From: Candidatus Latescibacterota bacterium
GTDB lineage: Bacteria > Latescibacterota > UBA2968 > UBA8231
Length of the DNA: 64,000 nt
Direction: 5' to 3'
Assembly: GCA_965242865.1 (NCBI GenBank)
Contig: CBDETK010000013.1
Location: 2,464,001 to 2,528,000, forward strand
In this document: piece after piece, positions 1 to 64,000 of the stretch
Layout of the letters: every line of letters begins with the position of its first letter
Position numbering within the stretch: position 1 is the first letter of the stretch
Program-made: the position numbers and the translations under genes
Notes under the pieces: model-generated
Database searches by the model: none
Seen by the model: the letters and a program-made list of their open reading frames with translations, nothing else
Told to the model about the DNA's origin: nothing

Positions 1-1129
1 GGCAGTAGAGCGCGAAGCCCACGCCCCAACGCGCTTCGTCGCCGTAATCGGTGTGCGGGTAGTGTTCGGCCAAGCGGCCATAGAGCGTTGCGGCGCGGGC
101 GAACTGGCTGGTGCGCTCGGCCGCTTTGGCCGCCTGCCACAGGGCATCGTCGGCCAAGTCGTGCTGGGGATACCGCTTGGCAAAGCTCGCATAAGCGGCA
201 ATGGCCTCGTCTTCGCGGTTTTTGCGGACGAATAGACTGGCGATGCGATACAGGGCCGCGGGGTTGCCGTAGCGGTCGTGCACCGTCCGAAAAACCCGCT
301 CGGCCTGGGTGTAATGCCCGGCAGCTAGGTACGCCCGACCGAGGGTGAAGTGCGCCTTAGCGACGCGCTGGTCGCCGCTATGTGCGCGGATGAAGTGGCG
401 AAAGCTCTTGATGGCTTGGTTGAATTGCCGGTGGCTGTACTGGGTGTGGGCCTTAGCATACGCGGTGCGGGCGTCGAGCTGCTTGGGCAGGTGCGGCAGA
501 CTGTTGCGGGCGTGTTTGGACCGGGGGTGGTTTTCCAGCAGTTGTAAACGCCACTTTTGCGCCTGCGTTGCGTCGAGCTTTTGGCTGGTGGTGGCGAGCA
601 GGTAGAGGACGCGCGCGCGATCGGCACCCTGCGCGAGTTGTTGCTCGTACAGGGCGAGAGCCTTGGCAGGTTGGTCGGCGGTCCGGTAGAGAGCGGCCAA
701 GCGCAGGCTGGCGGGGTTGCGGAGGATTGGGTTGGCCGAGGCAGTTAGCAAGTTTTCGTACTCGGCGATGGCGTCGGGCGTCTGGTCCAGGTCCTCTAGG
801 GAGCGAGCCAGCCAGAAGCGGCGGTAGTCGTCCAAGGCCGGTACGTCGAGGGTGCGCAAGCGATCGTACGCGAGGTTTGGCTTTTTGAGGGCGCGCTCGC
901 AAAACGCCCGCTGGAACTCGATGTGCGGGGTCGGGTCTAGCGCCATGAGTTGGGGATAGGCGAGGTCGCAGCGGTCGTCGGCGATCAGCGCGGCGATTGG
1001 GCTCGGTCGCTCCGGCGCGGGCACCTCGGTGTCGGTGGGAACTAAAAGGTAGAAATAGGCCGCTAGCGGCAGCAAAATTAGGAGGCTCAGGCCCAGCGAG
1101 GCCCAAGCCCATTTGGCTTTGTTGGTCAT
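1..1129 (-). CDS. Membrane-anchored TPR-repeat protein, 3' end outside the window (possibly the N-terminal part of a lytic transglycosylase)
   Basis: Not in the ORF track because it runs off the window. Manual translation from ATG 1129 gives MTNKAKWAWASLGLSLLILLPLAAYFYLL (TM anchor), then TPR-like helices (AHFTLGRAY, ALYRIASLF, LADDALWQAAK). The frame is open to position 2. The Slt domain is inference only. Confidence 0.75.
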   Translation of the reverse strand, partial: MTNKAKWAWASLGLSLLILLPLAAYFYLLVPTDTEVPAPERPSPIAALIADDRCDLAYPQLMALDPTPHIEFQRAFCERALKKPNLAYDRLRTLDVPALDDYRRFWLARSLEDLDQTPDAIAEYENLLTASANPILRNPASLRLAALYRTADQPAKALALYEQQLAQGADRARVLYLLATTSQKLDATQAQKWRLQLLENHPRSKHARNSLPHLPKQLDARTAYAKAHTQYSHRQFNQAIKSFRHFIRAHSGDQRVAKAHFTLGRAYLAAGHYTQAERVFRTVHDRYGNPAALYRIASLFVRKNREDEAIAAYASFAKRYPQHDLADDALWQAAKAAERTSQFARAATLYGRLAEHYPHTDYGDEARWGVGFALYC

Positions 1130-1269
1130 GGTATTGCGGAGGCTTAAAGTGGGTTTTTATTGGACGCGCCCGCGGCGCAACTTGCTCTCAAAAATACAAT
1201 GGCTTAGCGCGAGGGGCCAAGCGAAAAATTGCCCGGCCACGGCGCGACAAAAAGGCTAGAGGTCGCGCT

Positions 1270-2685
1270 TCAACGGCGTTTGGGCGCGTAGAGGTGTGCG
1301 CTGGGGCCGTAGTGGCTTTCGGCCGCTTCCATGAGGGTTTCGGAGAGCGTCGGGTGGGGGTGGATCGAATGCTGGACATCGGCGGCGAGCGCGGCCATTT
1401 CCACGGCGAGGACGCCCTCGGCAATCAGCTCGCCCGCGCCGCTGCCGGCAATGCCCACGCCTAGGATCCGGTCGGTCTGAGGGTCGATGAGCAGCTTGGT
1501 GAGGCCGTCGCTGGTGCCTTGGGTGGCGGCGCGGCCAGAAGCCGCCCAAGGAAAGCGGGCCACCGCGACCGAGCGCTCCTGCTTTTTGGCCTCTTCCTCG
1601 GTGAGGCCGCACCAAGCGATCTCTGGGTCGGTATAGACGACGTTGGGAATGGCGTGGGGTGCGAAGACTTGTTTGTCGTGGCCGGCCGCGACCTCGGCGG
1701 CTAGGCTGCCTTGGTGGGCGGCCGTGTGGGCGAGGGCCGCGCCGACGAGGTCGCCAATGGCAAAAATCGACGCCTCGGCCGTGCGCAGTTGGTCATCGAC
1801 TTGGACATAGCCGCGCTCGTCGAGGCCGACGGCCGTGTGTTCCAGCCCCAAGCCTTCGCTGTTGGGGACCCGGCCAACGGCGAGGAGGATTTTGGCGTAG
1901 GTCTGGGAAACGCGCTGACCGTCGCTGGTTTGCAATTGGACCGCTAAGCCATCGTCGCGCTCGTCGAGGGCGGTCACTTGGGTGCTGAGCATGATGTCGT
2001 CAAAGCGCTCGGCGGCCTTGTTGTGCAGTGGTTTGACCAAGTCGCGGTCGGCCGGGGGGATCAGCCCGGGCAGCATTTCGACGACCGAAACTCGAGTGCC
2101 GAGGGCCGCGTACACCTGCCCCAACTCCATGCCAATGATGCCGCCGCCGACCACGAGCATGGAGGCCGGCAGGTCGCGGAGGGCGACAGCCGCGGTCGAA
2201 TCCATGATGCGCTCGCTCGGCTGGTCAAAGAGGGCTGGCACGGCCGGCCGCGACCCGGTGGCGAGAATGGCGCGTTCAAACTGCAAGGTGCCTTGGCGTC
2301 CGTCGGCGTTGTCGATTTGCAGGGTGTGGGGGTCGAGGAAGCGGGCGTACCCCTGCACGTAAGTCAGCTTGCGCGCCTTGACGAGCTGCCCCAAGCCCTG
2401 CGTCATCTGGGCGACGACCGCGTCCTTGGCGGCCCGCAGCTTGCGGAGGTCAATTTCGGGCGCGGCAAATTGGATGCCCCAGCGCTCGGCTTCTCTGGCC
2501 TCGTACAAGAGCTTGGAGACGTGCAGGAGGGCTTTGGAGGGGATGCAGCCTCGGTAGAGGCAGACGCCGCCCGGCTGGGCTGCTGGATCGATCAAGGCGA
2601 CATCCAGTCCCAAGTCCGCGGCCTTAAAGGCGGCCACGTACCCGCCCGGACCGCCGCCGATGACCGCTAGCTGGGCCTTATCCAT
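1270..2685 (-). CDS. lpdA: Dihydrolipoyl dehydrogenase (E3)
   Basis: GGGPGG FAD motif, GGVCLYRGCIPSK redox disulfide, GGGIIG NAD motif, HPHPTLSE. Start moved to ATG 2685 (MDKAQL), which follows a GAGGTG RBS. Confidence 0.97.
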   Translation of the reverse strand: MDKAQLAVIGGGPGGYVAAFKAADLGLDVALIDPAAQPGGVCLYRGCIPSKALLHVSKLLYEAREAERWGIQFAAPEIDLRKLRAAKDAVVAQMTQGLGQLVKARKLTYVQGYARFLDPHTLQIDNADGRQGTLQFERAILATGSRPAVPALFDQPSERIMDSTAAVALRDLPASMLVVGGGIIGMELGQVYAALGTRVSVVEMLPGLIPPADRDLVKPLHNKAAERFDDIMLSTQVTALDERDDGLAVQLQTSDGQRVSQTYAKILLAVGRVPNSEGLGLEHTAVGLDERGYVQVDDQLRTAEASIFAIGDLVGAALAHTAAHQGSLAAEVAAGHDKQVFAPHAIPNVVYTDPEIAWCGLTEEEAKKQERSVAVARFPWAASGRAATQGTSDGLTKLLIDPQTDRILGVGIAGSGAGELIAEGVLAVEMAALAADVQHSIHPHPTLSETLMEAAESHYGPSAHLYAPKRR

Positions 2686-2692
2686 AGCCACC

Positions 2693-3916
2693 TCAGCCTT
2701 CCAACAGGGCGATAAAGGGGTCTTCCAAAGCCGTGCAGACCCAGCGGAGGAAGCGGGCGCCATCGGCCCCGTCGATCAGGCGATGGTCGTAGGACAGCGA
2801 CAGGGGCAGGAAGGTGCGCGGCTGGAGTTGGCCGCTGATGTACGCGGGTTCGACTTGCGAGCGCGCCACCCCGAGAATGGCCACTTCGGGCGGGTTGACG
2901 ATGGGCGTAAACGCGGTGCCGCCCATGGTGCCGACGTTGCTGATGGTCATGGACCCGCCCTGCATGTCGGCCGGCCCGATTTTGCGCTCGCGGGTCTTTT
3001 GCGCCAACTCGCTCAGCTCGACCGCCAATTCGATGATGTTCTTTTGGTCCACGTCGCGCACCACCGGCACGAGCAGGCCATGGGGGGTATCGACGGCAAT
3101 GCCAATGTGGAAGTAGTGCTTGTACACGATCTCCCGCTGGGCCATGTCGATGCTGGCGTTGAATTGCGGGAAGACCTTGAGGGCGATGCCCAGCACCTTG
3201 ATGAGGATCGCGGTCGGCGTCAGCTTGCCGCCGGCGGCTTCGGCCTTTTTGCCGTATTCCGCGCGCCACGTTTCCAACCGGGTGAGGTCGGCCTTGTCGA
3301 ACTGGGTGACCTGTGGGATGGTGGCCCAAGCCTGCGCGAGGCGCTCGGCCGTGATCTCGCGCACCTTGGTCATCTGCTGGCGCTCGACCGCACCCCACTG
3401 GCTGAAGTCGGGCAGCGGCGCGGCCTCGACCGGAGCAGTCGTGCGCGTGGCGTGCAGCTTTTTTGAGTGCGCCTTGACGTCGTCAATGGAGATCCGGCCG
3501 CCCGGGCCGGTGCCCTGAACTTGGGCAATCTCGACGCCGATTTCGCGGGCCAAGCGGCGCGTTGACGGCGCGGCTGGGACCGGGGCGTCTGGCGTAGGCG
3601 CGGGGGGAGCTTCGACGACTGGGGCGGCTTCTCGTTCTTGTACAATCGGGGGGGGAGCGGCTTCCTCCGCCTCGGCTTCCTCCGCCTCGACTGCGAGGAT
3701 GGGCTGCCCGACGGCAATGGTGTCGCCCGGCTGGACGAGGATTTCGGTGACGACGCCGTCGATGGAAGAGGGCACCTCAATGACGGCCTTGTCGGTTTCG
3801 AGCTCGATGACGATCTGGTCTTCGGCGAGGCGGTCGCCAATGGCGACGAGGATGCGGATCACATCGCCGCTTTCGATGTTTTCACCCAAGTCGGGCAGGG
3901 CAAATTTTACGGGCAT
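2693..3916 (-). CDS. aceF: Dihydrolipoamide acetyltransferase (E2), single lipoyl domain
   Basis: ETDKA lipoyl-lysine motif, PSTRRLARE E3-binding domain, DHRLIDG catalytic motif; lies between aceE and lpdA. Confidence 0.95.
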   Translation of the reverse strand: MPVKFALPDLGENIESGDVIRILVAIGDRLAEDQIVIELETDKAVIEVPSSIDGVVTEILVQPGDTIAVGQPILAVEAEEAEAEEAAPPPIVQEREAAPVVEAPPAPTPDAPVPAAPSTRRLAREIGVEIAQVQGTGPGGRISIDDVKAHSKKLHATRTTAPVEAAPLPDFSQWGAVERQQMTKVREITAERLAQAWATIPQVTQFDKADLTRLETWRAEYGKKAEAAGGKLTPTAILIKVLGIALKVFPQFNASIDMAQREIVYKHYFHIGIAVDTPHGLLVPVVRDVDQKNIIELAVELSELAQKTRERKIGPADMQGGSMTISNVGTMGGTAFTPIVNPPEVAILGVARSQVEPAYISGQLQPRTFLPLSLSYDHRLIDGADGARFLRWVCTALEDPFIALLEG

Positions 3917-3929
3917 AGGGTGGTAAAGC

Positions 3930-6590
3930 TCACAGGTAAATGGGATTGGGTTTTGCCGGATCGATCGCTAGATCTTTCATGGCTTGGACGACCGCGTCGT
4001 TTTCGAGCTGCCCGTCGCGGGCCAGCGCACTCAAGGCCCCCAAGGCGATGAAGCGGTAATCGACCTCAAAGTGGTCGCGCAGGGCCTCGCGGCTCTCGCT
4101 GCGGCCAAAGCCATCGGTGCCGAGGGAGACGGGTGGATTGGGAAACCAGCGGGCAATGGATTCCGGGAGGGCCTTGACGTAATCCGAGGCCATGACATGT
4201 ACGCCGCGCTCTGGGGCTAGGCAGTGTTCTAGGTAGCTGAGACGGGGCTGTTCCCCGGGGTGCAAGCGGTTCCAACGCTCGGCATCGAGGGCGTCGCGGT
4301 GCAGGGCCTTGTAGCTGGTGATGCTCCAGACATCCGCGCTGACTTGATATTTTTCCTCGAGGATGCGCTGCGCTTTGAGTGCGCTGTTGATGATCGCGCC
4401 GCTGCCGAAGAGGTGGGCCTTGAGCGGGGCGTTCGCTTGGGCCGAGGGCTTGAACTTGTACAGGCCCTTGAGAATGCCTTCTTCGACTCCGGCGGGCATC
4501 TCCGGCATGGCGTAGATGTCGTTTTCAACCGTCAGGTAGTAGAACACGTCCTCCTGCTCGACGTACATGCGGCGGATGCCCTCGCGGATGATGACGGCGA
4601 TCTCGTAGCCAAAGGCGGGATCGTAGGCTTCGAGATTGGGCACTGGATAGGCCAAGAGGTGGCTGTGCCCGTCCTCGTGTTGCAGCCCTTCGCCGTTGAG
4701 CGTGGTGCGCCCGGCCGTGCCGCCGACCATAAAGCCCTTGACCCGCATGTCGCCGGCGAGCCAGACCAAATCGCCGATCCGCTGCATCCCGAACATGGAG
4801 TAGTAGATGAAGAAGGGAATGGTGTTGATGCCGTGGGTGGCATAAGCCGAGCCGGCCGCGATAAAGGAGGACATGGACCCGGCTTCGGTGATGCCCTCTT
4901 CGAGGATCTGGCCGTCTTTGGCCTCTTTGTAGTACGTGATGACGTCTTTGTCAACCGGCTCGTATAGCTGGCCTTGGCTCGAATAGATCCCGAACTGGCG
5001 GAAGAGCGGCTCCATGCCGAAGGTGCGCGATTCGTCGGGGACGATGGGGACGACCAACTGGCCGATTTGCTTGTCTTGCATGAGCTTACGCATGACCGCG
5101 ACAAAGGCCATCGTCGTGGCAAACTCGCGCTTGCCCGAGCTCTTTTTGAATTCGTCCCACAGTGCTTCCGGGGGCATGGCCAGCGGCGGGGCCGTCACCT
5201 GCCGCTGGGGCACGTACCCGCCGAGGCTTTCCCGCCGCTGGCGGATGTACTGCATTTCCGGGCTGTCGTCCGGGGGCCGGTAGAAAGGCGTCTCCGCGAC
5301 CTCGTCGTCCGAGATGGGGATGCCGAAGCGGATGCGAAAGCGGCGAATCTCGTCTTCGTTGAGCTTTTTTTGCTGATGGGTAATGTTCTTGCCCTCGCCG
5401 GCCTCGCCCATGCCGTAGCCCTTGATGGTCTTGGCGAGAATAACGGTCGGCGCGCTCTCGTGGGCGATGGCTCGCTGGTAGGCCGCATAGACCTTTTCTG
5501 GATCGTGGCCGCCGCGCCGCATTTTCTGGAGCTGTTCGTCCGAGTAGTCCGCGACCATTGCGGCTAGCTGTGGGTCGGTGCCGAAGAAATCGTGGCGGAT
5601 GTAGCTGCCGTCGGAGACCGAGTACTTCTGGTACTGGCCATCGACGACCTCGTTCATGCGCTGGGCCAAGCGGCCGTCGGCGTCCTGCTCCAAGAGCGGG
5701 TCCCAGTCGTCCCCCCAGATCACCTTGACGACGTTCCAGCCGGCGCCGCGGAAAACCGCTTCGAGCTCCTGTATTATCTTTCCGTTGCCGCGCACCGGGC
5801 CGTCGAGACGCTGTAGGTTGCAATTGACGACCCAGATGAGGTTGTTGAGCTGTTCGCGCGCCGCCAGGGTGAGCGCGCCCAAGCTCTCGGGCTCGTCGCA
5901 CTCGCCATCGCCCAAAAAGGCCCACACCTTGCTGTCGTCTATGGGCTTGAGGCCGCGGTTTTCGAGGTAGCGGTTGAAGCGAGCCTGATAGATCGACAGG
6001 ATCGGCCCCAAGCCCATAGACACGGTGGGGAACTGCCAAAAGTCCGGCATCAGCCAAGGGTGGGGGTAGGAGGCGAGGCCGCCGCTGGGTTGCAACTCGC
6101 GGCGGAAGTTTTCCAGTTGGTGCTCGCTGAGCCGCCCTTCGAGAAAGGCGCGGGCGTATATGCCGGGGGCCGCGTGCCCTTGGAAGTATATCTGGTCGCC
6201 GGGGTGGCCGGTGCGGGGGGCGCGGAAAAAGTGATTGTACCCGACCTCGTACAGGGTGGCCGAAGAGGCGTAGGTCGAGATGTGGCCGCCGAGGTTGGCG
6301 TTGTCGCGATTGGCGCGCACGACCATGGCCATGGCGTTCCAGCGCACCATGCTTTTGATGCGCCGCTCGACCTCGCGGCTGCCCGGGTAGGGCGACTGCT
6401 GGTCGCGGGAAATGGTATTGATATAGGGCGTGTTGACGCTAAAGGGGGTACCGACGCCGGCTTCTGCGGCGTGGGTTTGGAGCCGTTGCAGGAGATTGAG
6501 GACCTGCGCGGGCGTTCTGTGAGCGAGCACGTAGTCGAGCGATTCGAGCCACTCGCTCACTTCGGCTTGTAGTTCTTGGGCGTTGCTCAT
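3930..6590 (-). CDS. aceE: Pyruvate dehydrogenase E1, homodimeric type
   Basis: 886 aa; GGHISTYASSA, YPHPWLMPDFWQFPTVSMGLG, GDGECDEPES TPP motif, GEGLQHEDG. Confidence 0.98.
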   Translation of the reverse strand: MSNAQELQAEVSEWLESLDYVLAHRTPAQVLNLLQRLQTHAAEAGVGTPFSVNTPYINTISRDQQSPYPGSREVERRIKSMVRWNAMAMVVRANRDNANLGGHISTYASSATLYEVGYNHFFRAPRTGHPGDQIYFQGHAAPGIYARAFLEGRLSEHQLENFRRELQPSGGLASYPHPWLMPDFWQFPTVSMGLGPILSIYQARFNRYLENRGLKPIDDSKVWAFLGDGECDEPESLGALTLAAREQLNNLIWVVNCNLQRLDGPVRGNGKIIQELEAVFRGAGWNVVKVIWGDDWDPLLEQDADGRLAQRMNEVVDGQYQKYSVSDGSYIRHDFFGTDPQLAAMVADYSDEQLQKMRRGGHDPEKVYAAYQRAIAHESAPTVILAKTIKGYGMGEAGEGKNITHQQKKLNEDEIRRFRIRFGIPISDDEVAETPFYRPPDDSPEMQYIRQRRESLGGYVPQRQVTAPPLAMPPEALWDEFKKSSGKREFATTMAFVAVMRKLMQDKQIGQLVVPIVPDESRTFGMEPLFRQFGIYSSQGQLYEPVDKDVITYYKEAKDGQILEEGITEAGSMSSFIAAGSAYATHGINTIPFFIYYSMFGMQRIGDLVWLAGDMRVKGFMVGGTAGRTTLNGEGLQHEDGHSHLLAYPVPNLEAYDPAFGYEIAVIIREGIRRMYVEQEDVFYYLTVENDIYAMPEMPAGVEEGILKGLYKFKPSAQANAPLKAHLFGSGAIINSALKAQRILEEKYQVSADVWSITSYKALHRDALDAERWNRLHPGEQPRLSYLEHCLAPERGVHVMASDYVKALPESIARWFPNPPVSLGTDGFGRSESREALRDHFEVDYRFIALGALSALARDGQLENDAVVQAMKDLAIDPAKPNPIYL

Positions 6591-6657
6591 GGCTGAAACA
6601 ATTCCTTTGCGGCGGCCGTTTTATAGGTTGGCAAAGATAATAAGCCCGTGTTTTCTT

Positions 6658-6718
6658 GGCAAAAAACCAAAGGCTGGATTCCCGCTTTCGCGGGAATGAC
6701 GCCTCTAGGCAAAAAACC
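6658..6718. repeat. dRS3/REP-like palindrome ATTCCC-N8-GGGAAT (6678-6697) flanked by an 11-bp direct repeat GGCAAAAAACC
   Basis: Read directly: GGCAAAAAACC at 6658-6668 and 6708-6718. The same palindromic core occurs at 40349-40368 and 62951-62970. Confidence 0.8.
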
Positions 6719-6789
6719 GTTTTGTTACAATCAGTTATATAATTGTAAGGACTGCTCGCGCTGATAGCAGCGCAGAAAGAGAGACTCCC

Positions 6790-8532
6790 GTGCATAGACA
6801 CAAAACCGCTTATGTCTGTTTGCTGGCGTCGCTGCTTTTGCATCTGACCGCGCTTTACGTAGGGGAGTACCTCTGGCGCGACGAGCTGGACGCGGAGAGC
6901 TTTCGCGTGCGTCTCGCCCGCATCCAGCCGCAGTTCAAGCCCCGCCGCCTGAGTCCCCTGCCCCGCTTAGATCTAGAGGCGTTGACCGTGGAGATGGAGT
7001 ATCTGCGGGCCGAGCAACCGGCGGTTGACCTGCGCGACCCCAATCTAGAGCGCGAGGCAACCCCGCCCGAGATAGAGGCCCCGACCGCGCCCTTGGCGTT
7101 GCGCGAGTTGGGCGTTGGCGAGAAGGAAGATGCGCCGATCTTGGAGCGCGAAAAGATGCTCTCGCCCTCGTCGTTGGGCTTGGCCGATAGCATGGGCATT
7201 GCCTCGATGGACCTCTTGCGGCTGGCGGACAGGGCCCGGGCCAACAAGGACCACGCCGCGGTCATCGCCAGTCGGGCGACCCGTCGCGACTTGGCTGGCT
7301 ACGTGAACTTCACCCAGTTGCGCGTCTATGGGGCGGGCTCGGGGCGCGGCGCGCTCGATGCCCTGAGCCGCTACTTGCGCGACCACACCGAGTTGCTGGC
7401 GCGGGTGCGGGACGAGACCCACGAGTACTTCCTGTCCGAGCAACTGCTCAAGGACCCCGTCCACTTCCTCTTCCAAGACAGCTTATCGGCCTACGACGAG
7501 AACGTCCTGACGATGTTCAGCCCGGAGGAGAAGGCTCTTTTGGGCCGCTATTTGCGCGGCGGCGGGTTCCTGTTTATCGAAGGCTCCAACCGCTACTTGC
7601 GCGAAATGATCGACCACCTGCGCGCGATCTTGGGGGCCGAGGCGCGCTTGAGCCCCATCCCGACAGCGCACCCGATATATCACTCCTTTTACGAGTTCGG
7701 CGGCGGCTTTCCCGGCGAGGACAAGTCGCAGAGCGAGGACGTGGGAGACAACCGCTCTTGGTATTATCCAACCAACAACCGCAGCGACCAGTTGGCCTTG
7801 CAGGAAGCCCAAGCCGCCACGTTCTCCGGGGCCAGCGCTGTGGGCGAGGGGTTGCCCCCGCCGGCCGGGCTGTGGGGCGTTGAGATGGGCGGCGAGTTGG
7901 TGGCCATCCTGAGCGATTTGGGGTTAGAGGGAAATTGGCTGGCCAGCTTTACTACGGAAGAAGAAAACGCCCGACCCACGACCTACGCGCTCATGGCGGG
8001 GACCAACATCTTGGTGTATGCGCTGACGCGCAAAAACGGCATGACGCCCCAACTGCCGCCGCCGGCTTGGATGCCGGGCCAGCGGCCGGTGGTGGCCCCG
8101 CAAGAGCCGGCGCTCGCCAGCGAGGCCGAAGAACTGTCGTTCGACGAGCTAGACGCTTGGCTGGCCTTGGTGTTGGCCCCCATCGGCAGCGAGATCACCG
8201 AGGATGTCACCGTGCGCTTGGACGGCCGCTACTCGCTCGAATTGCTCAAGCGCGGCTATCAGGGCTTGCTCTTTCACAATCTGCCGGCCGGGGCGCACTG
8301 GGTCGAGTTGAGCTATGGCGGGCAGACCCAGCAGTTGGAGGTCCAGCTCAAGGGGGGCGAGGTCTCCACCCTGACGTTCGCGCTCAATCGCTTTGCCTTT
8401 GTGGTGCGGCTGCGGCTACAGGAGCAGGAGGGGCGGGCGGACTGGCAGCACTGGTCTGCGGCCTTTGCCGATTTGGCGCTCGAGGAGATTTACTTGGCCG
8501 CCGACCGCGAATGGTTGGAAGGCGGCCCGTAG
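6790..8532 (+). CDS. Membrane-anchored DUF4159-domain protein
   Basis: N-terminal TM (ASLLLHL), central 'LGRYLRGGGFLFIE...HPIYHSFYEF' and 'AGTNILVYALT', typical of DUF4159. Confidence 0.7.
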   Translation: MHRHKTAYVCLLASLLLHLTALYVGEYLWRDELDAESFRVRLARIQPQFKPRRLSPLPRLDLEALTVEMEYLRAEQPAVDLRDPNLEREATPPEIEAPTAPLALRELGVGEKEDAPILEREKMLSPSSLGLADSMGIASMDLLRLADRARANKDHAAVIASRATRRDLAGYVNFTQLRVYGAGSGRGALDALSRYLRDHTELLARVRDETHEYFLSEQLLKDPVHFLFQDSLSAYDENVLTMFSPEEKALLGRYLRGGGFLFIEGSNRYLREMIDHLRAILGAEARLSPIPTAHPIYHSFYEFGGGFPGEDKSQSEDVGDNRSWYYPTNNRSDQLALQEAQAATFSGASAVGEGLPPPAGLWGVEMGGELVAILSDLGLEGNWLASFTTEEENARPTTYALMAGTNILVYALTRKNGMTPQLPPPAWMPGQRPVVAPQEPALASEAEELSFDELDAWLALVLAPIGSEITEDVTVRLDGRYSLELLKRGYQGLLFHNLPAGAHWVELSYGGQTQQLEVQLKGGEVSTLTFALNRFAFVVRLRLQEQEGRADWQHWSAAFADLALEEIYLAADREWLEGGP

Positions 8533-8541
8533 CCCCAACCC

Positions 8542-9255
8542 TTACATGTCGCGCAAGAGCACCATAAACAACCCGGTGTCCTCGCGTTCTTCGCCCCGCA
8601 AATCCACGCGGACCCCTGCGTTCAGGACCATGCCATCGCCGAGGCCGATGTCGAGATTCGGCTCTAAGCGGACGCTGAACTTGCCCTCCAAGTCGGAGGT
8701 GTTGGACGCGAGGAACGAGCTGAGGTACGCGCTTAGTCTTTCGCTGAATACTTGGGCTGGCTCGAGCAAGAGCTCGCCGACGAGGCCTTCGGCCGCGTAG
8801 CCTTTGAGCGCGGCAATCTGCAACCGAGTGTTGAGGCGGAAGGTGGGGCTTAGGCGCACGGTCTGCATGAGGCCAACGGCCAGCCCCGGGTCGGGAATGT
8901 CGCCCGCCGGCAGCGCGATGCTGGCGGTTGCCGCCCGATCGACGCCGAGCTGGTACTTGCCGCCGACCACGAGCGACGAAAAGTTGGAGTGCCCGTCCTT
9001 AAAAAAGCCAAAGGTGAGGTGAGCCCCCGCTTCAAACCGAGCGTGGGGATTGAATTTGGCCATGGCCACGATGTCGCTCTCGTCCTTGAGCTCTGCGAGC
9101 GCGGACGGAGAAGCCTTGGTATCAATTCCAATATCGACGCTGGTGTAGCCCCGGCCGCCCGGCAGGACGTAGTAAGGGTCGTAGCTGAGGGGTTGGGCGT
9201 GGACGGCCGTGCCCACGAGTGCGACCATGCCGATCAGTACGCAAAACAGGTGCAT
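8542..9255 (-). CDS. Exported hypothetical protein, probable outer-membrane beta-barrel
   Basis: Signal peptide ending AVHA/Q, alternating amphipathic beta-strand pattern, AGGAG RBS. Confidence 0.6.
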   Translation of the reverse strand: MHLFCVLIGMVALVGTAVHAQPLSYDPYYVLPGGRGYTSVDIGIDTKASPSALAELKDESDIVAMAKFNPHARFEAGAHLTFGFFKDGHSNFSSLVVGGKYQLGVDRAATASIALPAGDIPDPGLAVGLMQTVRLSPTFRLNTRLQIAALKGYAAEGLVGELLLEPAQVFSERLSAYLSSFLASNTSDLEGKFSVRLEPNLDIGLGDGMVLNAGVRVDLRGEEREDTGLFMVLLRDM

Positions 9256-9285
9256 GAGAACTCCTAAACTAAATGTGAGGGGTGT

Positions 9286-10287
9286 TCAAAAGCCGCAGCG
9301 CTTGCAGGCGCGGAAGAAAGGCTCGGCCATGGCGTAAGCGCCGCGGAAGACCATGTCGCTGGTGAGAGGATGGACGCAGATGAGGCGCGCCCCATTGTCG
9401 ATGGCCTCGACCATGCCGTCTTCAATGTCTTGGGGGTCTTCCATGGCGCCGTGCCCGACGACGCGCCCGGTGTGGATGCCGCGCTCGGCCGCGGCCCGGA
9501 ACAGGGCGTTGACCGCGTCGTTGACTTCCGGGAGGTCGCCCTCGCGCAGGATGGCGTCAAACGGGCCGACAAAGCCACAGGTCTTGTTGCGTCCTTGGGC
9601 CGCCATCAGGTCGAGGACGCGGTCGCGGAGCTCGAGGTCCATGATGTATTCCTTGGTCTCGAACTGAATCCAGCCTTGGGTTTCGGTCTCAGTGCCGCGC
9701 AACTGGTCGGGCGTGAACATCATGGTCCGCTCGCCGTCGCGGACCGGATACCCGCCACGGTCGTCTGGCGTGGCTTGGCCGGGGACGGGGAAGTTGATGG
9801 CGCGGAAATAGCACTCGGCCTCCTCGTAGGTGGTGCCGTAAGGGCGCATCGTCGCTCGGGTGCCGAGCTGGAAGGCGTCGCCGTGTTCGGAACGGGCTTC
9901 GCGCGCGAGGCGCTGAACCGGCAAGAGGCCGTGGCGCGCGAGGACGGCGTTTTGCTCGCGGCCGTACCAGCCTTCCCACTGGCTGTGCTCGGCGTCGTTG
10001 ACGATCCACGACCAACCGGCCTTGGCCCAAGCGTGGACCTCGGCGTCGCGCAGTTTGTGCCACGGCACGTCGTTGAAGCCGCCCAGCAGGGGGGGGGTTG
10101 CGGCTACCGACGCGCCCTGATCGAGGATTTCCTTGAGCGAGTTGCGAGCGGGATTGAGGGCATACTTGTAAGCGCGGCGAGCGAACTCCTCGGCGTTGAG
10201 GGGCCGGCTGCCGCCGATGGCTGCGATGGCGTCCACGGGGTTCTCCTTGTTGGATAACTCGATGAGGTGTTTGTCGGTTGGGGTCAT
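9286..10287 (-). CDS. HpcH/HpaI aldolase/citrate-lyase family protein
   Basis: AGWSWIVNDAEH, WIQFET and FVGPFD match the HpcH motifs (D-x-EH, Q-x-E-T, F-x-GP-x-D). Confidence 0.75.
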   Translation of the reverse strand: MTPTDKHLIELSNKENPVDAIAAIGGSRPLNAEEFARRAYKYALNPARNSLKEILDQGASVAATPPLLGGFNDVPWHKLRDAEVHAWAKAGWSWIVNDAEHSQWEGWYGREQNAVLARHGLLPVQRLAREARSEHGDAFQLGTRATMRPYGTTYEEAECYFRAINFPVPGQATPDDRGGYPVRDGERTMMFTPDQLRGTETETQGWIQFETKEYIMDLELRDRVLDLMAAQGRNKTCGFVGPFDAILREGDLPEVNDAVNALFRAAAERGIHTGRVVGHGAMEDPQDIEDGMVEAIDNGARLICVHPLTSDMVFRGAYAMAEPFFRACKRCGF

Positions 10288-10865
10288 GGTTGCCAGCCCT
10301 GAAACGCATTGCGGAGAGCCTCCACAAAGTGCCTGAAAGACTTATCCACTCGTGCGGCGCGGTTGATATTTATCTGCTCTACAATGTCTTCCGCATATTC
10401 AATACCGCCAAGTCTAGGTATTGTTCCCGCGGCATAAATGGCCTCAATCAGCCGCTGTTTGTAGCGCCCGCGATCGCATTTCTGATCGGGTGCATCGCAG
10501 CCCTTACCGAACACAGCCTTGAAGGCCGCGCCATCGAGCAGCAGCCAACGCTCAATGTGCGGGTCGGGAATGGCAAGGATCATTGGCGCGGGGTCATCAC
10601 GGCCGACGATCTCCCGCGTACGCTCGTTCAGTCCTTTGCAATTGGCGTCGGTGGCGACGACGATCAAGTCGGGATAGGGCCTACCCTGCCGCTTCAGGTC
10701 GCGCATGTAGTAGTTAAGCTCTGTGATGACTTTGCCGTGGCCGCCGACTGCGACGCGCCAGTCTAGCCTTATAGCGGTATTGCATTCCACGGAGAGCCGC
10801 CGCACGAGAGCACCGATGATCTGCTGATGCGCGTAGTCTTCGACGAAGAGCGCGATCTCACGCAT
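10284..10865 (-). CDS. DUF4276/RloB-like TOPRIM-fold protein
   Basis: LFVED, VVATDAN and IERWLL motifs. ATG 10865 overlaps the upstream ATPase stop; its own stop overlaps the aldolase ATG (ATGA). Confidence 0.7.
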   Translation of the reverse strand: MREIALFVEDYAHQQIIGALVRRLSVECNTAIRLDWRVAVGGHGKVITELNYYMRDLKRQGRPYPDLIVVATDANCKGLNERTREIVGRDDPAPMILAIPDPHIERWLLLDGAAFKAVFGKGCDAPDQKCDRGRYKQRLIEAIYAAGTIPRLGGIEYAEDIVEQININRAARVDKSFRHFVEALRNAFQGWQP

Positions 10866-12168
10866 CGAAGTCCCCTCGCAGAATGCGCTCGGATACGGGC
10901 AGGGCCTCCTGCTGCTCCGAGAGGGCCTGATCGATGCCACTGCGCCAGCCCAATGGTCCCCAAGTAGAAAACGGCTCGATTCGCGTCTTGCGGTCGGTCC
11001 GGTTCATCACGAACAGGGAGTTGTCCGAGAGCAGATCGGGCAGGATCGGCGAGTGCGTAGTGACGATGTACTGCGTCTGTTGCAGAATTCCCTGCGTTTT
11101 CAGCAGTTCCGCGATCAACTGAATCCGGCGCGGGTGAACGCCGTTTTCTGGTTCCTCGAACCCGACCAATGCCGGCGCGTCGTCAACTCCGGTTAGGGCC
11201 AGAAGCCCGAGCATCCGCAGCGTACCTTCGGAGAGTACGCGGGCCGGAATCGCCACACCGCCTTCCTTGAGGCGCAGTTCAACCTCGCCGAGATCGCTCA
11301 CTTCCACCTCAATGCCGTCGATGGTCGGCATCAGCGCGTGCAGTGCCTTTTCAACCCCCCTGAATTGCTTGGCATCGGTTGCCTTCATGGTATTGAGGAA
11401 GGCGGCGAGTTCCTCGCCCATCAAGCCGATGTGGCGCACTTCCTTTACTGGGTTGGCGGCGCGCATGCGTTCGCGCGGCTCAAAGTAGAAGAACAGCCAA
11501 CTCTCCAACTCGCGTCGCGCCGCGGCCAAGTGGGGATAGTGCGGTGGATAATGCGGCATGGAGAGAATAGTGTGATCTAGGTAACGCTCGTAATAGGTGG
11601 GGTGCGCCTGTCCTTCGTGCCGCAGGTGGATTCTTTCGCCTTGCCGCTCGAGAAAGGGCTTGCGTTTGCCGGTGGGCTCGCCCTTGCTGTTGAGGGCGGC
11701 GAGGTATTCGTCTGCCACGCGCAGGACGCCCGATCGGGGCAGCATCTCCACCTCAATGCGATAGCGGAGATCGCGTTCGCGGACGCGGGCCGGGAGCTTG
11801 CTTCTCTCTTTAGATTCGACCGCGCCGTGCGGACGACGCATTTCTAGTATCTGGCGATTGACGGACTCGACGACCGCGTCCGACAAGCTCAGATCGACCT
11901 CAATCGAGAACGACAGCCGCTCCTGTTCGAGCAGCCCCTTGATGCCTTTTTGCCCGATGGTGAAGGATTCGAGCGGCTTGCCGCGATAGGGTGGATCAAA
12001 AGCCTCTTTGAGCGTCCGGCTCGTCCCCAGCTTTGACAGCAATTGCAAAGCATCGAGCAAATTGCTCTTACCGGCGGCATTCGGGCCGAACAGGACCACG
12101 AGCTGGGACAGACGCACTTCGACGTTTTCGAGCGACTTGTATCCGCGGATATGTATGCGCTTCAGCAT
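10858..12168 (-). CDS. AAA_21 / OLD-type ABC ATPase
   Basis: IRGYKSL, Walker A GPNAAGKS, signature LSEGT, Walker B/D-loop FEEPENGVHP, H-loop TTHSP. Confidence 0.9.
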   Translation of the reverse strand: MLKRIHIRGYKSLENVEVRLSQLVVLFGPNAAGKSNLLDALQLLSKLGTSRTLKEAFDPPYRGKPLESFTIGQKGIKGLLEQERLSFSIEVDLSLSDAVVESVNRQILEMRRPHGAVESKERSKLPARVRERDLRYRIEVEMLPRSGVLRVADEYLAALNSKGEPTGKRKPFLERQGERIHLRHEGQAHPTYYERYLDHTILSMPHYPPHYPHLAAARRELESWLFFYFEPRERMRAANPVKEVRHIGLMGEELAAFLNTMKATDAKQFRGVEKALHALMPTIDGIEVEVSDLGEVELRLKEGGVAIPARVLSEGTLRMLGLLALTGVDDAPALVGFEEPENGVHPRRIQLIAELLKTQGILQQTQYIVTTHSPILPDLLSDNSLFVMNRTDRKTRIEPFSTWGPLGWRSGIDQALSEQQEALPVSERILRGDFDA

Positions 12169-12298
12169 ATTGGCGTCTCCATTACAACGACCTTTAGTCC
12201 GTTGAGTGCAGTGTTTGGAAATCGCGATTTAACGCAACCCTCCGTCGGGCAGCGGAAGAAGCGCGCTTTGCGGGACCAAGAACGGCCACTAGCACAGT

Positions 12299-12439
12299 GG
12301 ATGGGCTAGGCTCTATAAGGCCCTTCGTTTTTTGACCGCACCACCATTGAGACGATGGCCAGCCAATAGAGGTTCTGCACGATGGCGAAATAATAGACGA
12401 CCCCATAGAGCTGGTCAAACACCGCGCCCAATGCAAAAA
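12299..12439. repeat. Direct repeat copy 1 (141 bp)
   Basis: Near-identical to 14381-14508; corresponds to the 3' end of the truncated CDP-alcohol phosphotransferase. Confidence 0.92.
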
Positions 12440-12668
12440 CCATCAGATAGACGTCAATGCCGCTACGCAGGTAGTTGCGCAATTTTAGCGGCGATACGCG
12501 CACGAGGCGGCCCAAGCGGCCCATCAGGCCGCGGCCGGCAGATTCCGCTAGCTGCCCCTTGCCAAAGGCCGCGGCGGTCATCAGGGTGGCTATGTGGGTC
12601 ATGGCAAGCGAGACGAAGGCGACGAGCGAGTAGAGATAGGCGTATGGATCGCCGCTTTGGTGCTCCAA
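12306..12668 (-). pseudogene. C-terminal fragment of a CDP-alcohol phosphatidyltransferase
   Basis: Ends in VQNLYWLAIVSMVVR, paralogous to VQNIYWLILFVMVMR of 14646..15344, but lacks the N-terminal DxxDGxxAR catalytic half; weak TTG start. Confidence 0.7.
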
Positions 12669-12698
12669 TTTTTCGGACGAGCTAGCGAGACACTGCGA

Positions 12699-13982
12699 TT
12701 AGTCCCGAAAGGGAATCAGGCGTAGGATCTGCTCAATGGACATGCACAGTTCTTCTGCTTCATAGGCCGATTGGTGCAAGAGAATGGACTCCGCGGTTTT
12801 GAGCATGGCTGGATAGGCACTACGCAGTAGGTGATTGGCGTAGAGGACCACCTGTACGCCGGCATCGACGAGTTGTTGCTCGGTCACCTGACTAAAGGTC
12901 GAAGGCATTACGACCAAGGGGACGCGAGAGGGCAACTTGGCGTATTCGTCGCAGAAGGAGAGGATTTCGCACGGGGTCTTTGCCCGGCTGTGGATTAGGA
13001 TTCCGTCGGCTCCGCTGCCGATGTACGTGTGCGCTCGTTCGATAGCATCGCGCACATCTTTGCCGGCGATAAGGGACTCAATGCGCGCCATGATCATAAA
13101 GTCGTCGGCTATTTGGGCTTTTTTGCCGCGCTCAATTTTGTAGGCAAAGGCGTCGGCATCCTCTTGGTGCGGTGCGGCCGTACCCTTGGGGCTCATTCTG
13201 TCTTCTACGACAATGGCCGAAACGCCGATCCGCTCCAGCGTACGCACCGCCAAGACAAAGTGCTCAACCAAGCCGCCGGAATCGCCATCGAGGATGAGCG
13301 GCTTGTTGGTGATGTCCAAAATTTCCTGCACCGTGGCCATGCGCGAGGTCAAATCGACGTATTCGGTGTCGGGCTTGCCCTTCGCTGTGGAGTCGGTGAG
13401 GCTGCCGACCCACATGGCGTCGAATTCCCGCGTTTGGCCGCCCGCTTCTACTTGCGCGTTCTCGACGATCAGCCCGGTGAGGCCGCTGTGCGCTTCGAGC
13501 GCGGTCACCAGCGGCTTGGCGGCCAGTAGTCGGCGCAACCGCTGGCGGCGGACATCGGGCGTAAAGCCCACTTCGCGGATGGCCGCGTTCAGCCGCGTCG
13601 AGGAAATGCCCGGGGTGTACGCTGGCTCGACCACTTCTCCGCCCCACTCTTTGAGCACCTCGATGACGCGCTGGCGCGCCTCCCGCAGGACGCCGGTGCG
13701 CCAATCGTCGCCGTGGACGAAGTAGTCCGGCCTCAAGCGGCGCAGGTTGGGCTCGTAGTCGAGCGTCGTCTGGGGCACTACCGCGCTTATGCCCTTGATG
13801 TTTTCGACGATAGCCTTGCGCTGCTCGTAGTTCAGATAGGGCAGGCGCTTGTAGCTGACGATGGCCTCGTCGGTCATCAGGCCAATGGTGACTTCTCCCA
13901 ATTCTCGTGCAATGCGGATGATGTTTAGATGCCCTTGGTGGAGCAAATCCGCGCACATAGGTACATAGACTTTAGGACTCAT
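12699..13982 (-). CDS. Cytidylyltransferase - phosphoenolpyruvate mutase family fusion (AepX-like) with atypical catalytic loop
   Basis: N-terminal ADLLHQGH (HxGH) and HGDDW...YTPGISST; C-terminal [40 protein letters not shown]. The loop reads [11 protein letters not shown] instead of EDKxxxxxNS. Confidence 0.85.
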
Positions 13983-14380
13983 CGCATAGACCTAAATTCG
14001 GCGGTCCGGCCCCGAGAAGCACTTGGGCCTCCCCTTTATACCGTTGGAGTCCTCGAGCAACCGCGCATACCACGCCCATGCGGATGCGGGAATCCCAAGC
14101 ATCCGGCCCTGCGGCCATAGAGCCGTACAGACCGCTGCCCATCCGGCCGCGAATAAATCGCCGCGCATCAGCGAAGCGATCATCCAGCCTTTGAGTGGAG
14201 CGAAAAGACCGGAGTCTAACGGAGAAAAAGTGGGGGGGGGGGATAACTTATTGTTTTTCAATGAGTTATGTAACATGCTGAAAATAACATCTTGGCACTG
14301 GAAGTACGAGGGGGTCGGCGCGACACGCGGCAACGGCATCGCCAATGTGGGGTGGTTTCTCATCTTTTGATCCGTCCGAC

Positions 14381-14508
14381 GGATGGGCTAGGCTCCATAA
14401 GGCCCTTCGTTTTTTGACCGCACCACCATTGAGACGATGGCCAGTGCGCGATGGCGAAATAATAGACGACCCCATAGAGCGGGTCAAACACCGCGCCCAA
14501 TGCAAAAA
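14381..14508. repeat. Direct repeat copy 2 (128 bp; 13-bp internal deletion), remnant of a CDP-alcohol phosphotransferase 3' end
   Basis: Aligns with 12299-12439 but lacks CCAATAGAGGTTC and carries a few substitutions. Confidence 0.9.
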
Positions 14509-14645
14509 TGATCAAATCCTGTTCGACCGTCTATTCCCTTGGGCTTGGGGTATGGTTGGGTTTGAAAGGATGGACCGGGTACACTTACTTAATGGAGTTG
14601 CCCTTTCCTTGCTTTTTCCCACTTGGCACCACCCTATAAATCAAT

Positions 14646-15344
14646 ATGCCATCGGCCTCCTTTCGAGAAATTCGCGCCGCTCAGTCCGAGGGGGTTGGTC
14701 TGATCTCCGTCTTGGTGTACCGAAATCTGTCCCTGCCTCTCACCAAATTGTTCCTGATTCTAGGGGTGTCCCCCAACGCCATCTCTTGGATCAGTTTCTC
14801 TTGCCTGCTGGCCGGCGCCGGCCTGATCGCTACGGCCCATTGGCCCTCCATGCTGGCGGCCGGACTGCTGATCCAGCTAGCCTGTGCCCTTGATGGTAGC
14901 GACGGAGCAGTGGCGCGGCTGACCGGCCTTTCTTCCCCGAAGGGGGCTTGGCTGGACGCGGCCTTAGACCGAATTGGCGAAGCCGCCCTGTTTGCCGGCC
15001 TAGGATTGGGCCTCTATAATCAACTTGGCTCTCCGCTAGCCGGTCTGTATGCCGGCGGAGCGTTCGCCGCGCTATTCGTCACGCACACATTGACCCTACT
15101 TACCGCTCAGATATACGGCAAAGGCACGGTGAAAGAAGAGCTAGACAGTAAATCGCTGGCTTGGTGCAGCAAGTACGGCATTCCGCCCTCCTACATCCGC
15201 TTGGGATTTGACACTCATCTGACCGTCTTTGCTTGGTGCGCCATGCTCGACCGGCTGATGTGGATCGTCATTTTCTTTTGGACGGTGCAAAACATCTACT
15301 GGCTCATCCTGTTTGTCATGGTCATGCGCCAGCCTTCCCGCTAG
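14646..15344 (+). CDS. CDP-alcohol phosphatidyltransferase family protein
   Basis: SPNAIS and the full signature LDGSDGAVAR...GAWLDAALDRIGE. Confidence 0.93.
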   Translation: MPSASFREIRAAQSEGVGLISVLVYRNLSLPLTKLFLILGVSPNAISWISFSCLLAGAGLIATAHWPSMLAAGLLIQLACALDGSDGAVARLTGLSSPKGAWLDAALDRIGEAALFAGLGLGLYNQLGSPLAGLYAGGAFAALFVTHTLTLLTAQIYGKGTVKEELDSKSLAWCSKYGIPPSYIRLGFDTHLTVFAWCAMLDRLMWIVIFFWTVQNIYWLILFVMVMRQPSR

Positions 15345-15385
15345 ACCACAGCAAAATTCAATTGGGAATTGCGAATTAAGGGCAC

Positions 15386-17329
15386 ATGCACAAGGAGCGA
15401 ACCGGCTTGGAGGTGACGCGGCGCGCCCTGGTACTGGGTGCGGGGGCGGCCCTCTTTTTGAATCTGGCCTGTCCCTATACAGTACTCGTCCTGCAAAACG
15501 CCGGCTTGACCTCGGATTACCTCGCGGCCGGCGCGATGATGGTCTTCCTGCTGCTCGTGGGCTTGGTCAACCCCTTCCTCAAGGTGGTGTGCAAGTCGCG
15601 GGCCTTGCGCACGAGCGAGTTGGTGGTCGTGTACGCCATGATGGTCGTGGCGTCGGCGATTCCCACGTGGGGATTGGTGACCAATCTGTGCCACATCCTC
15701 ACCCGCCCCTTTTACTACGCCACCCCAGAAAACCGCTGGGCCGAGCTGATTCAACCGCTCATTCCCGCTTGGCTGGCGCCGCACGAAGCCGAGGTGGCGC
15801 GCTTTTTTTACGAAGGGCTGCCCGAGGGGATGGGCATCCCGTGGGGAGCTTGGCTGGTGCCGCTGGCGGCGTGGGGCAGCGCGATGGTGGCCATCTACTT
15901 ACTGATGATCGCGACTATGGTCGTCTTCCGGCGGCCTTGGGTCGAACAGGAGCGGCTGGTGTTCCCATTGGCGCAGGTGCCCTTGGAGATGCTGCGCGGC
16001 AACGACGAGGGCGTTTTTCCGCCGTTGTTTCGCAACCCGCTGATGTGGGTCGGGTTTTCGCTGCCCTTTGCCATCCAACTGCTGGACGGGCTAAACCACT
16101 ACTTCTTTTACGTGCCCGAGGTGCGGCTGGTGTTTGACCCGCTGACGCTGTTCCGCGATAGCGTGCGGCTGCACATCTTCGTCAACTTCGCGATCATTGG
16201 CGTGGCGTACTTCCTCAATCTCAACGTGGCGTTCTCGGTGTGGTTTTTCCACTTGTTGAGCCGTTGCCAGACCGGGGTTTTCAGCGTCGTCGGCTTTCAG
16301 GTCAAAGGGCACAACGAGGCCCTCACTGGGTCTTCGGTCGCCCTGTCGCACCAAGGGATGGGGGCGATGCTGGTGTTGGTCGCGGCGATCCTGTGGACAG
16401 CGCGGGGCCACTTGCGCCAAGTGTTCCGCGCGGCGTTCAGGCGCGGGGCACCGGCCGACGATGGCGACGAGATTCTCTCCTATCGGGCGGCCGTGTGGCT
16501 GTGGATCGCCTGTGCGGCTTACTTCCTCGGCTGGCTGGTGTTGAGCGGGGTGCCGGTGGTCGCGGCCGTGGTGTTTTTCTGCGGAGCGTTTGCCATTTTC
16601 TTGGCCATTGCGCGGGTCATTGCCCAAGGCGGCGTGGGATTTACCTCTTCGACCATGCTGCCGCAGCCCTTTGCGGTCTATACCTTGGGTACGGACGCCA
16701 TTGGATGGAAGGGGCTGGCGTCGATTAGCCTGAGCTATTCTTGGGCCGCTGAAATGCGCACCACGGTCATGGCTTCCACCGCCAACGCGCTCAAGCTGGC
16801 GCACGGGCACGGAGCGCAGCACCGACGCCTGTTTTGGGGGTTGGTCATCGCGGTTGTCGTCGGCATGATGGGCGCCTTCTGGATTACCCTCTATTTGAAC
16901 TACACGCACGGCGGGATCAACCTGCGCCAGTTCGGGGTGCCGACGCTGGCCTATCGCTTCTTGGAGGACAAAATCCTCAATCCCGTCGGCTGGGATCACA
17001 TCCGGCCACGGCTGCTGTTTACGGGCGTGGGCGCGGCCTTGATGGGCGCGCTGATTTACATGCAGCACCACTTCGCGTGGTGGCCGCTACACTACATCGG
17101 CCTGCCGGTGAGCGACAGTTGGGTCATGGGCGTGGCGTGGTTTTCGGTGTTCTTGGGCTGGTTGTGCAAGGCCGTGATATTCAAATTTGCGGGTACGCGC
17201 GGCTACCGCATGTACAAGCCGCTCTTCGCCGGGCTGATCGCCGGGCAGCTCATGGGGGCGGCCGCGTGGATGGCGATCGACTTTTGCCTCGGAGAGGTGG
17301 GAAATGTGGTGTACGTAGGGGTGCGGTGA
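15386..17329 (+). CDS. DUF6785/DUF6784-type polytopic membrane protein
   Basis: Many TM helices; IPWGAW, WVEQERLVFPL, WWPLHYIG and 'YRMYKPLFAGLIAG' motifs, shared with the paralog at 40564. Confidence 0.75.
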   Translation: MHKERTGLEVTRRALVLGAGAALFLNLACPYTVLVLQNAGLTSDYLAAGAMMVFLLLVGLVNPFLKVVCKSRALRTSELVVVYAMMVVASAIPTWGLVTNLCHILTRPFYYATPENRWAELIQPLIPAWLAPHEAEVARFFYEGLPEGMGIPWGAWLVPLAAWGSAMVAIYLLMIATMVVFRRPWVEQERLVFPLAQVPLEMLRGNDEGVFPPLFRNPLMWVGFSLPFAIQLLDGLNHYFFYVPEVRLVFDPLTLFRDSVRLHIFVNFAIIGVAYFLNLNVAFSVWFFHLLSRCQTGVFSVVGFQVKGHNEALTGSSVALSHQGMGAMLVLVAAILWTARGHLRQVFRAAFRRGAPADDGDEILSYRAAVWLWIACAAYFLGWLVLSGVPVVAAVVFFCGAFAIFLAIARVIAQGGVGFTSSTMLPQPFAVYTLGTDAIGWKGLASISLSYSWAAEMRTTVMASTANALKLAHGHGAQHRRLFWGLVIAVVVGMMGAFWITLYLNYTHGGINLRQFGVPTLAYRFLEDKILNPVGWDHIRPRLLFTGVGAALMGALIYMQHHFAWWPLHYIGLPVSDSWVMGVAWFSVFLGWLCKAVIFKFAGTRGYRMYKPLFAGLIAGQLMGAAAWMAIDFCLGEVGNVVYVGVR

Positions 17330-17341
17330 AGAGCGGGCGGC

Positions 17342-18019
17342 TCAGACGATTTGGATGCCCCATTCGGCACACCGCGCTTTTACGGTATGGGCCGGTTCCA
17401 AGCTGATGAGGACGCCCTCGACCGCTTTGTCGGGATGCTGCCGCCGCACCAACGCCACCTTGTCGGCAAACCGATCTATCTCTTCGACCTTACAGGCGGC
17501 CGACTTGACCTCAAAGACCAATAGGGAGCTGTTGTCGATCAGAATATCGACCTCATAGGTTCGTCCGGCCGGGCCCACTACCCCCTCCCCATCCGCCAGC
17601 TTCTGCCGCAGTCGCACGTTGTCTGCGGACACGTCTTGCCGCTTCAGGCCAAAGCGCAACACCTCGGCGACCATGTTTTCGAGCTTCCTTCCCGCCCGCC
17701 GCTGGAACCCCCCGACCGTCAAATCGACCTTGGCGTCTGTATAGGCTAGCTGCTGGCGCATCTGTTCAAAACGCTCATCGATCTGTTCAAAGCGCTCGTC
17801 GATTTTTTCAAAGCGCTCGTTGACCTCCGAGCGGAACTGGTTAAACTCGCCGCGGAAGGCATGCAACTCAGCAAGCACGGCCGCCACTTCTTTTTTGGTG
17901 GCAAACGTTTCGATGAACGCCGTATAGATGCGAGGCTCTAGCTCGGGATGCCGTTTGAGCAGGGCCGGCAGTTGCGTTTCAAACGTCTCCAGTAATTCTT
18001 CATCGGTTAACAGTACCAT
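17342..18019 (-). CDS. Coiled-coil + PD-(D/E)xK nuclease-fold protein (DUF3782-like)
   Basis: Heptad repeats ERFEKID/ERFEQID/ERFEQMR (21-bp DNA repeats at about 17760-17822) followed by EVDIL...VFEVKS. Confidence 0.75.
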   Translation of the reverse strand: MVLLTDEELLETFETQLPALLKRHPELEPRIYTAFIETFATKKEVAAVLAELHAFRGEFNQFRSEVNERFEKIDERFEQIDERFEQMRQQLAYTDAKVDLTVGGFQRRAGRKLENMVAEVLRFGLKRQDVSADNVRLRQKLADGEGVVGPAGRTYEVDILIDNSSLLVFEVKSAACKVEEIDRFADKVALVRRQHPDKAVEGVLISLEPAHTVKARCAEWGIQIV

Positions 18020-18144
18020 TGCTTCCTCCTCGTCAATACATATACATACAACGTTGAGTATAACCTTAGCAACCGAGTGCAGACAATTGACGCACCGAGC
18101 TGAATGGTTCTATATCGTAGGAACTCAACTGAAAGGAGCGCAGC

Positions 18145-19251
18145 ATGAGCGACGAGAAGATGTACAGAGCAGCTGCCATTGGCCGCACGGGCCGGGGCAA
18201 TTGGGGACACGGGTTGCACTGGGGCTTGAAGAACCACCCGCGCGTCGAGGTGGTAGCCATCGCCGACGAGGACGCCGAGGAACGGCAGGCCAAGCAAGCG
18301 GAATTGGCCGCTCCCCGTGCGTACGCGGACTGGCGCGCAATGCTAGCGGCCGAGCAGCCAGAGATCGTGACGGTTGGGCCGCGCTGGACCGATTGTCACT
18401 TGGAGATGGTGCTGGCCTGTTTGGAGGCAGGGGCGCACGTGTACTGCGAAAAGCCCATGACTTGGAACTTGGCTGACGGCGACCTGATTGTGGCCAAGGC
18501 CGCGGCGACCGGGCGGAAGGTCGCCGTGGCGCATCAGGGAGCGTACCTGCCGAGAATCCAGCACGTCCAGGAGGTGTTGGCGCAGGGGCGGATCGGCGCG
18601 GTACAGGCCATTCGCGCCCACGGCAAACAGGACCGGCGCGGCGGGGGCGAGGACATGATCGTGTTGGGGACGCACTTGTTCAATATGATGCGCCTGTTTG
18701 CCGGCGATGTGGCATGGATGACGGCGCACATCGCGCACCAAGGCCGGCTGCTAACGGTCAAAGACGTGCGCGAGGCAACCGAGCCGGTGGGACCGATCGC
18801 GGGCGATTGCATCCACAGCTACTTTGCCTTCGAGAGCGGGGTGGCAGGCTTTTTTGACTCGCGGAAAGACGCCGGGGGCGGGGGCCAGCGGATGGGCTTG
18901 GAGATCGAGGGCAGCGAAGGGGTGATCGCGTTGCGCGGCGGCGGCAGTGGCGCGGCCATGCTCTATCCGCATCCGGTGTTTGATCCAGCCAATGCGAACC
19001 AGCAGTGGGTCGCCTTAGACGAGGTGGCGGACGAATCCCTGAGCACGGGCAACGACTTGGCGGTCGCCGATTTGATCGACGCGGCCGAAGCCGACCGCGA
19101 GCCCCTGTCGAGTGCGCGCGACGCGGTGGCGGCCTTGGAGATGATCTTGGGGGCGTACGAAGCGGAGATCACCGGGGGGCGGGTGGAATTTCCCATGCAG
19201 CGGCGAGAGCATCCGTTGGTGGCTTGGCGGGAGGGACGAGGGCTTGATTGA
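18145..19251 (+). CDS. Gfo/Idh/MocA family oxidoreductase
   Basis: Rossmann start AAIGRTGRG, GAHVYCEKPM, DMIVLGTH; AAAGGAG RBS. Confidence 0.92.
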   Translation: MSDEKMYRAAAIGRTGRGNWGHGLHWGLKNHPRVEVVAIADEDAEERQAKQAELAAPRAYADWRAMLAAEQPEIVTVGPRWTDCHLEMVLACLEAGAHVYCEKPMTWNLADGDLIVAKAAATGRKVAVAHQGAYLPRIQHVQEVLAQGRIGAVQAIRAHGKQDRRGGGEDMIVLGTHLFNMMRLFAGDVAWMTAHIAHQGRLLTVKDVREATEPVGPIAGDCIHSYFAFESGVAGFFDSRKDAGGGGQRMGLEIEGSEGVIALRGGGSGAAMLYPHPVFDPANANQQWVALDEVADESLSTGNDLAVADLIDAAEADREPLSSARDAVAALEMILGAYEAEITGGRVEFPMQRREHPLVAWREGRGLD

Positions 19252-19277
19252 CAGGTTGGCCTGAAATTCTTTATGGT
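19248..19277 (+). promoter_or_regulatory. Putative sigma70 promoter for the TonB-receptor operon
   Basis: TTGACA (19248-19253), 18-bp spacer, TATGGT (19272-19277); followed by a hairpin at 19291-19322. Confidence 0.45.
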
Positions 19278-19360
19278 TCTCGCTTCAGTGGCGCGGTTGG
19301 GCAAAATTTGCGGCAACCGCGCTAGATTTGTTCACCTCACCTCTAGCACGGAGGGCACTC

Positions 19361-22300
19361 ATGCACATTGAGAGAGGGAAGAGGCCGGCCGCACTTGGCG
19401 CGGTGCTGGTTTGCGCTTTGCTCGCGCTGCCGGCGTTGGCTGGCAACGGCAAGATCGCCGGCGTGGTACGAGACGATTCCGGGCAGGCATTGCCTAGAGC
19501 CAATGTAGAAGTCGAAGTCGGCGGCGAGCGAATTGGCACTACAGCCGACGATAGGGGGCGTTATTTTTTGCTCAATATCCCCCCCGGCACGTACTCGGTT
19601 GAAGCGAGTTACGTGGGGCACCAGACGGTGCGCCAGACCCAAATCGAGGTCCGCTTGGACCTGACGACGACCGTCGATTTCGAGCTCCAAGTCGAGGCGA
19701 TTGAAGGCGAGACAGTAACAGTGGTCGCCGAAGCACCGCTGGTCGAGCGCTCGCTGACGACTAGCCGGGCGACGATCGGCCGTTCCGAGCTCAACAACAC
19801 CATGCCGGTGGCCGACTTGCAGGATCTGATCAACACGACGCCGAGCGTGTTCCGCGGCTATATCCGCGGCGGGCGCAAGGCCGAGGCCAAAGTGCTCGTC
19901 GATGGGATCGATGTATCGGATACGTACTTCCGCGCCGGCGAAGGCCAAGGCACTTGGAACCCCTATACGGACGTCAAGCGCACCTCGGAGGGCGAATTCA
20001 CCGCGGTCGGCGTCAACGCCAGCAACGTGCAGTCGCTAGACATCATCGCCGGCACCTTCAACGCCGAGTACGACGCGGCTAGCGCGGGCATCGTCAATGT
20101 CGTCACGCGCGAAGGCGGCGACGAGCTAGAAGGGCGGCTGTTTCTCCGCCGCGGCGTCAGCGGCTACAAAAACGCCGGCCCCGAGGTCTATGCCGGCTTA
20201 GTCAACCCCGAGCCGGGCGACGACGGCACCGTTGATGAGACGACCTATTTCGACCGCTACCTACAGGTGCGCGACGACTTACAGGCGTCCGAGGACGAGG
20301 CCGACCAAGCCAAGGCCGAGAACTACTACATTTTTGACCCCGAGCAAGTTACCTACGGCGACAATCCCTCCACGGAGATGGAATTTTCGCTGGGGGGCAA
20401 GCTGCCGTTGCCGCGCACCCACTTTTACTTGACCACGCGCTATCTCAACGACGAGGGACTCTTTCCCAACGCGCTCAATCGCTCGCAACGCTATTCGCTC
20501 AAGCTGACCCACCGCCTCAGCCAGAACATCAAGCTGACGGCCAATGCGATGATCGACGATGGCGGCGAGTTGGGCGGTTGGGTCAACCGCAATTTCAGCG
20601 GCCGCTACGCGTACTTCCCGGCCGGGGCCCTCGGCAACAAAAAGCTGGGGACGATGTCCTATCTGGGGATGAGTCACTCGCTTTCTAACAACACCTTCTA
20701 CGAGGTCAAAATTTCGCAGGTTTCGCGCATGAGCAAATTCGGCTACTCCGACGGCGACGGCGACGGCATCGTCGAGACCAGCGAGAATGGCGACTTCATC
20801 TTCATCGACAGCGCCGAAGAGTCGGAAAAGTACCTAGGCGTTGACGGCTCTGGGGCCGACGCCGACGGCAACTTTACCTTTTTCACCACCAACCCGGGCA
20901 ATTCGCGCAACTTCGACCTGCCCTTTGGCGACAATCAGTACCGCTTGGCGCAAGCCGGCTTCTACTTTGAGGAGCTCAACCGCGACGTGATGCAGGTCAA
21001 GGCCGACATCACCCATCAGTACAACTACCACCATCAGCTCAAGGCCGGCCTGCTCTTCCGCAGCCACACGGTCTCAAACCTCATGCAGCGGACGCAGATT
21101 ACGGTGGGCTATTCCAACCTGCCCTACGAGATCGCCGAATACGAGCGCACCCCGAGCGAGCTCGCCTTTTACGTGCAGGACAAAGTCGAGTACGAGGGCA
21201 TCGTCCTAAACGCCGGCTTGCGGCTCGACAGCTTCAACGCAGACGCCGAGCAATTGGCCGACTTTTTCCGCCCGTCGGAAGAGGCCGAATACACCTACCA
21301 AAGCGGCCAGACCCACACGTACCGCCGCCCGATCCGCGGCGAGGCGGTTGCAACGCGCTGGTACTGGCAGCCGCGGCTGGGAATCTCGCACCCGATCAGC
21401 GAGCAGGCCGCCATGCACTACTCGTGGGGCAAGTTCTACTCGCCGCCGTCGTTTTCGTTCCTCTACGAAGATTACGGCAGCCTCACCAACCCAGCGTGGC
21501 CGAACCTGCCGGATGTCGAGGCGAATCCGACGACGGCCACTGCGTACGAGATGGGCCTGCAGTACAGCTTCGCGCCCGAATACTTGTTCGACGTTACGGC
21601 CTACTACCGCGACATCGAAAACTACGGGCGGCTCGGCTTTACCATCAGCCCGGCCGACGCTGGTTTTGCCAACTACAATCTCAACACCAGCGGCGGGTAC
21701 GCCGACAGCCGCGGCATTGAGCTCGGAGTGGAGCGCCGGTCGCAGAGCAAGATCAACGGCCGCGTCAACTACGCATACAGCTACATCAAGGCGTCGCGCA
21801 ACGGCAATAACTCGACGCCCTTTCCAGACAAAACGTCGTTTTCGGTCAACGCCGCAACCGACGTCCAAGCCTTGGAGACGGCCCTAGCCAACAAGGAGCA
21901 GTTCAACACGTACGAGGCCAATGTCAACGGCGGCGGCAATCCATTGGTCACCGGGTACGACCGCGCCCACCGCCTCGCCGTTACCCTGCTGGCCGAGCTG
22001 CCCGCGCAGGTCGGGTTGACCTTGATCTCAACGGCTGAGAGTGGCTTCAACTACAATGTGACGGCCACCACCGAAGACCCGCGCGAGCGCGAGACCCGGC
22101 AGGCCCCGTGGAACATGCGCACGGACCTGCGGCTCCACCGCGCCCTCGAGTTGGGAGGTTTAGCACTCGGAGCCTTCTTTGAGGTGCGCAATCTCTTCGA
22201 CCGCGAGAACATCCTCACGTGGGACAATCGCAACATCCGCTCTACCTCCAAGTGGGAGGAAGAGGGGGACCCAACTGGCGACCTCAACCGGGCCTTCACC

Positions 22301-22366
22301 GGCCAGAGCCAAGCGATTTACGACATCCCGCGCATGGCCAATTTCGGCGTCACCGTGGATTTCTAG
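19361..22366 (+). CDS. TonB-dependent outer-membrane receptor with N-terminal CarboxypepD_reg-like domain
   Basis: Signal peptide, GKIAGVV...GRYFLLNIPPGTY, plug motif GTFNAEY...GIVNVVTREG, barrel strands, terminal ...GVTVDF; GGAGGG RBS before ATG 19361. Confidence 0.93.
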   Translation: MHIERGKRPAALGAVLVCALLALPALAGNGKIAGVVRDDSGQALPRANVEVEVGGERIGTTADDRGRYFLLNIPPGTYSVEASYVGHQTVRQTQIEVRLDLTTTVDFELQVEAIEGETVTVVAEAPLVERSLTTSRATIGRSELNNTMPVADLQDLINTTPSVFRGYIRGGRKAEAKVLVDGIDVSDTYFRAGEGQGTWNPYTDVKRTSEGEFTAVGVNASNVQSLDIIAGTFNAEYDAASAGIVNVVTREGGDELEGRLFLRRGVSGYKNAGPEVYAGLVNPEPGDDGTVDETTYFDRYLQVRDDLQASEDEADQAKAENYYIFDPEQVTYGDNPSTEMEFSLGGKLPLPRTHFYLTTRYLNDEGLFPNALNRSQRYSLKLTHRLSQNIKLTANAMIDDGGELGGWVNRNFSGRYAYFPAGALGNKKLGTMSYLGMSHSLSNNTFYEVKISQVSRMSKFGYSDGDGDGIVETSENGDFIFIDSAEESEKYLGVDGSGADADGNFTFFTTNPGNSRNFDLPFGDNQYRLAQAGFYFEELNRDVMQVKADITHQYNYHHQLKAGLLFRSHTVSNLMQRTQITVGYSNLPYEIAEYERTPSELAFYVQDKVEYEGIVLNAGLRLDSFNADAEQLADFFRPSEEAEYTYQSGQTHTYRRPIRGEAVATRWYWQPRLGISHPISEQAAMHYSWGKFYSPPSFSFLYEDYGSLTNPAWPNLPDVEANPTTATAYEMGLQYSFAPEYLFDVTAYYRDIENYGRLGFTISPADAGFANYNLNTSGGYADSRGIELGVERRSQSKINGRVNYAYSYIKASRNGNNSTPFPDKTSFSVNAATDVQALETALANKEQFNTYEANVNGGGNPLVTGYDRAHRLAVTLLAELPAQVGLTLISTAESGFNYNVTATTEDPRERETRQAPWNMRTDLRLHRALELGGLALGAFFEVRNLFDRENILTWDNRNIRSTSKWEEEGDPTGDLNRAFTGQSQAIYDIPRMANFGVTVDF

Positions 22367-22379
22367 GAGGACTACTAAG

Positions 22380-24896
22380 ATGGTTAAACGCACGAAGATT
22401 GCGTCCCGGCTGGCGGCCGCGTTGGTGGTCGCCGCGGCCGGGGTGACGGCGGCTCAAGAGGGCGGCGTGTTCACGGCTGGCGATCTGTGGGATTCCTTTT
22501 TTCCCAGCAACGCCGGCTCTTGGTATCGCGAAACAGATGACGACCCGACCGCGCGCTTTACGCTCTTTCGCGTCGGCAACTGGGATCGCCAGTGGACCAC
22601 CCCGACCCAGACCTATCCGGGCGGCGAGAATCTGCACCTGCCTTGGGGTCAAGATTTGCAGATGACCGAGTACAGCCCGGATGAGATCAACATCACCACC
22701 GACAGCAACGCGCCCCGGGCCAAGCAGTACCTGCACGGGTTCTACACCAGCCACTTGGCGGGTGCGGGCGATGCCGAGCGCAACTTTACCAGCCCGGGCG
22801 CGTACTGGGCTGACGACAGCCGCAATGAAATGCGCTACGAGGGCGCGATGCCGACCAACCTCGGCGTGGATGTGCGCTGGCGGATGCGGCAGTTTGCCGC
22901 CAACCACGCCAACCTCAACGACTTCATCGTCGTCGAGTTGGAGTTGACCAACACCGGCGTGCTCGACGCCGATGGCGACGGCACGGCCGAAAAAACCGAC
23001 AACCGCATCCACGCGCTCACCCTGCATCTGCAAAACGAGCCGATCAATTCCATGACCAACCGCAACAATGGTCGTCGCGGTGCGTCGGGGTGGTTTACCG
23101 GCCCGACCTCGGGCTACGACGCCACGCCCGACTCGGACGGTGCGCCTTGGGATGTGCCGGTCGTTTTTACCGGCCCGTCGCCTAGCACGCTCGGGGAGCC
23201 GCATCCGGTCTTTGATACGCCGACCGGCTGGTCGGCCGATGGAGCGCGCCTGCTGGGCGTCACCATGCGCCGGCGGGGATACTACTACGACATTTACAAT
23301 GGGATGCAGTGGATCGCCGCCAAGCAGGGCGCGTTGCCAGCAAGCGGCAGCAGCGCCAGTGCCGAGGACAAGCGCACCATCTACGACAGCCACCCGGTCG
23401 GCGTACAGGCCGAGCGCGGTTGGTTTACCTCGGTGCTCAAAGACGACGGCGGCTTCCGCAATCCGCGCGAGAATCACATCTATGCGATGGCCGCGTTTTT
23501 CGACGGCGAACAAGTCGGCAGCCGCGCTTGGGACAAGGGGGCCGCACTCCAGAACGAGAGCAGCTTGGTGCCCGACCCCAACTGGTTTGATCCCGACCAC
23601 GCGGACATCGTGCCCGGCGACCCACTCTCCTTCGTCAATGCGGTGCGCCCCGAAGGCGAGCGCGGCCAGCCACTGGGCGACATGAAGTACAACAACACGT
23701 TCATCCAAAATTGGGAGATCGATCCCAGCCGTTCGCTAGACGACCAGCCCGACTGGGCGTGGACGCGGGGCTATGCGATTGACCACAACTTCGACGGCAT
23801 GTTGCAGGTGGGCATCGGCCCGTTCTCCTTGGAGGTGGGCGAGACCATCAACTTGGTGCTCGTGGAGTACGCGGGGTTCCGCTTGCAGGGGGCCCGCGCC
23901 GCACGCAGCACGGCGCAATGGGTCTATGAAAACGACTTTGCGGTCCCCTCGCCGCCGCCGACCCCTCACCTCGAAGTAGCGCCCAACACGGACGTCAAAG
24001 TCGATGTCAAGTGGGACGACCGGGCCGAAGCGGCCGCTGATTTTGCTGGCTACAAGGTCTATCGCTCAACTTTGTTCCCCCGGGTCAATTCGCTCGACGT
24101 CGGCTTGCGCATCATCGACCGCTACCACGAGCAGACCGAGGTCAATCCCACGGACGCACAACTGGCGGCCTTTGGCGCCGACAACAATCCCAACATCAGC
24201 TCTGGCGCCTACAGGCCGCAGGAGCCGGCCGCGTGGGGGCCTTATCGGCTGATCGCCCACGTGCCCGCAAGCGAGGTGGGCAACTACCTCAACGACGGCC
24301 CGGACAGCGACGTGTTCAAGTACAAGTTTGCCGACAACAGCGACTTAGTGACCTTTGGCTTCACCTATTACTACTATGTCGCAGCGTACGACGACGAGGC
24401 GGGCGAGATCAACGGCCAGCCCTTTAGCTCGCTGGAGACGCATCGGCACAACTTCAACGGCCGCGATGGGTTGTGGAAAAACACGTACCACTACGCGACC
24501 GCTAGTTCGTTTTTTCCCGCCAGCTTGGAGGGGCAAAAGGCCATTGGTGCGCCGTTTATTCTCAAAGCACCGCTGGCCGCGGCGGGCGACCTCGCAAGCG
24601 GCGCGCTCGCCATTCGCGTGGTGCCCAATCCCTATAAGAAAGGCGCGCTGCACGACACGGGCACTGAGCACAAGATGCTCTTCATCAACCTGCCGACCGG
24701 CACTAAGATCACCATCTTCGATGTGGCTGGGCAGATCATCGATGTGCTCTACTTCGACAGTACCAACCCGTTCGACGGTACGCTGTTTTGGGACATGTTT
24801 TCCAAGGACGGCATTGAGGTAGCCAGCGGGCTATACATCTACGTGGCCGAGTATCCGGGCGGAACCCAGACCGGGCACTTCGCCATTCTGCGCTGA
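22380..24896 (+). CDS. Large secreted protein with FN3-like region and T9SS-like (FlgD/CTD) C-terminal domain
   Basis: Signal peptide; FAGYKVYRS and YYYYVAAYD; C-terminal IRVVPNPY...ITIFDVAGQ...WD...VASGLYIY...FAILR. AGGAGG RBS before ATG 22380. Confidence 0.8.
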   Translation: MVKRTKIASRLAAALVVAAAGVTAAQEGGVFTAGDLWDSFFPSNAGSWYRETDDDPTARFTLFRVGNWDRQWTTPTQTYPGGENLHLPWGQDLQMTEYSPDEINITTDSNAPRAKQYLHGFYTSHLAGAGDAERNFTSPGAYWADDSRNEMRYEGAMPTNLGVDVRWRMRQFAANHANLNDFIVVELELTNTGVLDADGDGTAEKTDNRIHALTLHLQNEPINSMTNRNNGRRGASGWFTGPTSGYDATPDSDGAPWDVPVVFTGPSPSTLGEPHPVFDTPTGWSADGARLLGVTMRRRGYYYDIYNGMQWIAAKQGALPASGSSASAEDKRTIYDSHPVGVQAERGWFTSVLKDDGGFRNPRENHIYAMAAFFDGEQVGSRAWDKGAALQNESSLVPDPNWFDPDHADIVPGDPLSFVNAVRPEGERGQPLGDMKYNNTFIQNWEIDPSRSLDDQPDWAWTRGYAIDHNFDGMLQVGIGPFSLEVGETINLVLVEYAGFRLQGARAARSTAQWVYENDFAVPSPPPTPHLEVAPNTDVKVDVKWDDRAEAAADFAGYKVYRSTLFPRVNSLDVGLRIIDRYHEQTEVNPTDAQLAAFGADNNPNISSGAYRPQEPAAWGPYRLIAHVPASEVGNYLNDGPDSDVFKYKFADNSDLVTFGFTYYYYVAAYDDEAGEINGQPFSSLETHRHNFNGRDGLWKNTYHYATASSFFPASLEGQKAIGAPFILKAPLAAAGDLASGALAIRVVPNPYKKGALHDTGTEHKMLFINLPTGTKITIFDVAGQIIDVLYFDSTNPFDGTLFWDMFSKDGIEVASGLYIYVAEYPGGTQTGHFAILR

Positions 24897-24917
24897 ACCG
24901 AACAGGGAGACTTGAAA

Positions 24918-25949
24918 ATGAAAGCGTTGAAACTCATTGCAGGGCTGGGGTTGGCCCTCTTGCTGGCGCAACCTGGGGTCGCCGATGTGCGCAAGTCTGG
25001 CCTGACCGGTGCCGCTTTTCTCAAGATCGGCGTAGGGGCCAGGCCGGTCGCGCTCGGCTCGGCCTATACGACCCGTGCCGGCGACGTCCATCAGTTGTTT
25101 TGGAACCCAGCCGGTGCGGCCCTGAGCGGCCAAAGCCAAGTGCTGCTCTCGCACAACTCGTGGATCGCGGATTTGTCGCACGACGCCATTGGCTTCGCGC
25201 ACGACATGGGCGATCTAGGCACTGTGGGCCTTGGCGTAGTGACGCTCGGGTTGAGCGACATTGCCGCCGATCGCGACGTGGTGCCGCAATTCGTGCTCGA
25301 TGCGGGAACGTTTGTGCCCAACGACGACGAGTCTTCGGGCACGTACAACTACCGAGATTTGGCCGTGGGCGCGACGTGGGCACGCCACATCACTGACAAA
25401 CTCAACTTGGGGGTGACCGGCAAGATCGTGCGCCAGACCATTGACGGCGTCAGTGCCACTGCGTATGCGGCTGATTTCGGTGCGCTCTACCGCGTTAATT
25501 CGAGGTACACCATTGGCGCTCGGATCAACAATCTCGGCAGCGATCTGAAGTTCTACGACATTGGCGCACCGCTACCGCTGATATTTAGCATTGGCGCGGC
25601 CGCGGCCGTCCTCGACGATCCAGACAGCGGCATGAAGGTCACTTTGCTCGCCGATGCCACTAAGCCGCAAGACGCCGAGCAGCTGCTCTACGCCGCGGCC
25701 GAGGTGGAGCTTTTCGACATGCTCAGCCTCCGCTCCGGGTACAAGCTCAACTACCAAGGCGTAGAGGACGACAAGGTCGATGAGGTCAGCGGCGCGGTCG
25801 TAGCGGCTGGCCGCAGCGAGGAGGGGCTGACGGCTGGGCTGGGCCTTAAATTGGGCATGGCCGGGTACGCCGCGACCGTGGATTACGCCTTTACCTCGTT
25901 TGGCATCCTCGACAGCGTCCACCAGTTCTCCTTGCAACTCAGCTTTTAA
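24918..25949 (+). CDS. PorV/PorQ family (UPF0164) outer-membrane protein
   Basis: AAFLKIGVGARPVALG, FWNPAG and C-terminal DYAF...HQFSLQLSF. Confidence 0.88.
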   Translation: MKALKLIAGLGLALLLAQPGVADVRKSGLTGAAFLKIGVGARPVALGSAYTTRAGDVHQLFWNPAGAALSGQSQVLLSHNSWIADLSHDAIGFAHDMGDLGTVGLGVVTLGLSDIAADRDVVPQFVLDAGTFVPNDDESSGTYNYRDLAVGATWARHITDKLNLGVTGKIVRQTIDGVSATAYAADFGALYRVNSRYTIGARINNLGSDLKFYDIGAPLPLIFSIGAAAAVLDDPDSGMKVTLLADATKPQDAEQLLYAAAEVELFDMLSLRSGYKLNYQGVEDDKVDEVSGAVVAAGRSEEGLTAGLGLKLGMAGYAATVDYAFTSFGILDSVHQFSLQLSF

Positions 25950-25973
25950 GGCTGGGTCGCGATTTGCGTAGAT

Positions 25974-26009
25974 AAAAGCCCTTAGGGCCTCTGGGCCTTG
26001 GGGGCTTTT
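25974..26009. terminator. Intrinsic terminator-like hairpin, possibly bidirectional
   Basis: AAAAGCCCTTAGGGCC-TCT-GGGCCTTGGGGGCTTTT directly after the PorV gene. Confidence 0.7.
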
Positions 26010-26221
26010 GTCGTTGAACGGTATCAACTTAGGTCTAAGGAGGGAGGGACGATATGACGACTAAGCCCGTGCCGCACGAGGCAATCCCCTGCGATCGGCT
26101 GCCGGCAGGGCAGTACCGCGATTTACCGGAGCCGCCCCACTGGCGCAAGCTGGTCGGCCCGAGCATCCTGCTGTTGGGGCTTTCGCTGGGCAGCGGCGAG
26201 TTCGTGCTCTGGCCTTACATA

Positions 26222-27109
26222 ACTAATGGTGCTAGTGTTTTACAATCCGAACTCGGCGATAGACAACGGGACGAATCCGTTTTCATCGGGTTGGAATCCA
26301 TGCCACTGCACCCGCAGATTGAAGGCGGCCATGGCAAAGCTCAGATGGGCGGTGAAATACGCCCACGCTCGATGGGTCTGCTGCTTAAAGCGGCGGGTTC
26401 GGGTGAGCATGGAAAAGATCGTCTCAATGAGCATCCGCTCGTTCCAAGTGTTCCGGGGACACACTTTCAGATTGGCCGGATCGCCCGCTTGGGCATGAAA
26501 GCCCTGGTCGCTGAGGACGATCATCTGCTGTTGGAAGCGTCGGATCATCGGATGAAAGACCGAATCGTGGACTTATGCCGTGTTCCAATCCCAATCGACG
26601 ATCCGCCCCCACTGATTGACGATCATACACAGCTTGCCGCCGACGATCCAACGGTGGTTGGAGAGCCCTTTCTTCCCAATGGCGTGCTGCGCCCGGCCTT
26701 GACGCACCGGATGGCGCAACTCAATGCCATAGCTGTCGACCACTCCCAAGGTCGTCAGCTCGGCGCGGAAGCGGTCGGTCCACTCGGCATGAGCGGCGAA
26801 GAGGCGAAACAAGCGGGGGCGCGATGGTAGGCGCGGGAACCAAGCCTGCCAGTCCCGCACCAGCCAGCGGTAAAATGCCCGTTTACCCCCGCCTTTGAGC
26901 GCATACAACACCCCTAAGGTGACCACCTCACTCGGATATAAGGACGCTTGCGGGTGTTTGGGCACATCAAGCATCTGATTGTCAATGCGGTAGAACAGGG
27001 CTATTATAAACTCGGCCGTGGTCATCAGGACGCTCCGGGGCTGAAAGGTCAGAGATACCCTCAGCGTAGGAACTACCATGACCACGGTCAACATACTAGC
27101 ACCATTGGT
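26222..27109 (-). mobile_element. 888-bp insertion sequence, IS982-family-like, with 6-bp target duplication TACATA
   Basis: Terminal IRs ACTAATGGTGCTAGT / ACTAGCACCATTGGT (5'-AC...GT-3'); TACATA at 26216-26221 and 27110-27115. Confidence 0.9.
26240..27025 (-). pseudogene. IS982-like DDE transposase with an in-frame premature stop
   Basis: MTTAEFIIALFYRID...VVDS...A*VHD...SDQGF...RMLIET; TAA at 26573-26575 replaces the Asn of the usual ANxHD motif. Confidence 0.85.
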
Positions 27110-28439
27110 TACATAACGTACAAGTTCGGCTTTGCGGTGTTCTGGGCCTGCATGGTGGGGGTGCTGACCCAGTATTTCATCAACATGGAGATCGAGCGCT
27201 GGACGCTGGCCACCGGCGAGACCGCGGTGACCGGGTTTTGTCGCCTGTGGTCGGGCTGGGCCGGAGTTTTTCTGGTGTGCAACGTGGTCCCGTGGATGTG
27301 GCCGGGCTGGGCGTCTGGAGCGGCGACTATCTTGACTTGGGAGCTCGGCGGCGACGAGAACACGCGGGTCGGCTATTCGATTGCGAGTTTGTTGGTGGTC
27401 GGGTTGGCGCTGAGTTTGGGGCCGGTGGTGTACCGCACGGTAGAGCGCATCCAAACGGTGCTGATCGCCGCGGTGCTGGTCTTGTTGTTGGTCATTTTCT
27501 TTTTGGTCGTAGAGCCGAGCCACGTGTGGGACTTGTGCAAGGGCATCGTCAATATCGGCTATATCCCCGAGGAAATGGAGTTGCCGCTCTTTTTGGGTGC
27601 TTTGGCCTTTGCCGGGGCTGGCGGGACGATGAACTTGGCGCAGAGCGATTTCGTCCGCGACAAAGGCTATGCCATGGGCGCGTACGTGGGGCGTCTGACT
27701 AGCCCGCTGACTGGCCGGGAAGAGGCCGTGGGTGCTATCGGCTATCACTTCGAGCAGACGCCAGCGAACATGCGACGCTGGCGCGGCTGGTGGCAGGCGG
27801 CCAATCGCGAACACTTGATCACCTTCTACGCGCTCTCGGTCCTGTCGCTGATGCTGCTGTCCCTGATCGCCTACGCCACCACCAGACAGGCACCCGGGCT
27901 GGAACAGGGTTTGGGGTTTATCGGCACGGAGGGCGACTTTATCGCGCAGGAGCGCGGCGGCTTTTTCAAGCATCTCTTCAACTGGATGGGCATTGCCATT
28001 TTGCTGACGACCGAGTTGGGGCTGTTGGACGCCTGCGCTCGCATCTCCACCGACATTATCAAGACCAACTGGCTGCGCACCCACGCCCGATGGACGCGGA
28101 ATCGGCTCTACTTCCTCCTGCTGTGGGCGCAGATCCTCTTAGGCATCCTGATCATGCTCTCGGATTACAACAAGCCGGTGCAGTTGTTGGTCTTGAGTGC
28201 CTCGCTCAACGCAGGGGTTATGCTGCTGTATTCGGTGTTGCTGTTGTGGCAGAACAATCGCGTGCTCAAGGGGGCGCTGGCTATGCACCCGGTGCGCTTT
28301 GTGGCCTTGCTGTGGGCTTGTGCGTTCTTTGGCTATTTCGCGTTTGTCACGCTGCGGGAGCAGGTGCCGAAGCTCTGGGGGTGAGGGTATGCGGAGGGCA
28401 TGTTTCGCTTGACAGAGGTATATGTCGTGGGAAGCATCT

Positions 28440-28544
28440 TTGTCATTCTGAGCGTAGCGAAGAATCTCTTTTAGGTTCGGTGGTTTTGTAGTCTGGTGAG
28501 GTATGAGATGCTTCGTCAGCCTGGCGGCTTCCTCAGCATGACAA
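28440..28544. repeat. Inverted REP doublet (REPIN-like), TGTCATTC-tagged
   Basis: Left arm TTGTCATTCTGAGCGTAGCGAAGAATCTC (28440-28468) pairs with right arm GAGATGCTTCG...CTCAGCATGACAA (28505-28544). Confidence 0.75.
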
Positions 28545-28563
28545 GAGTAGAATGTGAGACGAG

Positions 28564-28857
28564 ATGGTAATGAAAGAATACTTCGTCTATATCATGACAA
28601 ATCGCTCAGGAACCCTCTATATAGGTGTTACCAACAATCTACAAAGAAGAATCTATGAACATAAACGCAAGCTCGTTCTAGGTTTCACAAGCAAATACAA
28701 CATCAATAGGCTGATATACTTTGAAGCGACATCCGACATCCTTGAAGCCATATCAAGAGAGAAACAGCTAAAGGGATGGGCGCGAAAGAAAAAACTCGAT
28801 CTGATAAGAACCACCAATCCAACGTTCGCCGATCTGTCTGAGGATTGGTATTGCTAA
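28564..28857 (+). CDS. Small GIY-YIG nuclease (UPF0213/YhbQ-like)
   Basis: YFVYIM...LYIGVTNNLQRRIYEHK...AISREKQLKGW; visibly AT-rich compared with its flanks. Confidence 0.93.
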   Translation: MVMKEYFVYIMTNRSGTLYIGVTNNLQRRIYEHKRKLVLGFTSKYNINRLIYFEATSDILEAISREKQLKGWARKKKLDLIRTTNPTFADLSEDWYC

Positions 28858-28888
28858 CGGCAGAAAATTTTGGAAAAGGCAATGGCAA

Positions 28889-31800
28889 TTGGCTAGCCGA
28901 ACAAGCCTCCGAGTTTTAGACACGGGGACATTCCTTTGTTTTATAGCCTTGCTGCTCACAAGCCCGGTTGCCGCCGAGTCCGAGCGGGAGGCAAGTCTGC
29001 GGCGCACCGTAGAGGCACTCTCCGCCCCGGCCTCGCGCATGACCGGCTATCCGGGGGCCACCGCAGCCCGCGAGTGGCTGATCGCCGAGCTGGAGGGCTT
29101 GGGGATAGCAGAATTCTACCGGCACGAGTTCCCAGTGTTGGTGCCCATCGACGAGGGGTTCTGGCTCGAATGCGCTGGCGAGCGGCTTGAATTGTTCGGC
29201 GTGTGGCCCAATTTGGTGCGGACGCCCACGCTGCCAGCCGAAGGGATTGAGGGGCAGTTGGTGGATGGCGGGGACGGCAGCCGGCTCGAAGGGCAGCCGG
29301 TGGCCGGGCGGATCGTCCTGCTCGACTATGCCTCGGGCACCGCTTGGGTGGATGCGTTCCACTTGGGAGCCGCGGCCGTGGTGTTCTTGGAATCGGCTGG
29401 AGCGCATCGCAAGGAAGCCGAGCAAAAGTTCCTCGACGTGCCGGCCGACTTGCCGCGGCTGTACGCACGTCAAGATGTGGCCGAGCGGTTGCGAATGCTC
29501 GAAAGGGCGCAGGTGCGCTTGCAGGGGCGGATGGCGTGGCAAGAGGTGACGGCGCAGAACGTGGTTGCCGTGATCCCCGGGCGAGATGCAACGCTAAAGA
29601 AGGAAGTCGTTTTTCTCGCCGCGCATTACGACGCGGTGTCGCCAGTGCCCGCGCTCGCGCCCGGGGCCGAGCAAGCGGCGAGCGCGGCCGCGTTGTTGGA
29701 ATTGGCCCGGGGGTTTGCTGCGCAGCCGCCGAAGCGCACGGTCGCGTTGCTGTGGACGGCCGGGCACTTTGAGAACATGGCGGGTATGCGCCATTTCGCG
29801 CCGCTGCTGTTGGCGGCCACAGGGCGGCGCGAGGGGGTCGCGGACTCGGCACTCTTGCAGCGGCTTCGGGCGTTGGAGACGCGCTTTTTTGTCGGCTTGG
29901 ACCTGTCGTTGCACAGCCCGCGGCTCGGAGCGTTCAGGCCGCAAGCCCCGTATCGCGTCTCATTGCTCGCGCCGCCCATTACCGATCGCTTGCTAAAGCA
30001 AGTGACGGCGTACGAGGATTCCGCGTTGGGGGGCCAGCGGGTGCTGGTCAATGGCCTGAAGCAGGACTTTGCCCGCGAGGGGTTGGGGGGCATGGCCCTG
30101 ACGGTGCCATTGGATGCGGCGGTCGCGGCCCTCGCCGGCTGTCCGGCGTTGGCCTTTTGCACGGTCAACGACAGCCGCGCTCGCTTTGACGCGCCCGACG
30201 ACGCGAGCGCGGCATTGCGCTTTGACTGGTTGGCCGGTCAAGTGGCGTTGCTGGGGGCCGTGCTGCCCGCGCTCATAGACGACCCGGCACTGGAGCCGTG
30301 GGCTTGGGGCAACGATGCGTTTGGCACCATTCGCGGGGAGGTGGTCCACTACGGGCCGCGCAGCTATTTGCCGGATCAGCCGACGACCGGGGCGTTGGTG
30401 CGGGTGCGGCTGCGCCAGCCGACGTTGGCTGGGGTGCGGCCGGATTTTTGGGCGGTGGCCGATGATTCGGGGCGGTTTGCCATTCCCGGGGTTGAGTCGG
30501 GCATCATTTACACGCAGCCGGTGCGGTTGGAAGCGTATCGGCTCGATGCGGAGACCGGAGCGGTGACGGATGCGCCGGACTGGGGGATCAATGGGGAGCG
30601 CAAGTTGCCCGGGCGGGCGTTGACGGTGCTGATGGATGCGGCCGAGGAAGAGGTGCAGATCGTCACCGCTCCGCTGCGGGGGACGACGCTGTTTGGGATT
30701 TTTGATCCGCGCAATTTGTTGACCTTGGAACGCGTACAAGCGATTGACGCGGTGCTCGAAGCCGAGCCCGTGGTGTACGGGGCCTGCCTGCCGCTGACGG
30801 CCCCGGAAGTGGAGTTGTTCAGCTATGCGAATCGGGTGGGGTCGTGGACCGAGCCGGTCGGCGTACTTTTTACGCGGCCGGCCGCGCGGTTCAAGGCCGT
30901 GATGGCTACGGGTCGCTATGGGTTGGGGCGACGCCTGCTGTTGCTCAATGGGACGCGGGACGCTCCGAGCGGAGTGGGGTATGCGGTGGACGGGAGGGGG
31001 CGCGTCGTGGACACGGTCTATCGGGCGGCTTCTGATATGCACGTGCTCAATGGCGAGCGGATTGACCGGCTGGAGCGACACGGCGTGCGGAACGAGCGAC
31101 TGGCGGCCTTTCACGAGCGGTCCGCCGGGTTGCTCAAAGCAGCCGCCGCCGCGCGCGCCGAGCATCGGCACCAAGACTTTGTCGATCGGGCGCGCCGCGC
31201 TTGGGCACTGGCCGCGGCCGCGTATCGGGATGTGGAGCGCACCCAAGCAGGAGTGGTGCAAGGCGCGCTCTTTTTGTTGGCTGTGTTGATTCCCTTTGCC
31301 CACTTTGCCGAGCGGTTGGCGTTTGGGTTTGCCGATTTGCGGCGGCAGGTATTGGGGTATTTCGCGCTCTTTTTCGTCGGCTTTGTCGCCCTGCGCTATG
31401 TGCATCCGGCCTTTGAGTTGTCGATCTCGCCGGCGATCATCTTGCTCGGCTTCGTCATCTTGGCGTTGGGGATTTTGGTCGCGTTTTTGGGGATGGCGCG
31501 GTTGAATCGGGAGTTGCAGGCGTTGGGCGCGCTCGACCGAGGGGTCGCGGTACAGCGGTCGGGCGCGGTGCTGACCTCAATCGCCGTGGGGTTGGCGCAT
31601 TTGCGGCGGCGGCCGTGGCGCACCGGGCTGACCTGCGCGACGCTGGTGCTGTTGACCTTTGCCGTGCTGTCCTTCACGTCAATTCGCGCCGCGCTGCACA
31701 CCAATTGGATTGCGATTGGCGCGGACGCGGCGTACGAGGGCGCGTTGGTGCGGATGCCGGGCTGGCAGGCCATGGAGCTGGAAGGCTACGACCTGTTGCG

Positions 31801-33271
31801 CGATTGGTTTGGCGCGGAGCAGGTCGCGCCGCGGGCGTGGCTGGCGGTCCCATCGCTGGCGTCGTCCTATCGGGTCGAGCGGGATGACGCGACCGACCGA
31901 GCGGTGGGGGTCTGGGGATTTGTCGGGCTGGCAGCGCAGGAAGAGCGTTTGCTCGGGCCGGCCGTGGTCGCTGGGCGGTGGCTGCGGCCCGGGGAAGAAG
32001 ACGCCTGCCTGTTGCCCGTGGGCTTGGCCGATTCTCTGGGGATACGTGCAGCGGGGTTGGAGCGGGTGCGGGTTTTTGGGGAAGTGTTTCGGGTGGTTGG
32101 GTTGCTCGCCGATGACGCGCTGGACCGGCTCGATCTAAATGGCGAGCCCCTGACCCCGTTGGACCCAGAGGCGCAACAACCTTCGGAAGCCGAGGTGGGA
32201 CGGGGGCAGGGCGGGAAGCTGCGGCCGTTTGCCCATTTGCCGGCCTCGGCAACGCCGGTTTTGCCGTTTGCCGCGCTGATTCGCTGGGAAGGGGCGCGGC
32301 TGGCGTCGGTGGGGATCGGGCTGGATGGAACCCCGGAGGACGTTCGCGCTGCGCTGACAGAGTTGGCGGCGACGTTGGATTTGAACTTGTTCGCCGGCCT
32401 TGCGGGACAGTGCTTGCTCGTCAATTCGGTTGGGGTGGCGTCCGTGTCTGGGTGGGGGTCGCTGATCGTGCCGCTCTTGATCGCCGCGTTGATCGTGTTC
32501 AACACAATGCTCGGGGCCGTGTACGAGCGGACGCAGGAAATCGGCACCTTTAACGCGGTGGGCTTAGCTCCCGGGCACGTTAGTGGGCTGTTCATGGCCG
32601 AGGCCGTGGCTTTGGGCGTGGTCGGCACGGTCGCGGGTTATTTGCTGGGGCAGGGCGCGGCCCAGCTTTTGAGCCAAGGGGGATTTTTGCCCGGCTTGGA
32701 GCTGAATTACTCGTCGCTGGGGGCGGTGCTCACGGTCGGCGCGATCGCCCTGTTGGTGGTGGCGTCCGCGCTCTACCCAGCGCGCATGGCCGGGCGAATC
32801 TGCACCCCGGGGATTGAGCGGCAGTGGAAGCTGCCGGTTGTCGAGGGCGCACAGTTGCGCGTGCAACTGCCCTTTTCGCTGGCGCGGCGCGAAGCCCTCG
32901 GCATGGCGGCGTTTCAAGCGGAATCGTGGGCAGCGCATCAGGAGCAGTCGATCGGGGCGGGATTTTATGTCGAGGCCCTACAAGTGGAACAGGTGGGGGA
33001 TCGGGTGCGCGTGGCAGCGCAGGTGTGGTTGGCCCCGTTTGACCAAGGCGTGGTGCAAAAGACCGCGATGGAGATCGCGCCCGGGGCGGACCCGCACTAC
33101 TGCGACATCCACGTTGACTTGGCGTTGGTCGCGGGCGATCTGGCGACGTGGCAGCGGGTGGTACGCACCTTTTTGGACGACGTGCGCAAGCAGTTCTTGA
33201 TCTGGCGCACCTTGTCTGCGGAGAGCCGCCGCTACTACGCCGAGCAGTTGCCGCAGTGGGAGAAGGGCTGA
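28889..33271 (+). CDS. M28-peptidase-like / FtsX-permease fusion membrane protein
   Basis: SRMTGYPG, NVVAVIPG, LAAHYD, APGAEQ (M28/PA-like); later LRRRPWRTGLT, a MacB-like periplasmic domain and VYERTQEIGTFNAVGLAP (FtsX). Start codon uncertain. Confidence 0.8.
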   Translation: MASRTSLRVLDTGTFLCFIALLLTSPVAAESEREASLRRTVEALSAPASRMTGYPGATAAREWLIAELEGLGIAEFYRHEFPVLVPIDEGFWLECAGERLELFGVWPNLVRTPTLPAEGIEGQLVDGGDGSRLEGQPVAGRIVLLDYASGTAWVDAFHLGAAAVVFLESAGAHRKEAEQKFLDVPADLPRLYARQDVAERLRMLERAQVRLQGRMAWQEVTAQNVVAVIPGRDATLKKEVVFLAAHYDAVSPVPALAPGAEQAASAAALLELARGFAAQPPKRTVALLWTAGHFENMAGMRHFAPLLLAATGRREGVADSALLQRLRALETRFFVGLDLSLHSPRLGAFRPQAPYRVSLLAPPITDRLLKQVTAYEDSALGGQRVLVNGLKQDFAREGLGGMALTVPLDAAVAALAGCPALAFCTVNDSRARFDAPDDASAALRFDWLAGQVALLGAVLPALIDDPALEPWAWGNDAFGTIRGEVVHYGPRSYLPDQPTTGALVRVRLRQPTLAGVRPDFWAVADDSGRFAIPGVESGIIYTQPVRLEAYRLDAETGAVTDAPDWGINGERKLPGRALTVLMDAAEEEVQIVTAPLRGTTLFGIFDPRNLLTLERVQAIDAVLEAEPVVYGACLPLTAPEVELFSYANRVGSWTEPVGVLFTRPAARFKAVMATGRYGLGRRLLLLNGTRDAPSGVGYAVDGRGRVVDTVYRAASDMHVLNGERIDRLERHGVRNERLAAFHERSAGLLKAAAAARAEHRHQDFVDRARRAWALAAAAYRDVERTQAGVVQGALFLLAVLIPFAHFAERLAFGFADLRRQVLGYFALFFVGFVALRYVHPAFELSISPAIILLGFVILALGILVAFLGMARLNRELQALGALDRGVAVQRSGAVLTSIAVGLAHLRRRPWRTGLTCATLVLLTFAVLSFTSIRAALHTNWIAIGADAAYEGALVRMPGWQAMELEGYDLLRDWFGAEQVAPRAWLAVPSLASSYRVERDDATDRAVGVWGFVGLAAQEERLLGPAVVAGRWLRPGEEDACLLPVGLADSLGIRAAGLERVRVFGEVFRVVGLLADDALDRLDLNGEPLTPLDPEAQQPSEAEVGRGQGGKLRPFAHLPASATPVLPFAALIRWEGARLASVGIGLDGTPEDVRAALTELAATLDLNLFAGLAGQCLLVNSVGVASVSGWGSLIVPLLIAALIVFNTMLGAVYERTQEIGTFNAVGLAPGHVSGLFMAEAVALGVVGTVAGYLLGQGAAQLLSQGGFLPGLELNYSSLGAVLTVGAIALLVVASALYPARMAGRICTPGIERQWKLPVVEGAQLRVQLPFSLARREALGMAAFQAESWAAHQEQSIGAGFYVEALQVEQVGDRVRVAAQVWLAPFDQGVVQKTAMEIAPGADPHYCDIHVDLALVAGDLATWQRVVRTFLDDVRKQFLIWRTLSAESRRYYAEQLPQWEKG

Positions 33272-33332
33272 AACCAGAGCCAGATTTTTCAAAAACAGGA
33301 GGTCTTGTGTTCTGAACCAACTTTGATTGTTG

Positions 33333-36308
33333 TCAGACCACTACGACACGAAGGGCATTCAGGCAGAATACATCTTCATCCCAAAGCTCATACTGGGCGC
33401 ATTGCGTGAGTACTTGGTCTTTGGCTTTCTCGAATAGAGGTTCAGCGTACTCAAAGGGTAGTACTTCCTTTGTTGACATTATCTTCGCTTCGGCCAACGC
33501 CGAAACGATTCGCTGCGTAGCTTCCTCTGAATCAACCGTCCCATCATCATGCACGAATACAGGAATGAACTCGAAGAAGGTGCTCTCACCATCTTGGGTT
33601 TCTTTTGAGACCTTCACAGTGAAGTTGAAGAGCGTACCATTGCCCGATGGAAATGATAAGAGCCGGGCCACTCTTGAACACGCCAAGCCGCCGAAGTCAA
33701 CAGAGCCGCAATATTTCAGTACCGCGTTAGTGAACGGGTGCCCAATCGCCATAAATTCTACCTCAGATCTACGGATGGCCGCCGCTCTGTCAAAGGTCAC
33801 CTTCTCGTAGCGCTGCTTCAGTCCTTCTATTCCTTTTAGACTATCCGGCAGGAGAAATTCAAATATCCCCTCTTCGGATTCGGTTACTTTACGACCCGCA
33901 CGCCTGACGAACTCCAAAACAAACTTTTTTACATCTTCAAGGCTAAGAGAACTCTGTACTTCGCGCTTGAAGCGGTCGGGATTGAAGGGAGCGATGTCCT
34001 TACTGAATAGGCTGGCATAGGCAATCTCGTAAGATTTTTCGGCTTTCTTTACCGCCTTGTCAATTTCCTGTTGTGAAGGCTTAATATTTCCCTTGGCCAA
34101 ACCATCTCGGTAAATTTTTTCATAATTTAGATGCTCCTCAAATAGACCGAGCAAACCTTCTTCGATTTCGGTAGGAGTCTCACCGGTCACTCCTGACAAT
34201 CGACTCGCCGCAGTCTTGGTCTTCTCCTCGAGATATGCCCGAACCTTGTCTTCAATGGTTCCCGCGTTTTGGAAGTTGAAGACTTGTACCCGCTTGTCCT
34301 GACCGTACCGATAGAGCCGGCCATACCTCTGTGCCAACCGGAACGGGTTCCATGGGAGATCGTAGTTGACCATTACGTGAGCGAACTGGAGATTGATGCC
34401 TTCGCCACCCGCTTCAGTAGATACTAGGAAACGCACTTTCGGATTATCGCGAAACTCAGCGATACTTTTTTTCTTGTCCCACATAGACATCCCGCCGCGG
34501 ATTTTGGCCGTGCAGCCTTTCCCGTAATCCTTCTCCAAGAGTTCTACGAGAAAGTCTTGAGTTGCCAAGTACTCAGTAAAGACTAGAACCGGCTGGTTTG
34601 GGTCTTCGCTACTCACAGACCTAATCACCTCCGATAGCTTGTCCTGCTTTGCATCGCTGGGCACATCCATAGCAAGGAGATCCTTCAGCATTTCCACTTC
34701 TTTATCAACGAATGCTTGGCGATCTTGCTCTGCTTGGTGCGTCTCGAACTCCCCTTCGTGCCGGGCGTCGTATTCGGCTTTGTCCCCGTCTTCCTTCTCC
34801 TTGGTAATTTCCTGAAGGTTAGCAACGCGCTTTTCAAGGGCACTCTTGATGGCTCGCGTACTGCTAGCCGCCAATTTTTGGAACGTCGTCATGACGAACC
34901 CAATGGCTTTGTGTTGTGTATCACCTGGGTCTTGATCTGCGAAGCCATAGCCTTCTCGAAGGTAGGATTCCAGTTCTTTGTGGAACTGCTTTTCTCCATC
35001 ATCCAAGAGATCAACACGCACTGGATGAACGTCTATACCCTTGAAGATCGGATTTCCCTCTGCATCGGTCACCTTACTCTTGCGGTTGCGAAGGATGAGG
35101 TCTGTGAAGGGTACTGACCCATTCCTCTTACTCTCGGTGGCGATTTCCTTGAAGGTCACCTTAGAGTGTAGTAGAGATACCAAATGCTGGAATTTCGATT
35201 CGTCTCCCTGATGCGGCGTCGCGGTTAGCAGAATCAGTGCTTTACAGCGTTCCTGTAGATCTTCTGCTAGACGGTAATTTAAGGTCTTTTCCGTTTTTTT
35301 AGATGACCATGTCTTCGCCGAGAGTTTATGGGCCTCGTCAAAGATGATCACGTCCCAATTACGAGAGCCGAGCAGCATCGTTTTATGCCCGTCTCGCCGG
35401 CCGCCCTTTCTAGGGCGGTCCAACTTCAGCGTATCCACCGACGCGATCAGATAATCGATTTGGTTAAACGCGAGTTGCCCATCTACATCCTCACGATATA
35501 CGGCGAATTTTAGGTCGAACTTGTCCTCCATCTCCTCCTGCCATTGCAGCGTCAAACCCGCTGGCGGCACGATCAGCACTCGCCGCGCCTGACCTCGCTG
35601 ACGCAGCGCGTAGAGGATCATTCCTGTTTCGATGGTCTTGCCCAGCCCGACCTCATCCGCAATCAGATAGCGTCTCCGTGGGCTGGAAACCACTTTGTGC
35701 GCCACGCTGATCTGATGAGGCAATAAGTCCGTCCGTGCGTCCCCGAGTTGCCCATCCCGATTGCAAATCAATAATTCAGCCGCCCGCGTCCGTAGGTCAA
35801 AACGCCAAGGATCGTCGAATTCGTTGTTTTCTAGTCGTTCCAGCGGCGATTTGATGGCGCGGAGTTCGGCGACTTTCAGGATACGAAGTTCGGTCAAGTA
35901 GGGAGGCTTGGAGAAGACGGTTGGTTGAAACACTACCCTAGCTAGTTCGCCGCGGACTTCCTGAACCACGCCAATGCCGCTGTCCGCGTATAGTGGATTG
36001 GTACTAATTGCCCACGAATTTTTATGAATCACTGCTTTCCCTCCTTTGATTGCTGTGTCGGCAGCAAGGTCGCCCAATACGAAACGTCCTCTTTCAGTAG
36101 CGTCTAGGCGTCCCTCGGATTCCTCCAAAAAGCCAGCCGTGACAAGCGTTCCAATCGCTTCTTCAACCGACCCCTCGAAATCAAAATGCGTGGAGAAGTC
36201 GTTGATATGTCGGCAAAGGCCCGCCGATACGGAATACAAGAGAAACATCGTTTCCTTATCCTGCATTGCGTAGGCTGCTTCCCAATCGATCTTCTCTCTG
36301 TCGGGCAT
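33333..36308 (-). CDS. SNF2/RapA-like SF2 helicase with N-terminal wHTH-like segment
   Basis: IADEVGLGKT, DEAH, LTATPHQG, STEAGGEGINLQ, YDLPWNP, QRYGRLYRYGQ. ATG 36308 overlaps the upstream stop (TAATG). Confidence 0.92.
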   Translation of the reverse strand: MPDREKIDWEAAYAMQDKETMFLLYSVSAGLCRHINDFSTHFDFEGSVEEAIGTLVTAGFLEESEGRLDATERGRFVLGDLAADTAIKGGKAVIHKNSWAISTNPLYADSGIGVVQEVRGELARVVFQPTVFSKPPYLTELRILKVAELRAIKSPLERLENNEFDDPWRFDLRTRAAELLICNRDGQLGDARTDLLPHQISVAHKVVSSPRRRYLIADEVGLGKTIETGMILYALRQRGQARRVLIVPPAGLTLQWQEEMEDKFDLKFAVYREDVDGQLAFNQIDYLIASVDTLKLDRPRKGGRRDGHKTMLLGSRNWDVIIFDEAHKLSAKTWSSKKTEKTLNYRLAEDLQERCKALILLTATPHQGDESKFQHLVSLLHSKVTFKEIATESKRNGSVPFTDLILRNRKSKVTDAEGNPIFKGIDVHPVRVDLLDDGEKQFHKELESYLREGYGFADQDPGDTQHKAIGFVMTTFQKLAASSTRAIKSALEKRVANLQEITKEKEDGDKAEYDARHEGEFETHQAEQDRQAFVDKEVEMLKDLLAMDVPSDAKQDKLSEVIRSVSSEDPNQPVLVFTEYLATQDFLVELLEKDYGKGCTAKIRGGMSMWDKKKSIAEFRDNPKVRFLVSTEAGGEGINLQFAHVMVNYDLPWNPFRLAQRYGRLYRYGQDKRVQVFNFQNAGTIEDKVRAYLEEKTKTAASRLSGVTGETPTEIEEGLLGLFEEHLNYEKIYRDGLAKGNIKPSQQEIDKAVKKAEKSYEIAYASLFSKDIAPFNPDRFKREVQSSLSLEDVKKFVLEFVRRAGRKVTESEEGIFEFLLPDSLKGIEGLKQRYEKVTFDRAAAIRRSEVEFMAIGHPFTNAVLKYCGSVDFGGLACSRVARLLSFPSGNGTLFNFTVKVSKETQDGESTFFEFIPVFVHDDGTVDSEEATQRIVSALAEAKIMSTKEVLPFEYAEPLFEKAKDQVLTQCAQYELWDEDVFCLNALRVVVV

Positions 36309-36904
36309 TAGTTCGATCTCCCTGACTGATGGCGATAAGCAATACTTCGTCTTGCCCCCACGCGTTTGCAGGCTTGCCTCAGCACGTTGCAATCCGCGAC
36401 ATCTCCCTGCTGATACCAATGAACGCTGCCATATCCTTCGCCCAATTCCCACAAAGCCCCTTGGCCAGCATAGCCAGCCTTGTATGACTCCGGTGCCATG
36501 ACATAGACCTTATGAGCTACATCTGGACGAACACATAAATCGCACACTTCAGCCAGCGCACCGGGCGAGCCCTCAATAAGGACAATAATGAAATCGGCAT
36601 TCTTCGCTTGTGCAAACTCTTTACTCGTCTCCGAACGCTCTAGGTCGCAACCCAAGTTGACAAGGTCCTCGCTGAACATGGCATTGTGGCCGTCTTCAAT
36701 AAGCTGATTGCCAATATCTTTTCGTTTCTTAGCGATAGGGGTGTCCTCGTCGGGTGACATACCCCAAACTAGGATATTGAAGACAACATCTTTTTCCTTT
36801 TCTAGTTGTTCCTCAACTCCTCGCTCGAAATTTCTCCGCGCCCGCTTTGCAGCTTCCGTCTTTAGTGCAGACAATACAGGACGGTTTCTATCCTTCTCCG
36901 CCAT
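36308..36904 (-). CDS. Nucleoside-deoxyribosyltransferase (NDT)-like flavodoxin-fold protein, resembling retron effectors
   Basis: ILVWG...AMFSEDL...E...ADFIIVLIEGSPGALAE resembles the 'ADxIxxxxESPGSxxE' pattern of NDT-like/St85-type retron effectors; GGAGG RBS. Confidence 0.6.
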   Translation of the reverse strand: MAEKDRNRPVLSALKTEAAKRARRNFERGVEEQLEKEKDVVFNILVWGMSPDEDTPIAKKRKDIGNQLIEDGHNAMFSEDLVNLGCDLERSETSKEFAQAKNADFIIVLIEGSPGALAEVCDLCVRPDVAHKVYVMAPESYKAGYAGQGALWELGEGYGSVHWYQQGDVADCNVLRQACKRVGARRSIAYRHQSGRSN

Positions 36905-36971
36905 ACTTCCGCCTCCAAAATGAAAAAATATATCTTTTTATTGTACTGAATTGTGCTCCTGGCATATCTTC

Positions 36972-39900
36972 CTACTTACCGGGCAGTTCCTTCCGAATGG
37001 CTTTTAGTTCGTCGTCGGTGATACCCCATATTTTGGCCGCGAGTTTGTCTATTTCACATTCGAGGATCGGAATTTCTTCCATTCGGTTGTTTTTTCTTGC
37101 AGCGTGGCACTGGCTTGATAGGTCCGACAAGGTGCTGTGAATTGTGTCTTTTGGGTTGAAACGCGGTATGCTGACCGTATTCAGAATGAGTGGCTGACCG
37201 AAGCTCTTTCCGGTAGAAGATACAGAATGTAACAATACGGCTGGCGATGAGTTTCCACATGCGCTAAAGAAAAATGCTTCCTTAACGTTCTGAAAGGAAC
37301 AAATGGTCACGACATGTTGTGTCAAGGGAACCTTCAGGCCAAGACTGGGATCATCAAAAGGCAGGCAAAGTGCCATCTCTATATGTGGAATAAATTGTCT
37401 CCAGAAAACCTTGATAGGCTGCACGGTATAAGGTCCGACATTGTACATAGAGTAAAAAGGGGCGGTCGGCTTGAAATACTTGCGATAGCCTGAACGCCCG
37501 CGTAGCGTCCCGCGTTTAGGTTTTTTTCGATTACCTTCAAATTGTTTCAGGTACGCGTAGGTCTTCGGCCAGCGGAGTTTCATTTTGGCTTCGGGAATGC
37601 CTTTTCTTGTTTGTGGATCTTGAGCCAGAATGATATGCGCTGAAGGCGCGGCATGCCAGCGGCGAACGTCTCTTCCGCGCAGCAGGGGATATACCAAGTC
37701 CGGCTCAATGACAGCCTGTACGTATTTGACCTCAATTCTACCGACATTATTCAGGTTCTCGATTAGTAATTCGCCGTTGGGAAGCACTTTTACTATGCTG
37801 ATCCAATAGACACTATTCAGCCACGTACAGCAGCCCGCATACGCTCGATAATCGCTCGGTCCGATCACCTTCTGAATGCCGGAAAGAGCCTGTTTCGGGG
37901 CCGTAAGCCACGGAGATGAGTCTTTAGAGGCGACAACTGGTATGGCCTCTATTTTCTTTTGAGTCGTCGCGTTGAGAACGCTTGGAAGCGATTCATCTTG
38001 AACAATGCGCGACGGATACCCGGTCCATACTGTGTACTTTACGGGGTATTGGAAGGATTGCGGCGTCTTTTGGCAGGCAAAGACGGCAGTAAGGTTGGTC
38101 GCGCCTTCAAAAACCTGCAAGGCACTCAGGTCGTGGACAGTGAGGGGTTTCAGGTACCATAGCGTTTCCAGTTTTTGCGGGTCGTGGTTGTATCTGAGCC
38201 TGCGGAAACCATCGCCGGCCCCTTGGGTCTTGAATACGCTCTGCGTAATGACAAAACCGAGCTTGCCACCTTCGTCTAGATAATTGTCCACAGAGGAATA
38301 CGTAAATAGCATGGAGAGGTCTTTCTTGCCGCCGCCCAAGCGACCTTCAGACCCCGACAGTGTGAACAGATTGTATCTCTCCCAGAGCGGTTTCATATCG
38401 TCGCGGTAGCCTTCGGGCAAGTTTTCCCAATTCACCCACGGCGGATTGCCGGCCACATAATCCACCTTGCCAATGAACAGGGGCGCGAAAGCGTTTTTGA
38501 TGATACGCGCCCAAATGCCATTTTGATTGCTGCTGTCGAGTTGCTGGAGTTTGCGGTAGAGCACCTCGTGAAGTTCAGCCTGTGTCGCAGGAATAGCTTC
38601 AGCCGCACAACGTTGGAGAAACTCCTCGGCCGAATAGCCGTTGCGGATGCAAAATTCAAGCGTATTGGCGTATAGGCCAATATACTCGCGGCTTGCGGTT
38701 ACTTCCGAGGGAATGTAAAACTCGCCAGCACTCGTTTTGAGTTCCTGCGTACTGCCGATTCTACCAGTTAAAAGGCTGCCGTATTGCGAGGGCGTCATGA
38801 TCGAATCGCACAAATAGACGGGCAACTCGACGGTGGCAGCGTGGCGCATAAGGTCGCGGACAGCCAGCAGATAGTTAGTCCGGGCGGCCATGACAGCGAG
38901 TGGATTGAGGTCGAAGCCGATAATGTTCCGCAAAATTTTGCGTAGCAGCTCGTCTTCGCCAAAGCCGCATTCGTGGCGGTGGTCGTCATACCAAGTTTTG
39001 ACGCGGTTCAATGCCATGACCAGAAAGGTGCCCGAACCACAGGCCGGGTCGAGCAGCCGCTTGTCCGGGTTGCCGTCGTAGCCGAGTTCGTTGAGCACGA
39101 GGTCGGCCAGCCAATCGGGCGTGTAGTATTCGCCGAGGTCGTGGCGGACGGATTTGGGGAAGAGCTGCTGGTATAGTTGCTTGAGCAAGTCGCGGGATTC
39201 AGCGGGATCGACGCTCAGGGTGGTCGGATCAAAGCGGTCAAACGATTGCGTCATAACGCGGACAGCCTTGGCGCAGTCCTCGTTCCAAGCGTCGAGATAC
39301 CAAGAGAAGAGGTCGCCTTCGAGAAAGTTGCGGATGCCGAGTTGCGACCAGATGCCGCCCTGTTCGAGGTTCTGCAACTCGTCCCGCAATTTGTCCGAGG
39401 TCGGCGCGGAAACGAGTTTCTTGAGCGTCGAGGTTCCCAGCGGCGAAAAGGAAGCGACGATTTCCGCAGCGAGCATCTTCATAAAGAGGGCATAGTAAGT
39501 GTGAACGGCGAACAGGAGTTCGGCTGACCGAGAGTTGGGCACCTGATAGTGATCGGCCAACTTCTGAACTTTGGCATTCTGGCCGTGGATGTCATAGCCG
39601 CAGACCTCACCAAAGAGAATTTGCCATTGGCGGAAGAAGGTCTGGGCCTTGGATCTGTGGGTCGTGTGGATGAGGCCATAGATGAGTCGGACACCATCTT
39701 GTGCGCTTTTGCTCTCGGAGCCGAAGTCGTTAGCCAAATTCTCCGGCGTAAAGGAGATCCCACTAGCTCCCAGCGACACAATCGCCCGCAGCAGGCGTTG
39801 GACCGTATGCGGCGTAACGGGCTGCGGATCCTCGGCGTCGAGCTTGGCTCCGCGCTTCCGTACAAAGACAATCGTGTCGCCATCGCAGCCCACGCCAAGG

Positions 39901-40256
39901 ATGCGCTCCATACCGACATTTTCTTCGGTTTGGAAGGCCCAAAACCGCTTGTTGAGTTGCTCAACGACGGCCTTGGCCCCCGGCGCGTTCTTATTCTCCG
40001 TGATTTTGCCGGCACCCTTCGGGTCCTTGTACTCGATGACCACGCCGCCGTATTTCGAGTCAATGCGTCCGCCCGCCAAGCCGTATTCGTGGCGACCTTG
40101 GACGGTCAGCCCCGCTTTTTTAATGAACTCGTCGATCAGCCTGTTGCACGCATGGCGTACATCTTCCTCGGACCCGGCGAGCTTTGCGGCCTCCACCATC
40201 TGCTCGGCCATGAGCGCGGAGTGTGCTTCAATCAGTGCTTCGAGATTTTGACTCAT
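36972..40256 (-). CDS. Type IIG restriction-modification enzyme (REase-N6 MTase-TRD fusion)
   Basis: N-terminal RID...IEYK (PD-(D/E)xK), GEYYTP, LLDPACGSGTFL (motif I), AGNPPW (motif IV). Start set at MSQNLE (40256); the longer ORF runs through the MITE. Confidence 0.9.
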   Translation of the reverse strand: MSQNLEALIEAHSALMAEQMVEAAKLAGSEEDVRHACNRLIDEFIKKAGLTVQGRHEYGLAGGRIDSKYGGVVIEYKDPKGAGKITENKNAPGAKAVVEQLNKRFWAFQTEENVGMERILGVGCDGDTIVFVRKRGAKLDAEDPQPVTPHTVQRLLRAIVSLGASGISFTPENLANDFGSESKSAQDGVRLIYGLIHTTHRSKAQTFFRQWQILFGEVCGYDIHGQNAKVQKLADHYQVPNSRSAELLFAVHTYYALFMKMLAAEIVASFSPLGTSTLKKLVSAPTSDKLRDELQNLEQGGIWSQLGIRNFLEGDLFSWYLDAWNEDCAKAVRVMTQSFDRFDPTTLSVDPAESRDLLKQLYQQLFPKSVRHDLGEYYTPDWLADLVLNELGYDGNPDKRLLDPACGSGTFLVMALNRVKTWYDDHRHECGFGEDELLRKILRNIIGFDLNPLAVMAARTNYLLAVRDLMRHAATVELPVYLCDSIMTPSQYGSLLTGRIGSTQELKTSAGEFYIPSEVTASREYIGLYANTLEFCIRNGYSAEEFLQRCAAEAIPATQAELHEVLYRKLQQLDSSNQNGIWARIIKNAFAPLFIGKVDYVAGNPPWVNWENLPEGYRDDMKPLWERYNLFTLSGSEGRLGGGKKDLSMLFTYSSVDNYLDEGGKLGFVITQSVFKTQGAGDGFRRLRYNHDPQKLETLWYLKPLTVHDLSALQVFEGATNLTAVFACQKTPQSFQYPVKYTVWTGYPSRIVQDESLPSVLNATTQKKIEAIPVVASKDSSPWLTAPKQALSGIQKVIGPSDYRAYAGCCTWLNSVYWISIVKVLPNGELLIENLNNVGRIEVKYVQAVIEPDLVYPLLRGRDVRRWHAAPSAHIILAQDPQTRKGIPEAKMKLRWPKTYAYLKQFEGNRKKPKRGTLRGRSGYRKYFKPTAPFYSMYNVGPYTVQPIKVFWRQFIPHIEMALCLPFDDPSLGLKVPLTQHVVTICSFQNVKEAFFFSACGNSSPAVLLHSVSSTGKSFGQPLILNTVSIPRFNPKDTIHSTLSDLSSQCHAARKNNRMEEIPILECEIDKLAAKIWGITDDELKAIRKELPGK

Positions 40257-40293
40257 GGAGTCTTTCGCTCTCTTTGAAAGGGAAATATCCTTA

Positions 40294-40428
40294 GAAGCGT
40301 TCTCAAAATTAGGGTTTCCGTTTATGATTCGGCTTGGTCCTTTGCTGGATTCCCGCGTTCGCGGGAATGAACTCCTAGAGGCGTCAGGCAAGACGGGCCA
40401 AAAACAACATGAGTGTTAAGAACGCTTC
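40294..40428. mobile_element. 135-bp MITE, copy 1
   Basis: Terminal IRs GAAGCGTTCTCAA / TTAAGAACGCTTC, TTA on both sides (40291-40293, 40429-40431); near-identical inverted copy at 62892-63026. Confidence 0.88.
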
Positions 40429-40563
40429 TTAATTCGACCGATATTCGGTCTGATGTAAGGTAGAATACCAAGCACCTAAGTCAATAGCTTCTTGGGATGG
40501 CCTAAAGCCTCAAGGCTCTGGCAGCCGAGGGACAACGCAAGGAATGTTGGAAAGGGTTATGAG

Positions 40564-42468
40564 ATGGCCGCGCTGCGCTTAGCCGCGCTCATCGTCGGCA
40601 TCACGGTCGCCAGCGGGTGGTTGCTCCAGCGCGTCGAGTTGCTGTACAACGGCCCGCATCTGGCCGGGGCCGGGAGTATGCCGGGGGCGCAGGTCTTTCT
40701 CGCGGTGCCATTGGGCGCGTTGGCCGCCGTTACCTTGATGCGTCGCGTACTCGGCCCGGGGGATCGTGCGGTGCTCTACGCCGCGCTGACCATTGGGGTG
40801 TCGGCGACCGCTTCCGGCCTGATGCACAGGTTTTTGCCGAGCTTGGTGACCGGCTTTTACGGAGGCTTTGCCCGGCCAACCGGCCCCTATTACCGCTTTC
40901 TGCAAGTCGTCCCGGACTGGCTGGTCCCGGGCGGGCCGAATGAGGCCCCGGCCATCGGGGCGTTTGAAGGCGGCGCGGCCGTGCCTTGGGGCGCGTGGCT
41001 GTGGCCGCTAACTATGTGGACCGCGTTTTTCGGTGCGTTCTTTCTGACCTGCTTCTGCTTGGTGTGGCTTTTGCGGCAACGCTGGCTGGAGGTCGAGCGG
41101 TTGGGGTTTCCGCTGCTCGAAGTGCCCCGCGCCTTCGTGGCCGGAGGCCTGTTTGGCCAGCGGCTCTTTTGGTGGGGCGCGTTGGTGCCGGGCGCGTTGC
41201 TGGGGATCAATGGCTTGCATCACTACGCGCCGGCCGTGCCCGAGATCGCCACCAGCTTGAACATGGCCCATTTCCTCCTCGACGACCCGTGGAAAGCCAT
41301 GGCGCCCTTTGAGTCGCCGTTCTACTTTGACTTTGTCCCCCTGTTGGTGGGCGCGGCCTTTCTCGCGCCCGTGGAAGTGTCGTTCAGCACGTGGTTGTTC
41401 TACCTGCTCACTCGCGTCCAATTGTTGGTGACTCACTTTGTCGGGCGGCTTGAGTATCGCGGCGACTTCATCCCCGGGCACGGGTCGCCGTGGCTAGATT
41501 GGCCCAGTCACTTCCCCTTTTTCATGGCGCAGGCGCGCGGCGGCTTGCTGTTTTTGGGGCTGCTCAGCTTGTGGTCGGCGCGGCGCGCCTTGGCTGCGGC
41601 GATCGCTTGGCGCAGCCGGGCGACGTGGGGGTTTGCGGTTGGGCTGCTGGTGCTGTGGGCGTGGCTTGCGGCATTGGGGGTGCCGCCGCTGCTGGGCATG
41701 GCGGCGTTGTTGCTGGTGTTGCTGTTGGCATTGACGTTTGCGCGCCTGCGGATCGACGGGGGCCTGCCCATTGTGGGGATGCCGCAGATTGTGGGCTACC
41801 TGTTCTTCGTGGTGCTGGGAACCGGGGCCGGGCGGTTTGCCGATGCGACGTACATGGGCTTTGGCTTTTTGGCGGTGTTTGGCTTTACCATGATCGGGCT
41901 TTGGCCGGCCTTGCAATTTGAGGGGCTGAAGTTGGCCGAGATGCACGGGGTGTCGCCGCGGCGCTTGATTGGGGGAATGACGTTGGGGTTGGCCGTCGGG
42001 CTAGGGGCCGGCTATGTGTTTTCGCTGGAAACGATCTACGAGCACGGGCTGTTCGCCTTGCAGGAGCAGGGCGGGGCGCAGTCGGAAGCGCGTATTGGCC
42101 GCTACTACAACTACTTGTTCAAAGACGCCGGCACAGTGGATGGCGGCACGGACTGGGTGCGCTTGGGGTTTCACGCGGCCGGCGCGGGTTTTACCTATTT
42201 CTTGGCGTTGATGCGCCAGCACTTTCTCCGCTGGCCCTTGCATCCCATGGGCTTTGTGTTTGGCACGGGTTTTGGCTGGCTGGTGTGGGGATCGGTGTTG
42301 TGCGGCTGGCTGTGCAAGTGGCTGGTCGTGCGCTACGGCGGAGCGCAAACCTACCGGCGGGTCATGCCGTTTTTCTTGGGGATGATCGGCGGAGAGGTCG
42401 CGCTGCGGCTGCTGTGGGCCGCGGTCGCGCTGTGGCAGGGTGAGATCGGAGGAGGCTACCGGCCATGA
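40564..42468 (+). CDS. DUF6785/DUF6784-type polytopic membrane protein (second paralog)
   Basis: VPWGAW, WLEVERLGFPL, RWPLHPMG, YRRVMPFFLGMIGG; its stop overlaps the next ATG. Confidence 0.75.
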   Translation: MAALRLAALIVGITVASGWLLQRVELLYNGPHLAGAGSMPGAQVFLAVPLGALAAVTLMRRVLGPGDRAVLYAALTIGVSATASGLMHRFLPSLVTGFYGGFARPTGPYYRFLQVVPDWLVPGGPNEAPAIGAFEGGAAVPWGAWLWPLTMWTAFFGAFFLTCFCLVWLLRQRWLEVERLGFPLLEVPRAFVAGGLFGQRLFWWGALVPGALLGINGLHHYAPAVPEIATSLNMAHFLLDDPWKAMAPFESPFYFDFVPLLVGAAFLAPVEVSFSTWLFYLLTRVQLLVTHFVGRLEYRGDFIPGHGSPWLDWPSHFPFFMAQARGGLLFLGLLSLWSARRALAAAIAWRSRATWGFAVGLLVLWAWLAALGVPPLLGMAALLLVLLLALTFARLRIDGGLPIVGMPQIVGYLFFVVLGTGAGRFADATYMGFGFLAVFGFTMIGLWPALQFEGLKLAEMHGVSPRRLIGGMTLGLAVGLGAGYVFSLETIYEHGLFALQEQGGAQSEARIGRYYNYLFKDAGTVDGGTDWVRLGFHAAGAGFTYFLALMRQHFLRWPLHPMGFVFGTGFGWLVWGSVLCGWLCKWLVVRYGGAQTYRRVMPFFLGMIGGEVALRLLWAAVALWQGEIGGGYRP

Positions 42469-44435
42469 GGACCGACGAGCTGATCAGCTACCGCGACTTG
42501 ATGCAGCCCCCGACGCGCTTTCGCACGGGCTTTACCGTGCGGACGGTGGCCGGGGCGTTCTTCGTCGGCTTTATCATGATGCCCGGGGCCATTTACATGG
42601 GCCTGATTGCCGGCACCTCGTTCGGCGCGGCCGCCGAATGGGTGACCATCATCCTGTTTTCCGAGCTGGCGCGGCGTTCCTTTTCTGCGCTGACGCGCCA
42701 AGAGATTTATCTGATTTACTACATTGCCGGTGGTTTGGCCGGGGTCATCGGCGGCACCATGCTGGCCGGCGGCCCGTTTGGGCAACTCGTGTGGAACCAA
42801 TACCTCGCCCAGTCGCCGGCCGTGGCCGGCTTTGGCATTGCCGAGTACATCCCAACGTGGGTTGCGCCGCCGGTCGGTTCGGACGCGCTCGTCGGGCGCA
42901 GTTTTTTGCACCGAGCGTGGATTCCGCCGATGGTCGTGCTGGTGGCCTCGCAGGTTTTGTCGCGGGTCGAGTGGTTCACGCTCGGCTACATCCTCTTTCG
43001 GGTCACGTCCGATGTGGAGCGCTTGCCCTTTCCATTGGCCCCGGTCGCCGCGCAGGGGGCGACGGCCTTGGCCGAGGGCGACGAAGGGCGGGATAGCTGG
43101 CGGTGGCGGGTGTTCTCGGTGGGCATGGGCATTGGGTTGCTGTTCGGCGCAGTGTACGTGGGCTTGCCCGCGCTGACCGGGTTGATCGCCAGCGATCCCA
43201 TCGTCTTGCTGCCCATTCCTTGGATCGACTTGACGCGCACTACGCAAGGCATTTTGCCGGCCGCGCCCTTGGGCATTGGCACGGACTTGGGCTTGGTGCT
43301 GTTGGGGATGGTGCTGCCGTTTTGGATCGTCGTCGGCACGTTTGCCGCGGCCATGATCCACGCCTTGGGCAGCCCGATTCTCTATCACCTCGGGGCGCTG
43401 CCGCACTGGCGCCCGGGCATGGACGCGATCCTAACGAATTTCGCCAACGACATCGACGTGTGGATGAGCGTGTACATTGGCGCCGGGGCGGCCGTGGGCG
43501 CGATTGGCCTGGTGCAAGCCGTGCTGTCGGTGCGGGCCGCGCGACGGCAGGGCGAGCACCGCCCGTTGCGGGATACGCCGGCCGGGCGGGGCGACTTTCC
43601 GCTGTGGATCGCGATTGTCGGGTACGCGCTATCGACGCTGGCCATGATCTGGCTCTGCGTGTTGCTCCTAGAGGACGACGAGTTTCCGCTGATCTTTTTG
43701 CTGCTCTTCGGCTTCGTGCTGACGCCGGTGATTTCCTATGTCAATGCGCGCATGGCCGGGTTGACGGGTCAGTTGGTCAGCTTCCCGCTGCTGCGCGAAG
43801 GGGCTTTTATCTTGAGCGGCTACCGCGGCATAGATATATGGTTCGCGCCCATTCCTTATTCCGACCACGGCCGGCGCGCCCAGCTCTTCCGCGAGGTGGA
43901 GCTGACCGGGACGCGCTTTTCGTCCATCCTCAAAGCCGAGCTGTTGCTGTTGCCGCTGAGCTTGGTGTGCGGCTTTGTGTTCTGGTCGCTGATCTGGCAG
44001 ATGGAGCCCATTCCCTCGCCGACCTTTCAATACGCGCAAACGTATTGGCACCTCATCGCGCTGCGCCAGTGCTTGTGGTACTCGGCGACTTTGGGCGGGG
44101 AAACCCTGTTTGACGAGGCGATTAAGGGTTGGTGGATCGCGGGGAGTTTTGTGCTGGCCGGGGGGACATTTGGGATTATGTCGTGGTTGGGGTGGCCGAT
44201 TTCGCTCGTGTACGGGTTTGTGCGCGGCTTGGCCGGCCTGCCGCATTTGCTAATCCCGGAAATGGCCGGGGCCCTGCTGGCGCGCTATTGGCTGGAGCCG
44301 CGCTTTGGGACGCAGCAGTGGCGGCAATACGCGCCCGTGTTGCTGGCCGGATACGCCTGCGGCATGGGCTTGGTGGGCATGTCGGCCGTGGCCATTGCCC
44401 TAATATCCAAGTCGGTGACCCAGTTGCACTATTGA
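42465..44435 (+). CDS. OPT/YSL-superfamily-like 'peptide transporter' membrane protein
   Basis: Polytopic; AAEWVTIILFSE, SDVERLPFPLAPV, GIDIWFAP, PIPSPTF. Confidence 0.7.
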   Translation: MRTDELISYRDLMQPPTRFRTGFTVRTVAGAFFVGFIMMPGAIYMGLIAGTSFGAAAEWVTIILFSELARRSFSALTRQEIYLIYYIAGGLAGVIGGTMLAGGPFGQLVWNQYLAQSPAVAGFGIAEYIPTWVAPPVGSDALVGRSFLHRAWIPPMVVLVASQVLSRVEWFTLGYILFRVTSDVERLPFPLAPVAAQGATALAEGDEGRDSWRWRVFSVGMGIGLLFGAVYVGLPALTGLIASDPIVLLPIPWIDLTRTTQGILPAAPLGIGTDLGLVLLGMVLPFWIVVGTFAAAMIHALGSPILYHLGALPHWRPGMDAILTNFANDIDVWMSVYIGAGAAVGAIGLVQAVLSVRAARRQGEHRPLRDTPAGRGDFPLWIAIVGYALSTLAMIWLCVLLLEDDEFPLIFLLLFGFVLTPVISYVNARMAGLTGQLVSFPLLREGAFILSGYRGIDIWFAPIPYSDHGRRAQLFREVELTGTRFSSILKAELLLLPLSLVCGFVFWSLIWQMEPIPSPTFQYAQTYWHLIALRQCLWYSATLGGETLFDEAIKGWWIAGSFVLAGGTFGIMSWLGWPISLVYGFVRGLAGLPHLLIPEMAGALLARYWLEPRFGTQQWRQYAPVLLAGYACGMGLVGMSAVAIALISKSVTQLHY

Positions 44436-44449
44436 GGCCGGTCAGCCGC
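44388..44449 (+). repeat. 62-bp direct repeat, left island boundary
   Basis: GTGGCCATTGCCCTAATATCCAAGTCGGTGACCCAGTTGCACTATTGAGGCCGGTCAGCCGC, identical at 61726-61787. Confidence 0.97.
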
Positions 44450-44478
44450 ACGGATTTACATAGATGGAGCGTGAATTG

Positions 44479-46143
44479 ATGACAACCAACAGTCCTGTTC
44501 TCATTTCTTGGGTGGCCGTGAATAATGATCCCTACGAGCCAAATAAGGGTAGCCTACTTGCCCCCGGCCCTACGCTCACCCTCCTTTTCGACGAGAATTC
44601 GCCGTACAAAGACTCGGTACGAGATGTGGTGCTTCTCCGCAGAGAAGAGGCCGGCCACGGCGGCGATAGAGAGCGCCGCGCTACGGAAGAGCTAGAAAAA
44701 GCCATCCGCGAGCACCGTTCGGATACCAAGATACGAGTAGAGCTCTGGAAATCAGAGGATCCTACTGATCACCATGCTATTCTCGAATTCTTGCGTAAGC
44801 TGATGCCGAAAATTCGGAACAGCTACCCAGCGCGTGAACTCGTGATCCACGTAAGCCCCGGAACCCCTTCCATGCAGACCATCTGGTTCCTGATGGGAAC
44901 GACTGGCCTCATCGAAGCCCCATTCCAATTGGTCAAATCGTATCGAGAACGCGAGCGCCGAGGCCGTCGTTCCGTCGTGCCAGTCGAGCTCAACATAGAG
45001 ACCTTTTACAAAGCGTACAGGGCAGCGGAGCCTCGCCAAGTCGCCTCTGAGGAACAAGGTCTCCTTTGGGATCCCAAGGACCTCCGCACCGAGGTCATGC
45101 AACGCCTATTCGCCGAAGCGCGCCGGTTCGCCCAGATCAAGGTGCCGGTGCTGCTGTTGGGGGAACGGGGGACTGGAAAAACGACGCTCGCTCGTTGGCT
45201 GCGGATCAACAGCCCCTTTCGAAACAAGAATAGTGACCAAGGGTGGCCCGCCGTAGCCTGTGGCCAATACACATCCGAGATTCTCCGGTCCGAGCTTTTC
45301 GGATACAAAAGAGGGGCCTTCACGGGTGCCCATAAGGATACGGACGGTCTTCTTGTAAAGGCCGATGGGGATACGCTCTTTCTCGATGAGATCGGGGACT
45401 TGAGCAGGGACAACCAACGTCGGCTCATCAAGGCACTTGAAGAGAAGACCTATTACCCAATTGGGGACACCAAACCGCGAAAGAGCGATTTCCGATTACT
45501 GGCCGCCACCAACCTTGAGCAGGACGAGTTGCACAAGCGGCTCGACCCCGACTTCTTCGACCGCATCAGTTATCTCACTTTACGCCTACCGCCTCTACGC
45601 GAAATCGCAGACGAGTTGCACTGGCTCTGGCCTCGTGCGTATCAGAGCGCAATAACACGCGCTGGCGCGGACAAGCAACGAGCGCAGTTCGCGCAAAGCC
45701 ATCACGACCACATCGTGGCCAAGCTCAAACGACATCCGCTACCGGGAAACATGCGCGACCTCTTCCGCGTGGCCTATCGCATTCTAGCGGCGAGGAACGA
45801 CGCCGACGAGCCGCTCGCGCCAGCGGACGCAGTCGCCTACGGCCTAGAGGCACTAAGTGGTTTCGCTACGTCATCCTCCGAGGGGAGTATCTCGCAGTCC
45901 GTCGCCCGCGCCTTTGCAGATAAAGTACCGCTCAATGCTCTAGTTGAAGAAGGGCCTCTCGACACAAAAGCGGTTGAACGCGATCTGAAACAGTACCTCG
46001 CGGACGAAATTCGCCGCATCGCAAAAGATACCGAGCGACCCATCGATCAATTGTGCGATCAAACGGACCGAACCTTGCGGAGTTGGTCAAAGCCTAAAGG
46101 GAAAATTTCTTCCGAGTCGCGGAATAATAAATCCGAAAAATAG
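44479..46143 (+). CDS. Sigma54-dependent activator, RtcR-like, with N-terminal CARF-like sensor
   Basis: ISWVAVNNDP...IHVSPGTPSMQTIW (CARF-like), GERGTGKT, SELFGYKRGAFTGA, LFLDEIGD, FFDRI, PGNMRDL, C-terminal HTH. Alternative start at 44464. Confidence 0.88.
   Translation: MTTNSPVLISWVAVNNDPYEPNKGSLLAPGPTLTLLFDENSPYKDSVRDVVLLRREEAGHGGDRERRATEELEKAIREHRSDTKIRVELWKSEDPTDHHAILEFLRKLMPKIRNSYPARELVIHVSPGTPSMQTIWFLMGTTGLIEAPFQLVKSYRERERRGRRSVVPVELNIETFYKAYRAAEPRQVASEEQGLLWDPKDLRTEVMQRLFAEARRFAQIKVPVLLLGERGTGKTTLARWLRINSPFRNKNSDQGWPAVACGQYTSEILRSELFGYKRGAFTGAHKDTDGLLVKADGDTLFLDEIGDLSRDNQRRLIKALEEKTYYPIGDTKPRKSDFRLLAATNLEQDELHKRLDPDFFDRISYLTLRLPPLREIADELHWLWPRAYQSAITRAGADKQRAQFAQSHHDHIVAKLKRHPLPGNMRDLFRVAYRILAARNDADEPLAPADAVAYGLEALSGFATSSSEGSISQSVARAFADKVPLNALVEEGPLDTKAVERDLKQYLADEIRRIAKDTERPIDQLCDQTDRTLRSWSKPKGKISSESRNNKSEK
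46099..46135. promoter_or_regulatory. Two 16-bp palindromic candidate enhancer (UAS) sites
   Basis: GGGAA-N6-TTCCG (46099-46114) and CGGAA-N6-ATCCG (46120-46135), 21 bp centre to centre. Confidence 0.6.
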
Positions 46144-46203
46144 CAATGGGGCCAGCGTTCAAAGCGGGTTGATACGGACGGAAAAAATAAAAAAGCCTTT
46201 TGT

Positions 46204-46216
46204 TTTCAATAGGTTG
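46204..46216 (+). promoter_or_regulatory. IHF-like binding site
   Basis: TTTCAATAGGTTG (one mismatch to WATCAANNNNTTR), preceded by an A-tract and lying between the UAS and the sigma54 box. Confidence 0.55.
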
Positions 46217-46246
46217 TGCTCAGAGGCAACTTCCGTCCGCGCCCTG

Positions 46247-46263
46247 TCGGCACGGAAATAGCA
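46247..46263 (+). promoter_or_regulatory. Sigma54 -24/-12 promoter
   Basis: TCGGCACGGAAATAGCA: GG(46249-50)-N10-GC(46261-62), directly downstream of a GAFTGA activator gene. Confidence 0.8.
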
Positions 46264-46315
46264 TTATAGATGGCAAACGCAAGCGGAATTAGCCGCCAAA
46301 GCAAGGAGCCATCAG

Positions 46316-46639
46316 ATGAGTCATAACGATGCACGCGAGCAGCAACGCCAGATCATCACGACCCATGCCCAGAAGCGGATGACGGGCCGCCGAATTTCCG
46401 AGACAGCCCTTTCGGCGGTGATAGATTATGGGCGGGTAGTCTATACGCGCGGTGCTAAAATCTACGTGATCGGCCGCAAGGAAGTAACAACATTCCTCCG
46501 CAAAGGTGTTGAATTAGCAGACTTTGAGGGCATCCACGTCGTGTGCAGCCCCGATGGAGCTATCCTGACCACGTATCGGAATCGCAACCTCCGAGGACTG
46601 CGCCCGCGAGGTCGCCGATTCCGCCAGCAGAACCTATAA
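46316..46639 (+). CDS. DUF4258-family small basic protein (RelE-like fold)
   Basis: ITTHAQKRMTGRRISE...VIDYG...VVCSPDGAILTTYR; AAGGAG RBS. Confidence 0.75.
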   Translation: MSHNDAREQQRQIITTHAQKRMTGRRISETALSAVIDYGRVVYTRGAKIYVIGRKEVTTFLRKGVELADFEGIHVVCSPDGAILTTYRNRNLRGLRPRGRRFRQQNL

Positions 46640-46663
46640 ACCTCAACGCAAAAGGAGAGGAAA

Positions 46664-47320
46664 ATGAGCGAACTCAAAAACTTTACCGTAAACAAGCCCC
46701 GCCCCCTTCCGGTGGTTCTCCTCGCGGATGTCAGCGGGAGCATGGCCTCCGAAGGGAAGATCGACGCCCTGAACCAGTCGGTGAAGGAGATGGTTTCCAC
46801 GTTTGCCGACGAGGATGACCTGCGCGCCGAGATCCACCTCTGCGTGATCACCTTCGGCGGCGAGGCGAAAGCCCTCATCCCGCTGCAACCGGCGGCGGCG
46901 GTGGAATGGGTCGATATGAGGGCTGATGGCCATACGCCGCTCGGCGGGGCGATGGCGATCGCCGCGGATATCATCGACAATCGCGCGCAGATCCCGAGCC
47001 GCTCCTATCGTCCCACGATCATCCTCGTGTCCGACGGGATGCCCAACGACGAGTGGGAACCGAGCTTGAAACGCCTGACGACCGAAGGCCGTGCAGCCAA
47101 GGCCGACCGGATCGCGCTGGCCATTGGTAGCGACGCGGACGAGGAGATGCTGAAACGCTTCCTCAACGATCCCGAAAAGCGCGTCTATTACGCCGAAGAT
47201 GCGCGGCGCATCAAGGAGTTCTTCCAATTCGTTACGATGTCGGTGACCCAACGCTCGCGGAGTGCGAATCCGAATCAAGTTCCTCAGAGCGGGAGCCCCT
47301 TCGGCATGGAGGATTTTTAG
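46664..47320 (+). CDS. TerY-like vWA domain protein
   Basis: RPLPVVLLADVSGSM (MIDAS), ITFG, GHTPLG, YRPTIILVSDGMPND. Confidence 0.92.
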   Translation: MSELKNFTVNKPRPLPVVLLADVSGSMASEGKIDALNQSVKEMVSTFADEDDLRAEIHLCVITFGGEAKALIPLQPAAAVEWVDMRADGHTPLGGAMAIAADIIDNRAQIPSRSYRPTIILVSDGMPNDEWEPSLKRLTTEGRAAKADRIALAIGSDADEEMLKRFLNDPEKRVYYAEDARRIKEFFQFVTMSVTQRSRSANPNQVPQSGSPFGMEDF

Positions 47321-47326
47321 ACGGCA

Positions 47327-48097
47327 ATGGGGGATTTTCCGCAAAACTGGCACTACTTCGGGGCTTCTGTGCGAGGCCCCGCGCATGTGCGTAGCGGCAC
47401 GCTCAATCAAGACGCTTGGCGCGGAGGCCAGCTTCGCAGCGGAGCGGCCATTGCGGTATGCGACGGTTTGGGGAGTAGGCCGCACGCCCGGCGGGGTGCT
47501 CGGGAAGCGTGTCGAGCGGTTTTTTCCGCGGCGCGCCAGTGGTCCGCGGTTCCCGCAGCTCCTATTGAAATCCTTCTGCGATTGATCCACGCGATATGGT
47601 CTTTGCGCGTGTATCCTTACGCCGAGGCCGATTGCGCGACGACCTGTTTGTTCGCGGTTGCGGGTAGCGATGGCCGGCTCCACGTGGCCCAGTTAGGCGA
47701 TGGCCTGTCGTTGGTGATGGACGACAGGGGCCTGCGGACGACAGCGCGAGCCGAGGACGACTTCGTCAACGAGACCACCGGCTTGGGTATTGCCAGACAG
47801 CTTTCGGAGTGGGATACGTTTGAGTGCGATCAATCCGCTGAGACCGCGGTACTGTTGGCGACGGATGGCATCGCCGACGATCTCGATAGCACTCGCCTCG
47901 GCGAGTTCGTCCACTTCGTTCGCTCCACGTACTGCCCGCTCGCCCCGGCAGAGCGGTGGCAACGGGTGGCAAAGGACTTGAGAAACTGGCCTACGCCCTA
48001 TCACAGCGACGACAAGACCTTGGCGTTTTTGTGGCGCGGGATGGGGTTAGCCACAAAAAGCACAAAAAGCACAAAAGGCGATCAGCTCCACTGCTGA
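47327..48097 (+). CDS. PP2C-family Ser/Thr phosphatase (TerY-P triad)
   Basis: GASVRGPAH, NQDA, VCDGLGS, GDG, ATDG, DDKT. Confidence 0.92.
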   Translation: MGDFPQNWHYFGASVRGPAHVRSGTLNQDAWRGGQLRSGAAIAVCDGLGSRPHARRGAREACRAVFSAARQWSAVPAAPIEILLRLIHAIWSLRVYPYAEADCATTCLFAVAGSDGRLHVAQLGDGLSLVMDDRGLRTTARAEDDFVNETTGLGIARQLSEWDTFECDQSAETAVLLATDGIADDLDSTRLGEFVHFVRSTYCPLAPAERWQRVAKDLRNWPTPYHSDDKTLAFLWRGMGLATKSTKSTKGDQLHC

Positions 48098-48121
48098 CCG
48101 CAGAGTACTGAGAGACAAGAG

Positions 48122-49588
48122 ATGACTGATTATCCAAAAGATGTCGTTGACGAGCGTGGGAATGTGCATGTGCTCAAAGAGATGCTCGGAGAAGGCGGAC
48201 AAGGCATTGTCTTTGCCACGACCAATCCCGACATCGCGGTAAAGCTGATTGCGGGCGGCAGCGAACAAGCGAAAAGCGAACGGAAGGAGACATTGCTGGA
48301 GCGGCTGACACGCGGATCTGGGGCACCGCTAAAAAAAGGGAATGCGGAGCACGACAAACTGCGTACCCGGCTGGAAACGGTCCGAACCCTTCCGCACCCC
48401 GACGACCTGCACTTGGCCGAACCTTTGGCGATGCTGCGAGAGCATGTCGGCTACACCATGCGCCTGCTGCGCGACATGGTGCTCATGCGAACGCTCATCC
48501 TGCCGCCTGAGACTGAAAATATCGCGGCAGAATATCTCGCTACTGGTGGCTTGCGCCGGCGTCTGCGCCTACTCGCCAAGACGGCCGAGACCCTCGCTCG
48601 TCTGCACTCGATTCCGTTGGTCTATGCCGATGTTTCGCCGAATAATGTGTTTGTTTCGGCCAGCGTTGAAGCCAGTGAGGTTTGGCTCATAGACGCCGAC
48701 AATCTCCACTTCCAGTCCGCGCCGGGGCCGCAGGTGTACACCCCGGGCTTTGGTGCGCCCGAAATCGTGGCGGGGCGCGCCCCGGTATCTACGCTTTCGG
48801 ATGGGTACGCCTTTGCAGTTTTGGCCTTCTATGTCCTCGCTCAAATTCATCCGTTTTTGGGAAACTTGGTTGAGGAAGGCGGCTGGGAAGAAAGTGTTGA
48901 TCTTGAGGAGCAAGCCTACGCCGGCAAATTGCCTTGGGTGGAAGACGAAGACGACGATAGCAATTGGTCGGACGCGGGAATACCGAGAGAATTGGTGCTT
49001 ACCCCGCGTCTGACAAAGCTCTTTCAGCAGACCTTTGGGGCGGGTCGTCAAGACGCCGCAAGCCGTCCGAGTATGCTCGAATGGGCCGAGGTGCTACACC
49101 AGTGTGCAGACTGGACTGTCGCCTGCGAAGATTGTGGCTCGACGTTCTACGTTCCAAAAAAAGAATGCCCATGGTGTGCCAGTAGCCCGTCTGCCCAATT
49201 TCTCTATGGCAAATTCTATGTCTGGGATCCCGAACTTGACGCGGAGAGCTACGACGCGGTATTGGCTGGCCGGCCGGTGTGGCACCTCTGCATGGACCGC
49301 AATAAAGAAATGGCTATTGCCCTACACGCTGCCGAGCCAAGCCTTTTGAGAGATGGCGACCCCCCGGTTATGACGGTAGAAGTGAAACGCCGTGCGATCC
49401 GATTGACGCCGCACGGCGATAGGGTGGTGTACGCATGCCTACCGCGAGAAGGGCGCACCGAGGTGATCGATACGGCCAAAGACCTGCCGTTGCCAAGCCG
49501 CGGTAAAGAGTGGCTCCTACATTTCGGTTCACCCGAACAGATTCACCGAGTGGCGTATTTCACCCTTATCGAGAGCGACCGCACATGA
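48122..49588 (+). CDS. Ser/Thr protein kinase (TerY-P triad) with C-terminal Zn ribbon
   Basis: GEGGQG, AVK, YADVSPNN, IDADN, GAPE; CEDC...CPWC. Confidence 0.92.
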   Translation: MTDYPKDVVDERGNVHVLKEMLGEGGQGIVFATTNPDIAVKLIAGGSEQAKSERKETLLERLTRGSGAPLKKGNAEHDKLRTRLETVRTLPHPDDLHLAEPLAMLREHVGYTMRLLRDMVLMRTLILPPETENIAAEYLATGGLRRRLRLLAKTAETLARLHSIPLVYADVSPNNVFVSASVEASEVWLIDADNLHFQSAPGPQVYTPGFGAPEIVAGRAPVSTLSDGYAFAVLAFYVLAQIHPFLGNLVEEGGWEESVDLEEQAYAGKLPWVEDEDDDSNWSDAGIPRELVLTPRLTKLFQQTFGAGRQDAASRPSMLEWAEVLHQCADWTVACEDCGSTFYVPKKECPWCASSPSAQFLYGKFYVWDPELDAESYDAVLAGRPVWHLCMDRNKEMAIALHAAEPSLLRDGDPPVMTVEVKRRAIRLTPHGDRVVYACLPREGRTEVIDTAKDLPLPSRGKEWLLHFGSPEQIHRVAYFTLIESDRT

Positions 49589-52500
49589 AGCCGAGTCAAC
49601 TCAAATACGGCTCTGTGGAGCACATCCGCGTTCGGCGTGTCAGTTCTGATCCGCCATTGAGCAAGGGAGAAGAAACCGATCTCAGATGGAGCGAGGAGGC
49701 GCGGGCCTATCTGCTGCGTGGGGCCAAGGGGGTGGTCCACATCGAACCGGCGAGCCGCGCCGGCGAGGATACGCTGCACGAAATCTGCGTTCGCAATCTG
49801 ACCCGCGTGGTCTGGATCGCCGAGATACAGGACGAAGAAATTCTCATTCAAGCCCACACTTTTCAGCTTGGGCTACGGCTGGGAATACGAATCGGTGTTG
49901 ACGAACAGGCTGTCGAGAAGGCACAAAGGCTCAATCGGCGGAACAGGACGCCCAAGGATCTGGTGGCGTGGCTGGAGGATCAATGCCTGCTTCCGGCCGG
50001 ACCCAGTGGCGAGGGCCGTGCGTTTCTTTCGGCTGGCCGGGAAATGAGTCAAGAGACCCCGGAAGCGTTCGCGCTTCATGGTCACTCCGTCAGGGTACAT
50101 GTAAAGCGAGTGCCTTCGCCCACGGGTGAGGGGGAAGTGTTCCTCGTAGATCGGATAGTGCGCTCAGGGGGTGCGTCCCCTCGCCATCCCATCGCGCATG
50201 TCGAGGGGAATATCCAGTTCACCGAAGCGACGGTGGAGGCGTGGGCGCGTGGCGAGGGGTTAGGGGCACTCCAGCAACTCGTTGACGACGATAAGAGTTT
50301 TTTGAAGATCTGGAATGAGTACGGCGATCTCGAAGAAGACAGCATCCTCAACGCAGCACGCGCCATTGGCGGCATTGCCTACCGAGGGTGGGAGCGAGGT
50401 GGCGACGGAGAGGTAGAGTTTGATGTGGGAGGCGACTCTAAAGCCGCCGAGAAGTTGGCCCGGTTGGACCCCGGCGAATCAATGGATGTTGCGAAAGATG
50501 TGCCTGCAATCCTATTGGATGAGAATCTCACTTGGGCTGAGTTCGGGAAGTCGAAACGCGAGCAGCGTCCCTTCCAAGGCGAAATCGTCGAGAGACCCCA
50601 TAGACAAAGAAAAACGGTCGTGTTGCGCCCCACGTCAGATGACGAAGACCCACCTCAAGAGGGATTCTTGTTTCCTGCCATACAGGGAGATACCCGTCGC
50701 TTAGAGCGGCGGCGAGACGCAGAGGAGGAAATTCGTACTTTGCAATGCCGTCTCCCCATTTCTCACTTGCTCGTCGGCGCACGAGTTCCCGTGCCGCGCC
50801 GCAGGGAACTACCCGCCCTGACCGCGAAGGTGCGCGAGAAGCTCTTTGGCGACCATCCGCCAACGCCCCAGCAAGAGGAAGCCATTCGGGTGGCTCTCAA
50901 TACCCCGGATATAGCTGTTATTCAAGGGCCGCCCGGAACCGGGAAGACCAAGGTCATCGAGGCCATTGTCGAACGGCTCAACGAAGAGTTGGACACCTCG
51001 GGAGCAGGTGCCGGTCAGATATTGGTAACGGGGTTCCAGCACGACGCCGTGGAAAACGCCCTCGCTCGCATTGATGTCCACCGCTTGCCGGCGATCAAGT
51101 TCGGCCGCCGGTCGGGGCGAGACGAGTTCGGAGAGAGCGAAAATCGGATCGACCAATGGGTTCAGGAACGCGCAGGGCATATTCGGGAAAAGATGCCAGA
51201 AGTAGAACGAAATAGTCTCCATCGCTGGCTGGCGTCCCAACGCGAAAGCTACGTACTCGCACCCGGCTTGCCCTCGGCCACCGTGCGCCTTCTTCGGCAG
51301 GTCGTTGAGCAGACCTGTGGGGAAGTCTCGTCGCATCTATTGGACCGCATCAGCGATTTGGCCGATGAAATCGAGAGGAATGAAGCATCTCGCGGCGAAG
51401 CGAACCCAGAAAGAAAGGCTCTCGAACGGGCGGTCCGGGCAATGCGCGTCGAGCCGGTCGGCTTTGCCGATGATGGCCCGCTCAATGCCCGCCGGTTGTT
51501 CGCACGGCTTGGGCGTCAACGCATCATCAAGGTAGAATCGAAAGTCCTCGCCATGATTGAACGAGCGGCCGATTGGCTACAGCCCGATCCACCGGATTTC
51601 CTCGGCGATCTCGCACAAGAGAGAAGCCGCCTTCTCCTCTCGCTCGTACCGGACCGGGCCGCGCCCGTGTCGGCGGTGACGACGCGCAAAGATGTGGTAG
51701 AATTGCTCGCGGCGGCTTGTGCGGAGCTCGAGGAGCGGTATCGCATGTCCCGCGATGCCCCCGACGCTGCGGTCGCCGACTACCTCTACCAGTTAGAGAA
51801 CAATCCACATTCGGTACGCCGAGCCGTGATCGAATACGTTCCTGTTTTTGGGGCAACGTGCCAGCAGGCGGCCAGCAAGGTCATCGCCGACATCAAGGCG
51901 AATCTAGAATACGACACCGTACTCATCGACGAGGCTGCCCGATCCAACCCTCTCGACCTGTTTATTCCCATGGTGCAAGCGCGGCGGCGGGTGATTCTCG
52001 TCGGCGACCATCGACAACTGCCGCACATCATCGATCACCAGCTAGAAAAGGAAATTGAGCAGGCTGTGGCACGCGATAAATCGGTCGCGGAGGAGACAAA
52101 GGAGTTCATCAAACAAAGCCTCTTTGAATACTTATTTAAGAAACTGGGACCGGAATCGGCCACCGACCCGCGCCGCGTCGTTACGCTCAACAAACAGTTC
52201 CGAATGCACCCCGTACTGGGGGATTTTGTGAGCAAGGAGTTTTACGAGGTCCACGATGAACCTTCTATTGAAGCGGGATTACCGGCGGCGACCTTTGCCC
52301 ACGTACTTCCTAAATACGAGGATCGGGTTGCGGCTTGGTTCGATGTGCCGCCCAAACTCGGGCGAGAACAGCAGGGACAGAGCAAGTCGCGGCCATCTGA
52401 GGCCGAAGCCCTAGCCCGCGAACTCAAGCGGCTGCTCGACGCTCCTGCTGCCAAGGGCCTCACCTTTGGCTGTATCACGTTCTACTCCGCTCAAGTCGAG

Positions 52501-52881
52501 TTCATTAAAAACGAGCTAAAGAAACACGGAGTCGTTGATGGCAACGGCGAAGTCGCGTCTGATTACCGCGATGGACAGGTCGTGGAGCGGCTCCGGATCG
52601 GAACGGTAGATGCCTTTCAGGGCAAAGAGTTTGATGTGGTGCTGCTGTCGGTCGTGCGATCAAACACACACCGCGACCACGACGAACGCGCCCGGCGCAA
52701 GCGATACGGCCACCTAATGTCGCCAAATCGACTGTGCGTGAGCATGAGCCGCCAGAAACGCCTGCTGATCGTCTTTGGTGATCCAACATTGCTCAAAGCA
52801 CCCAACGCGGGAGAAGCGATCGGCCCATTGGTGCGCTTCCGACAGGAGCTTTGTGGAGGTGAACATGGCCGCATCGTTTGA
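49585..52881 (+). CDS. SF1 Upf1/DNA2-like helicase (CoCoNuT CnuH-like)
   Basis: QGPPGTGKT, IDEAAR, VGDHRQL, QFRMHP, TVDAFQGKE, NRLCVSMSRQ; ATG overlaps the kinase stop (ATGA). Confidence 0.92.
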   Translation: MKPSQLKYGSVEHIRVRRVSSDPPLSKGEETDLRWSEEARAYLLRGAKGVVHIEPASRAGEDTLHEICVRNLTRVVWIAEIQDEEILIQAHTFQLGLRLGIRIGVDEQAVEKAQRLNRRNRTPKDLVAWLEDQCLLPAGPSGEGRAFLSAGREMSQETPEAFALHGHSVRVHVKRVPSPTGEGEVFLVDRIVRSGGASPRHPIAHVEGNIQFTEATVEAWARGEGLGALQQLVDDDKSFLKIWNEYGDLEEDSILNAARAIGGIAYRGWERGGDGEVEFDVGGDSKAAEKLARLDPGESMDVAKDVPAILLDENLTWAEFGKSKREQRPFQGEIVERPHRQRKTVVLRPTSDDEDPPQEGFLFPAIQGDTRRLERRRDAEEEIRTLQCRLPISHLLVGARVPVPRRRELPALTAKVREKLFGDHPPTPQQEEAIRVALNTPDIAVIQGPPGTGKTKVIEAIVERLNEELDTSGAGAGQILVTGFQHDAVENALARIDVHRLPAIKFGRRSGRDEFGESENRIDQWVQERAGHIREKMPEVERNSLHRWLASQRESYVLAPGLPSATVRLLRQVVEQTCGEVSSHLLDRISDLADEIERNEASRGEANPERKALERAVRAMRVEPVGFADDGPLNARRLFARLGRQRIIKVESKVLAMIERAADWLQPDPPDFLGDLAQERSRLLLSLVPDRAAPVSAVTTRKDVVELLAAACAELEERYRMSRDAPDAAVADYLYQLENNPHSVRRAVIEYVPVFGATCQQAASKVIADIKANLEYDTVLIDEAARSNPLDLFIPMVQARRRVILVGDHRQLPHIIDHQLEKEIEQAVARDKSVAEETKEFIKQSLFEYLFKKLGPESATDPRRVVTLNKQFRMHPVLGDFVSKEFYEVHDEPSIEAGLPAATFAHVLPKYEDRVAAWFDVPPKLGREQQGQSKSRPSEAEALARELKRLLDAPAAKGLTFGCITFYSAQVEFIKNELKKHGVVDGNGEVASDYRDGQVVERLRIGTVDAFQGKEFDVVLLSVVRSNTHRDHDERARRKRYGHLMSPNRLCVSMSRQKRLLIVFGDPTLLKAPNAGEAIGPLVRFRQELCGGEHGRIV

Positions 52882-55129
52882 TAAAACCTGCGCCATTGTG
52901 GATCTGGCTCCCACGGCCAAGCCGCTGTCTTATGCAAGCGGCCGTCAGTGGCTCTTGTGGCCAATGTGGGCGTACCGCGTCATTGTGCCGCAGCCGAAAC
53001 CCGAGCGGCTCAACCTGTTTCAGCGAGCGGTGCTGTCCCTGTGTCGGGCCGGTATTTTCCACGCTGGCGAGATCGCTCAGAGGCTCTACTTCGACAAGGA
53101 ACTCGCCGCATACATCCTCGACCAACTTGAGGGTATGGGTCTTTTGGACCGGCGCAAACAACTCACTGAACGCGCTTATCAACTTCTCGCTGAAGAACCG
53201 GACGACCAAGTCGAGACGACAGTGGGCTATGTCTTTGCCGATCCTTTTATAAAGGAACTTTGGCCGCGCTTTCGCCGAGGCGTACTTCCGTATGCAGAAG
53301 GCGAAATCCGTGGTCGTTTCGCTACCATTGAACAGGGAACTGTAGGGAACCCACGTCGCGTAGAGATGAAGGTCGTCTGGCCTCCGGGAGACGCATGTCC
53401 GCCGCCGCCGAGTCGCCGCGACATACTTCGAGCCTGTTCAATGGGCATTCGCGCCGAGGTAGCGTACAAACGATCCATGGAAGAGGACAGTAGCACTTTA
53501 GATGGATTAAACGTCGATACGCTCAAACGCCACCTAAACCATGTTGTCCTCGTTGACAAGACACCCGAACCCATGTTCCTGACGACGTTTGTCTTTGTAC
53601 CCAAAGATGTGCGCCGCGCCTCACTCTGGCAGGTCTGCGATCCATTCGGGTTGGGGACGAGTCACCTTTTGAGAAAGCGAATCGAGGAACTCCCATCGGC
53701 GGCGTCCCAAGCGAGAGGCACTCTCAGAGATGCTATCGAGAGAGCGACGGGAGTGGGGTTTGCAGTGGAAGATGTGGATGTCCTCGATCTTGTCAGAGCC
53801 CAAAATAAAAAGGCGGCAGAGGTGGTAGATGATAAAGCAGACTTCGACAAAACCATTTGTCCCGAAGTCTATGAGCGGCTCGTCCAGATGGAGAACAAAT
53901 ACCTTGAAGCGGGGAATGGGGACGTATCCGGGAAGACTTGGGACGAGCAACAGAGAAGGCTCAAAGCAATGGTTCGCCGAGCGTATATAGTGCTTGAAGA
54001 ATGCCTCGCGTACGCGGTGAAAACTTTCCCGGCTTCCGATGTCTGGCATCCTCTTGGAGGGACATTAGAGGACAACGGGGTTTTACTCGCCGAAATTGCC
54101 TATAAAATCGGCTTTGAAGATGATCCCGATGACCCATGTTTCAAACGATTTCTCCGCGTAGGAAGCGGGCCAGTGAAAGGCGTCATTTATCACGAGCAGC
54201 GCGAATTGGTCGCCCTGCTCGCCGCGGCCCTCCTTGCAGCTAATGACCGCTCCGAGCATCCCCTTCGGCGGTGTGCCGCGGAGTTTCCCGAGATGATTGT
54301 GTTCCTCAATGGACTAAAGCGAATGAGAGACCAATTTTCACACCATATCCAAACCCAAGACGGTTTGGACCGAGAAGAGGCTCTCGGTTTTTGCAAAGAC
54401 ACCTATCGCGTCGCCCAGCTTCTGTTGCCAACAACGGAAGGCGGGACGACGGGATCGCGGTCTCAGTTCTCGTCGGCGGAATGGAACGCCGATATCGTCT
54501 ATCGCCTGCGGGCACAGGCCGCTTATAACGTAGAGTCCGATGCTCTGTTCGGGATTCGCGTCCAAGAGGTGCCTGCTCTGCGCGATGAGTTGGTGGAAGT
54601 GGAGTTGCTCGCGCTCGAACTGGAGAAACTCCGCAATGCAGGGGCCACTCCAGAGGAGATGGACGGACGCGCTAAGGACCTGCGGGTCGCCGCCGGCAAT
54701 GCGGTTGAGGCGGCAATCAAACCACTGCTCACGCAAGCCGATGTCAGCGAATTTATCACCTCGGACCGGAACGCCAATGCCGAGCGGTATAGCGAGGCGG
54801 CGGAAGGCTTGGGGTTTGCGTCTATGTCGGATGGCCAGTACCACGAGGATCTCTTGATGGTGCGTCCCGACCGCGCCCGCTTAGCTGCTGAGACACAGTG
54901 TGGTGCATTGAACGCCTTGCTGATGGTCGCCCTTTTGCAGGCCGAACAAGACACCGACCATCCGCTGCGGGAAGTCAAAAAGAAGAATCCGCGATTCCTC
55001 TTGGACGCTGGGGAGGTTTCCCAAGCACGGGGACATGGGGATGGACGTAGCAATGAAGCGATAGGCCCGGAAGTTTTGAAAAAACACGTAATCGCCGTCG
55101 GGAAAGCCGTTCTCGACGTTTTAACCTGA
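52865..55129 (+). CDS. wHTH + tandem HEPN-like effector (CnuE-like)
   Basis: N-terminal wHTH (AGEIAQRLYFDKELAAYILDQLEGMGLLD); two repeated helical units (EHPLRR / DHPLRE), the first ending in RDQFSH (Rx4H), the second in ARGHG. GGAGGTG RBS before ATG 52865. Confidence 0.7.
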   Translation: MAASFDKTCAIVDLAPTAKPLSYASGRQWLLWPMWAYRVIVPQPKPERLNLFQRAVLSLCRAGIFHAGEIAQRLYFDKELAAYILDQLEGMGLLDRRKQLTERAYQLLAEEPDDQVETTVGYVFADPFIKELWPRFRRGVLPYAEGEIRGRFATIEQGTVGNPRRVEMKVVWPPGDACPPPPSRRDILRACSMGIRAEVAYKRSMEEDSSTLDGLNVDTLKRHLNHVVLVDKTPEPMFLTTFVFVPKDVRRASLWQVCDPFGLGTSHLLRKRIEELPSAASQARGTLRDAIERATGVGFAVEDVDVLDLVRAQNKKAAEVVDDKADFDKTICPEVYERLVQMENKYLEAGNGDVSGKTWDEQQRRLKAMVRRAYIVLEECLAYAVKTFPASDVWHPLGGTLEDNGVLLAEIAYKIGFEDDPDDPCFKRFLRVGSGPVKGVIYHEQRELVALLAAALLAANDRSEHPLRRCAAEFPEMIVFLNGLKRMRDQFSHHIQTQDGLDREEALGFCKDTYRVAQLLLPTTEGGTTGSRSQFSSAEWNADIVYRLRAQAAYNVESDALFGIRVQEVPALRDELVEVELLALELEKLRNAGATPEEMDGRAKDLRVAAGNAVEAAIKPLLTQADVSEFITSDRNANAERYSEAAEGLGFASMSDGQYHEDLLMVRPDRARLAAETQCGALNALLMVALLQAEQDTDHPLREVKKKNPRFLLDAGEVSQARGHGDGRSNEAIGPEVLKKHVIAVGKAVLDVLT

Positions 55130-55148
55130 ACCAATAGGGAGTTGTCAC

Positions 55149-57509
55149 ATGAGTAAGAGACAGAAGGACAAGCCATCGCAACCGACCCAAGAATCGCCTG
55201 CTGAGTTGCAACGCTGCCAGCAAGAACTCAAGACCGCCCAACAAGAGCTCCAGAAATTCCAAGATCGGGAGGGTGAGTTCCAAAAGCGGGCGGAGGACTT
55301 GGATCGCCGTGAGGCTGCGGTGAAGAAGGACAAACAAGACCTGAAAAAGCTCGGAGGCGAAGTTTCCAAAAGGCAGTCCGCAATGACTGCTCGCGAGGGC
55401 GAGGTTGCGGAGAGGGAGCGCGTCGTCAGCAAGCGAGAGATGGAGGCCGATGCCGGGTTTGAATGCCGAAACCGCAAATCCCTGAAAAAGCTCGGAGACG
55501 AATACGCGGCTCTGCACGGGCAGTTGGAAGAAATGCGGACCACCGCTTTCGAGAAGTTGAATGCGGAACACGAGAAGCGGAAAGCGGCGCAGGATGAGGC
55601 ATTGGACCGAATCCGAGACCAAGCTCAAGCTCGCTTGGACGCCGAGATCGCTGAGAGGCGGAAGCGCTTTGACGAGGAGATCGCCCAACAGCGGGACGAC
55701 ATTGAGCAGCAAAGGGCGTCGGTTGAACAAATCGAAAAGCAACAGGCCGAGCGAGAAAACCAATTCATCCTTCGGGAGCGCAAGGTCAATTGCGACGAAG
55801 CGATCCTCCGCGAAGACCGGGAGAATCTGAAGGCTACCATTGAGAGCCGCGTTGACGAGCGCGTAGCCGATTTCAGACGTCAACTAGAGCAAAAGGACGG
55901 ACGCATTGAACGCCTCTCGGAGGAGCGAGGCCGCTTTGAACAGAAGGTCAATGCGTCCGAAGACTGGCGGCGGCGGTTCGGCCACAAGGAACCGGAAGAA
56001 TGGCTCGACGATTTCAACAAATTGGAGCAAGACCGCGACCGGCTCCGCGACGAACGCGACGAGCGTCCCTCGCTCGAAGATGGCGAGCGGCTGATGGGTC
56101 TTGAGGAAGAGCGACGCCAATGGGCACAGAAACGCACGGAGATGGCCAGTGAGTTGGCTGAATTGCGCGCCCGTGAGAGCGACTGGCTGGTAGCCGTGGA
56201 CGAACGCGAGCGGCTGAAAGATCAGAAAGAGGTGGCCGAACAAAGGCGAGAAACCTTGCAAGCAGAGATGGAGAAACTGCGCGAGGAAGTGAGCAGGCTA
56301 CGCAGTTTGTACGAGCAACCCAAGGAACGGGAAGCGCGGGTAGGCGTTATCGAGCAGCCTCGGTTTGAAAAGAAAGACCTGCCCCAAGATGTCGTTGACG
56401 GTATTGCCGAAAAGGATTGGCTCGAGGGCATCCACGAATGCTGCGAAGAATCTGGACTCGTCTTTCCGCGCCGATTGTTGTATGCGTTTCACACGTCCCT
56501 CAAGACAGCGGACTGGACTCCGCTGACCGTGTTGGGCGGTGTCAGCGGCACGGGGAAATCCGAATTGCCGAGGCTCTACGCACGGTTTGGCGGCCTTGCC
56601 TTTGAGCCGTTGTCCGTGCAGCCGAACTGGGATAGCCCGCAGTCGATGTTTGGCTTCTTCAATTCGGTAGATAATCGCTTTAATGCCACTCCGCTCTTGC
56701 GAGCACTGGTGCAGAGTCAGCGGGACCCGGGGATCTATGAGGATGGCATGGAGGACCGGCTCCTGCTCGTGCTCCTCGACGAGATGAATCTGTCCCATGT
56801 CGAACTCTACTTCAGCGATCTCCTGAGCAAGCTCGAACTCAGGCGCGGCGAGACAAACGGGGTGAACATTGAAGTCGATCTGGGGGCCGGCTTGGAAGAG
56901 TACCAAGTTCCCCTCGGGCGCAATGTTTTGTGGGTCGGCACCATGAACGAGGACGAAACTACCAAGACTCTTTCCGACAAGGTGCTCGACCGTGCAAACC
57001 AGATCGGTTTCCCGCGACCGCAAGAGCTTAAGCGGCGTCGGGAAGCCAAGCTCGCTGATCCCGGCCCCATGTTGGAATGGAAGCAGTGGAACAAGTGGCT
57101 TTGCAAGAAGAGCGATCTGTCGGAAGAAGAGGTCGGGAAATACAAAACGGCTGTTGAGGAGATCAGCCGATCCTTGGAGGAAGCGGGTCGTGCTCTCGGG
57201 CACCGAGTCTGGCAGGCCATTGAAAGTTATATGGCGAACTATCCCGGCGTCCGGGAATCCCAGACAGAGGACGAGCGGACCCAAGCACTGCGGGACGCCT
57301 TTGAAGACGCGCTCGTTCACAAAGTGATGCCCAAACTGCGAGGTATTGAGACGTCGGGCGCAGCGCGAAGTAAGTGCCTCGATCCGATTGGAGAGTTGCT
57401 TTCGGGCAGCGAGCTCGGCCTTCAGTTGGCCGAGGATTTTGAGTTGGCCAGTTCGGTCGGCTACGCATTCGTGTGGCGCAGCGCGAAATACTTGGAGGCC
57501 GATCAGTGA
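55149..57509 (+). CDS. McrB-family AAA+ GTPase with long N-terminal coiled coil (CnuB-like)
   Basis: Roughly 400 aa of E/R/Q/K-rich coiled coil, GVSGTGKS, VQPNWDSP, LLDEMNLS, GTMNEDE (NxD signature), SDKVLDR. Confidence 0.9.
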   Translation: MSKRQKDKPSQPTQESPAELQRCQQELKTAQQELQKFQDREGEFQKRAEDLDRREAAVKKDKQDLKKLGGEVSKRQSAMTAREGEVAERERVVSKREMEADAGFECRNRKSLKKLGDEYAALHGQLEEMRTTAFEKLNAEHEKRKAAQDEALDRIRDQAQARLDAEIAERRKRFDEEIAQQRDDIEQQRASVEQIEKQQAERENQFILRERKVNCDEAILREDRENLKATIESRVDERVADFRRQLEQKDGRIERLSEERGRFEQKVNASEDWRRRFGHKEPEEWLDDFNKLEQDRDRLRDERDERPSLEDGERLMGLEEERRQWAQKRTEMASELAELRARESDWLVAVDERERLKDQKEVAEQRRETLQAEMEKLREEVSRLRSLYEQPKEREARVGVIEQPRFEKKDLPQDVVDGIAEKDWLEGIHECCEESGLVFPRRLLYAFHTSLKTADWTPLTVLGGVSGTGKSELPRLYARFGGLAFEPLSVQPNWDSPQSMFGFFNSVDNRFNATPLLRALVQSQRDPGIYEDGMEDRLLLVLLDEMNLSHVELYFSDLLSKLELRRGETNGVNIEVDLGAGLEEYQVPLGRNVLWVGTMNEDETTKTLSDKVLDRANQIGFPRPQELKRRREAKLADPGPMLEWKQWNKWLCKKSDLSEEEVGKYKTAVEEISRSLEEAGRALGHRVWQAIESYMANYPGVRESQTEDERTQALRDAFEDALVHKVMPKLRGIETSGAARSKCLDPIGELLSGSELGLQLAEDFELASSVGYAFVWRSAKYLEADQ

Positions 57510-60500
57510 GCGCGAAACGCAAAAAGAAGCGGGCCAAATCCAAAGCGGCGAAGTCCAGGGACGGCCGACAGCACAAAGAGCAACCGACCATACCTGAAAA
57601 GCACGACCCGCACGAAACGGTTGCTAAGGCCCCTGCCATGGAAATACCGCCCCTCGTTCCGCCATTTGACCAACTTGATCAGATAGCGGCGCGAGAAACG
57701 CCAGAAGTTGCCGGGGCTTGGTGGATCGCGCTTCAGGCCGCTCATCACGTGGTCGAGTGTGCGGCAAAGCGAGACCCTCACACCGGCGCGAGCCTTCCAC
57801 ATTCCCTCTACGAAGTACTGAAGGCGGTGGCCGATGCGACCAAGACCGGAACGCGCCCCATGCCCAACGGTGGCCTCCACCGCGCCTCGGTGCTGGCGTT
57901 TGAGCCATTGCGGGCGATTTTGCACCAGCCGAGAACGCGGCTCCTGCGGGAACACGCACAGCGACCGATTCACTCCATTCGAGAGATGGACACCCATTGT
58001 ATGGCTTGGCTGGCTCGGTTGCCGGGCCGAACCATACGCGAGAAACTGGCCGGGAAGCAACACGTGCTGTCAGTCGTCCGCCGCTTCACGCCAGACACGC
58101 CGGAAAACCGAGTTGCCAAGCGCGTCGCCGATCTCTTGATGAGGCAGCTCGATGGACGCTTCGCCCACGCGGCGGCCTACGATGAGGACGGCCCTTGCGA
58201 TGCCCAGCAGCGCGAGACTCTCGACTTCTGCCGCCGCTTTCTCCGCGACGAAAACTTTGCCCCGATTCCCCTCAGCGACATGCCCCGGCCAAACAACGCC
58301 TTGCTCAATGACCGCCATTACGCTCGCGTCTGGCGTGCATGGATGCTGTTGCACGAGGAAGAGGAGGCGTTGAGAGCTGCTTGGCCTTATGCAGAAGAAT
58401 GCTTTAGGACCGCGGCCTTTTGGGCTGTTGCCGGTGAGATTGTCGCTAGATACGGTGCCCGCGTAGCCGAAGCATTGGCCGTGCCCGATGTAGAGATGGC
58501 CGACGGCCATAAGTGCGGTATTTGGAAGGACGAAGCAACCCCTATCACTGAAATAGACCTGCTCGTAACGGGCGATGACGACTCGCAAGCTGACCTAGAG
58601 GCCGCAGTGATCAGCGTTCGGCAAGTACGCGAGGGGGTTAGAATTGTGGAGAAGCGGCTGAGAACTCAGAAAAGTTCAAGAGGTCCCGCAGAAGGCTGCG
58701 TGAAATTGATCAACGACGATAAAAACTTCGGCTTCGTTCGCAGCGAAAGTGGAGAGGAGTACTACTTCGACCCTAAAACAGTCGGCGACAAAGGCACCTT
58801 CTCCGATCTTAGTACAGGCGATAGGGTTACGTTCACGCCAAGAAGACAAGGTACGGGTAAGAGCGTATCGGCTTGTAATGTGCGGCGGTATGAGACAGGC
58901 TTGCGCGTAGCTCACACTATCGAGAAGGGGGCAAAGACTTGGCGCGTTGCGTTTCACGATGATCCCAATCCGTCAGACTTTCAATGTCGTCGCGGTTTCC
59001 CCATTCACGCCACCCCAGACAATGGACAGCGAGCGGCCACCAAACGCTTCGCTTCGTTTTCCAGCCTTAAACATATCCTCGACTGGCGAGGATACGCCGA
59101 CATTGAGGGGTTGCGAGGTTTCGCCAAAGCTGCAACTCCTCCCCTCAACCTCAAATCGCCCCCGGCGTCAGACACGGAGAGGCCATCTTCGGCAATCGGC
59201 ATTGATCCGTTCGGCAGATGTGTGTTTGTAGGAACTAAAGAGGAAGCGTGGGCAACGGCGACCTTGCCTTATGCACTACGCCACGAATCGCAGTGGCAGG
59301 TCGGAACATCCCGTCGCCTTCCGAGTGTTGGCGAGGTATGGCCCTTGGATGTCGATTTAAGTACTCGCAATGCGGCTGACGAATCTACCGCTACTGCGAG
59401 TTGTCACCAAATTGTTAGAGCTCTTGCCCAAGAGGTGCGTGGACGGGAAGTATCCTTTGTCGTCCCCGATGGGCCGGACGAGTTTTCGCAGCAGACTTTA
59501 CGGGCGGCGATGTTGGGCGCGTTTCCGCGGAATAGGCCAATCGCCCGCAGTGTTGCCGCCGCCCTATCTTGGCAGCATCAAGGCAAGGTCAGGGATGGAG
59601 ACAAGGTACTCGTACTTTGTGCCGAGGCCGATGCTCTCTCGTTCAGCCTACTCGTGGCAAGACGAGATCGGCGTTTGGAGGAGAAACGCCCCGAAAGCAA
59701 GGGCATCTTTTGGGAGCGTCGGCCTGCCTTGCCCGCAGACGAGTACGGAAAAGGTTTCGGCTTGCGCGATATTTGGCGCGACTATGCTCGTCGTTTGTTC
59801 AACCTAAAGGATCGGGATGAGAGCGACCGAGAAAAGATCATCTCGTACCTCGTGGATAGCGGCCTTCTGCAAGAGGCCGTTGAAAGCGGCTCCCCGCGCT
59901 GGGTCCGCGACCGAGATCAGTGGCTCGTCCTCGAACACTCGCCACAGCTTTGGGCCGACGTCTTGAAGCGTTGGCGAAAGCGATTCAACTCGGCACTGAA
60001 ATCTGGTCTAAGAGAGCTCATTTCAAAGGCCGTGGGAAGGCGATGCCACCTCTTGCTCGTTGGTCCTCCCTTCAACGAAAAGGCCGTATTTGACCACATC
60101 AAGAACGCTCTCTCGCAACAAGTAGGCCGCGGCAAACCCATCTCTCTCAAACAGGTTGCCTACATTGCGTCCGAGAAGGGTGCTCTTGCTAGCGGTGCAG
60201 CCGAGTTCACGGAGCGATCTTGTGCGGGGCTACCGGCGTGGAAGGATTGGCTGCCCGATCTTTTTTTGGAGATTATCCGAGACGGGCTTTACGACGAAGT
60301 GGAGATCATGCGAGACAAGGCGGTAGATGCCACACTTGGTGCGCTTCATCGAGAAAAGGTCGCTGAGGAATTGGTCCTACCGGCCGGGCAGACTCACTAC
60401 ACTTTACCGCTCGTTGCCGGTCGCGCAAATCGCCGCCCCGTACCGGCTGACTTGTGTCTCGATTCCAACCATTTCCCGTTGCAACAGGATGTTCGAGTTC

Positions 60501-61675
60501 GGCTTGAACTCAGCTACCAATATGGCGTCGAGAATGGATACGAAATCACGGTCTTTCCCGTAGAGCCGGAGACGGCCCCGTTCAGTGTGCTCAAGGGAAA
60601 ATGGATGAAATCGAACGAGGAGGACGGTAAGCTAACGGAGAAGCCTGTGCCGCCTTTTCGGAATCACATAAGACGAAAGGCCGCTGAATCAACCACCGAA
60701 TCAACCACTATAGCGGATATCCGAAGGGAAGTAGAGCGGTTGCTTTCGGGCGAGGCGAAAAACCCCGAGGGCACGATTGGGTGGCTGATACGGCAATTGC
60801 GAGACCAACGAGAGAAACGAGAGCAAGCGGCATTCGGGGGGTGGTGTGGGATGACCGTCCCGGAATACGACCATAGCGATCTTATGGAGGTAGCAGGTAG
60901 CTCAGTTCTTGTCGAGCTTTTGTTAGAAGTCGTCAACGATCACGACAGCCTTGGCGTCTCCCAAGATTTGGCAAAGGATATAAAAAAAGAAGCCATCCTA
61001 TTCTTGTGTACCCTTGGCGATCAAGTACCCAAAACCATTACCAAGAGCATCCGAACTAAACTCAAATCAGACAAACTCGAATCAGGTGAACCGCATCTCG
61101 CCAACGCAGCAGGTATTCTCCACCGAACGCAGTCGGAAGAACACTGGCTCGATCAACTTTGGAAAAAGGTCGTTACGCGCATAGAGCCTTACGAGAATCC
61201 ATGGCTTTACGGAGAGTCCATACGCGAGATTTCGCATACAGCTTGGGTTCTTCCTGACTTTCTTGAGGACTTCGTCAAGCGCAACCCCGACTTTGTGCAA
61301 AAGTCGTTTCGCATCATTGAGGACAGCGTCCGAGATGTTGTCTCCAAAGCGGCACAGGCCATGGAGCCAGATTCGGAGACAAAAATTTACGGAGGGCACA
61401 TTCGACGCTTCCAAGCCTGTTGCGAGTTGGTACTGGCACTGCTTCGGCTACCCGATACGCCACTCGTCGCTAACCCGTCCAGAATGTCACAATTAGCAAA
61501 GAGCATCCGACGCGCCGACTGCCTGATAACACACGCGGAGAAGTACAAAGTGCGTACTTCCTTATATTTTGAGTTGGACCAACCCGAAGATCTAGCCCGC
61601 GTGTCGGACCTTGCTTACGCCGCGAGCTACTATCTCATGGGACATGAGACAACAAACCTCGTCCGAATCGGCTGA
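57506..61675 (+). CDS. McrC-related DUF2357 + cold-shock OB + Hsp70-like + helical-repeat fusion (CnuCD-like)
   Basis: DTPENR and PNNALLNDRHYARVW (DUF2357); GCVKLINDDKNFGFV...YYF (CSD); AIGID...VVPDGPDEFSQQTLR...RSVAAAL...GAA (actin/Hsp70-like). GTG overlaps the upstream TGA. Confidence 0.78.
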   Translation: MSAKRKKKRAKSKAAKSRDGRQHKEQPTIPEKHDPHETVAKAPAMEIPPLVPPFDQLDQIAARETPEVAGAWWIALQAAHHVVECAAKRDPHTGASLPHSLYEVLKAVADATKTGTRPMPNGGLHRASVLAFEPLRAILHQPRTRLLREHAQRPIHSIREMDTHCMAWLARLPGRTIREKLAGKQHVLSVVRRFTPDTPENRVAKRVADLLMRQLDGRFAHAAAYDEDGPCDAQQRETLDFCRRFLRDENFAPIPLSDMPRPNNALLNDRHYARVWRAWMLLHEEEEALRAAWPYAEECFRTAAFWAVAGEIVARYGARVAEALAVPDVEMADGHKCGIWKDEATPITEIDLLVTGDDDSQADLEAAVISVRQVREGVRIVEKRLRTQKSSRGPAEGCVKLINDDKNFGFVRSESGEEYYFDPKTVGDKGTFSDLSTGDRVTFTPRRQGTGKSVSACNVRRYETGLRVAHTIEKGAKTWRVAFHDDPNPSDFQCRRGFPIHATPDNGQRAATKRFASFSSLKHILDWRGYADIEGLRGFAKAATPPLNLKSPPASDTERPSSAIGIDPFGRCVFVGTKEEAWATATLPYALRHESQWQVGTSRRLPSVGEVWPLDVDLSTRNAADESTATASCHQIVRALAQEVRGREVSFVVPDGPDEFSQQTLRAAMLGAFPRNRPIARSVAAALSWQHQGKVRDGDKVLVLCAEADALSFSLLVARRDRRLEEKRPESKGIFWERRPALPADEYGKGFGLRDIWRDYARRLFNLKDRDESDREKIISYLVDSGLLQEAVESGSPRWVRDRDQWLVLEHSPQLWADVLKRWRKRFNSALKSGLRELISKAVGRRCHLLLVGPPFNEKAVFDHIKNALSQQVGRGKPISLKQVAYIASEKGALASGAAEFTERSCAGLPAWKDWLPDLFLEIIRDGLYDEVEIMRDKAVDATLGALHREKVAEELVLPAGQTHYTLPLVAGRANRRPVPADLCLDSNHFPLQQDVRVRLELSYQYGVENGYEITVFPVEPETAPFSVLKGKWMKSNEEDGKLTEKPVPPFRNHIRRKAAESTTESTTIADIRREVERLLSGEAKNPEGTIGWLIRQLRDQREKREQAAFGGWCGMTVPEYDHSDLMEVAGSSVLVELLLEVVNDHDSLGVSQDLAKDIKKEAILFLCTLGDQVPKTITKSIRTKLKSDKLESGEPHLANAAGILHRTQSEEHWLDQLWKKVVTRIEPYENPWLYGESIREISHTAWVLPDFLEDFVKRNPDFVQKSFRIIEDSVRDVVSKAAQAMEPDSETKIYGGHIRRFQACCELVLALLRLPDTPLVANPSRMSQLAKSIRRADCLITHAEKYKVRTSLYFELDQPEDLARVSDLAYAASYYLMGHETTNLVRIG

Positions 61676-61725
61676 CTCGCGACTTTCTTGCCTCGTCCGG
61701 TTTGCCAGCAAAAGATGAAGGCTTG

Positions 61726-61787
61726 GTGGCCATTGCCCTAATATCCAAGTCGGTGACCCAGTTGCACTATTGAGGCCGGTCAGCCGC
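61726..61787 (+). repeat. 62-bp direct repeat, right island boundary
   Basis: Identical to 44388-44449; includes the stop codon of the convergent GNAT gene. Confidence 0.97.
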
Positions 61788-62766
61788 GCAGTGCTTGGCC
61801 GAGGGCAAAAGCGCGCTTGAGCCAGCGGCTCTTGTAGCCTACCACCGCGCAGTACGGCACGAGGTTGCAGCCAAAGCCGCGCTTGAAAAAGGCGATGGAT
61901 GGGATGTTGGCGCCGACGAAGTCGAAGTACGGGTGGGAACAGGTCGCCCAGTACTGCCAGAACAACAGCGAGTTGGCGCCGGTGTGGTTGAAGGCGGGGT
62001 CTGAACCCCCGGTCCAGAAGTAAGCGGTGTCGCGGCCCTCGACAAAGACCACGAGGCTCGCAGTCTCCCCGTCGGAAACTGCGATTTTGTATGCTTTAGC
62101 TAGGCCGGCCGCTAGGACGAGAGCGACAAAGCGTTCGGCCATCGCGGAGGCGACCGGAGGGCCGCTGGTCTGGTTGGTGTACGTGGCTTCGTATTGCCGC
62201 CGAAAGAGCGCGGTGTCAGCGGTGGCTTGGAGCTGATAGCCGAGCTTTTCGGCTTTGCGGATGGCGCGGCGTCTGAGGCTCGCGAGCCGTTCCCATAGCG
62301 CGTCGCTATCGCCGAGGGGCAGCCGATAGGTGTAGCGCAGGTGCGCGTCCCAGCCTTGCCAAGTGAAAGGGCGCACATCGGCGATGGCCGGCGCGTGGAC
62401 TAGGAAGACGCGGTGGTAGTGCTTGGCGACGTAGTCGAGCAGATGCGTACAAGCGTGGTGCTGGGCGGCTTCGGCCGTAGCGGGCCTTTTGCTGGCAACC
62501 GGGGCTAAAAGCAGGCCGGTGTGGGGCGTCAGCTCCGGGGTTTCGAGGCGGTAAAGTCCCCAACGCCAGCGGGCTAGGCCGCTGAGGCCGGCCACGAGGC
62601 GTCCATTGCGGTAGCAGCCGAGGCGATGGACTTGACCGCCGGTAGCCGCGGCCGCACAACGCAGCCAGGCACTGGTGGAGAATACCGTGCCGCCGATGGC
62701 TTGGTGGACGAAGGCATCCCAAGCGGTGTCGTCGGCGACGAGCTGGACTTCGTAGGTATCGGGCAT
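61780..62766 (-). CDS. GNAT/FemAB-like (Acetyltransf_6) protein
   Basis: WDAFV...TVFSTSAWL, RRRAIRKAEK, FDFVGANIPSIAFFKRGFG; start at MPDTYE (62766). Confidence 0.85.
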   Translation of the reverse strand: MPDTYEVQLVADDTAWDAFVHQAIGGTVFSTSAWLRCAAAATGGQVHRLGCYRNGRLVAGLSGLARWRWGLYRLETPELTPHTGLLLAPVASKRPATAEAAQHHACTHLLDYVAKHYHRVFLVHAPAIADVRPFTWQGWDAHLRYTYRLPLGDSDALWERLASLRRRAIRKAEKLGYQLQATADTALFRRQYEATYTNQTSGPPVASAMAERFVALVLAAGLAKAYKIAVSDGETASLVVFVEGRDTAYFWTGGSDPAFNHTGANSLLFWQYWATCSHPYFDFVGANIPSIAFFKRGFGCNLVPYCAVVGYKSRWLKRAFALGQALRG

Positions 62767-62891
62767 GGGCTCCGCTGGGGTGGGGACGGTGGCTGAAATG
62801 GGTCGGCAGCCGAAAGAACCACATCGGCTTTTGCGCGTCAAGACGCTGGCCTTTTTGCTGCTGAAAATTTTGTTTTGTTTATGATCCGTTA

Positions 62892-63026
62892 GAAGCGTTC
62901 TTAACACTCATGTTGTTTTTGGCTCGTCTTGCCTGACGCCTCTAGCGGTCATTCCCGCGAACGCGGGAATCCAGCAAAGGACCAAGCCGAATCAGAAACG
63001 GAAACCCTAAATTTTAAGAACGCTTC
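62892..63026. mobile_element. 135-bp MITE, copy 2 (inverted relative to copy 1)
   Basis: GAAGCGTTCTTAA...TTAAGAACGCTTC, with TTA at 62889-62891 and 63027-63029. Confidence 0.88.
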
Positions 63027-63081
63027 TTAGGGCTTACGCAAGCACCATGGCATAACTCGGTTGGACATCTTTGGAGAAACA

Positions 63082-64000
63082 GTGCTTGATAATCGTCGCA
63101 ATTTTACAGCTATCCCCCTGAAAACCTACTCCCGAATTTTGCCGCTGGCTCTTTTGCTCGCGCTGTTGGCATCCGCGGCCAACAGTGCCTCCGACGAGGT
63201 GGAAGGACTCGGCATGCCCACCGAAGTCTCCATTAGTACTTCCAGCCGACGCCTTACTGTCGCTTGGAGCGAAACCCCCGGCGCGACGAGTTACCAGATC
63301 GCCATCCGACCGAAAGACCAAGTCGTTCCCGCATGGCGCGAGTACATCGCGTCCTCCTCGCCCTACACCATTGCGGATGGGTGGGGGTGGGCAATGAGCG
63401 GGCTGCAGTATGAGGCTCGGGTGGCCGCGGCCAACGCCGAGGGTCAATCCGAGTGGTCGGCCCCGGTTGCGATGACCGCTCCCGTGCTCCAAGCGGCCCC
63501 GGCCGATGCAATTGGAGTCCCTTTATCGCCTCCGTTGGTGGGAGAAACCATCCGCGTTGACTTGGTGAGCCAGCGTCCATTTGCGAACCGGTCGGAGTGG
63601 CATTGGTTTATTTGCGGTTCGGACGGGTCCGATTGCCAAGTATTGCCGAGGAGTCCCTATCGCTGGATGTCGGGTTGGGAGTACTTCATGGAGCCGGCCA
63701 TGCAGGGGAAGCACGTGTCAGTGCAAGTAGATTACGACAAAGAGGGCGCGTCGTACTCGGCGACAGCGGTGTTGGGCGTCGTCGGCGCGGCGCGGACGCT
63801 CGCGACGCACCTGTACGATCTGCAATCGGCGTGGGTCTGGCTCCAGTGGGATCGGGTGCGCGGTGGGGCCATCGCGCCGTTGGGCAACGACTTGCTCGTG
63901 GCCGCGCCGTGGGGGCGGCTCGCGCTGGTGTCCTCAACCGGGGAGGTGGCCTATCTCGCGGGAAACGTGCCGATGAACAGGGCCGAACTCCAAGGACACC
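63082..64000 (+). CDS. Secreted fibronectin type III domain protein, 3' end outside the window
   Basis: Not in the ORF track. GTG 63082 after GGAGA; signal peptide (ILPLALLLALLASAANSA); FN3 pattern LTVAW...YQI...YEARVAAANAEGQSEWS; frame open to the end of the window. Confidence 0.75.
   Translation, partial: MLDNRRNFTAIPLKTYSRILPLALLLALLASAANSASDEVEGLGMPTEVSISTSSRRLTVAWSETPGATSYQIAIRPKDQVVPAWREYIASSSPYTIADGWGWAMSGLQYEARVAAANAEGQSEWSAPVAMTAPVLQAAPADAIGVPLSPPLVGETIRVDLVSQRPFANRSEWHWFICGSDGSDCQVLPRSPYRWMSGWEYFMEPAMQGKHVSVQVDYDKEGASYSATAVLGVVGAARTLATHLYDLQSAWVWLQWDRVRGGAIAPLGNDLLVAAPWGRLALVSSTGEVAYLAGNVPMNRAELQGH

Follow-up and report, generated by a model that had tools for sequence, protein, structure and literature searches.

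A nine-gene island on one strand

The window, the whole 64,000-nucleotide stretch of DNA that was analysed, comes from an uncultured member of the Latescibacterota and holds an island of nine intact genes, all on the + strand, at 44464 or 44479-61675. The first, g1 (44464 or 44479-46143), encodes an RtcR-like enhancer-binding protein with CARF, sigma-54 AAA+ and HTH parts; its likely start is the ATG at 44479, with a GGAG 8 nt upstream. It is followed by genes for a DUF4258 protein (g2, 46316-46639), a TerY-like VWA protein (g3, 46664-47320), a PP2C phosphatase (g4, 47327-48097; Pfam PP2C_2, 9.9e-35), a Ser/Thr kinase with a zinc ribbon (g5, 48122-49588), the UPF1-like SF1 helicase CnuH (g6, 49585-52881; AAA_11/AAA_12), CnuE with a wHTH and two HEPN motifs (g7, 52865-55129), CnuB, a coiled-coil McrB-like GTPase with an NxD signature (g8, 55149-57509), and CnuCD, a DUF2357-CSD-Hsp70-like fusion (g9, 57473-61675). 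The nine co-oriented frames named in the original prediction were all found in place with their domains, and they are intact, as it had held, with the same lengths as their orthologues. The last five genes are also packed as tightly as predicted: at the likely starts g5 and g6 overlap by 4 nt, g6 and g7 by 17 nt and g8 and g9 by 37 nt, with a gap of 19 nt between g7 and g8, and the longest-ORF starts of g6 (49510) and g7 (52775) are probably too early. Neither a sigma-70 promoter nor a terminator was found above shuffled sequence. The HEPN fold, DUF2357 and CARF, which the original prediction had proposed to check, were recovered by profiles, structure models and PADLOC; HEPN, McrB and Hsp70 are invisible to Pfam alone and required models or profiles.

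An RtcR-like activator and a conserved sigma-54 promoter

Over its full length (residues 9-543), g1 matches the PADLOC profile RtcR_PspF1--CARF_AAA_HTH (2.7e-154); it also matches Pfam Sigma54_activat (4.8e-42), and a GAFTGA motif can be read in its translation. The RtcR and Csm6-CARF Pfam models remained under their cut-offs. It is the sole enhancer-binding protein of the genome with an N-terminal match, the 14 others matching in the AAA+ core only. The genome also carries rpoN; no RtcB was detected in it (93.6% complete), and the analogy with RtcR is therefore less secure for the ligand. E. coli RtcR-RtcBA has the same CARF-AAA+(GAFTGA)-HTH architecture, and there too the operon under control has a sigma-54 promoter. 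In contrast to that system, the activator here is co-directional with its target, scores 203.6 bits against the NCBIfam RtcR equivalog cut-off of 650, lies in a genome where no RtcB was found and precedes controlled genes that are defence-like.

A sigma-54 type -24/-12 promoter (cGGCACGgaaaTaGCa, 46248-46263, + strand) ends 52 nt short of the g2 start codon (ATG, 46316) and is the only match with at most two mismatches in the 172-nt spacer between g1 and g2; over both strands of the window such matches numbered 9, against 12.6 expected. The position of the promoter is kept in two related loci (L001 and L003), and three others (L021, L024 and L099) have one-mismatch sigma-54 sites within the corresponding spacer; a -24/-12 promoter is present between activator and DUF4258 gene in six of six loci with a visible spacer. 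Further upstream, an A/T-rich stretch (TTTCAATAGGTTG, 46204-46216, + strand) that is conserved in L001 and L003 resembles the IHF consensus, WATCAANNNNTTR, and might be an IHF-like site. No sigma-54 site belongs to the activator gene itself, which starts 14-29 nt in from the island's left edge.

A small DUF4258 gene precedes a TerY-P triad

The sigma-54 promoter is followed first by g2, which matches Pfam DUF4258 (1.6e-7; 32 bits, cut-off 25) and in which H17, R21, R25, R40, R54, K55, E56, Y87 and R88 are invariant among six sequences. Sequence searches returned no solved relative, and the term 'BrnT-like' is therefore taken from Bell et al. (PMC11090510), who place a 'BrnT-like RelE-family' gene at the same position and, in the parts of their paper considered here, do not use the name DUF4258; g2 is probably that gene.

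The VWA protein g3 matches Pfam VWA (3.5e-13) and PADLOC TerY (3e-6) and has a complete MIDAS, DxSxS..T..D (DVSGS..T91..D124). All 50 aligned relatives of the kinase g5 (Pkinase, 8.9e-9) share its catalytic residues K41, D170, N175 and D191, and 48-50 of them keep the zinc-ribbon cysteines C335, C338, C349 and C352; residues 337-488, including about 135 C-terminal residues after the ribbon, match no Pfam family. Gao et al. are said to have described stand-alone TerY-P defence modules in 2020, and such modules have the VWA-PP2C-Ser/Thr kinase triad in common with the present locus. However, their kinases end in an OB fold, according to the relevant part of Bell et al. (PMC11090510), whereas the kinase here carries a zinc ribbon and tail and lies inside a larger operon.

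CnuE is predicted to dock on CnuH

The best solved relatives of g6 are UPF1/NAM7, SMUBP-2 and SEN1, from 2.3e-18, and PADLOC assigns it to MkoA (6.5e-91). A region of about 420 aa forms its N-terminus, and a helical insertion of about 320 aa separates Walker A (448-455) from DEAA (782-785); the protein also shows invariant motifs. The AF2 model of g7 (pLDDT 84.1) comprises a MarR-like wHTH (45-115), HEPN-1 (about 328-525) and a C-terminal helical domain. Compared with solved structures in VIA, it gave Z 10.7 for MarR and, among HEPN proteins, Z 9.5 for Roquin (4txa_A), 9.4 for 5yep_B (132 aligned), 8.7 for 1ufb_A and 8.5 for 1jog_A; HEPN-fold values of 8.5-9.5 are in the range where VIA warns of a common helical arrangement. 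In the HEPN-1 motif R488xxxxH493, R488 and H493 are invariant among 21 sequences. A putative second HEPN site, assigned by motif only, is the C-terminal R722-G723-H724 (RxH), conserved at 90% or more in the same sequences.

A model of the CnuH-CnuE complex passed its controls and predicts that the wHTH of CnuE docks on the helical insertion of CnuH. Its ipSAE was 0.62 (runs 0.55, 0.62 and 0.65) against 0.23 for the best control, at least 45% of contacts agreed between runs, and partner pLDDT was at least 73. Among solved complexes 58 of 80 attained the mark applied, and among mismatched pairs 2 of 110; these counts are only rough because our own alignments were used.

CnuB and CnuCD derive from McrBC but lack a detectable DNA nuclease

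In g8 a coiled coil of about 400 aa (about 15-400) precedes a P-loop GTPase domain. The N-terminal half matches SMC/Rad50, myosin and apolipoprotein, and a PDB profile search returned coiled-coil proteins only and no McrB; Pfam AAA_5 reached E 0.21 only. Walker A, Walker B and N600-E601-D602 (NxD) are invariant among 17 sequences. The Atlas cluster 'McrB family protein' (score 0.98), PADLOC PDC-M26A (7.9e-32) and a weak hhalign alignment of NED to NTAD of E. coli McrB (probability 8%, E 0.004) suggest, at the level of sequence, that g8 may be McrB-like.

In g9, Pfam recognises DUF2357 (2e-8; 146-231 matched) and a CSD (1.5e-6; 407-471), which are followed by an Hsp70-like NBD/SBD (about 569-1046) and an all-helical C-terminal domain (about 1079-1399). 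The AF2 model of residues 560-1400 (pLDDT 85.5, pTM 0.87) matched Hsp70-family proteins in all of the best 50 Foldseek rows, with DnaK at the top (E 7.2e-14) and BiP/GRP78, Hsc70, mortalin, Ssb and Hsp110/Sse1 among them. VIA gave Z 21.5 for BiP (423 aligned), 21.3 for Ssz1 and 20.6 for Sse1, with actin and ParM at 14-19.

E. coli McrBC, a Type IV restriction system, has an AAA+ GTPase and DUF2357 partner in common with the present locus, with alignable Walker B and signature, and a canonical McrBC-like modification-dependent DNA restriction system with the other genes as accessories would account for the descent of g8 and g9 from McrB and McrC; moreover, CSDs are able to bind ssDNA, as noted in Bell et al. 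(PMC11090510). However, the signature here is NxD, not NxxD, and g8 has no DNA-binding specificity domain, a coiled coil standing where McrB has its DNA-reading N-terminal domain. No nuclease family was detected in g9 by Pfam, although, with the fold model covering residues 560-1400, a cryptic nuclease might lie in the first 559, and DUF2357, CSD, Hsp70-like and helical parts account for most of its length, with RNA-binding modules instead of a nuclease. The only recognisable nuclease motifs in the operon are those of the HEPN type in CnuE, as originally predicted, and we consider DNA restriction of this kind very improbable.

The nine genes very probably form a Type III-A CoCoNuT

Very probably, the nine genes make up a single, complete Type III-A CoCoNuT as Bell et al. 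define it (2024, eLife 13:RP94800, PMC11090510). In the parts of that paper considered here, gene order and every tested domain agree: an upstream co-directional RtcR-like activator and a small RelE/BrnT-like gene; one VWA with a perfect MIDAS, a PP2C and a zinc-ribbon kinase; a UPF1-like helicase with a helical insertion; a wHTH protein with RxxxxH and C-terminal RxH; a coiled-coil NxD GTPase, the NxD being followed by E; a DUF2357-CSD-Hsp70-like-helical fusion; and overlapping frames. RtcR-like, BrnT-like and TerY-P genes are frequent additions there, and the same source describes SmpB-like and RelE-like domains in CnuH, a C-terminal HTH in CnuB and a HEAT-like fold in CnuCD. The locus differs from the Type III-A description in the approximately 135 kinase residues after the zinc ribbon and in having no DNA restriction genes between activator and CoCoNuT; since it has neither the second VWA nor the inserted ATPase of the 'extended' forms (Bell et al., Figure 7), it represents the simple form.

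The original prediction was of a McrBC-related system of the CoCoNuT class that combines a TerY-P triad with a CARF/sigma-54 activator of the RtcR type. The content found agrees with it, and the kind of system it named thus stands; its subtype, 'type-II-like', does not. Type II, which includes the Obs locus of Pseudomonas aeruginosa, has in common with the island the helicase-HEPN pair, the coiled-coil NxD GTPase, TerY-P and frequent RtcR control. In the sections of Bell et al. (PMC11090510) that define it, however, Type II has one HEPN in CnuE and a CnuC with an inactivated PD-(D/E)xK and a zinc ribbon, with neither CSD nor Hsp70. Because the McrC homologue here is fused to an Hsp70-like NBD/SBD, with a CSD, and CnuE has two HEPN motifs (RxxxxH and RxH), the island belongs to Type III-A and not Type II, and the Type II reading, already contradicted by these defining features, is scarcely credible. 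The metagenome relatives of CnuB argue likewise: among assessable loci of the best 80 of 430 relatives, the Hsp70-like region follows CnuB in 42 of 43.

[quoted passage not shown] The only phage-protection data that it found for the class concern the Obs locus; as far as that 2026 preprint is drawn on here (bioRxiv 10.64898/2026.04.06.716636), this Type II-like seven-gene locus protects Pseudomonas from RNA phages and one DNA phage.

The island is bounded by direct repeats and sporadically distributed

A perfect 62-bp direct repeat flanks the island, with its left copy at 44388-44449 and its right copy at 61726-61787 (blastn, 62/62 identity). The left copy covers the 3' end of an upstream 656-aa gene (stop 44435) plus 14 nt, and the right copy overlaps the last 8 nt of a convergent GNAT gene (61780-62907, - strand). 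The repeat sequence occurs once in the empty sites of congeners, which were found at 8 of 11 congeneric loci. Most likely, the system is a discrete acquired 17.3-kb cassette in the Latescibacterota chromosome. Full-length CnuB is spread sporadically: of the phylum's 168 genomes only 4 have it, and of the other 30 in the genus 2. A closer copy lies in a different family of the phylum, and this points to transfer. The upstream neighbours of the island, at 4-11 kb, include genes for a Type IIG RM enzyme and an SNF2 helicase.

The order g3-g9 is kept in three other Latescibacterota genomes (protein identity 64-94%) and in metagenome contigs (CnuB identity 35-55%), and the arrangement is thus more than chance. 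Among assessable loci of the best 80 of 430 CnuB relatives, a DUF2357 gene follows CnuB in 69 of 69, and CnuH (50/50), the kinase (50/50) and PP2C (43/47) precede it. One relative (G092) has neither activator nor DUF4258 gene and a truncated PP2C; either these parts are dispensable or that copy is decaying. The same could be imagined here, as a silent or decaying passenger that has lost its function, and the absence of any RNA run covering the stretch fits this, although it is a mere blank. The nine intact, orthologue-length frames and the conservation of catalytic and binding motifs and of the promoter argue against it, and leave it with very little likelihood.

The Type III-A class and its RtcR, BrnT-like and TerY-P additions were already known (Bell et al., PMC11090510), the class having been defined computationally. 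The main text of that paper does not mention the phylum Latescibacterota, and the parts considered here do not address island boundaries, promoter or RtcB absence. New are the conserved -24/-12 promoter, rpoN with no detected RtcB, the 62-bp repeats with their empty sites, the closer copy in another family and the CnuH-CnuE complex model.

A rival reading, with no anti-phage role, is a module for RNA surveillance or ribosome rescue that stress induces through an RtcR-like activator and whose helicase, HEPN and Hsp70-like parts remove damaged RNA or stalled ribosomes. It would suit the RtcR-like activator and UPF1-like helicase; Bell et al. (PMC11090510) note that elsewhere Hsp70-like and cold-shock domains are associated with RNA or ribosomes, and the literature search found no phage test of Type III-A. 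However, the sporadic spread, the discrete insert with its empty sites, the closer copy in another family and the RM neighbours point to accessory defence cargo rather than housekeeping, and the Type II-like locus does protect against phages; we regard surveillance as unlikely.

A proposed working of the Type III-A cassette

The island is thus best described as a further member of a class already on record, predicted to act against phages by targeting RNA. We consider a Type III-A CoCoNuT cassette working as follows the likely explanation as a whole; the chain of steps is held more tentatively, its chance of being right in outline falling a little short of even. By analogy with its family, g1 would presumably be made at a basal level, and its CARF would sense an infection or RNA-damage signal. 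The AAA+/GAFTGA module would then open the sigma-54 promoter at 46248-46263 and induce g2-g9 as a single transcript, as the promoter, rpoN and the tight or overlapping spacing suggest. VWA, PP2C and kinase, with MIDAS and catalytic residues intact, may form a phosphorylation switch on the effector. CnuH would carry CnuE through the modelled wHTH-helical insertion contact and so bring two putative HEPN RNase sites, indicated by folds and motifs, to RNA. From its domains, CnuB could assemble into a ring of McrB-like GTPase domains carried on its long coiled coil; CnuCD would contribute the McrC N-terminal activator domain, with a CSD and an Hsp70-like unit in the nuclease's place as candidate contacts with RNA or ribosomes. 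In the end either phage RNA would be cut, or host RNA, in which case growth would stop. The dual gating by ligand and phosphorylation that was originally proposed may apply here; to that proposal the analysis adds that the sigma-54 promoter and the catalytic residues of the kinase are conserved.

Gene content of the locus

Reading the open frames of the window gave nine long co-directional frames on the + strand (44464-61675; g1-g9), and frames, family scans and motifs in the translations together agreed with the original prediction of nine co-oriented genes and with the kinds of protein proposed for them. The first, g1, fits the PADLOC model RtcR_PspF1 CARF_AAA_HTH over its full length (2.7e-154) and carries GAFTGA, which bears out its identification as an RtcR-type CARF/sigma-54 activator; the start chosen for it earlier, 44479, corresponds to the frame's second ATG, with a GGAG 8 nt upstream. 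Pfam family scans placed g2 in DUF4258, g3 in VWA, g4 in PP2C_2 and g5 among the protein kinases. The SF1 helicase g6 (CnuH) matched AAA_11/AAA_12 in Pfam and MkoA in PADLOC (6.5e-91) and contains GPPGTGKT and DEAA, while g7 (CnuE) gave a weak wHTH match only in the family scans and contains RDQFSH and a C-terminal RGH. For g8 (CnuB), PADLOC returned PDC-M26A (7.9e-32) and Pfam no family at E 0.01, its motifs being GVSGTGKS, DEMN and MNEDE; g9 (CnuCD) contains DUF2357 and a cold-shock domain (CSD) by family scans. The PADLOC search proposed earlier as a check yielded matches for g1, g6 and g8. With probable starts at ATG 49585 (g6), ATG 52865 (g7) and GTG 57473 (g9), neighbours among the last five genes overlap by 4 nt (g5/g6), 17 nt (g6/g7) and 37 nt (g8/g9), with 19 nt separating g7 from g8, so that the overlapping or nearly abutting arrangement described for them holds; overlapping frames in CoCoNuTs are also described in the main text of Bell et al. 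2024 (PMC11090510).

A TerY-P triad had been proposed for g3-g5, and its components were all recovered: a VWA protein with a MIDAS motif (DxSxS..T..D), a PP2C_2 phosphatase and a kinase with a CxxC..CxxC zinc ribbon. The catalytic residues of the kinase were invariant in 50/50 aligned relatives and its four zinc-ribbon cysteines were present in 48-50 of 50. The TerY-P kinase in the main text of PMC11090510 ends in the zinc ribbon; g5 (48122-49588) continues for about 135 aa beyond it (residues 353-488), a stretch for which no Pfam family was found. Since g5 relatives span 410 to 510 aa, this tail is variable.

The locus fits a Type III-A CoCoNuT

CoCoNuTs and their types were defined computationally by Bell et al. 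2024 (PMC11090510). As described in its main text, Type II has one HEPN domain and a CnuC with an inactivated nuclease and a zinc ribbon, has lost the CSD, and has no Hsp70. Type III-A has two HEPN domains, the first with RxxxxH and the second with a shortened RxH near the C-terminus; its McrC homologue (CnuCD) carries an Hsp70-like NBD/SBD and a HEAT-like helical C-terminus, has lost the PD-(D/E)xK nuclease, beta-sandwich and zinc ribbon, and has its CSD outside the DUF2357 bundle, and its CnuH begins with an SmpB-like OB fold and a RelE-like RTL domain. The same text reports a TerY-P triad with a zinc-ribbon kinase, frequent although not core, as well as RtcR-like CARF activators at the 5' end of CoCoNuTs and co-directional genes of a "BrnT-like RelE family" immediately upstream.

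We analyzed CnuCD (g9) by family scans and structure prediction. The protein matched PF09823 (DUF2357) at 2e-8 (34.2 bits, cut-off 23.3), and residues 407-471 matched PF00313 (CSD) at 1.5e-6, with matches to solved cold-shock proteins from 0.0047. For residues 560-1400 we obtained 514 cluster representatives (E 0.001 or better), mostly proteins of 1200-1450 aa; this part was folded with AF2 from a 40-row alignment (pLDDT 85.5, pTM 0.87). All 50 of the 50 Foldseek rows shown for this model belonged to the Hsp70 family (best E 7.2e-14, probability 1.00) and included DnaK, BiP/GRP78, Hsc70, mortalin, Ssb and Hsp110/Sse1, so the AlphaFold-Foldseek check suggested earlier succeeded for this protein. 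In VIA, the model aligned with BiP over 423 residues (model 10-487; Z 21.5, rmsd 4.7), extending into the substrate-binding domain; Ssz1 (Z 21.3) and Sse1 (20.6) followed, and actin, MreB and ParM scored lower at 14-19. Model residues 520-840 are all helical with high pLDDT, the fold lists being taken up by the Hsp70-like region. A Pfam search of g9 with E values up to 5 revealed no nuclease family, with residues 560-1400 as the folded part, and most of its length is explained by DUF2357, CSD, Hsp70-like and helical parts. The PF09823, PF00313, Foldseek and VIA matches thus confirm g9 as the DUF2357-CSD-Hsp70-like fusion that had been proposed.

For CnuE (g7), 38 relatives were collected and 21 aligned. 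R488 and H493 were invariant in these 21, and R722, G723 and H724 were at least 90% conserved. The same structural check gave a divided result for this protein: Foldseek with the whole model (pLDDT 84.1) returned no match at E 0.001 or better, whereas a wide VIA search recovered both expected folds. Residues 45-115 form a MarR-type winged helix (Z 10.7, rmsd 2.1, 70 aligned), and residues ~328-525 matched the HEPN entry 5yep_B with 132/133 aligned (Z 9.4), further HEPN entries (1ufb_A, Z 8.7; 1jog_A, Z 8.5; 2jpu, Z 8.7) and the HEPN-containing N-terminus of Roquin (Z 9.5). These HEPN scores of Z 8.5-9.5 lie within VIA's caution range for helical bundles, and we base the call of the first HEPN fold on the agreement of several HEPN entries together with the invariant RxxxxH. 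A putative second HEPN domain is suggested by its RxH motif (R722-G-H724), the one feature that points to it; no HEPN-2 match was seen in the Foldseek and VIA lists for whole CnuE, which were filled by other domains. The protein therefore models as wHTH-HEPN as predicted, with two HEPN motifs.

CnuB (g8) combines a long N-terminal coiled coil with a GTPase. Searches of solved structures with the single sequence and with a 17-row profile returned coiled-coil proteins only, and since residues ~15-400 match SMC/Rad50, myosin, apolipoprotein and other coiled-coil chains, the N-terminal 400 residues are taken to form a coiled coil. The C-terminal half was matched by 5570/8000 scored candidates at E 1e-5 or better, with relatives 58-64% identical in proteins with names from Thiocapsa, Burkholderia, Bacillus and Corallococcus, among others. 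Walker A, D544-E545 and N600-E601-D602 were invariant in 17 aligned sequences, so that the signature is NxD, as had been read from the sequence, and not NxxD. Direct sequence links between CnuB and McrB are weak: hhalign against E. coli McrB placed DEMN on DEIN and NED on NTAD with a probability of 8% (E 0.004), and Pfam AAA_5 matched the C-terminal half at E 0.21. In a language-model Atlas, the domain fell in the "McrB family protein" cluster (0.98, 227/256 features).

Thus, the nine-gene locus fits a Type III-A CoCoNuT on every feature tested and fails the Type II description. The original prediction was right about the class, whereas its "type-II-like" subtype was wrong: the two HEPN motifs of CnuE and the CSD and Hsp70-like unit of CnuCD rule out Type II. 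A canonical McrBC system, with an NxxD GTPase and an active PD-(D/E)xK McrC, does not describe the locus either, given the NED signature of g8 and the lack of a Pfam nuclease in g9 (residues 560-1400 folded). Since the domain architecture matches the descriptions in the main text of PMC11090510, it is already in print. As far as that main text goes, Latescibacterota is a new phylum for the class, which extends the known range of CoCoNuTs: the terms Latescibacter, DUF4258, integrase and "direct repeat" are absent from it, and its supplements may list such loci. According to a 2026 preprint, a Type II-like locus of seven genes gives Pseudomonas protection from two RNA phages and one DNA phage; our literature search found no phage or functional test of any Type III-A CoCoNuT.

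Modelled contact between CnuE and CnuH

The best solved relatives of CnuH are UPF1/NAM7, SMUBP-2 and SEN1, and the protein contains a helical insertion of ~320 residues between Walker A and DEAA. Residues 1-438 had no Pfam match, and in the protein Atlas the N-terminus led to the 1B domains of UPF1 and SMUBP-2, all below 0.9. AF2 multimer modelling in PMC11090510 suggested that the CnuE wHTH contacts this helical insertion. We modelled CnuH 425-830 (39-row alignment) with CnuE 1-330 (21 rows), alongside controls. The complex scored 0.62 by ipSAE (runs 0.55, 0.62 and 0.65) versus 0.23 for the best control; in the calibration, 58/80 solved complexes and 2/110 mismatched pairs reached the mark, counts that apply here only approximately because the complex was modelled from our own alignments. 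The runs shared at least 45% of contacts, with partner pLDDT of at least 73, and the confident interface joins CnuH 499-501, 529-537 and 724-751 to CnuE 47-84 and 112, within the winged helix. The modelling therefore supports binding of the predicted CnuE winged helix to the helical insertion of CnuH.

The activator and a candidate sigma-54 promoter

Against the Pfam RtcR and Csm6-CARF models, g1 scored just below the cut-offs, and against the NCBIfam RtcR equivalog it reached 203.6 bits with a cut-off of 650. RtcB (PF01139) was not found in the window's own genome (93.6% complete), and the same search was positive in 10/14 control genomes. A true RtcR, regulating rtcBA, was rejected on these two grounds; g1 is RtcR-like in build and, because its equivalog score is below the cut-off and RtcB was not found, probably not an RNA-repair regulator here. 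As judged from the genome sequence, it would represent an RtcR-like sensor apart from RtcBA. The genome contains rpoN and 14 enhancer-binding proteins besides g1, and the CARF part of g1 was matched in its own genome by g1 itself only.

Within the 172-nt spacer that separates g1 from g2 lies one site with two mismatches to TGGCACG-N4-TTGCW (46248-46263). The window as a whole has 9 such sites on both strands versus 12.6 expected, and the chance of one on this strand of the spacer is roughly 0.02. The site was at the same position in two related loci, L001 and L003, in which the flanking spacer has diverged, and three more distant loci with the spacer in view (L021, L024 and L099) had a one-mismatch site in the same place. 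A candidate sigma-54 promoter is thus present in 6/6 g1-g2 spacers in view, which points to the DUF4258 gene as the first of the sigma-54 transcript. An A/T-rich stretch ~30 nt upstream of the site is conserved and resembles an IHF site, which is a suggestion only. Other candidate elements were set aside: a looser pattern, TGGCACN5TTGC with up to two mismatches, was uninformative (82 matches versus 75 expected), and a 9-nt perfect inverted repeat (46175-46183/46231-46239) is lost in L001 and so is not proposed as an activator site. Scans of 44000-62200 gave nothing usable for sigma-70 promoters (2 versus 6.1 expected) or for terminators (18 versus 21.8 expected).

For g2, the label "BrnT-like" comes from the main text of PMC11090510; what our data establish is DUF4258 membership only. 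Sequence searches with the single g2 sequence and with a 6-row profile found no solved relative of DUF4258.

Proposed working of the cassette

From the parts list, promoter, motifs and modelled contact we infer every activity that follows, and our best reading is the hypothesis in the main text of PMC11090510 with local details added. An infection-linked RNA signal would be sensed by the CARF domain of g1, the sigma-54 promoter would open, and DUF4258 would be made together with TerY-P and the four Cnu proteins, with the phosphorylation triad setting a second threshold. Linked via coiled coils, the helicase-HEPN and GTPase-Hsp70/CSD pairs would then find and cut RNA, and either phage RNA would be cleared or the cell arrested.

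RNase-toxin-like and HEPN enzymes leave 2',3'-cyclic phosphate ends, the ligand class sensed by RtcR-type CARF domains. The cassette could accordingly be imagined as a self-amplifying, irreversible RNA-damage switch that commits the cell to dormancy or death, which we consider unlikely: an RNase-toxin-like DUF4258 protein would be made first behind the promoter and the HEPN RNases last, and the first trigger would feed back on the activator. Such a loop would not be resettable, since an RtcR-like sensor is present and no RtcB ligase was found to repair the ends. A HEPN feedback idea is raised in the main text of PMC11090510; the additions here are the promoter-proximal toxin gene, with a promoter in 6/6 spacers, and the RtcB that was not found.

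The nine genes are the cargo of one insertion

The nine genes lie between two copies of a perfect 62-bp direct repeat (44388-44449 and 61726-61787), which consists of the last 48 nt of a gene for a 656-aa protein, a short spacer and the final 8 nt of a convergent GNAT gene. We compared 11 congeneric loci, in which the upstream 656-aa gene was 93-95% identical: 8/11 had an empty site with the GNAT gene directly after the 656-aa gene, 1/11 (in the congener G135) had the activator at the same junction, and 2/11 had a different insert of about 1.2 kb. Together, the direct repeats and empty sites fix the ends of the island to the base and indicate that exactly these nine genes are the cargo of one insertion. 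In the related genome G130, a 329-bp direct repeat of 97.6% identity borders the island on both sides (L018 7924-8252 and L001 16549-16877) and includes a 249-nt GNAT fragment; compared with the 62 bp in the window, this suggests that the duplication probably once extended further and lost sequence on its left side in the window's lineage. No recombinase was found inside the nine-gene island, and the duplicated junction would fit a circular intermediate that integrated through recombination within this segment.

The alternative insert of about 1.2 kb (L015/L101 in G145, L016/L102 in G143 and L003 16916-18088 in G135) is flanked by duplicated GNAT 3' fragments within the 656-aa/GNAT junction, and in G135 it adjoins the CoCoNuT island. 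It encodes a protein of 337-394 aa without a Pfam family, which gave a sub-threshold match to an Rpn recombination-promoting nuclease/putative transposase (E 0.0035; 17 bits, cut-off 52). We take these observations as a lead that the junction may be a recombination hot spot.

CoCoNuTs of Type III-A are large and widespread systems with a predicted action on RNA. Because the island is compact (17.3 kb), has its own regulator and promoter, contains no inner restriction genes and has base-exact ends, it is a practical unit to clone and test, with a concrete putative promoter and a modelled CnuH-CnuE interface available for mutation. We regard the promoter, the RtcB that was not found, the exact ends and the modelled interface as useful handles, not surprises; they leave the picture drawn in 2024 in the main text of PMC11090510 unchanged.

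The island lies downstream of two other gene pairs. At 33333-40391 on the minus strand, two large genes of low GC (0.49-0.56 versus about 0.60 around) encode a Type IIG restriction-methyltransferase (PADLOC 6.9e-298) and an SNF2 helicase whose best match is BrxHI (2e-112), with DrmD also matched. The pair forms a second acquired defence block, located 4-11 kb upstream of the CoCoNuT island on the opposite strand, with two core genes between. At 40492-44435 on the + strand, a DUF6785/DUF6784 protein (658 aa) is followed by the overlapping 656-aa protein, which has no Pfam family and the 3' end of whose gene is the insertion point; the region has a strong AT skew of -0.32. With 8 matches in its own genome and 7-11 per congener, the 656-aa protein belongs to a multi-copy family.

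Distribution and relatives

A scan of species-representative genomes with a one-protein query returned three loci, all in Latescibacterota, with CnuB identities of 69-85%; all three keep the order g3-g9, and two of them also keep g1-g2. Across the phylum, 33/168 genomes had some CnuB match, and in 4/168, the window's own included, the relative was full-length with an identity of at least 72%. In the remaining 29 the match covered the GTPase part of CnuB only, mostly at 31-35% identity, in a shorter protein of about 600 aa that may represent another NxD McrB-like system. The CnuB of G092, a genome of another family, is 85% identical to that of the window, yet that of the congeneric G135 is 72% identical, a comparison of sequences that suggests transfer of the CoCoNuT within Latescibacterota. 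The G092 copy (L002/L019) has housekeeping genes in place of an RtcR-like activator or DUF4258 within 11 kb, and its PP2C is cut down to residues 197-256, its last 60. It adjoins DAG kinase and adenylate kinase genes.

Metagenome contigs provided 430 stretches with CnuB relatives, and we kept the best 80, counting neighbours only where the flank sufficed. Among these best 80, CnuB was followed by a DUF2357 gene in 69/69 assessable loci and by an Hsp70-like region in 42/43, the latter fusion serving as a stand-in for placing CnuB in the published Type III-A clade. Upstream of CnuB we found CnuH in 50/50, the kinase in 50/50, PP2C in 43/47 and some part of CnuE in 46/62 (a lower bound owing to divergence); VWA was found in 20/41, the flank often ending first. 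DUF4258 was present in 2/41 full-flank loci and in L021, the 10-kb flank ending short of RtcR/DUF4258 in most, and the CSD was detected in 3/43 by tblastn with an 80-aa query, an insensitive test. Among 19 sequencing runs, no RNA run was listed as holding the stretch 44400-54399. Six runs (X1-X4 and X5-X6) hold at least half of the words sampled from it, and two of these, X5 and X6, are labelled sponge metagenome.
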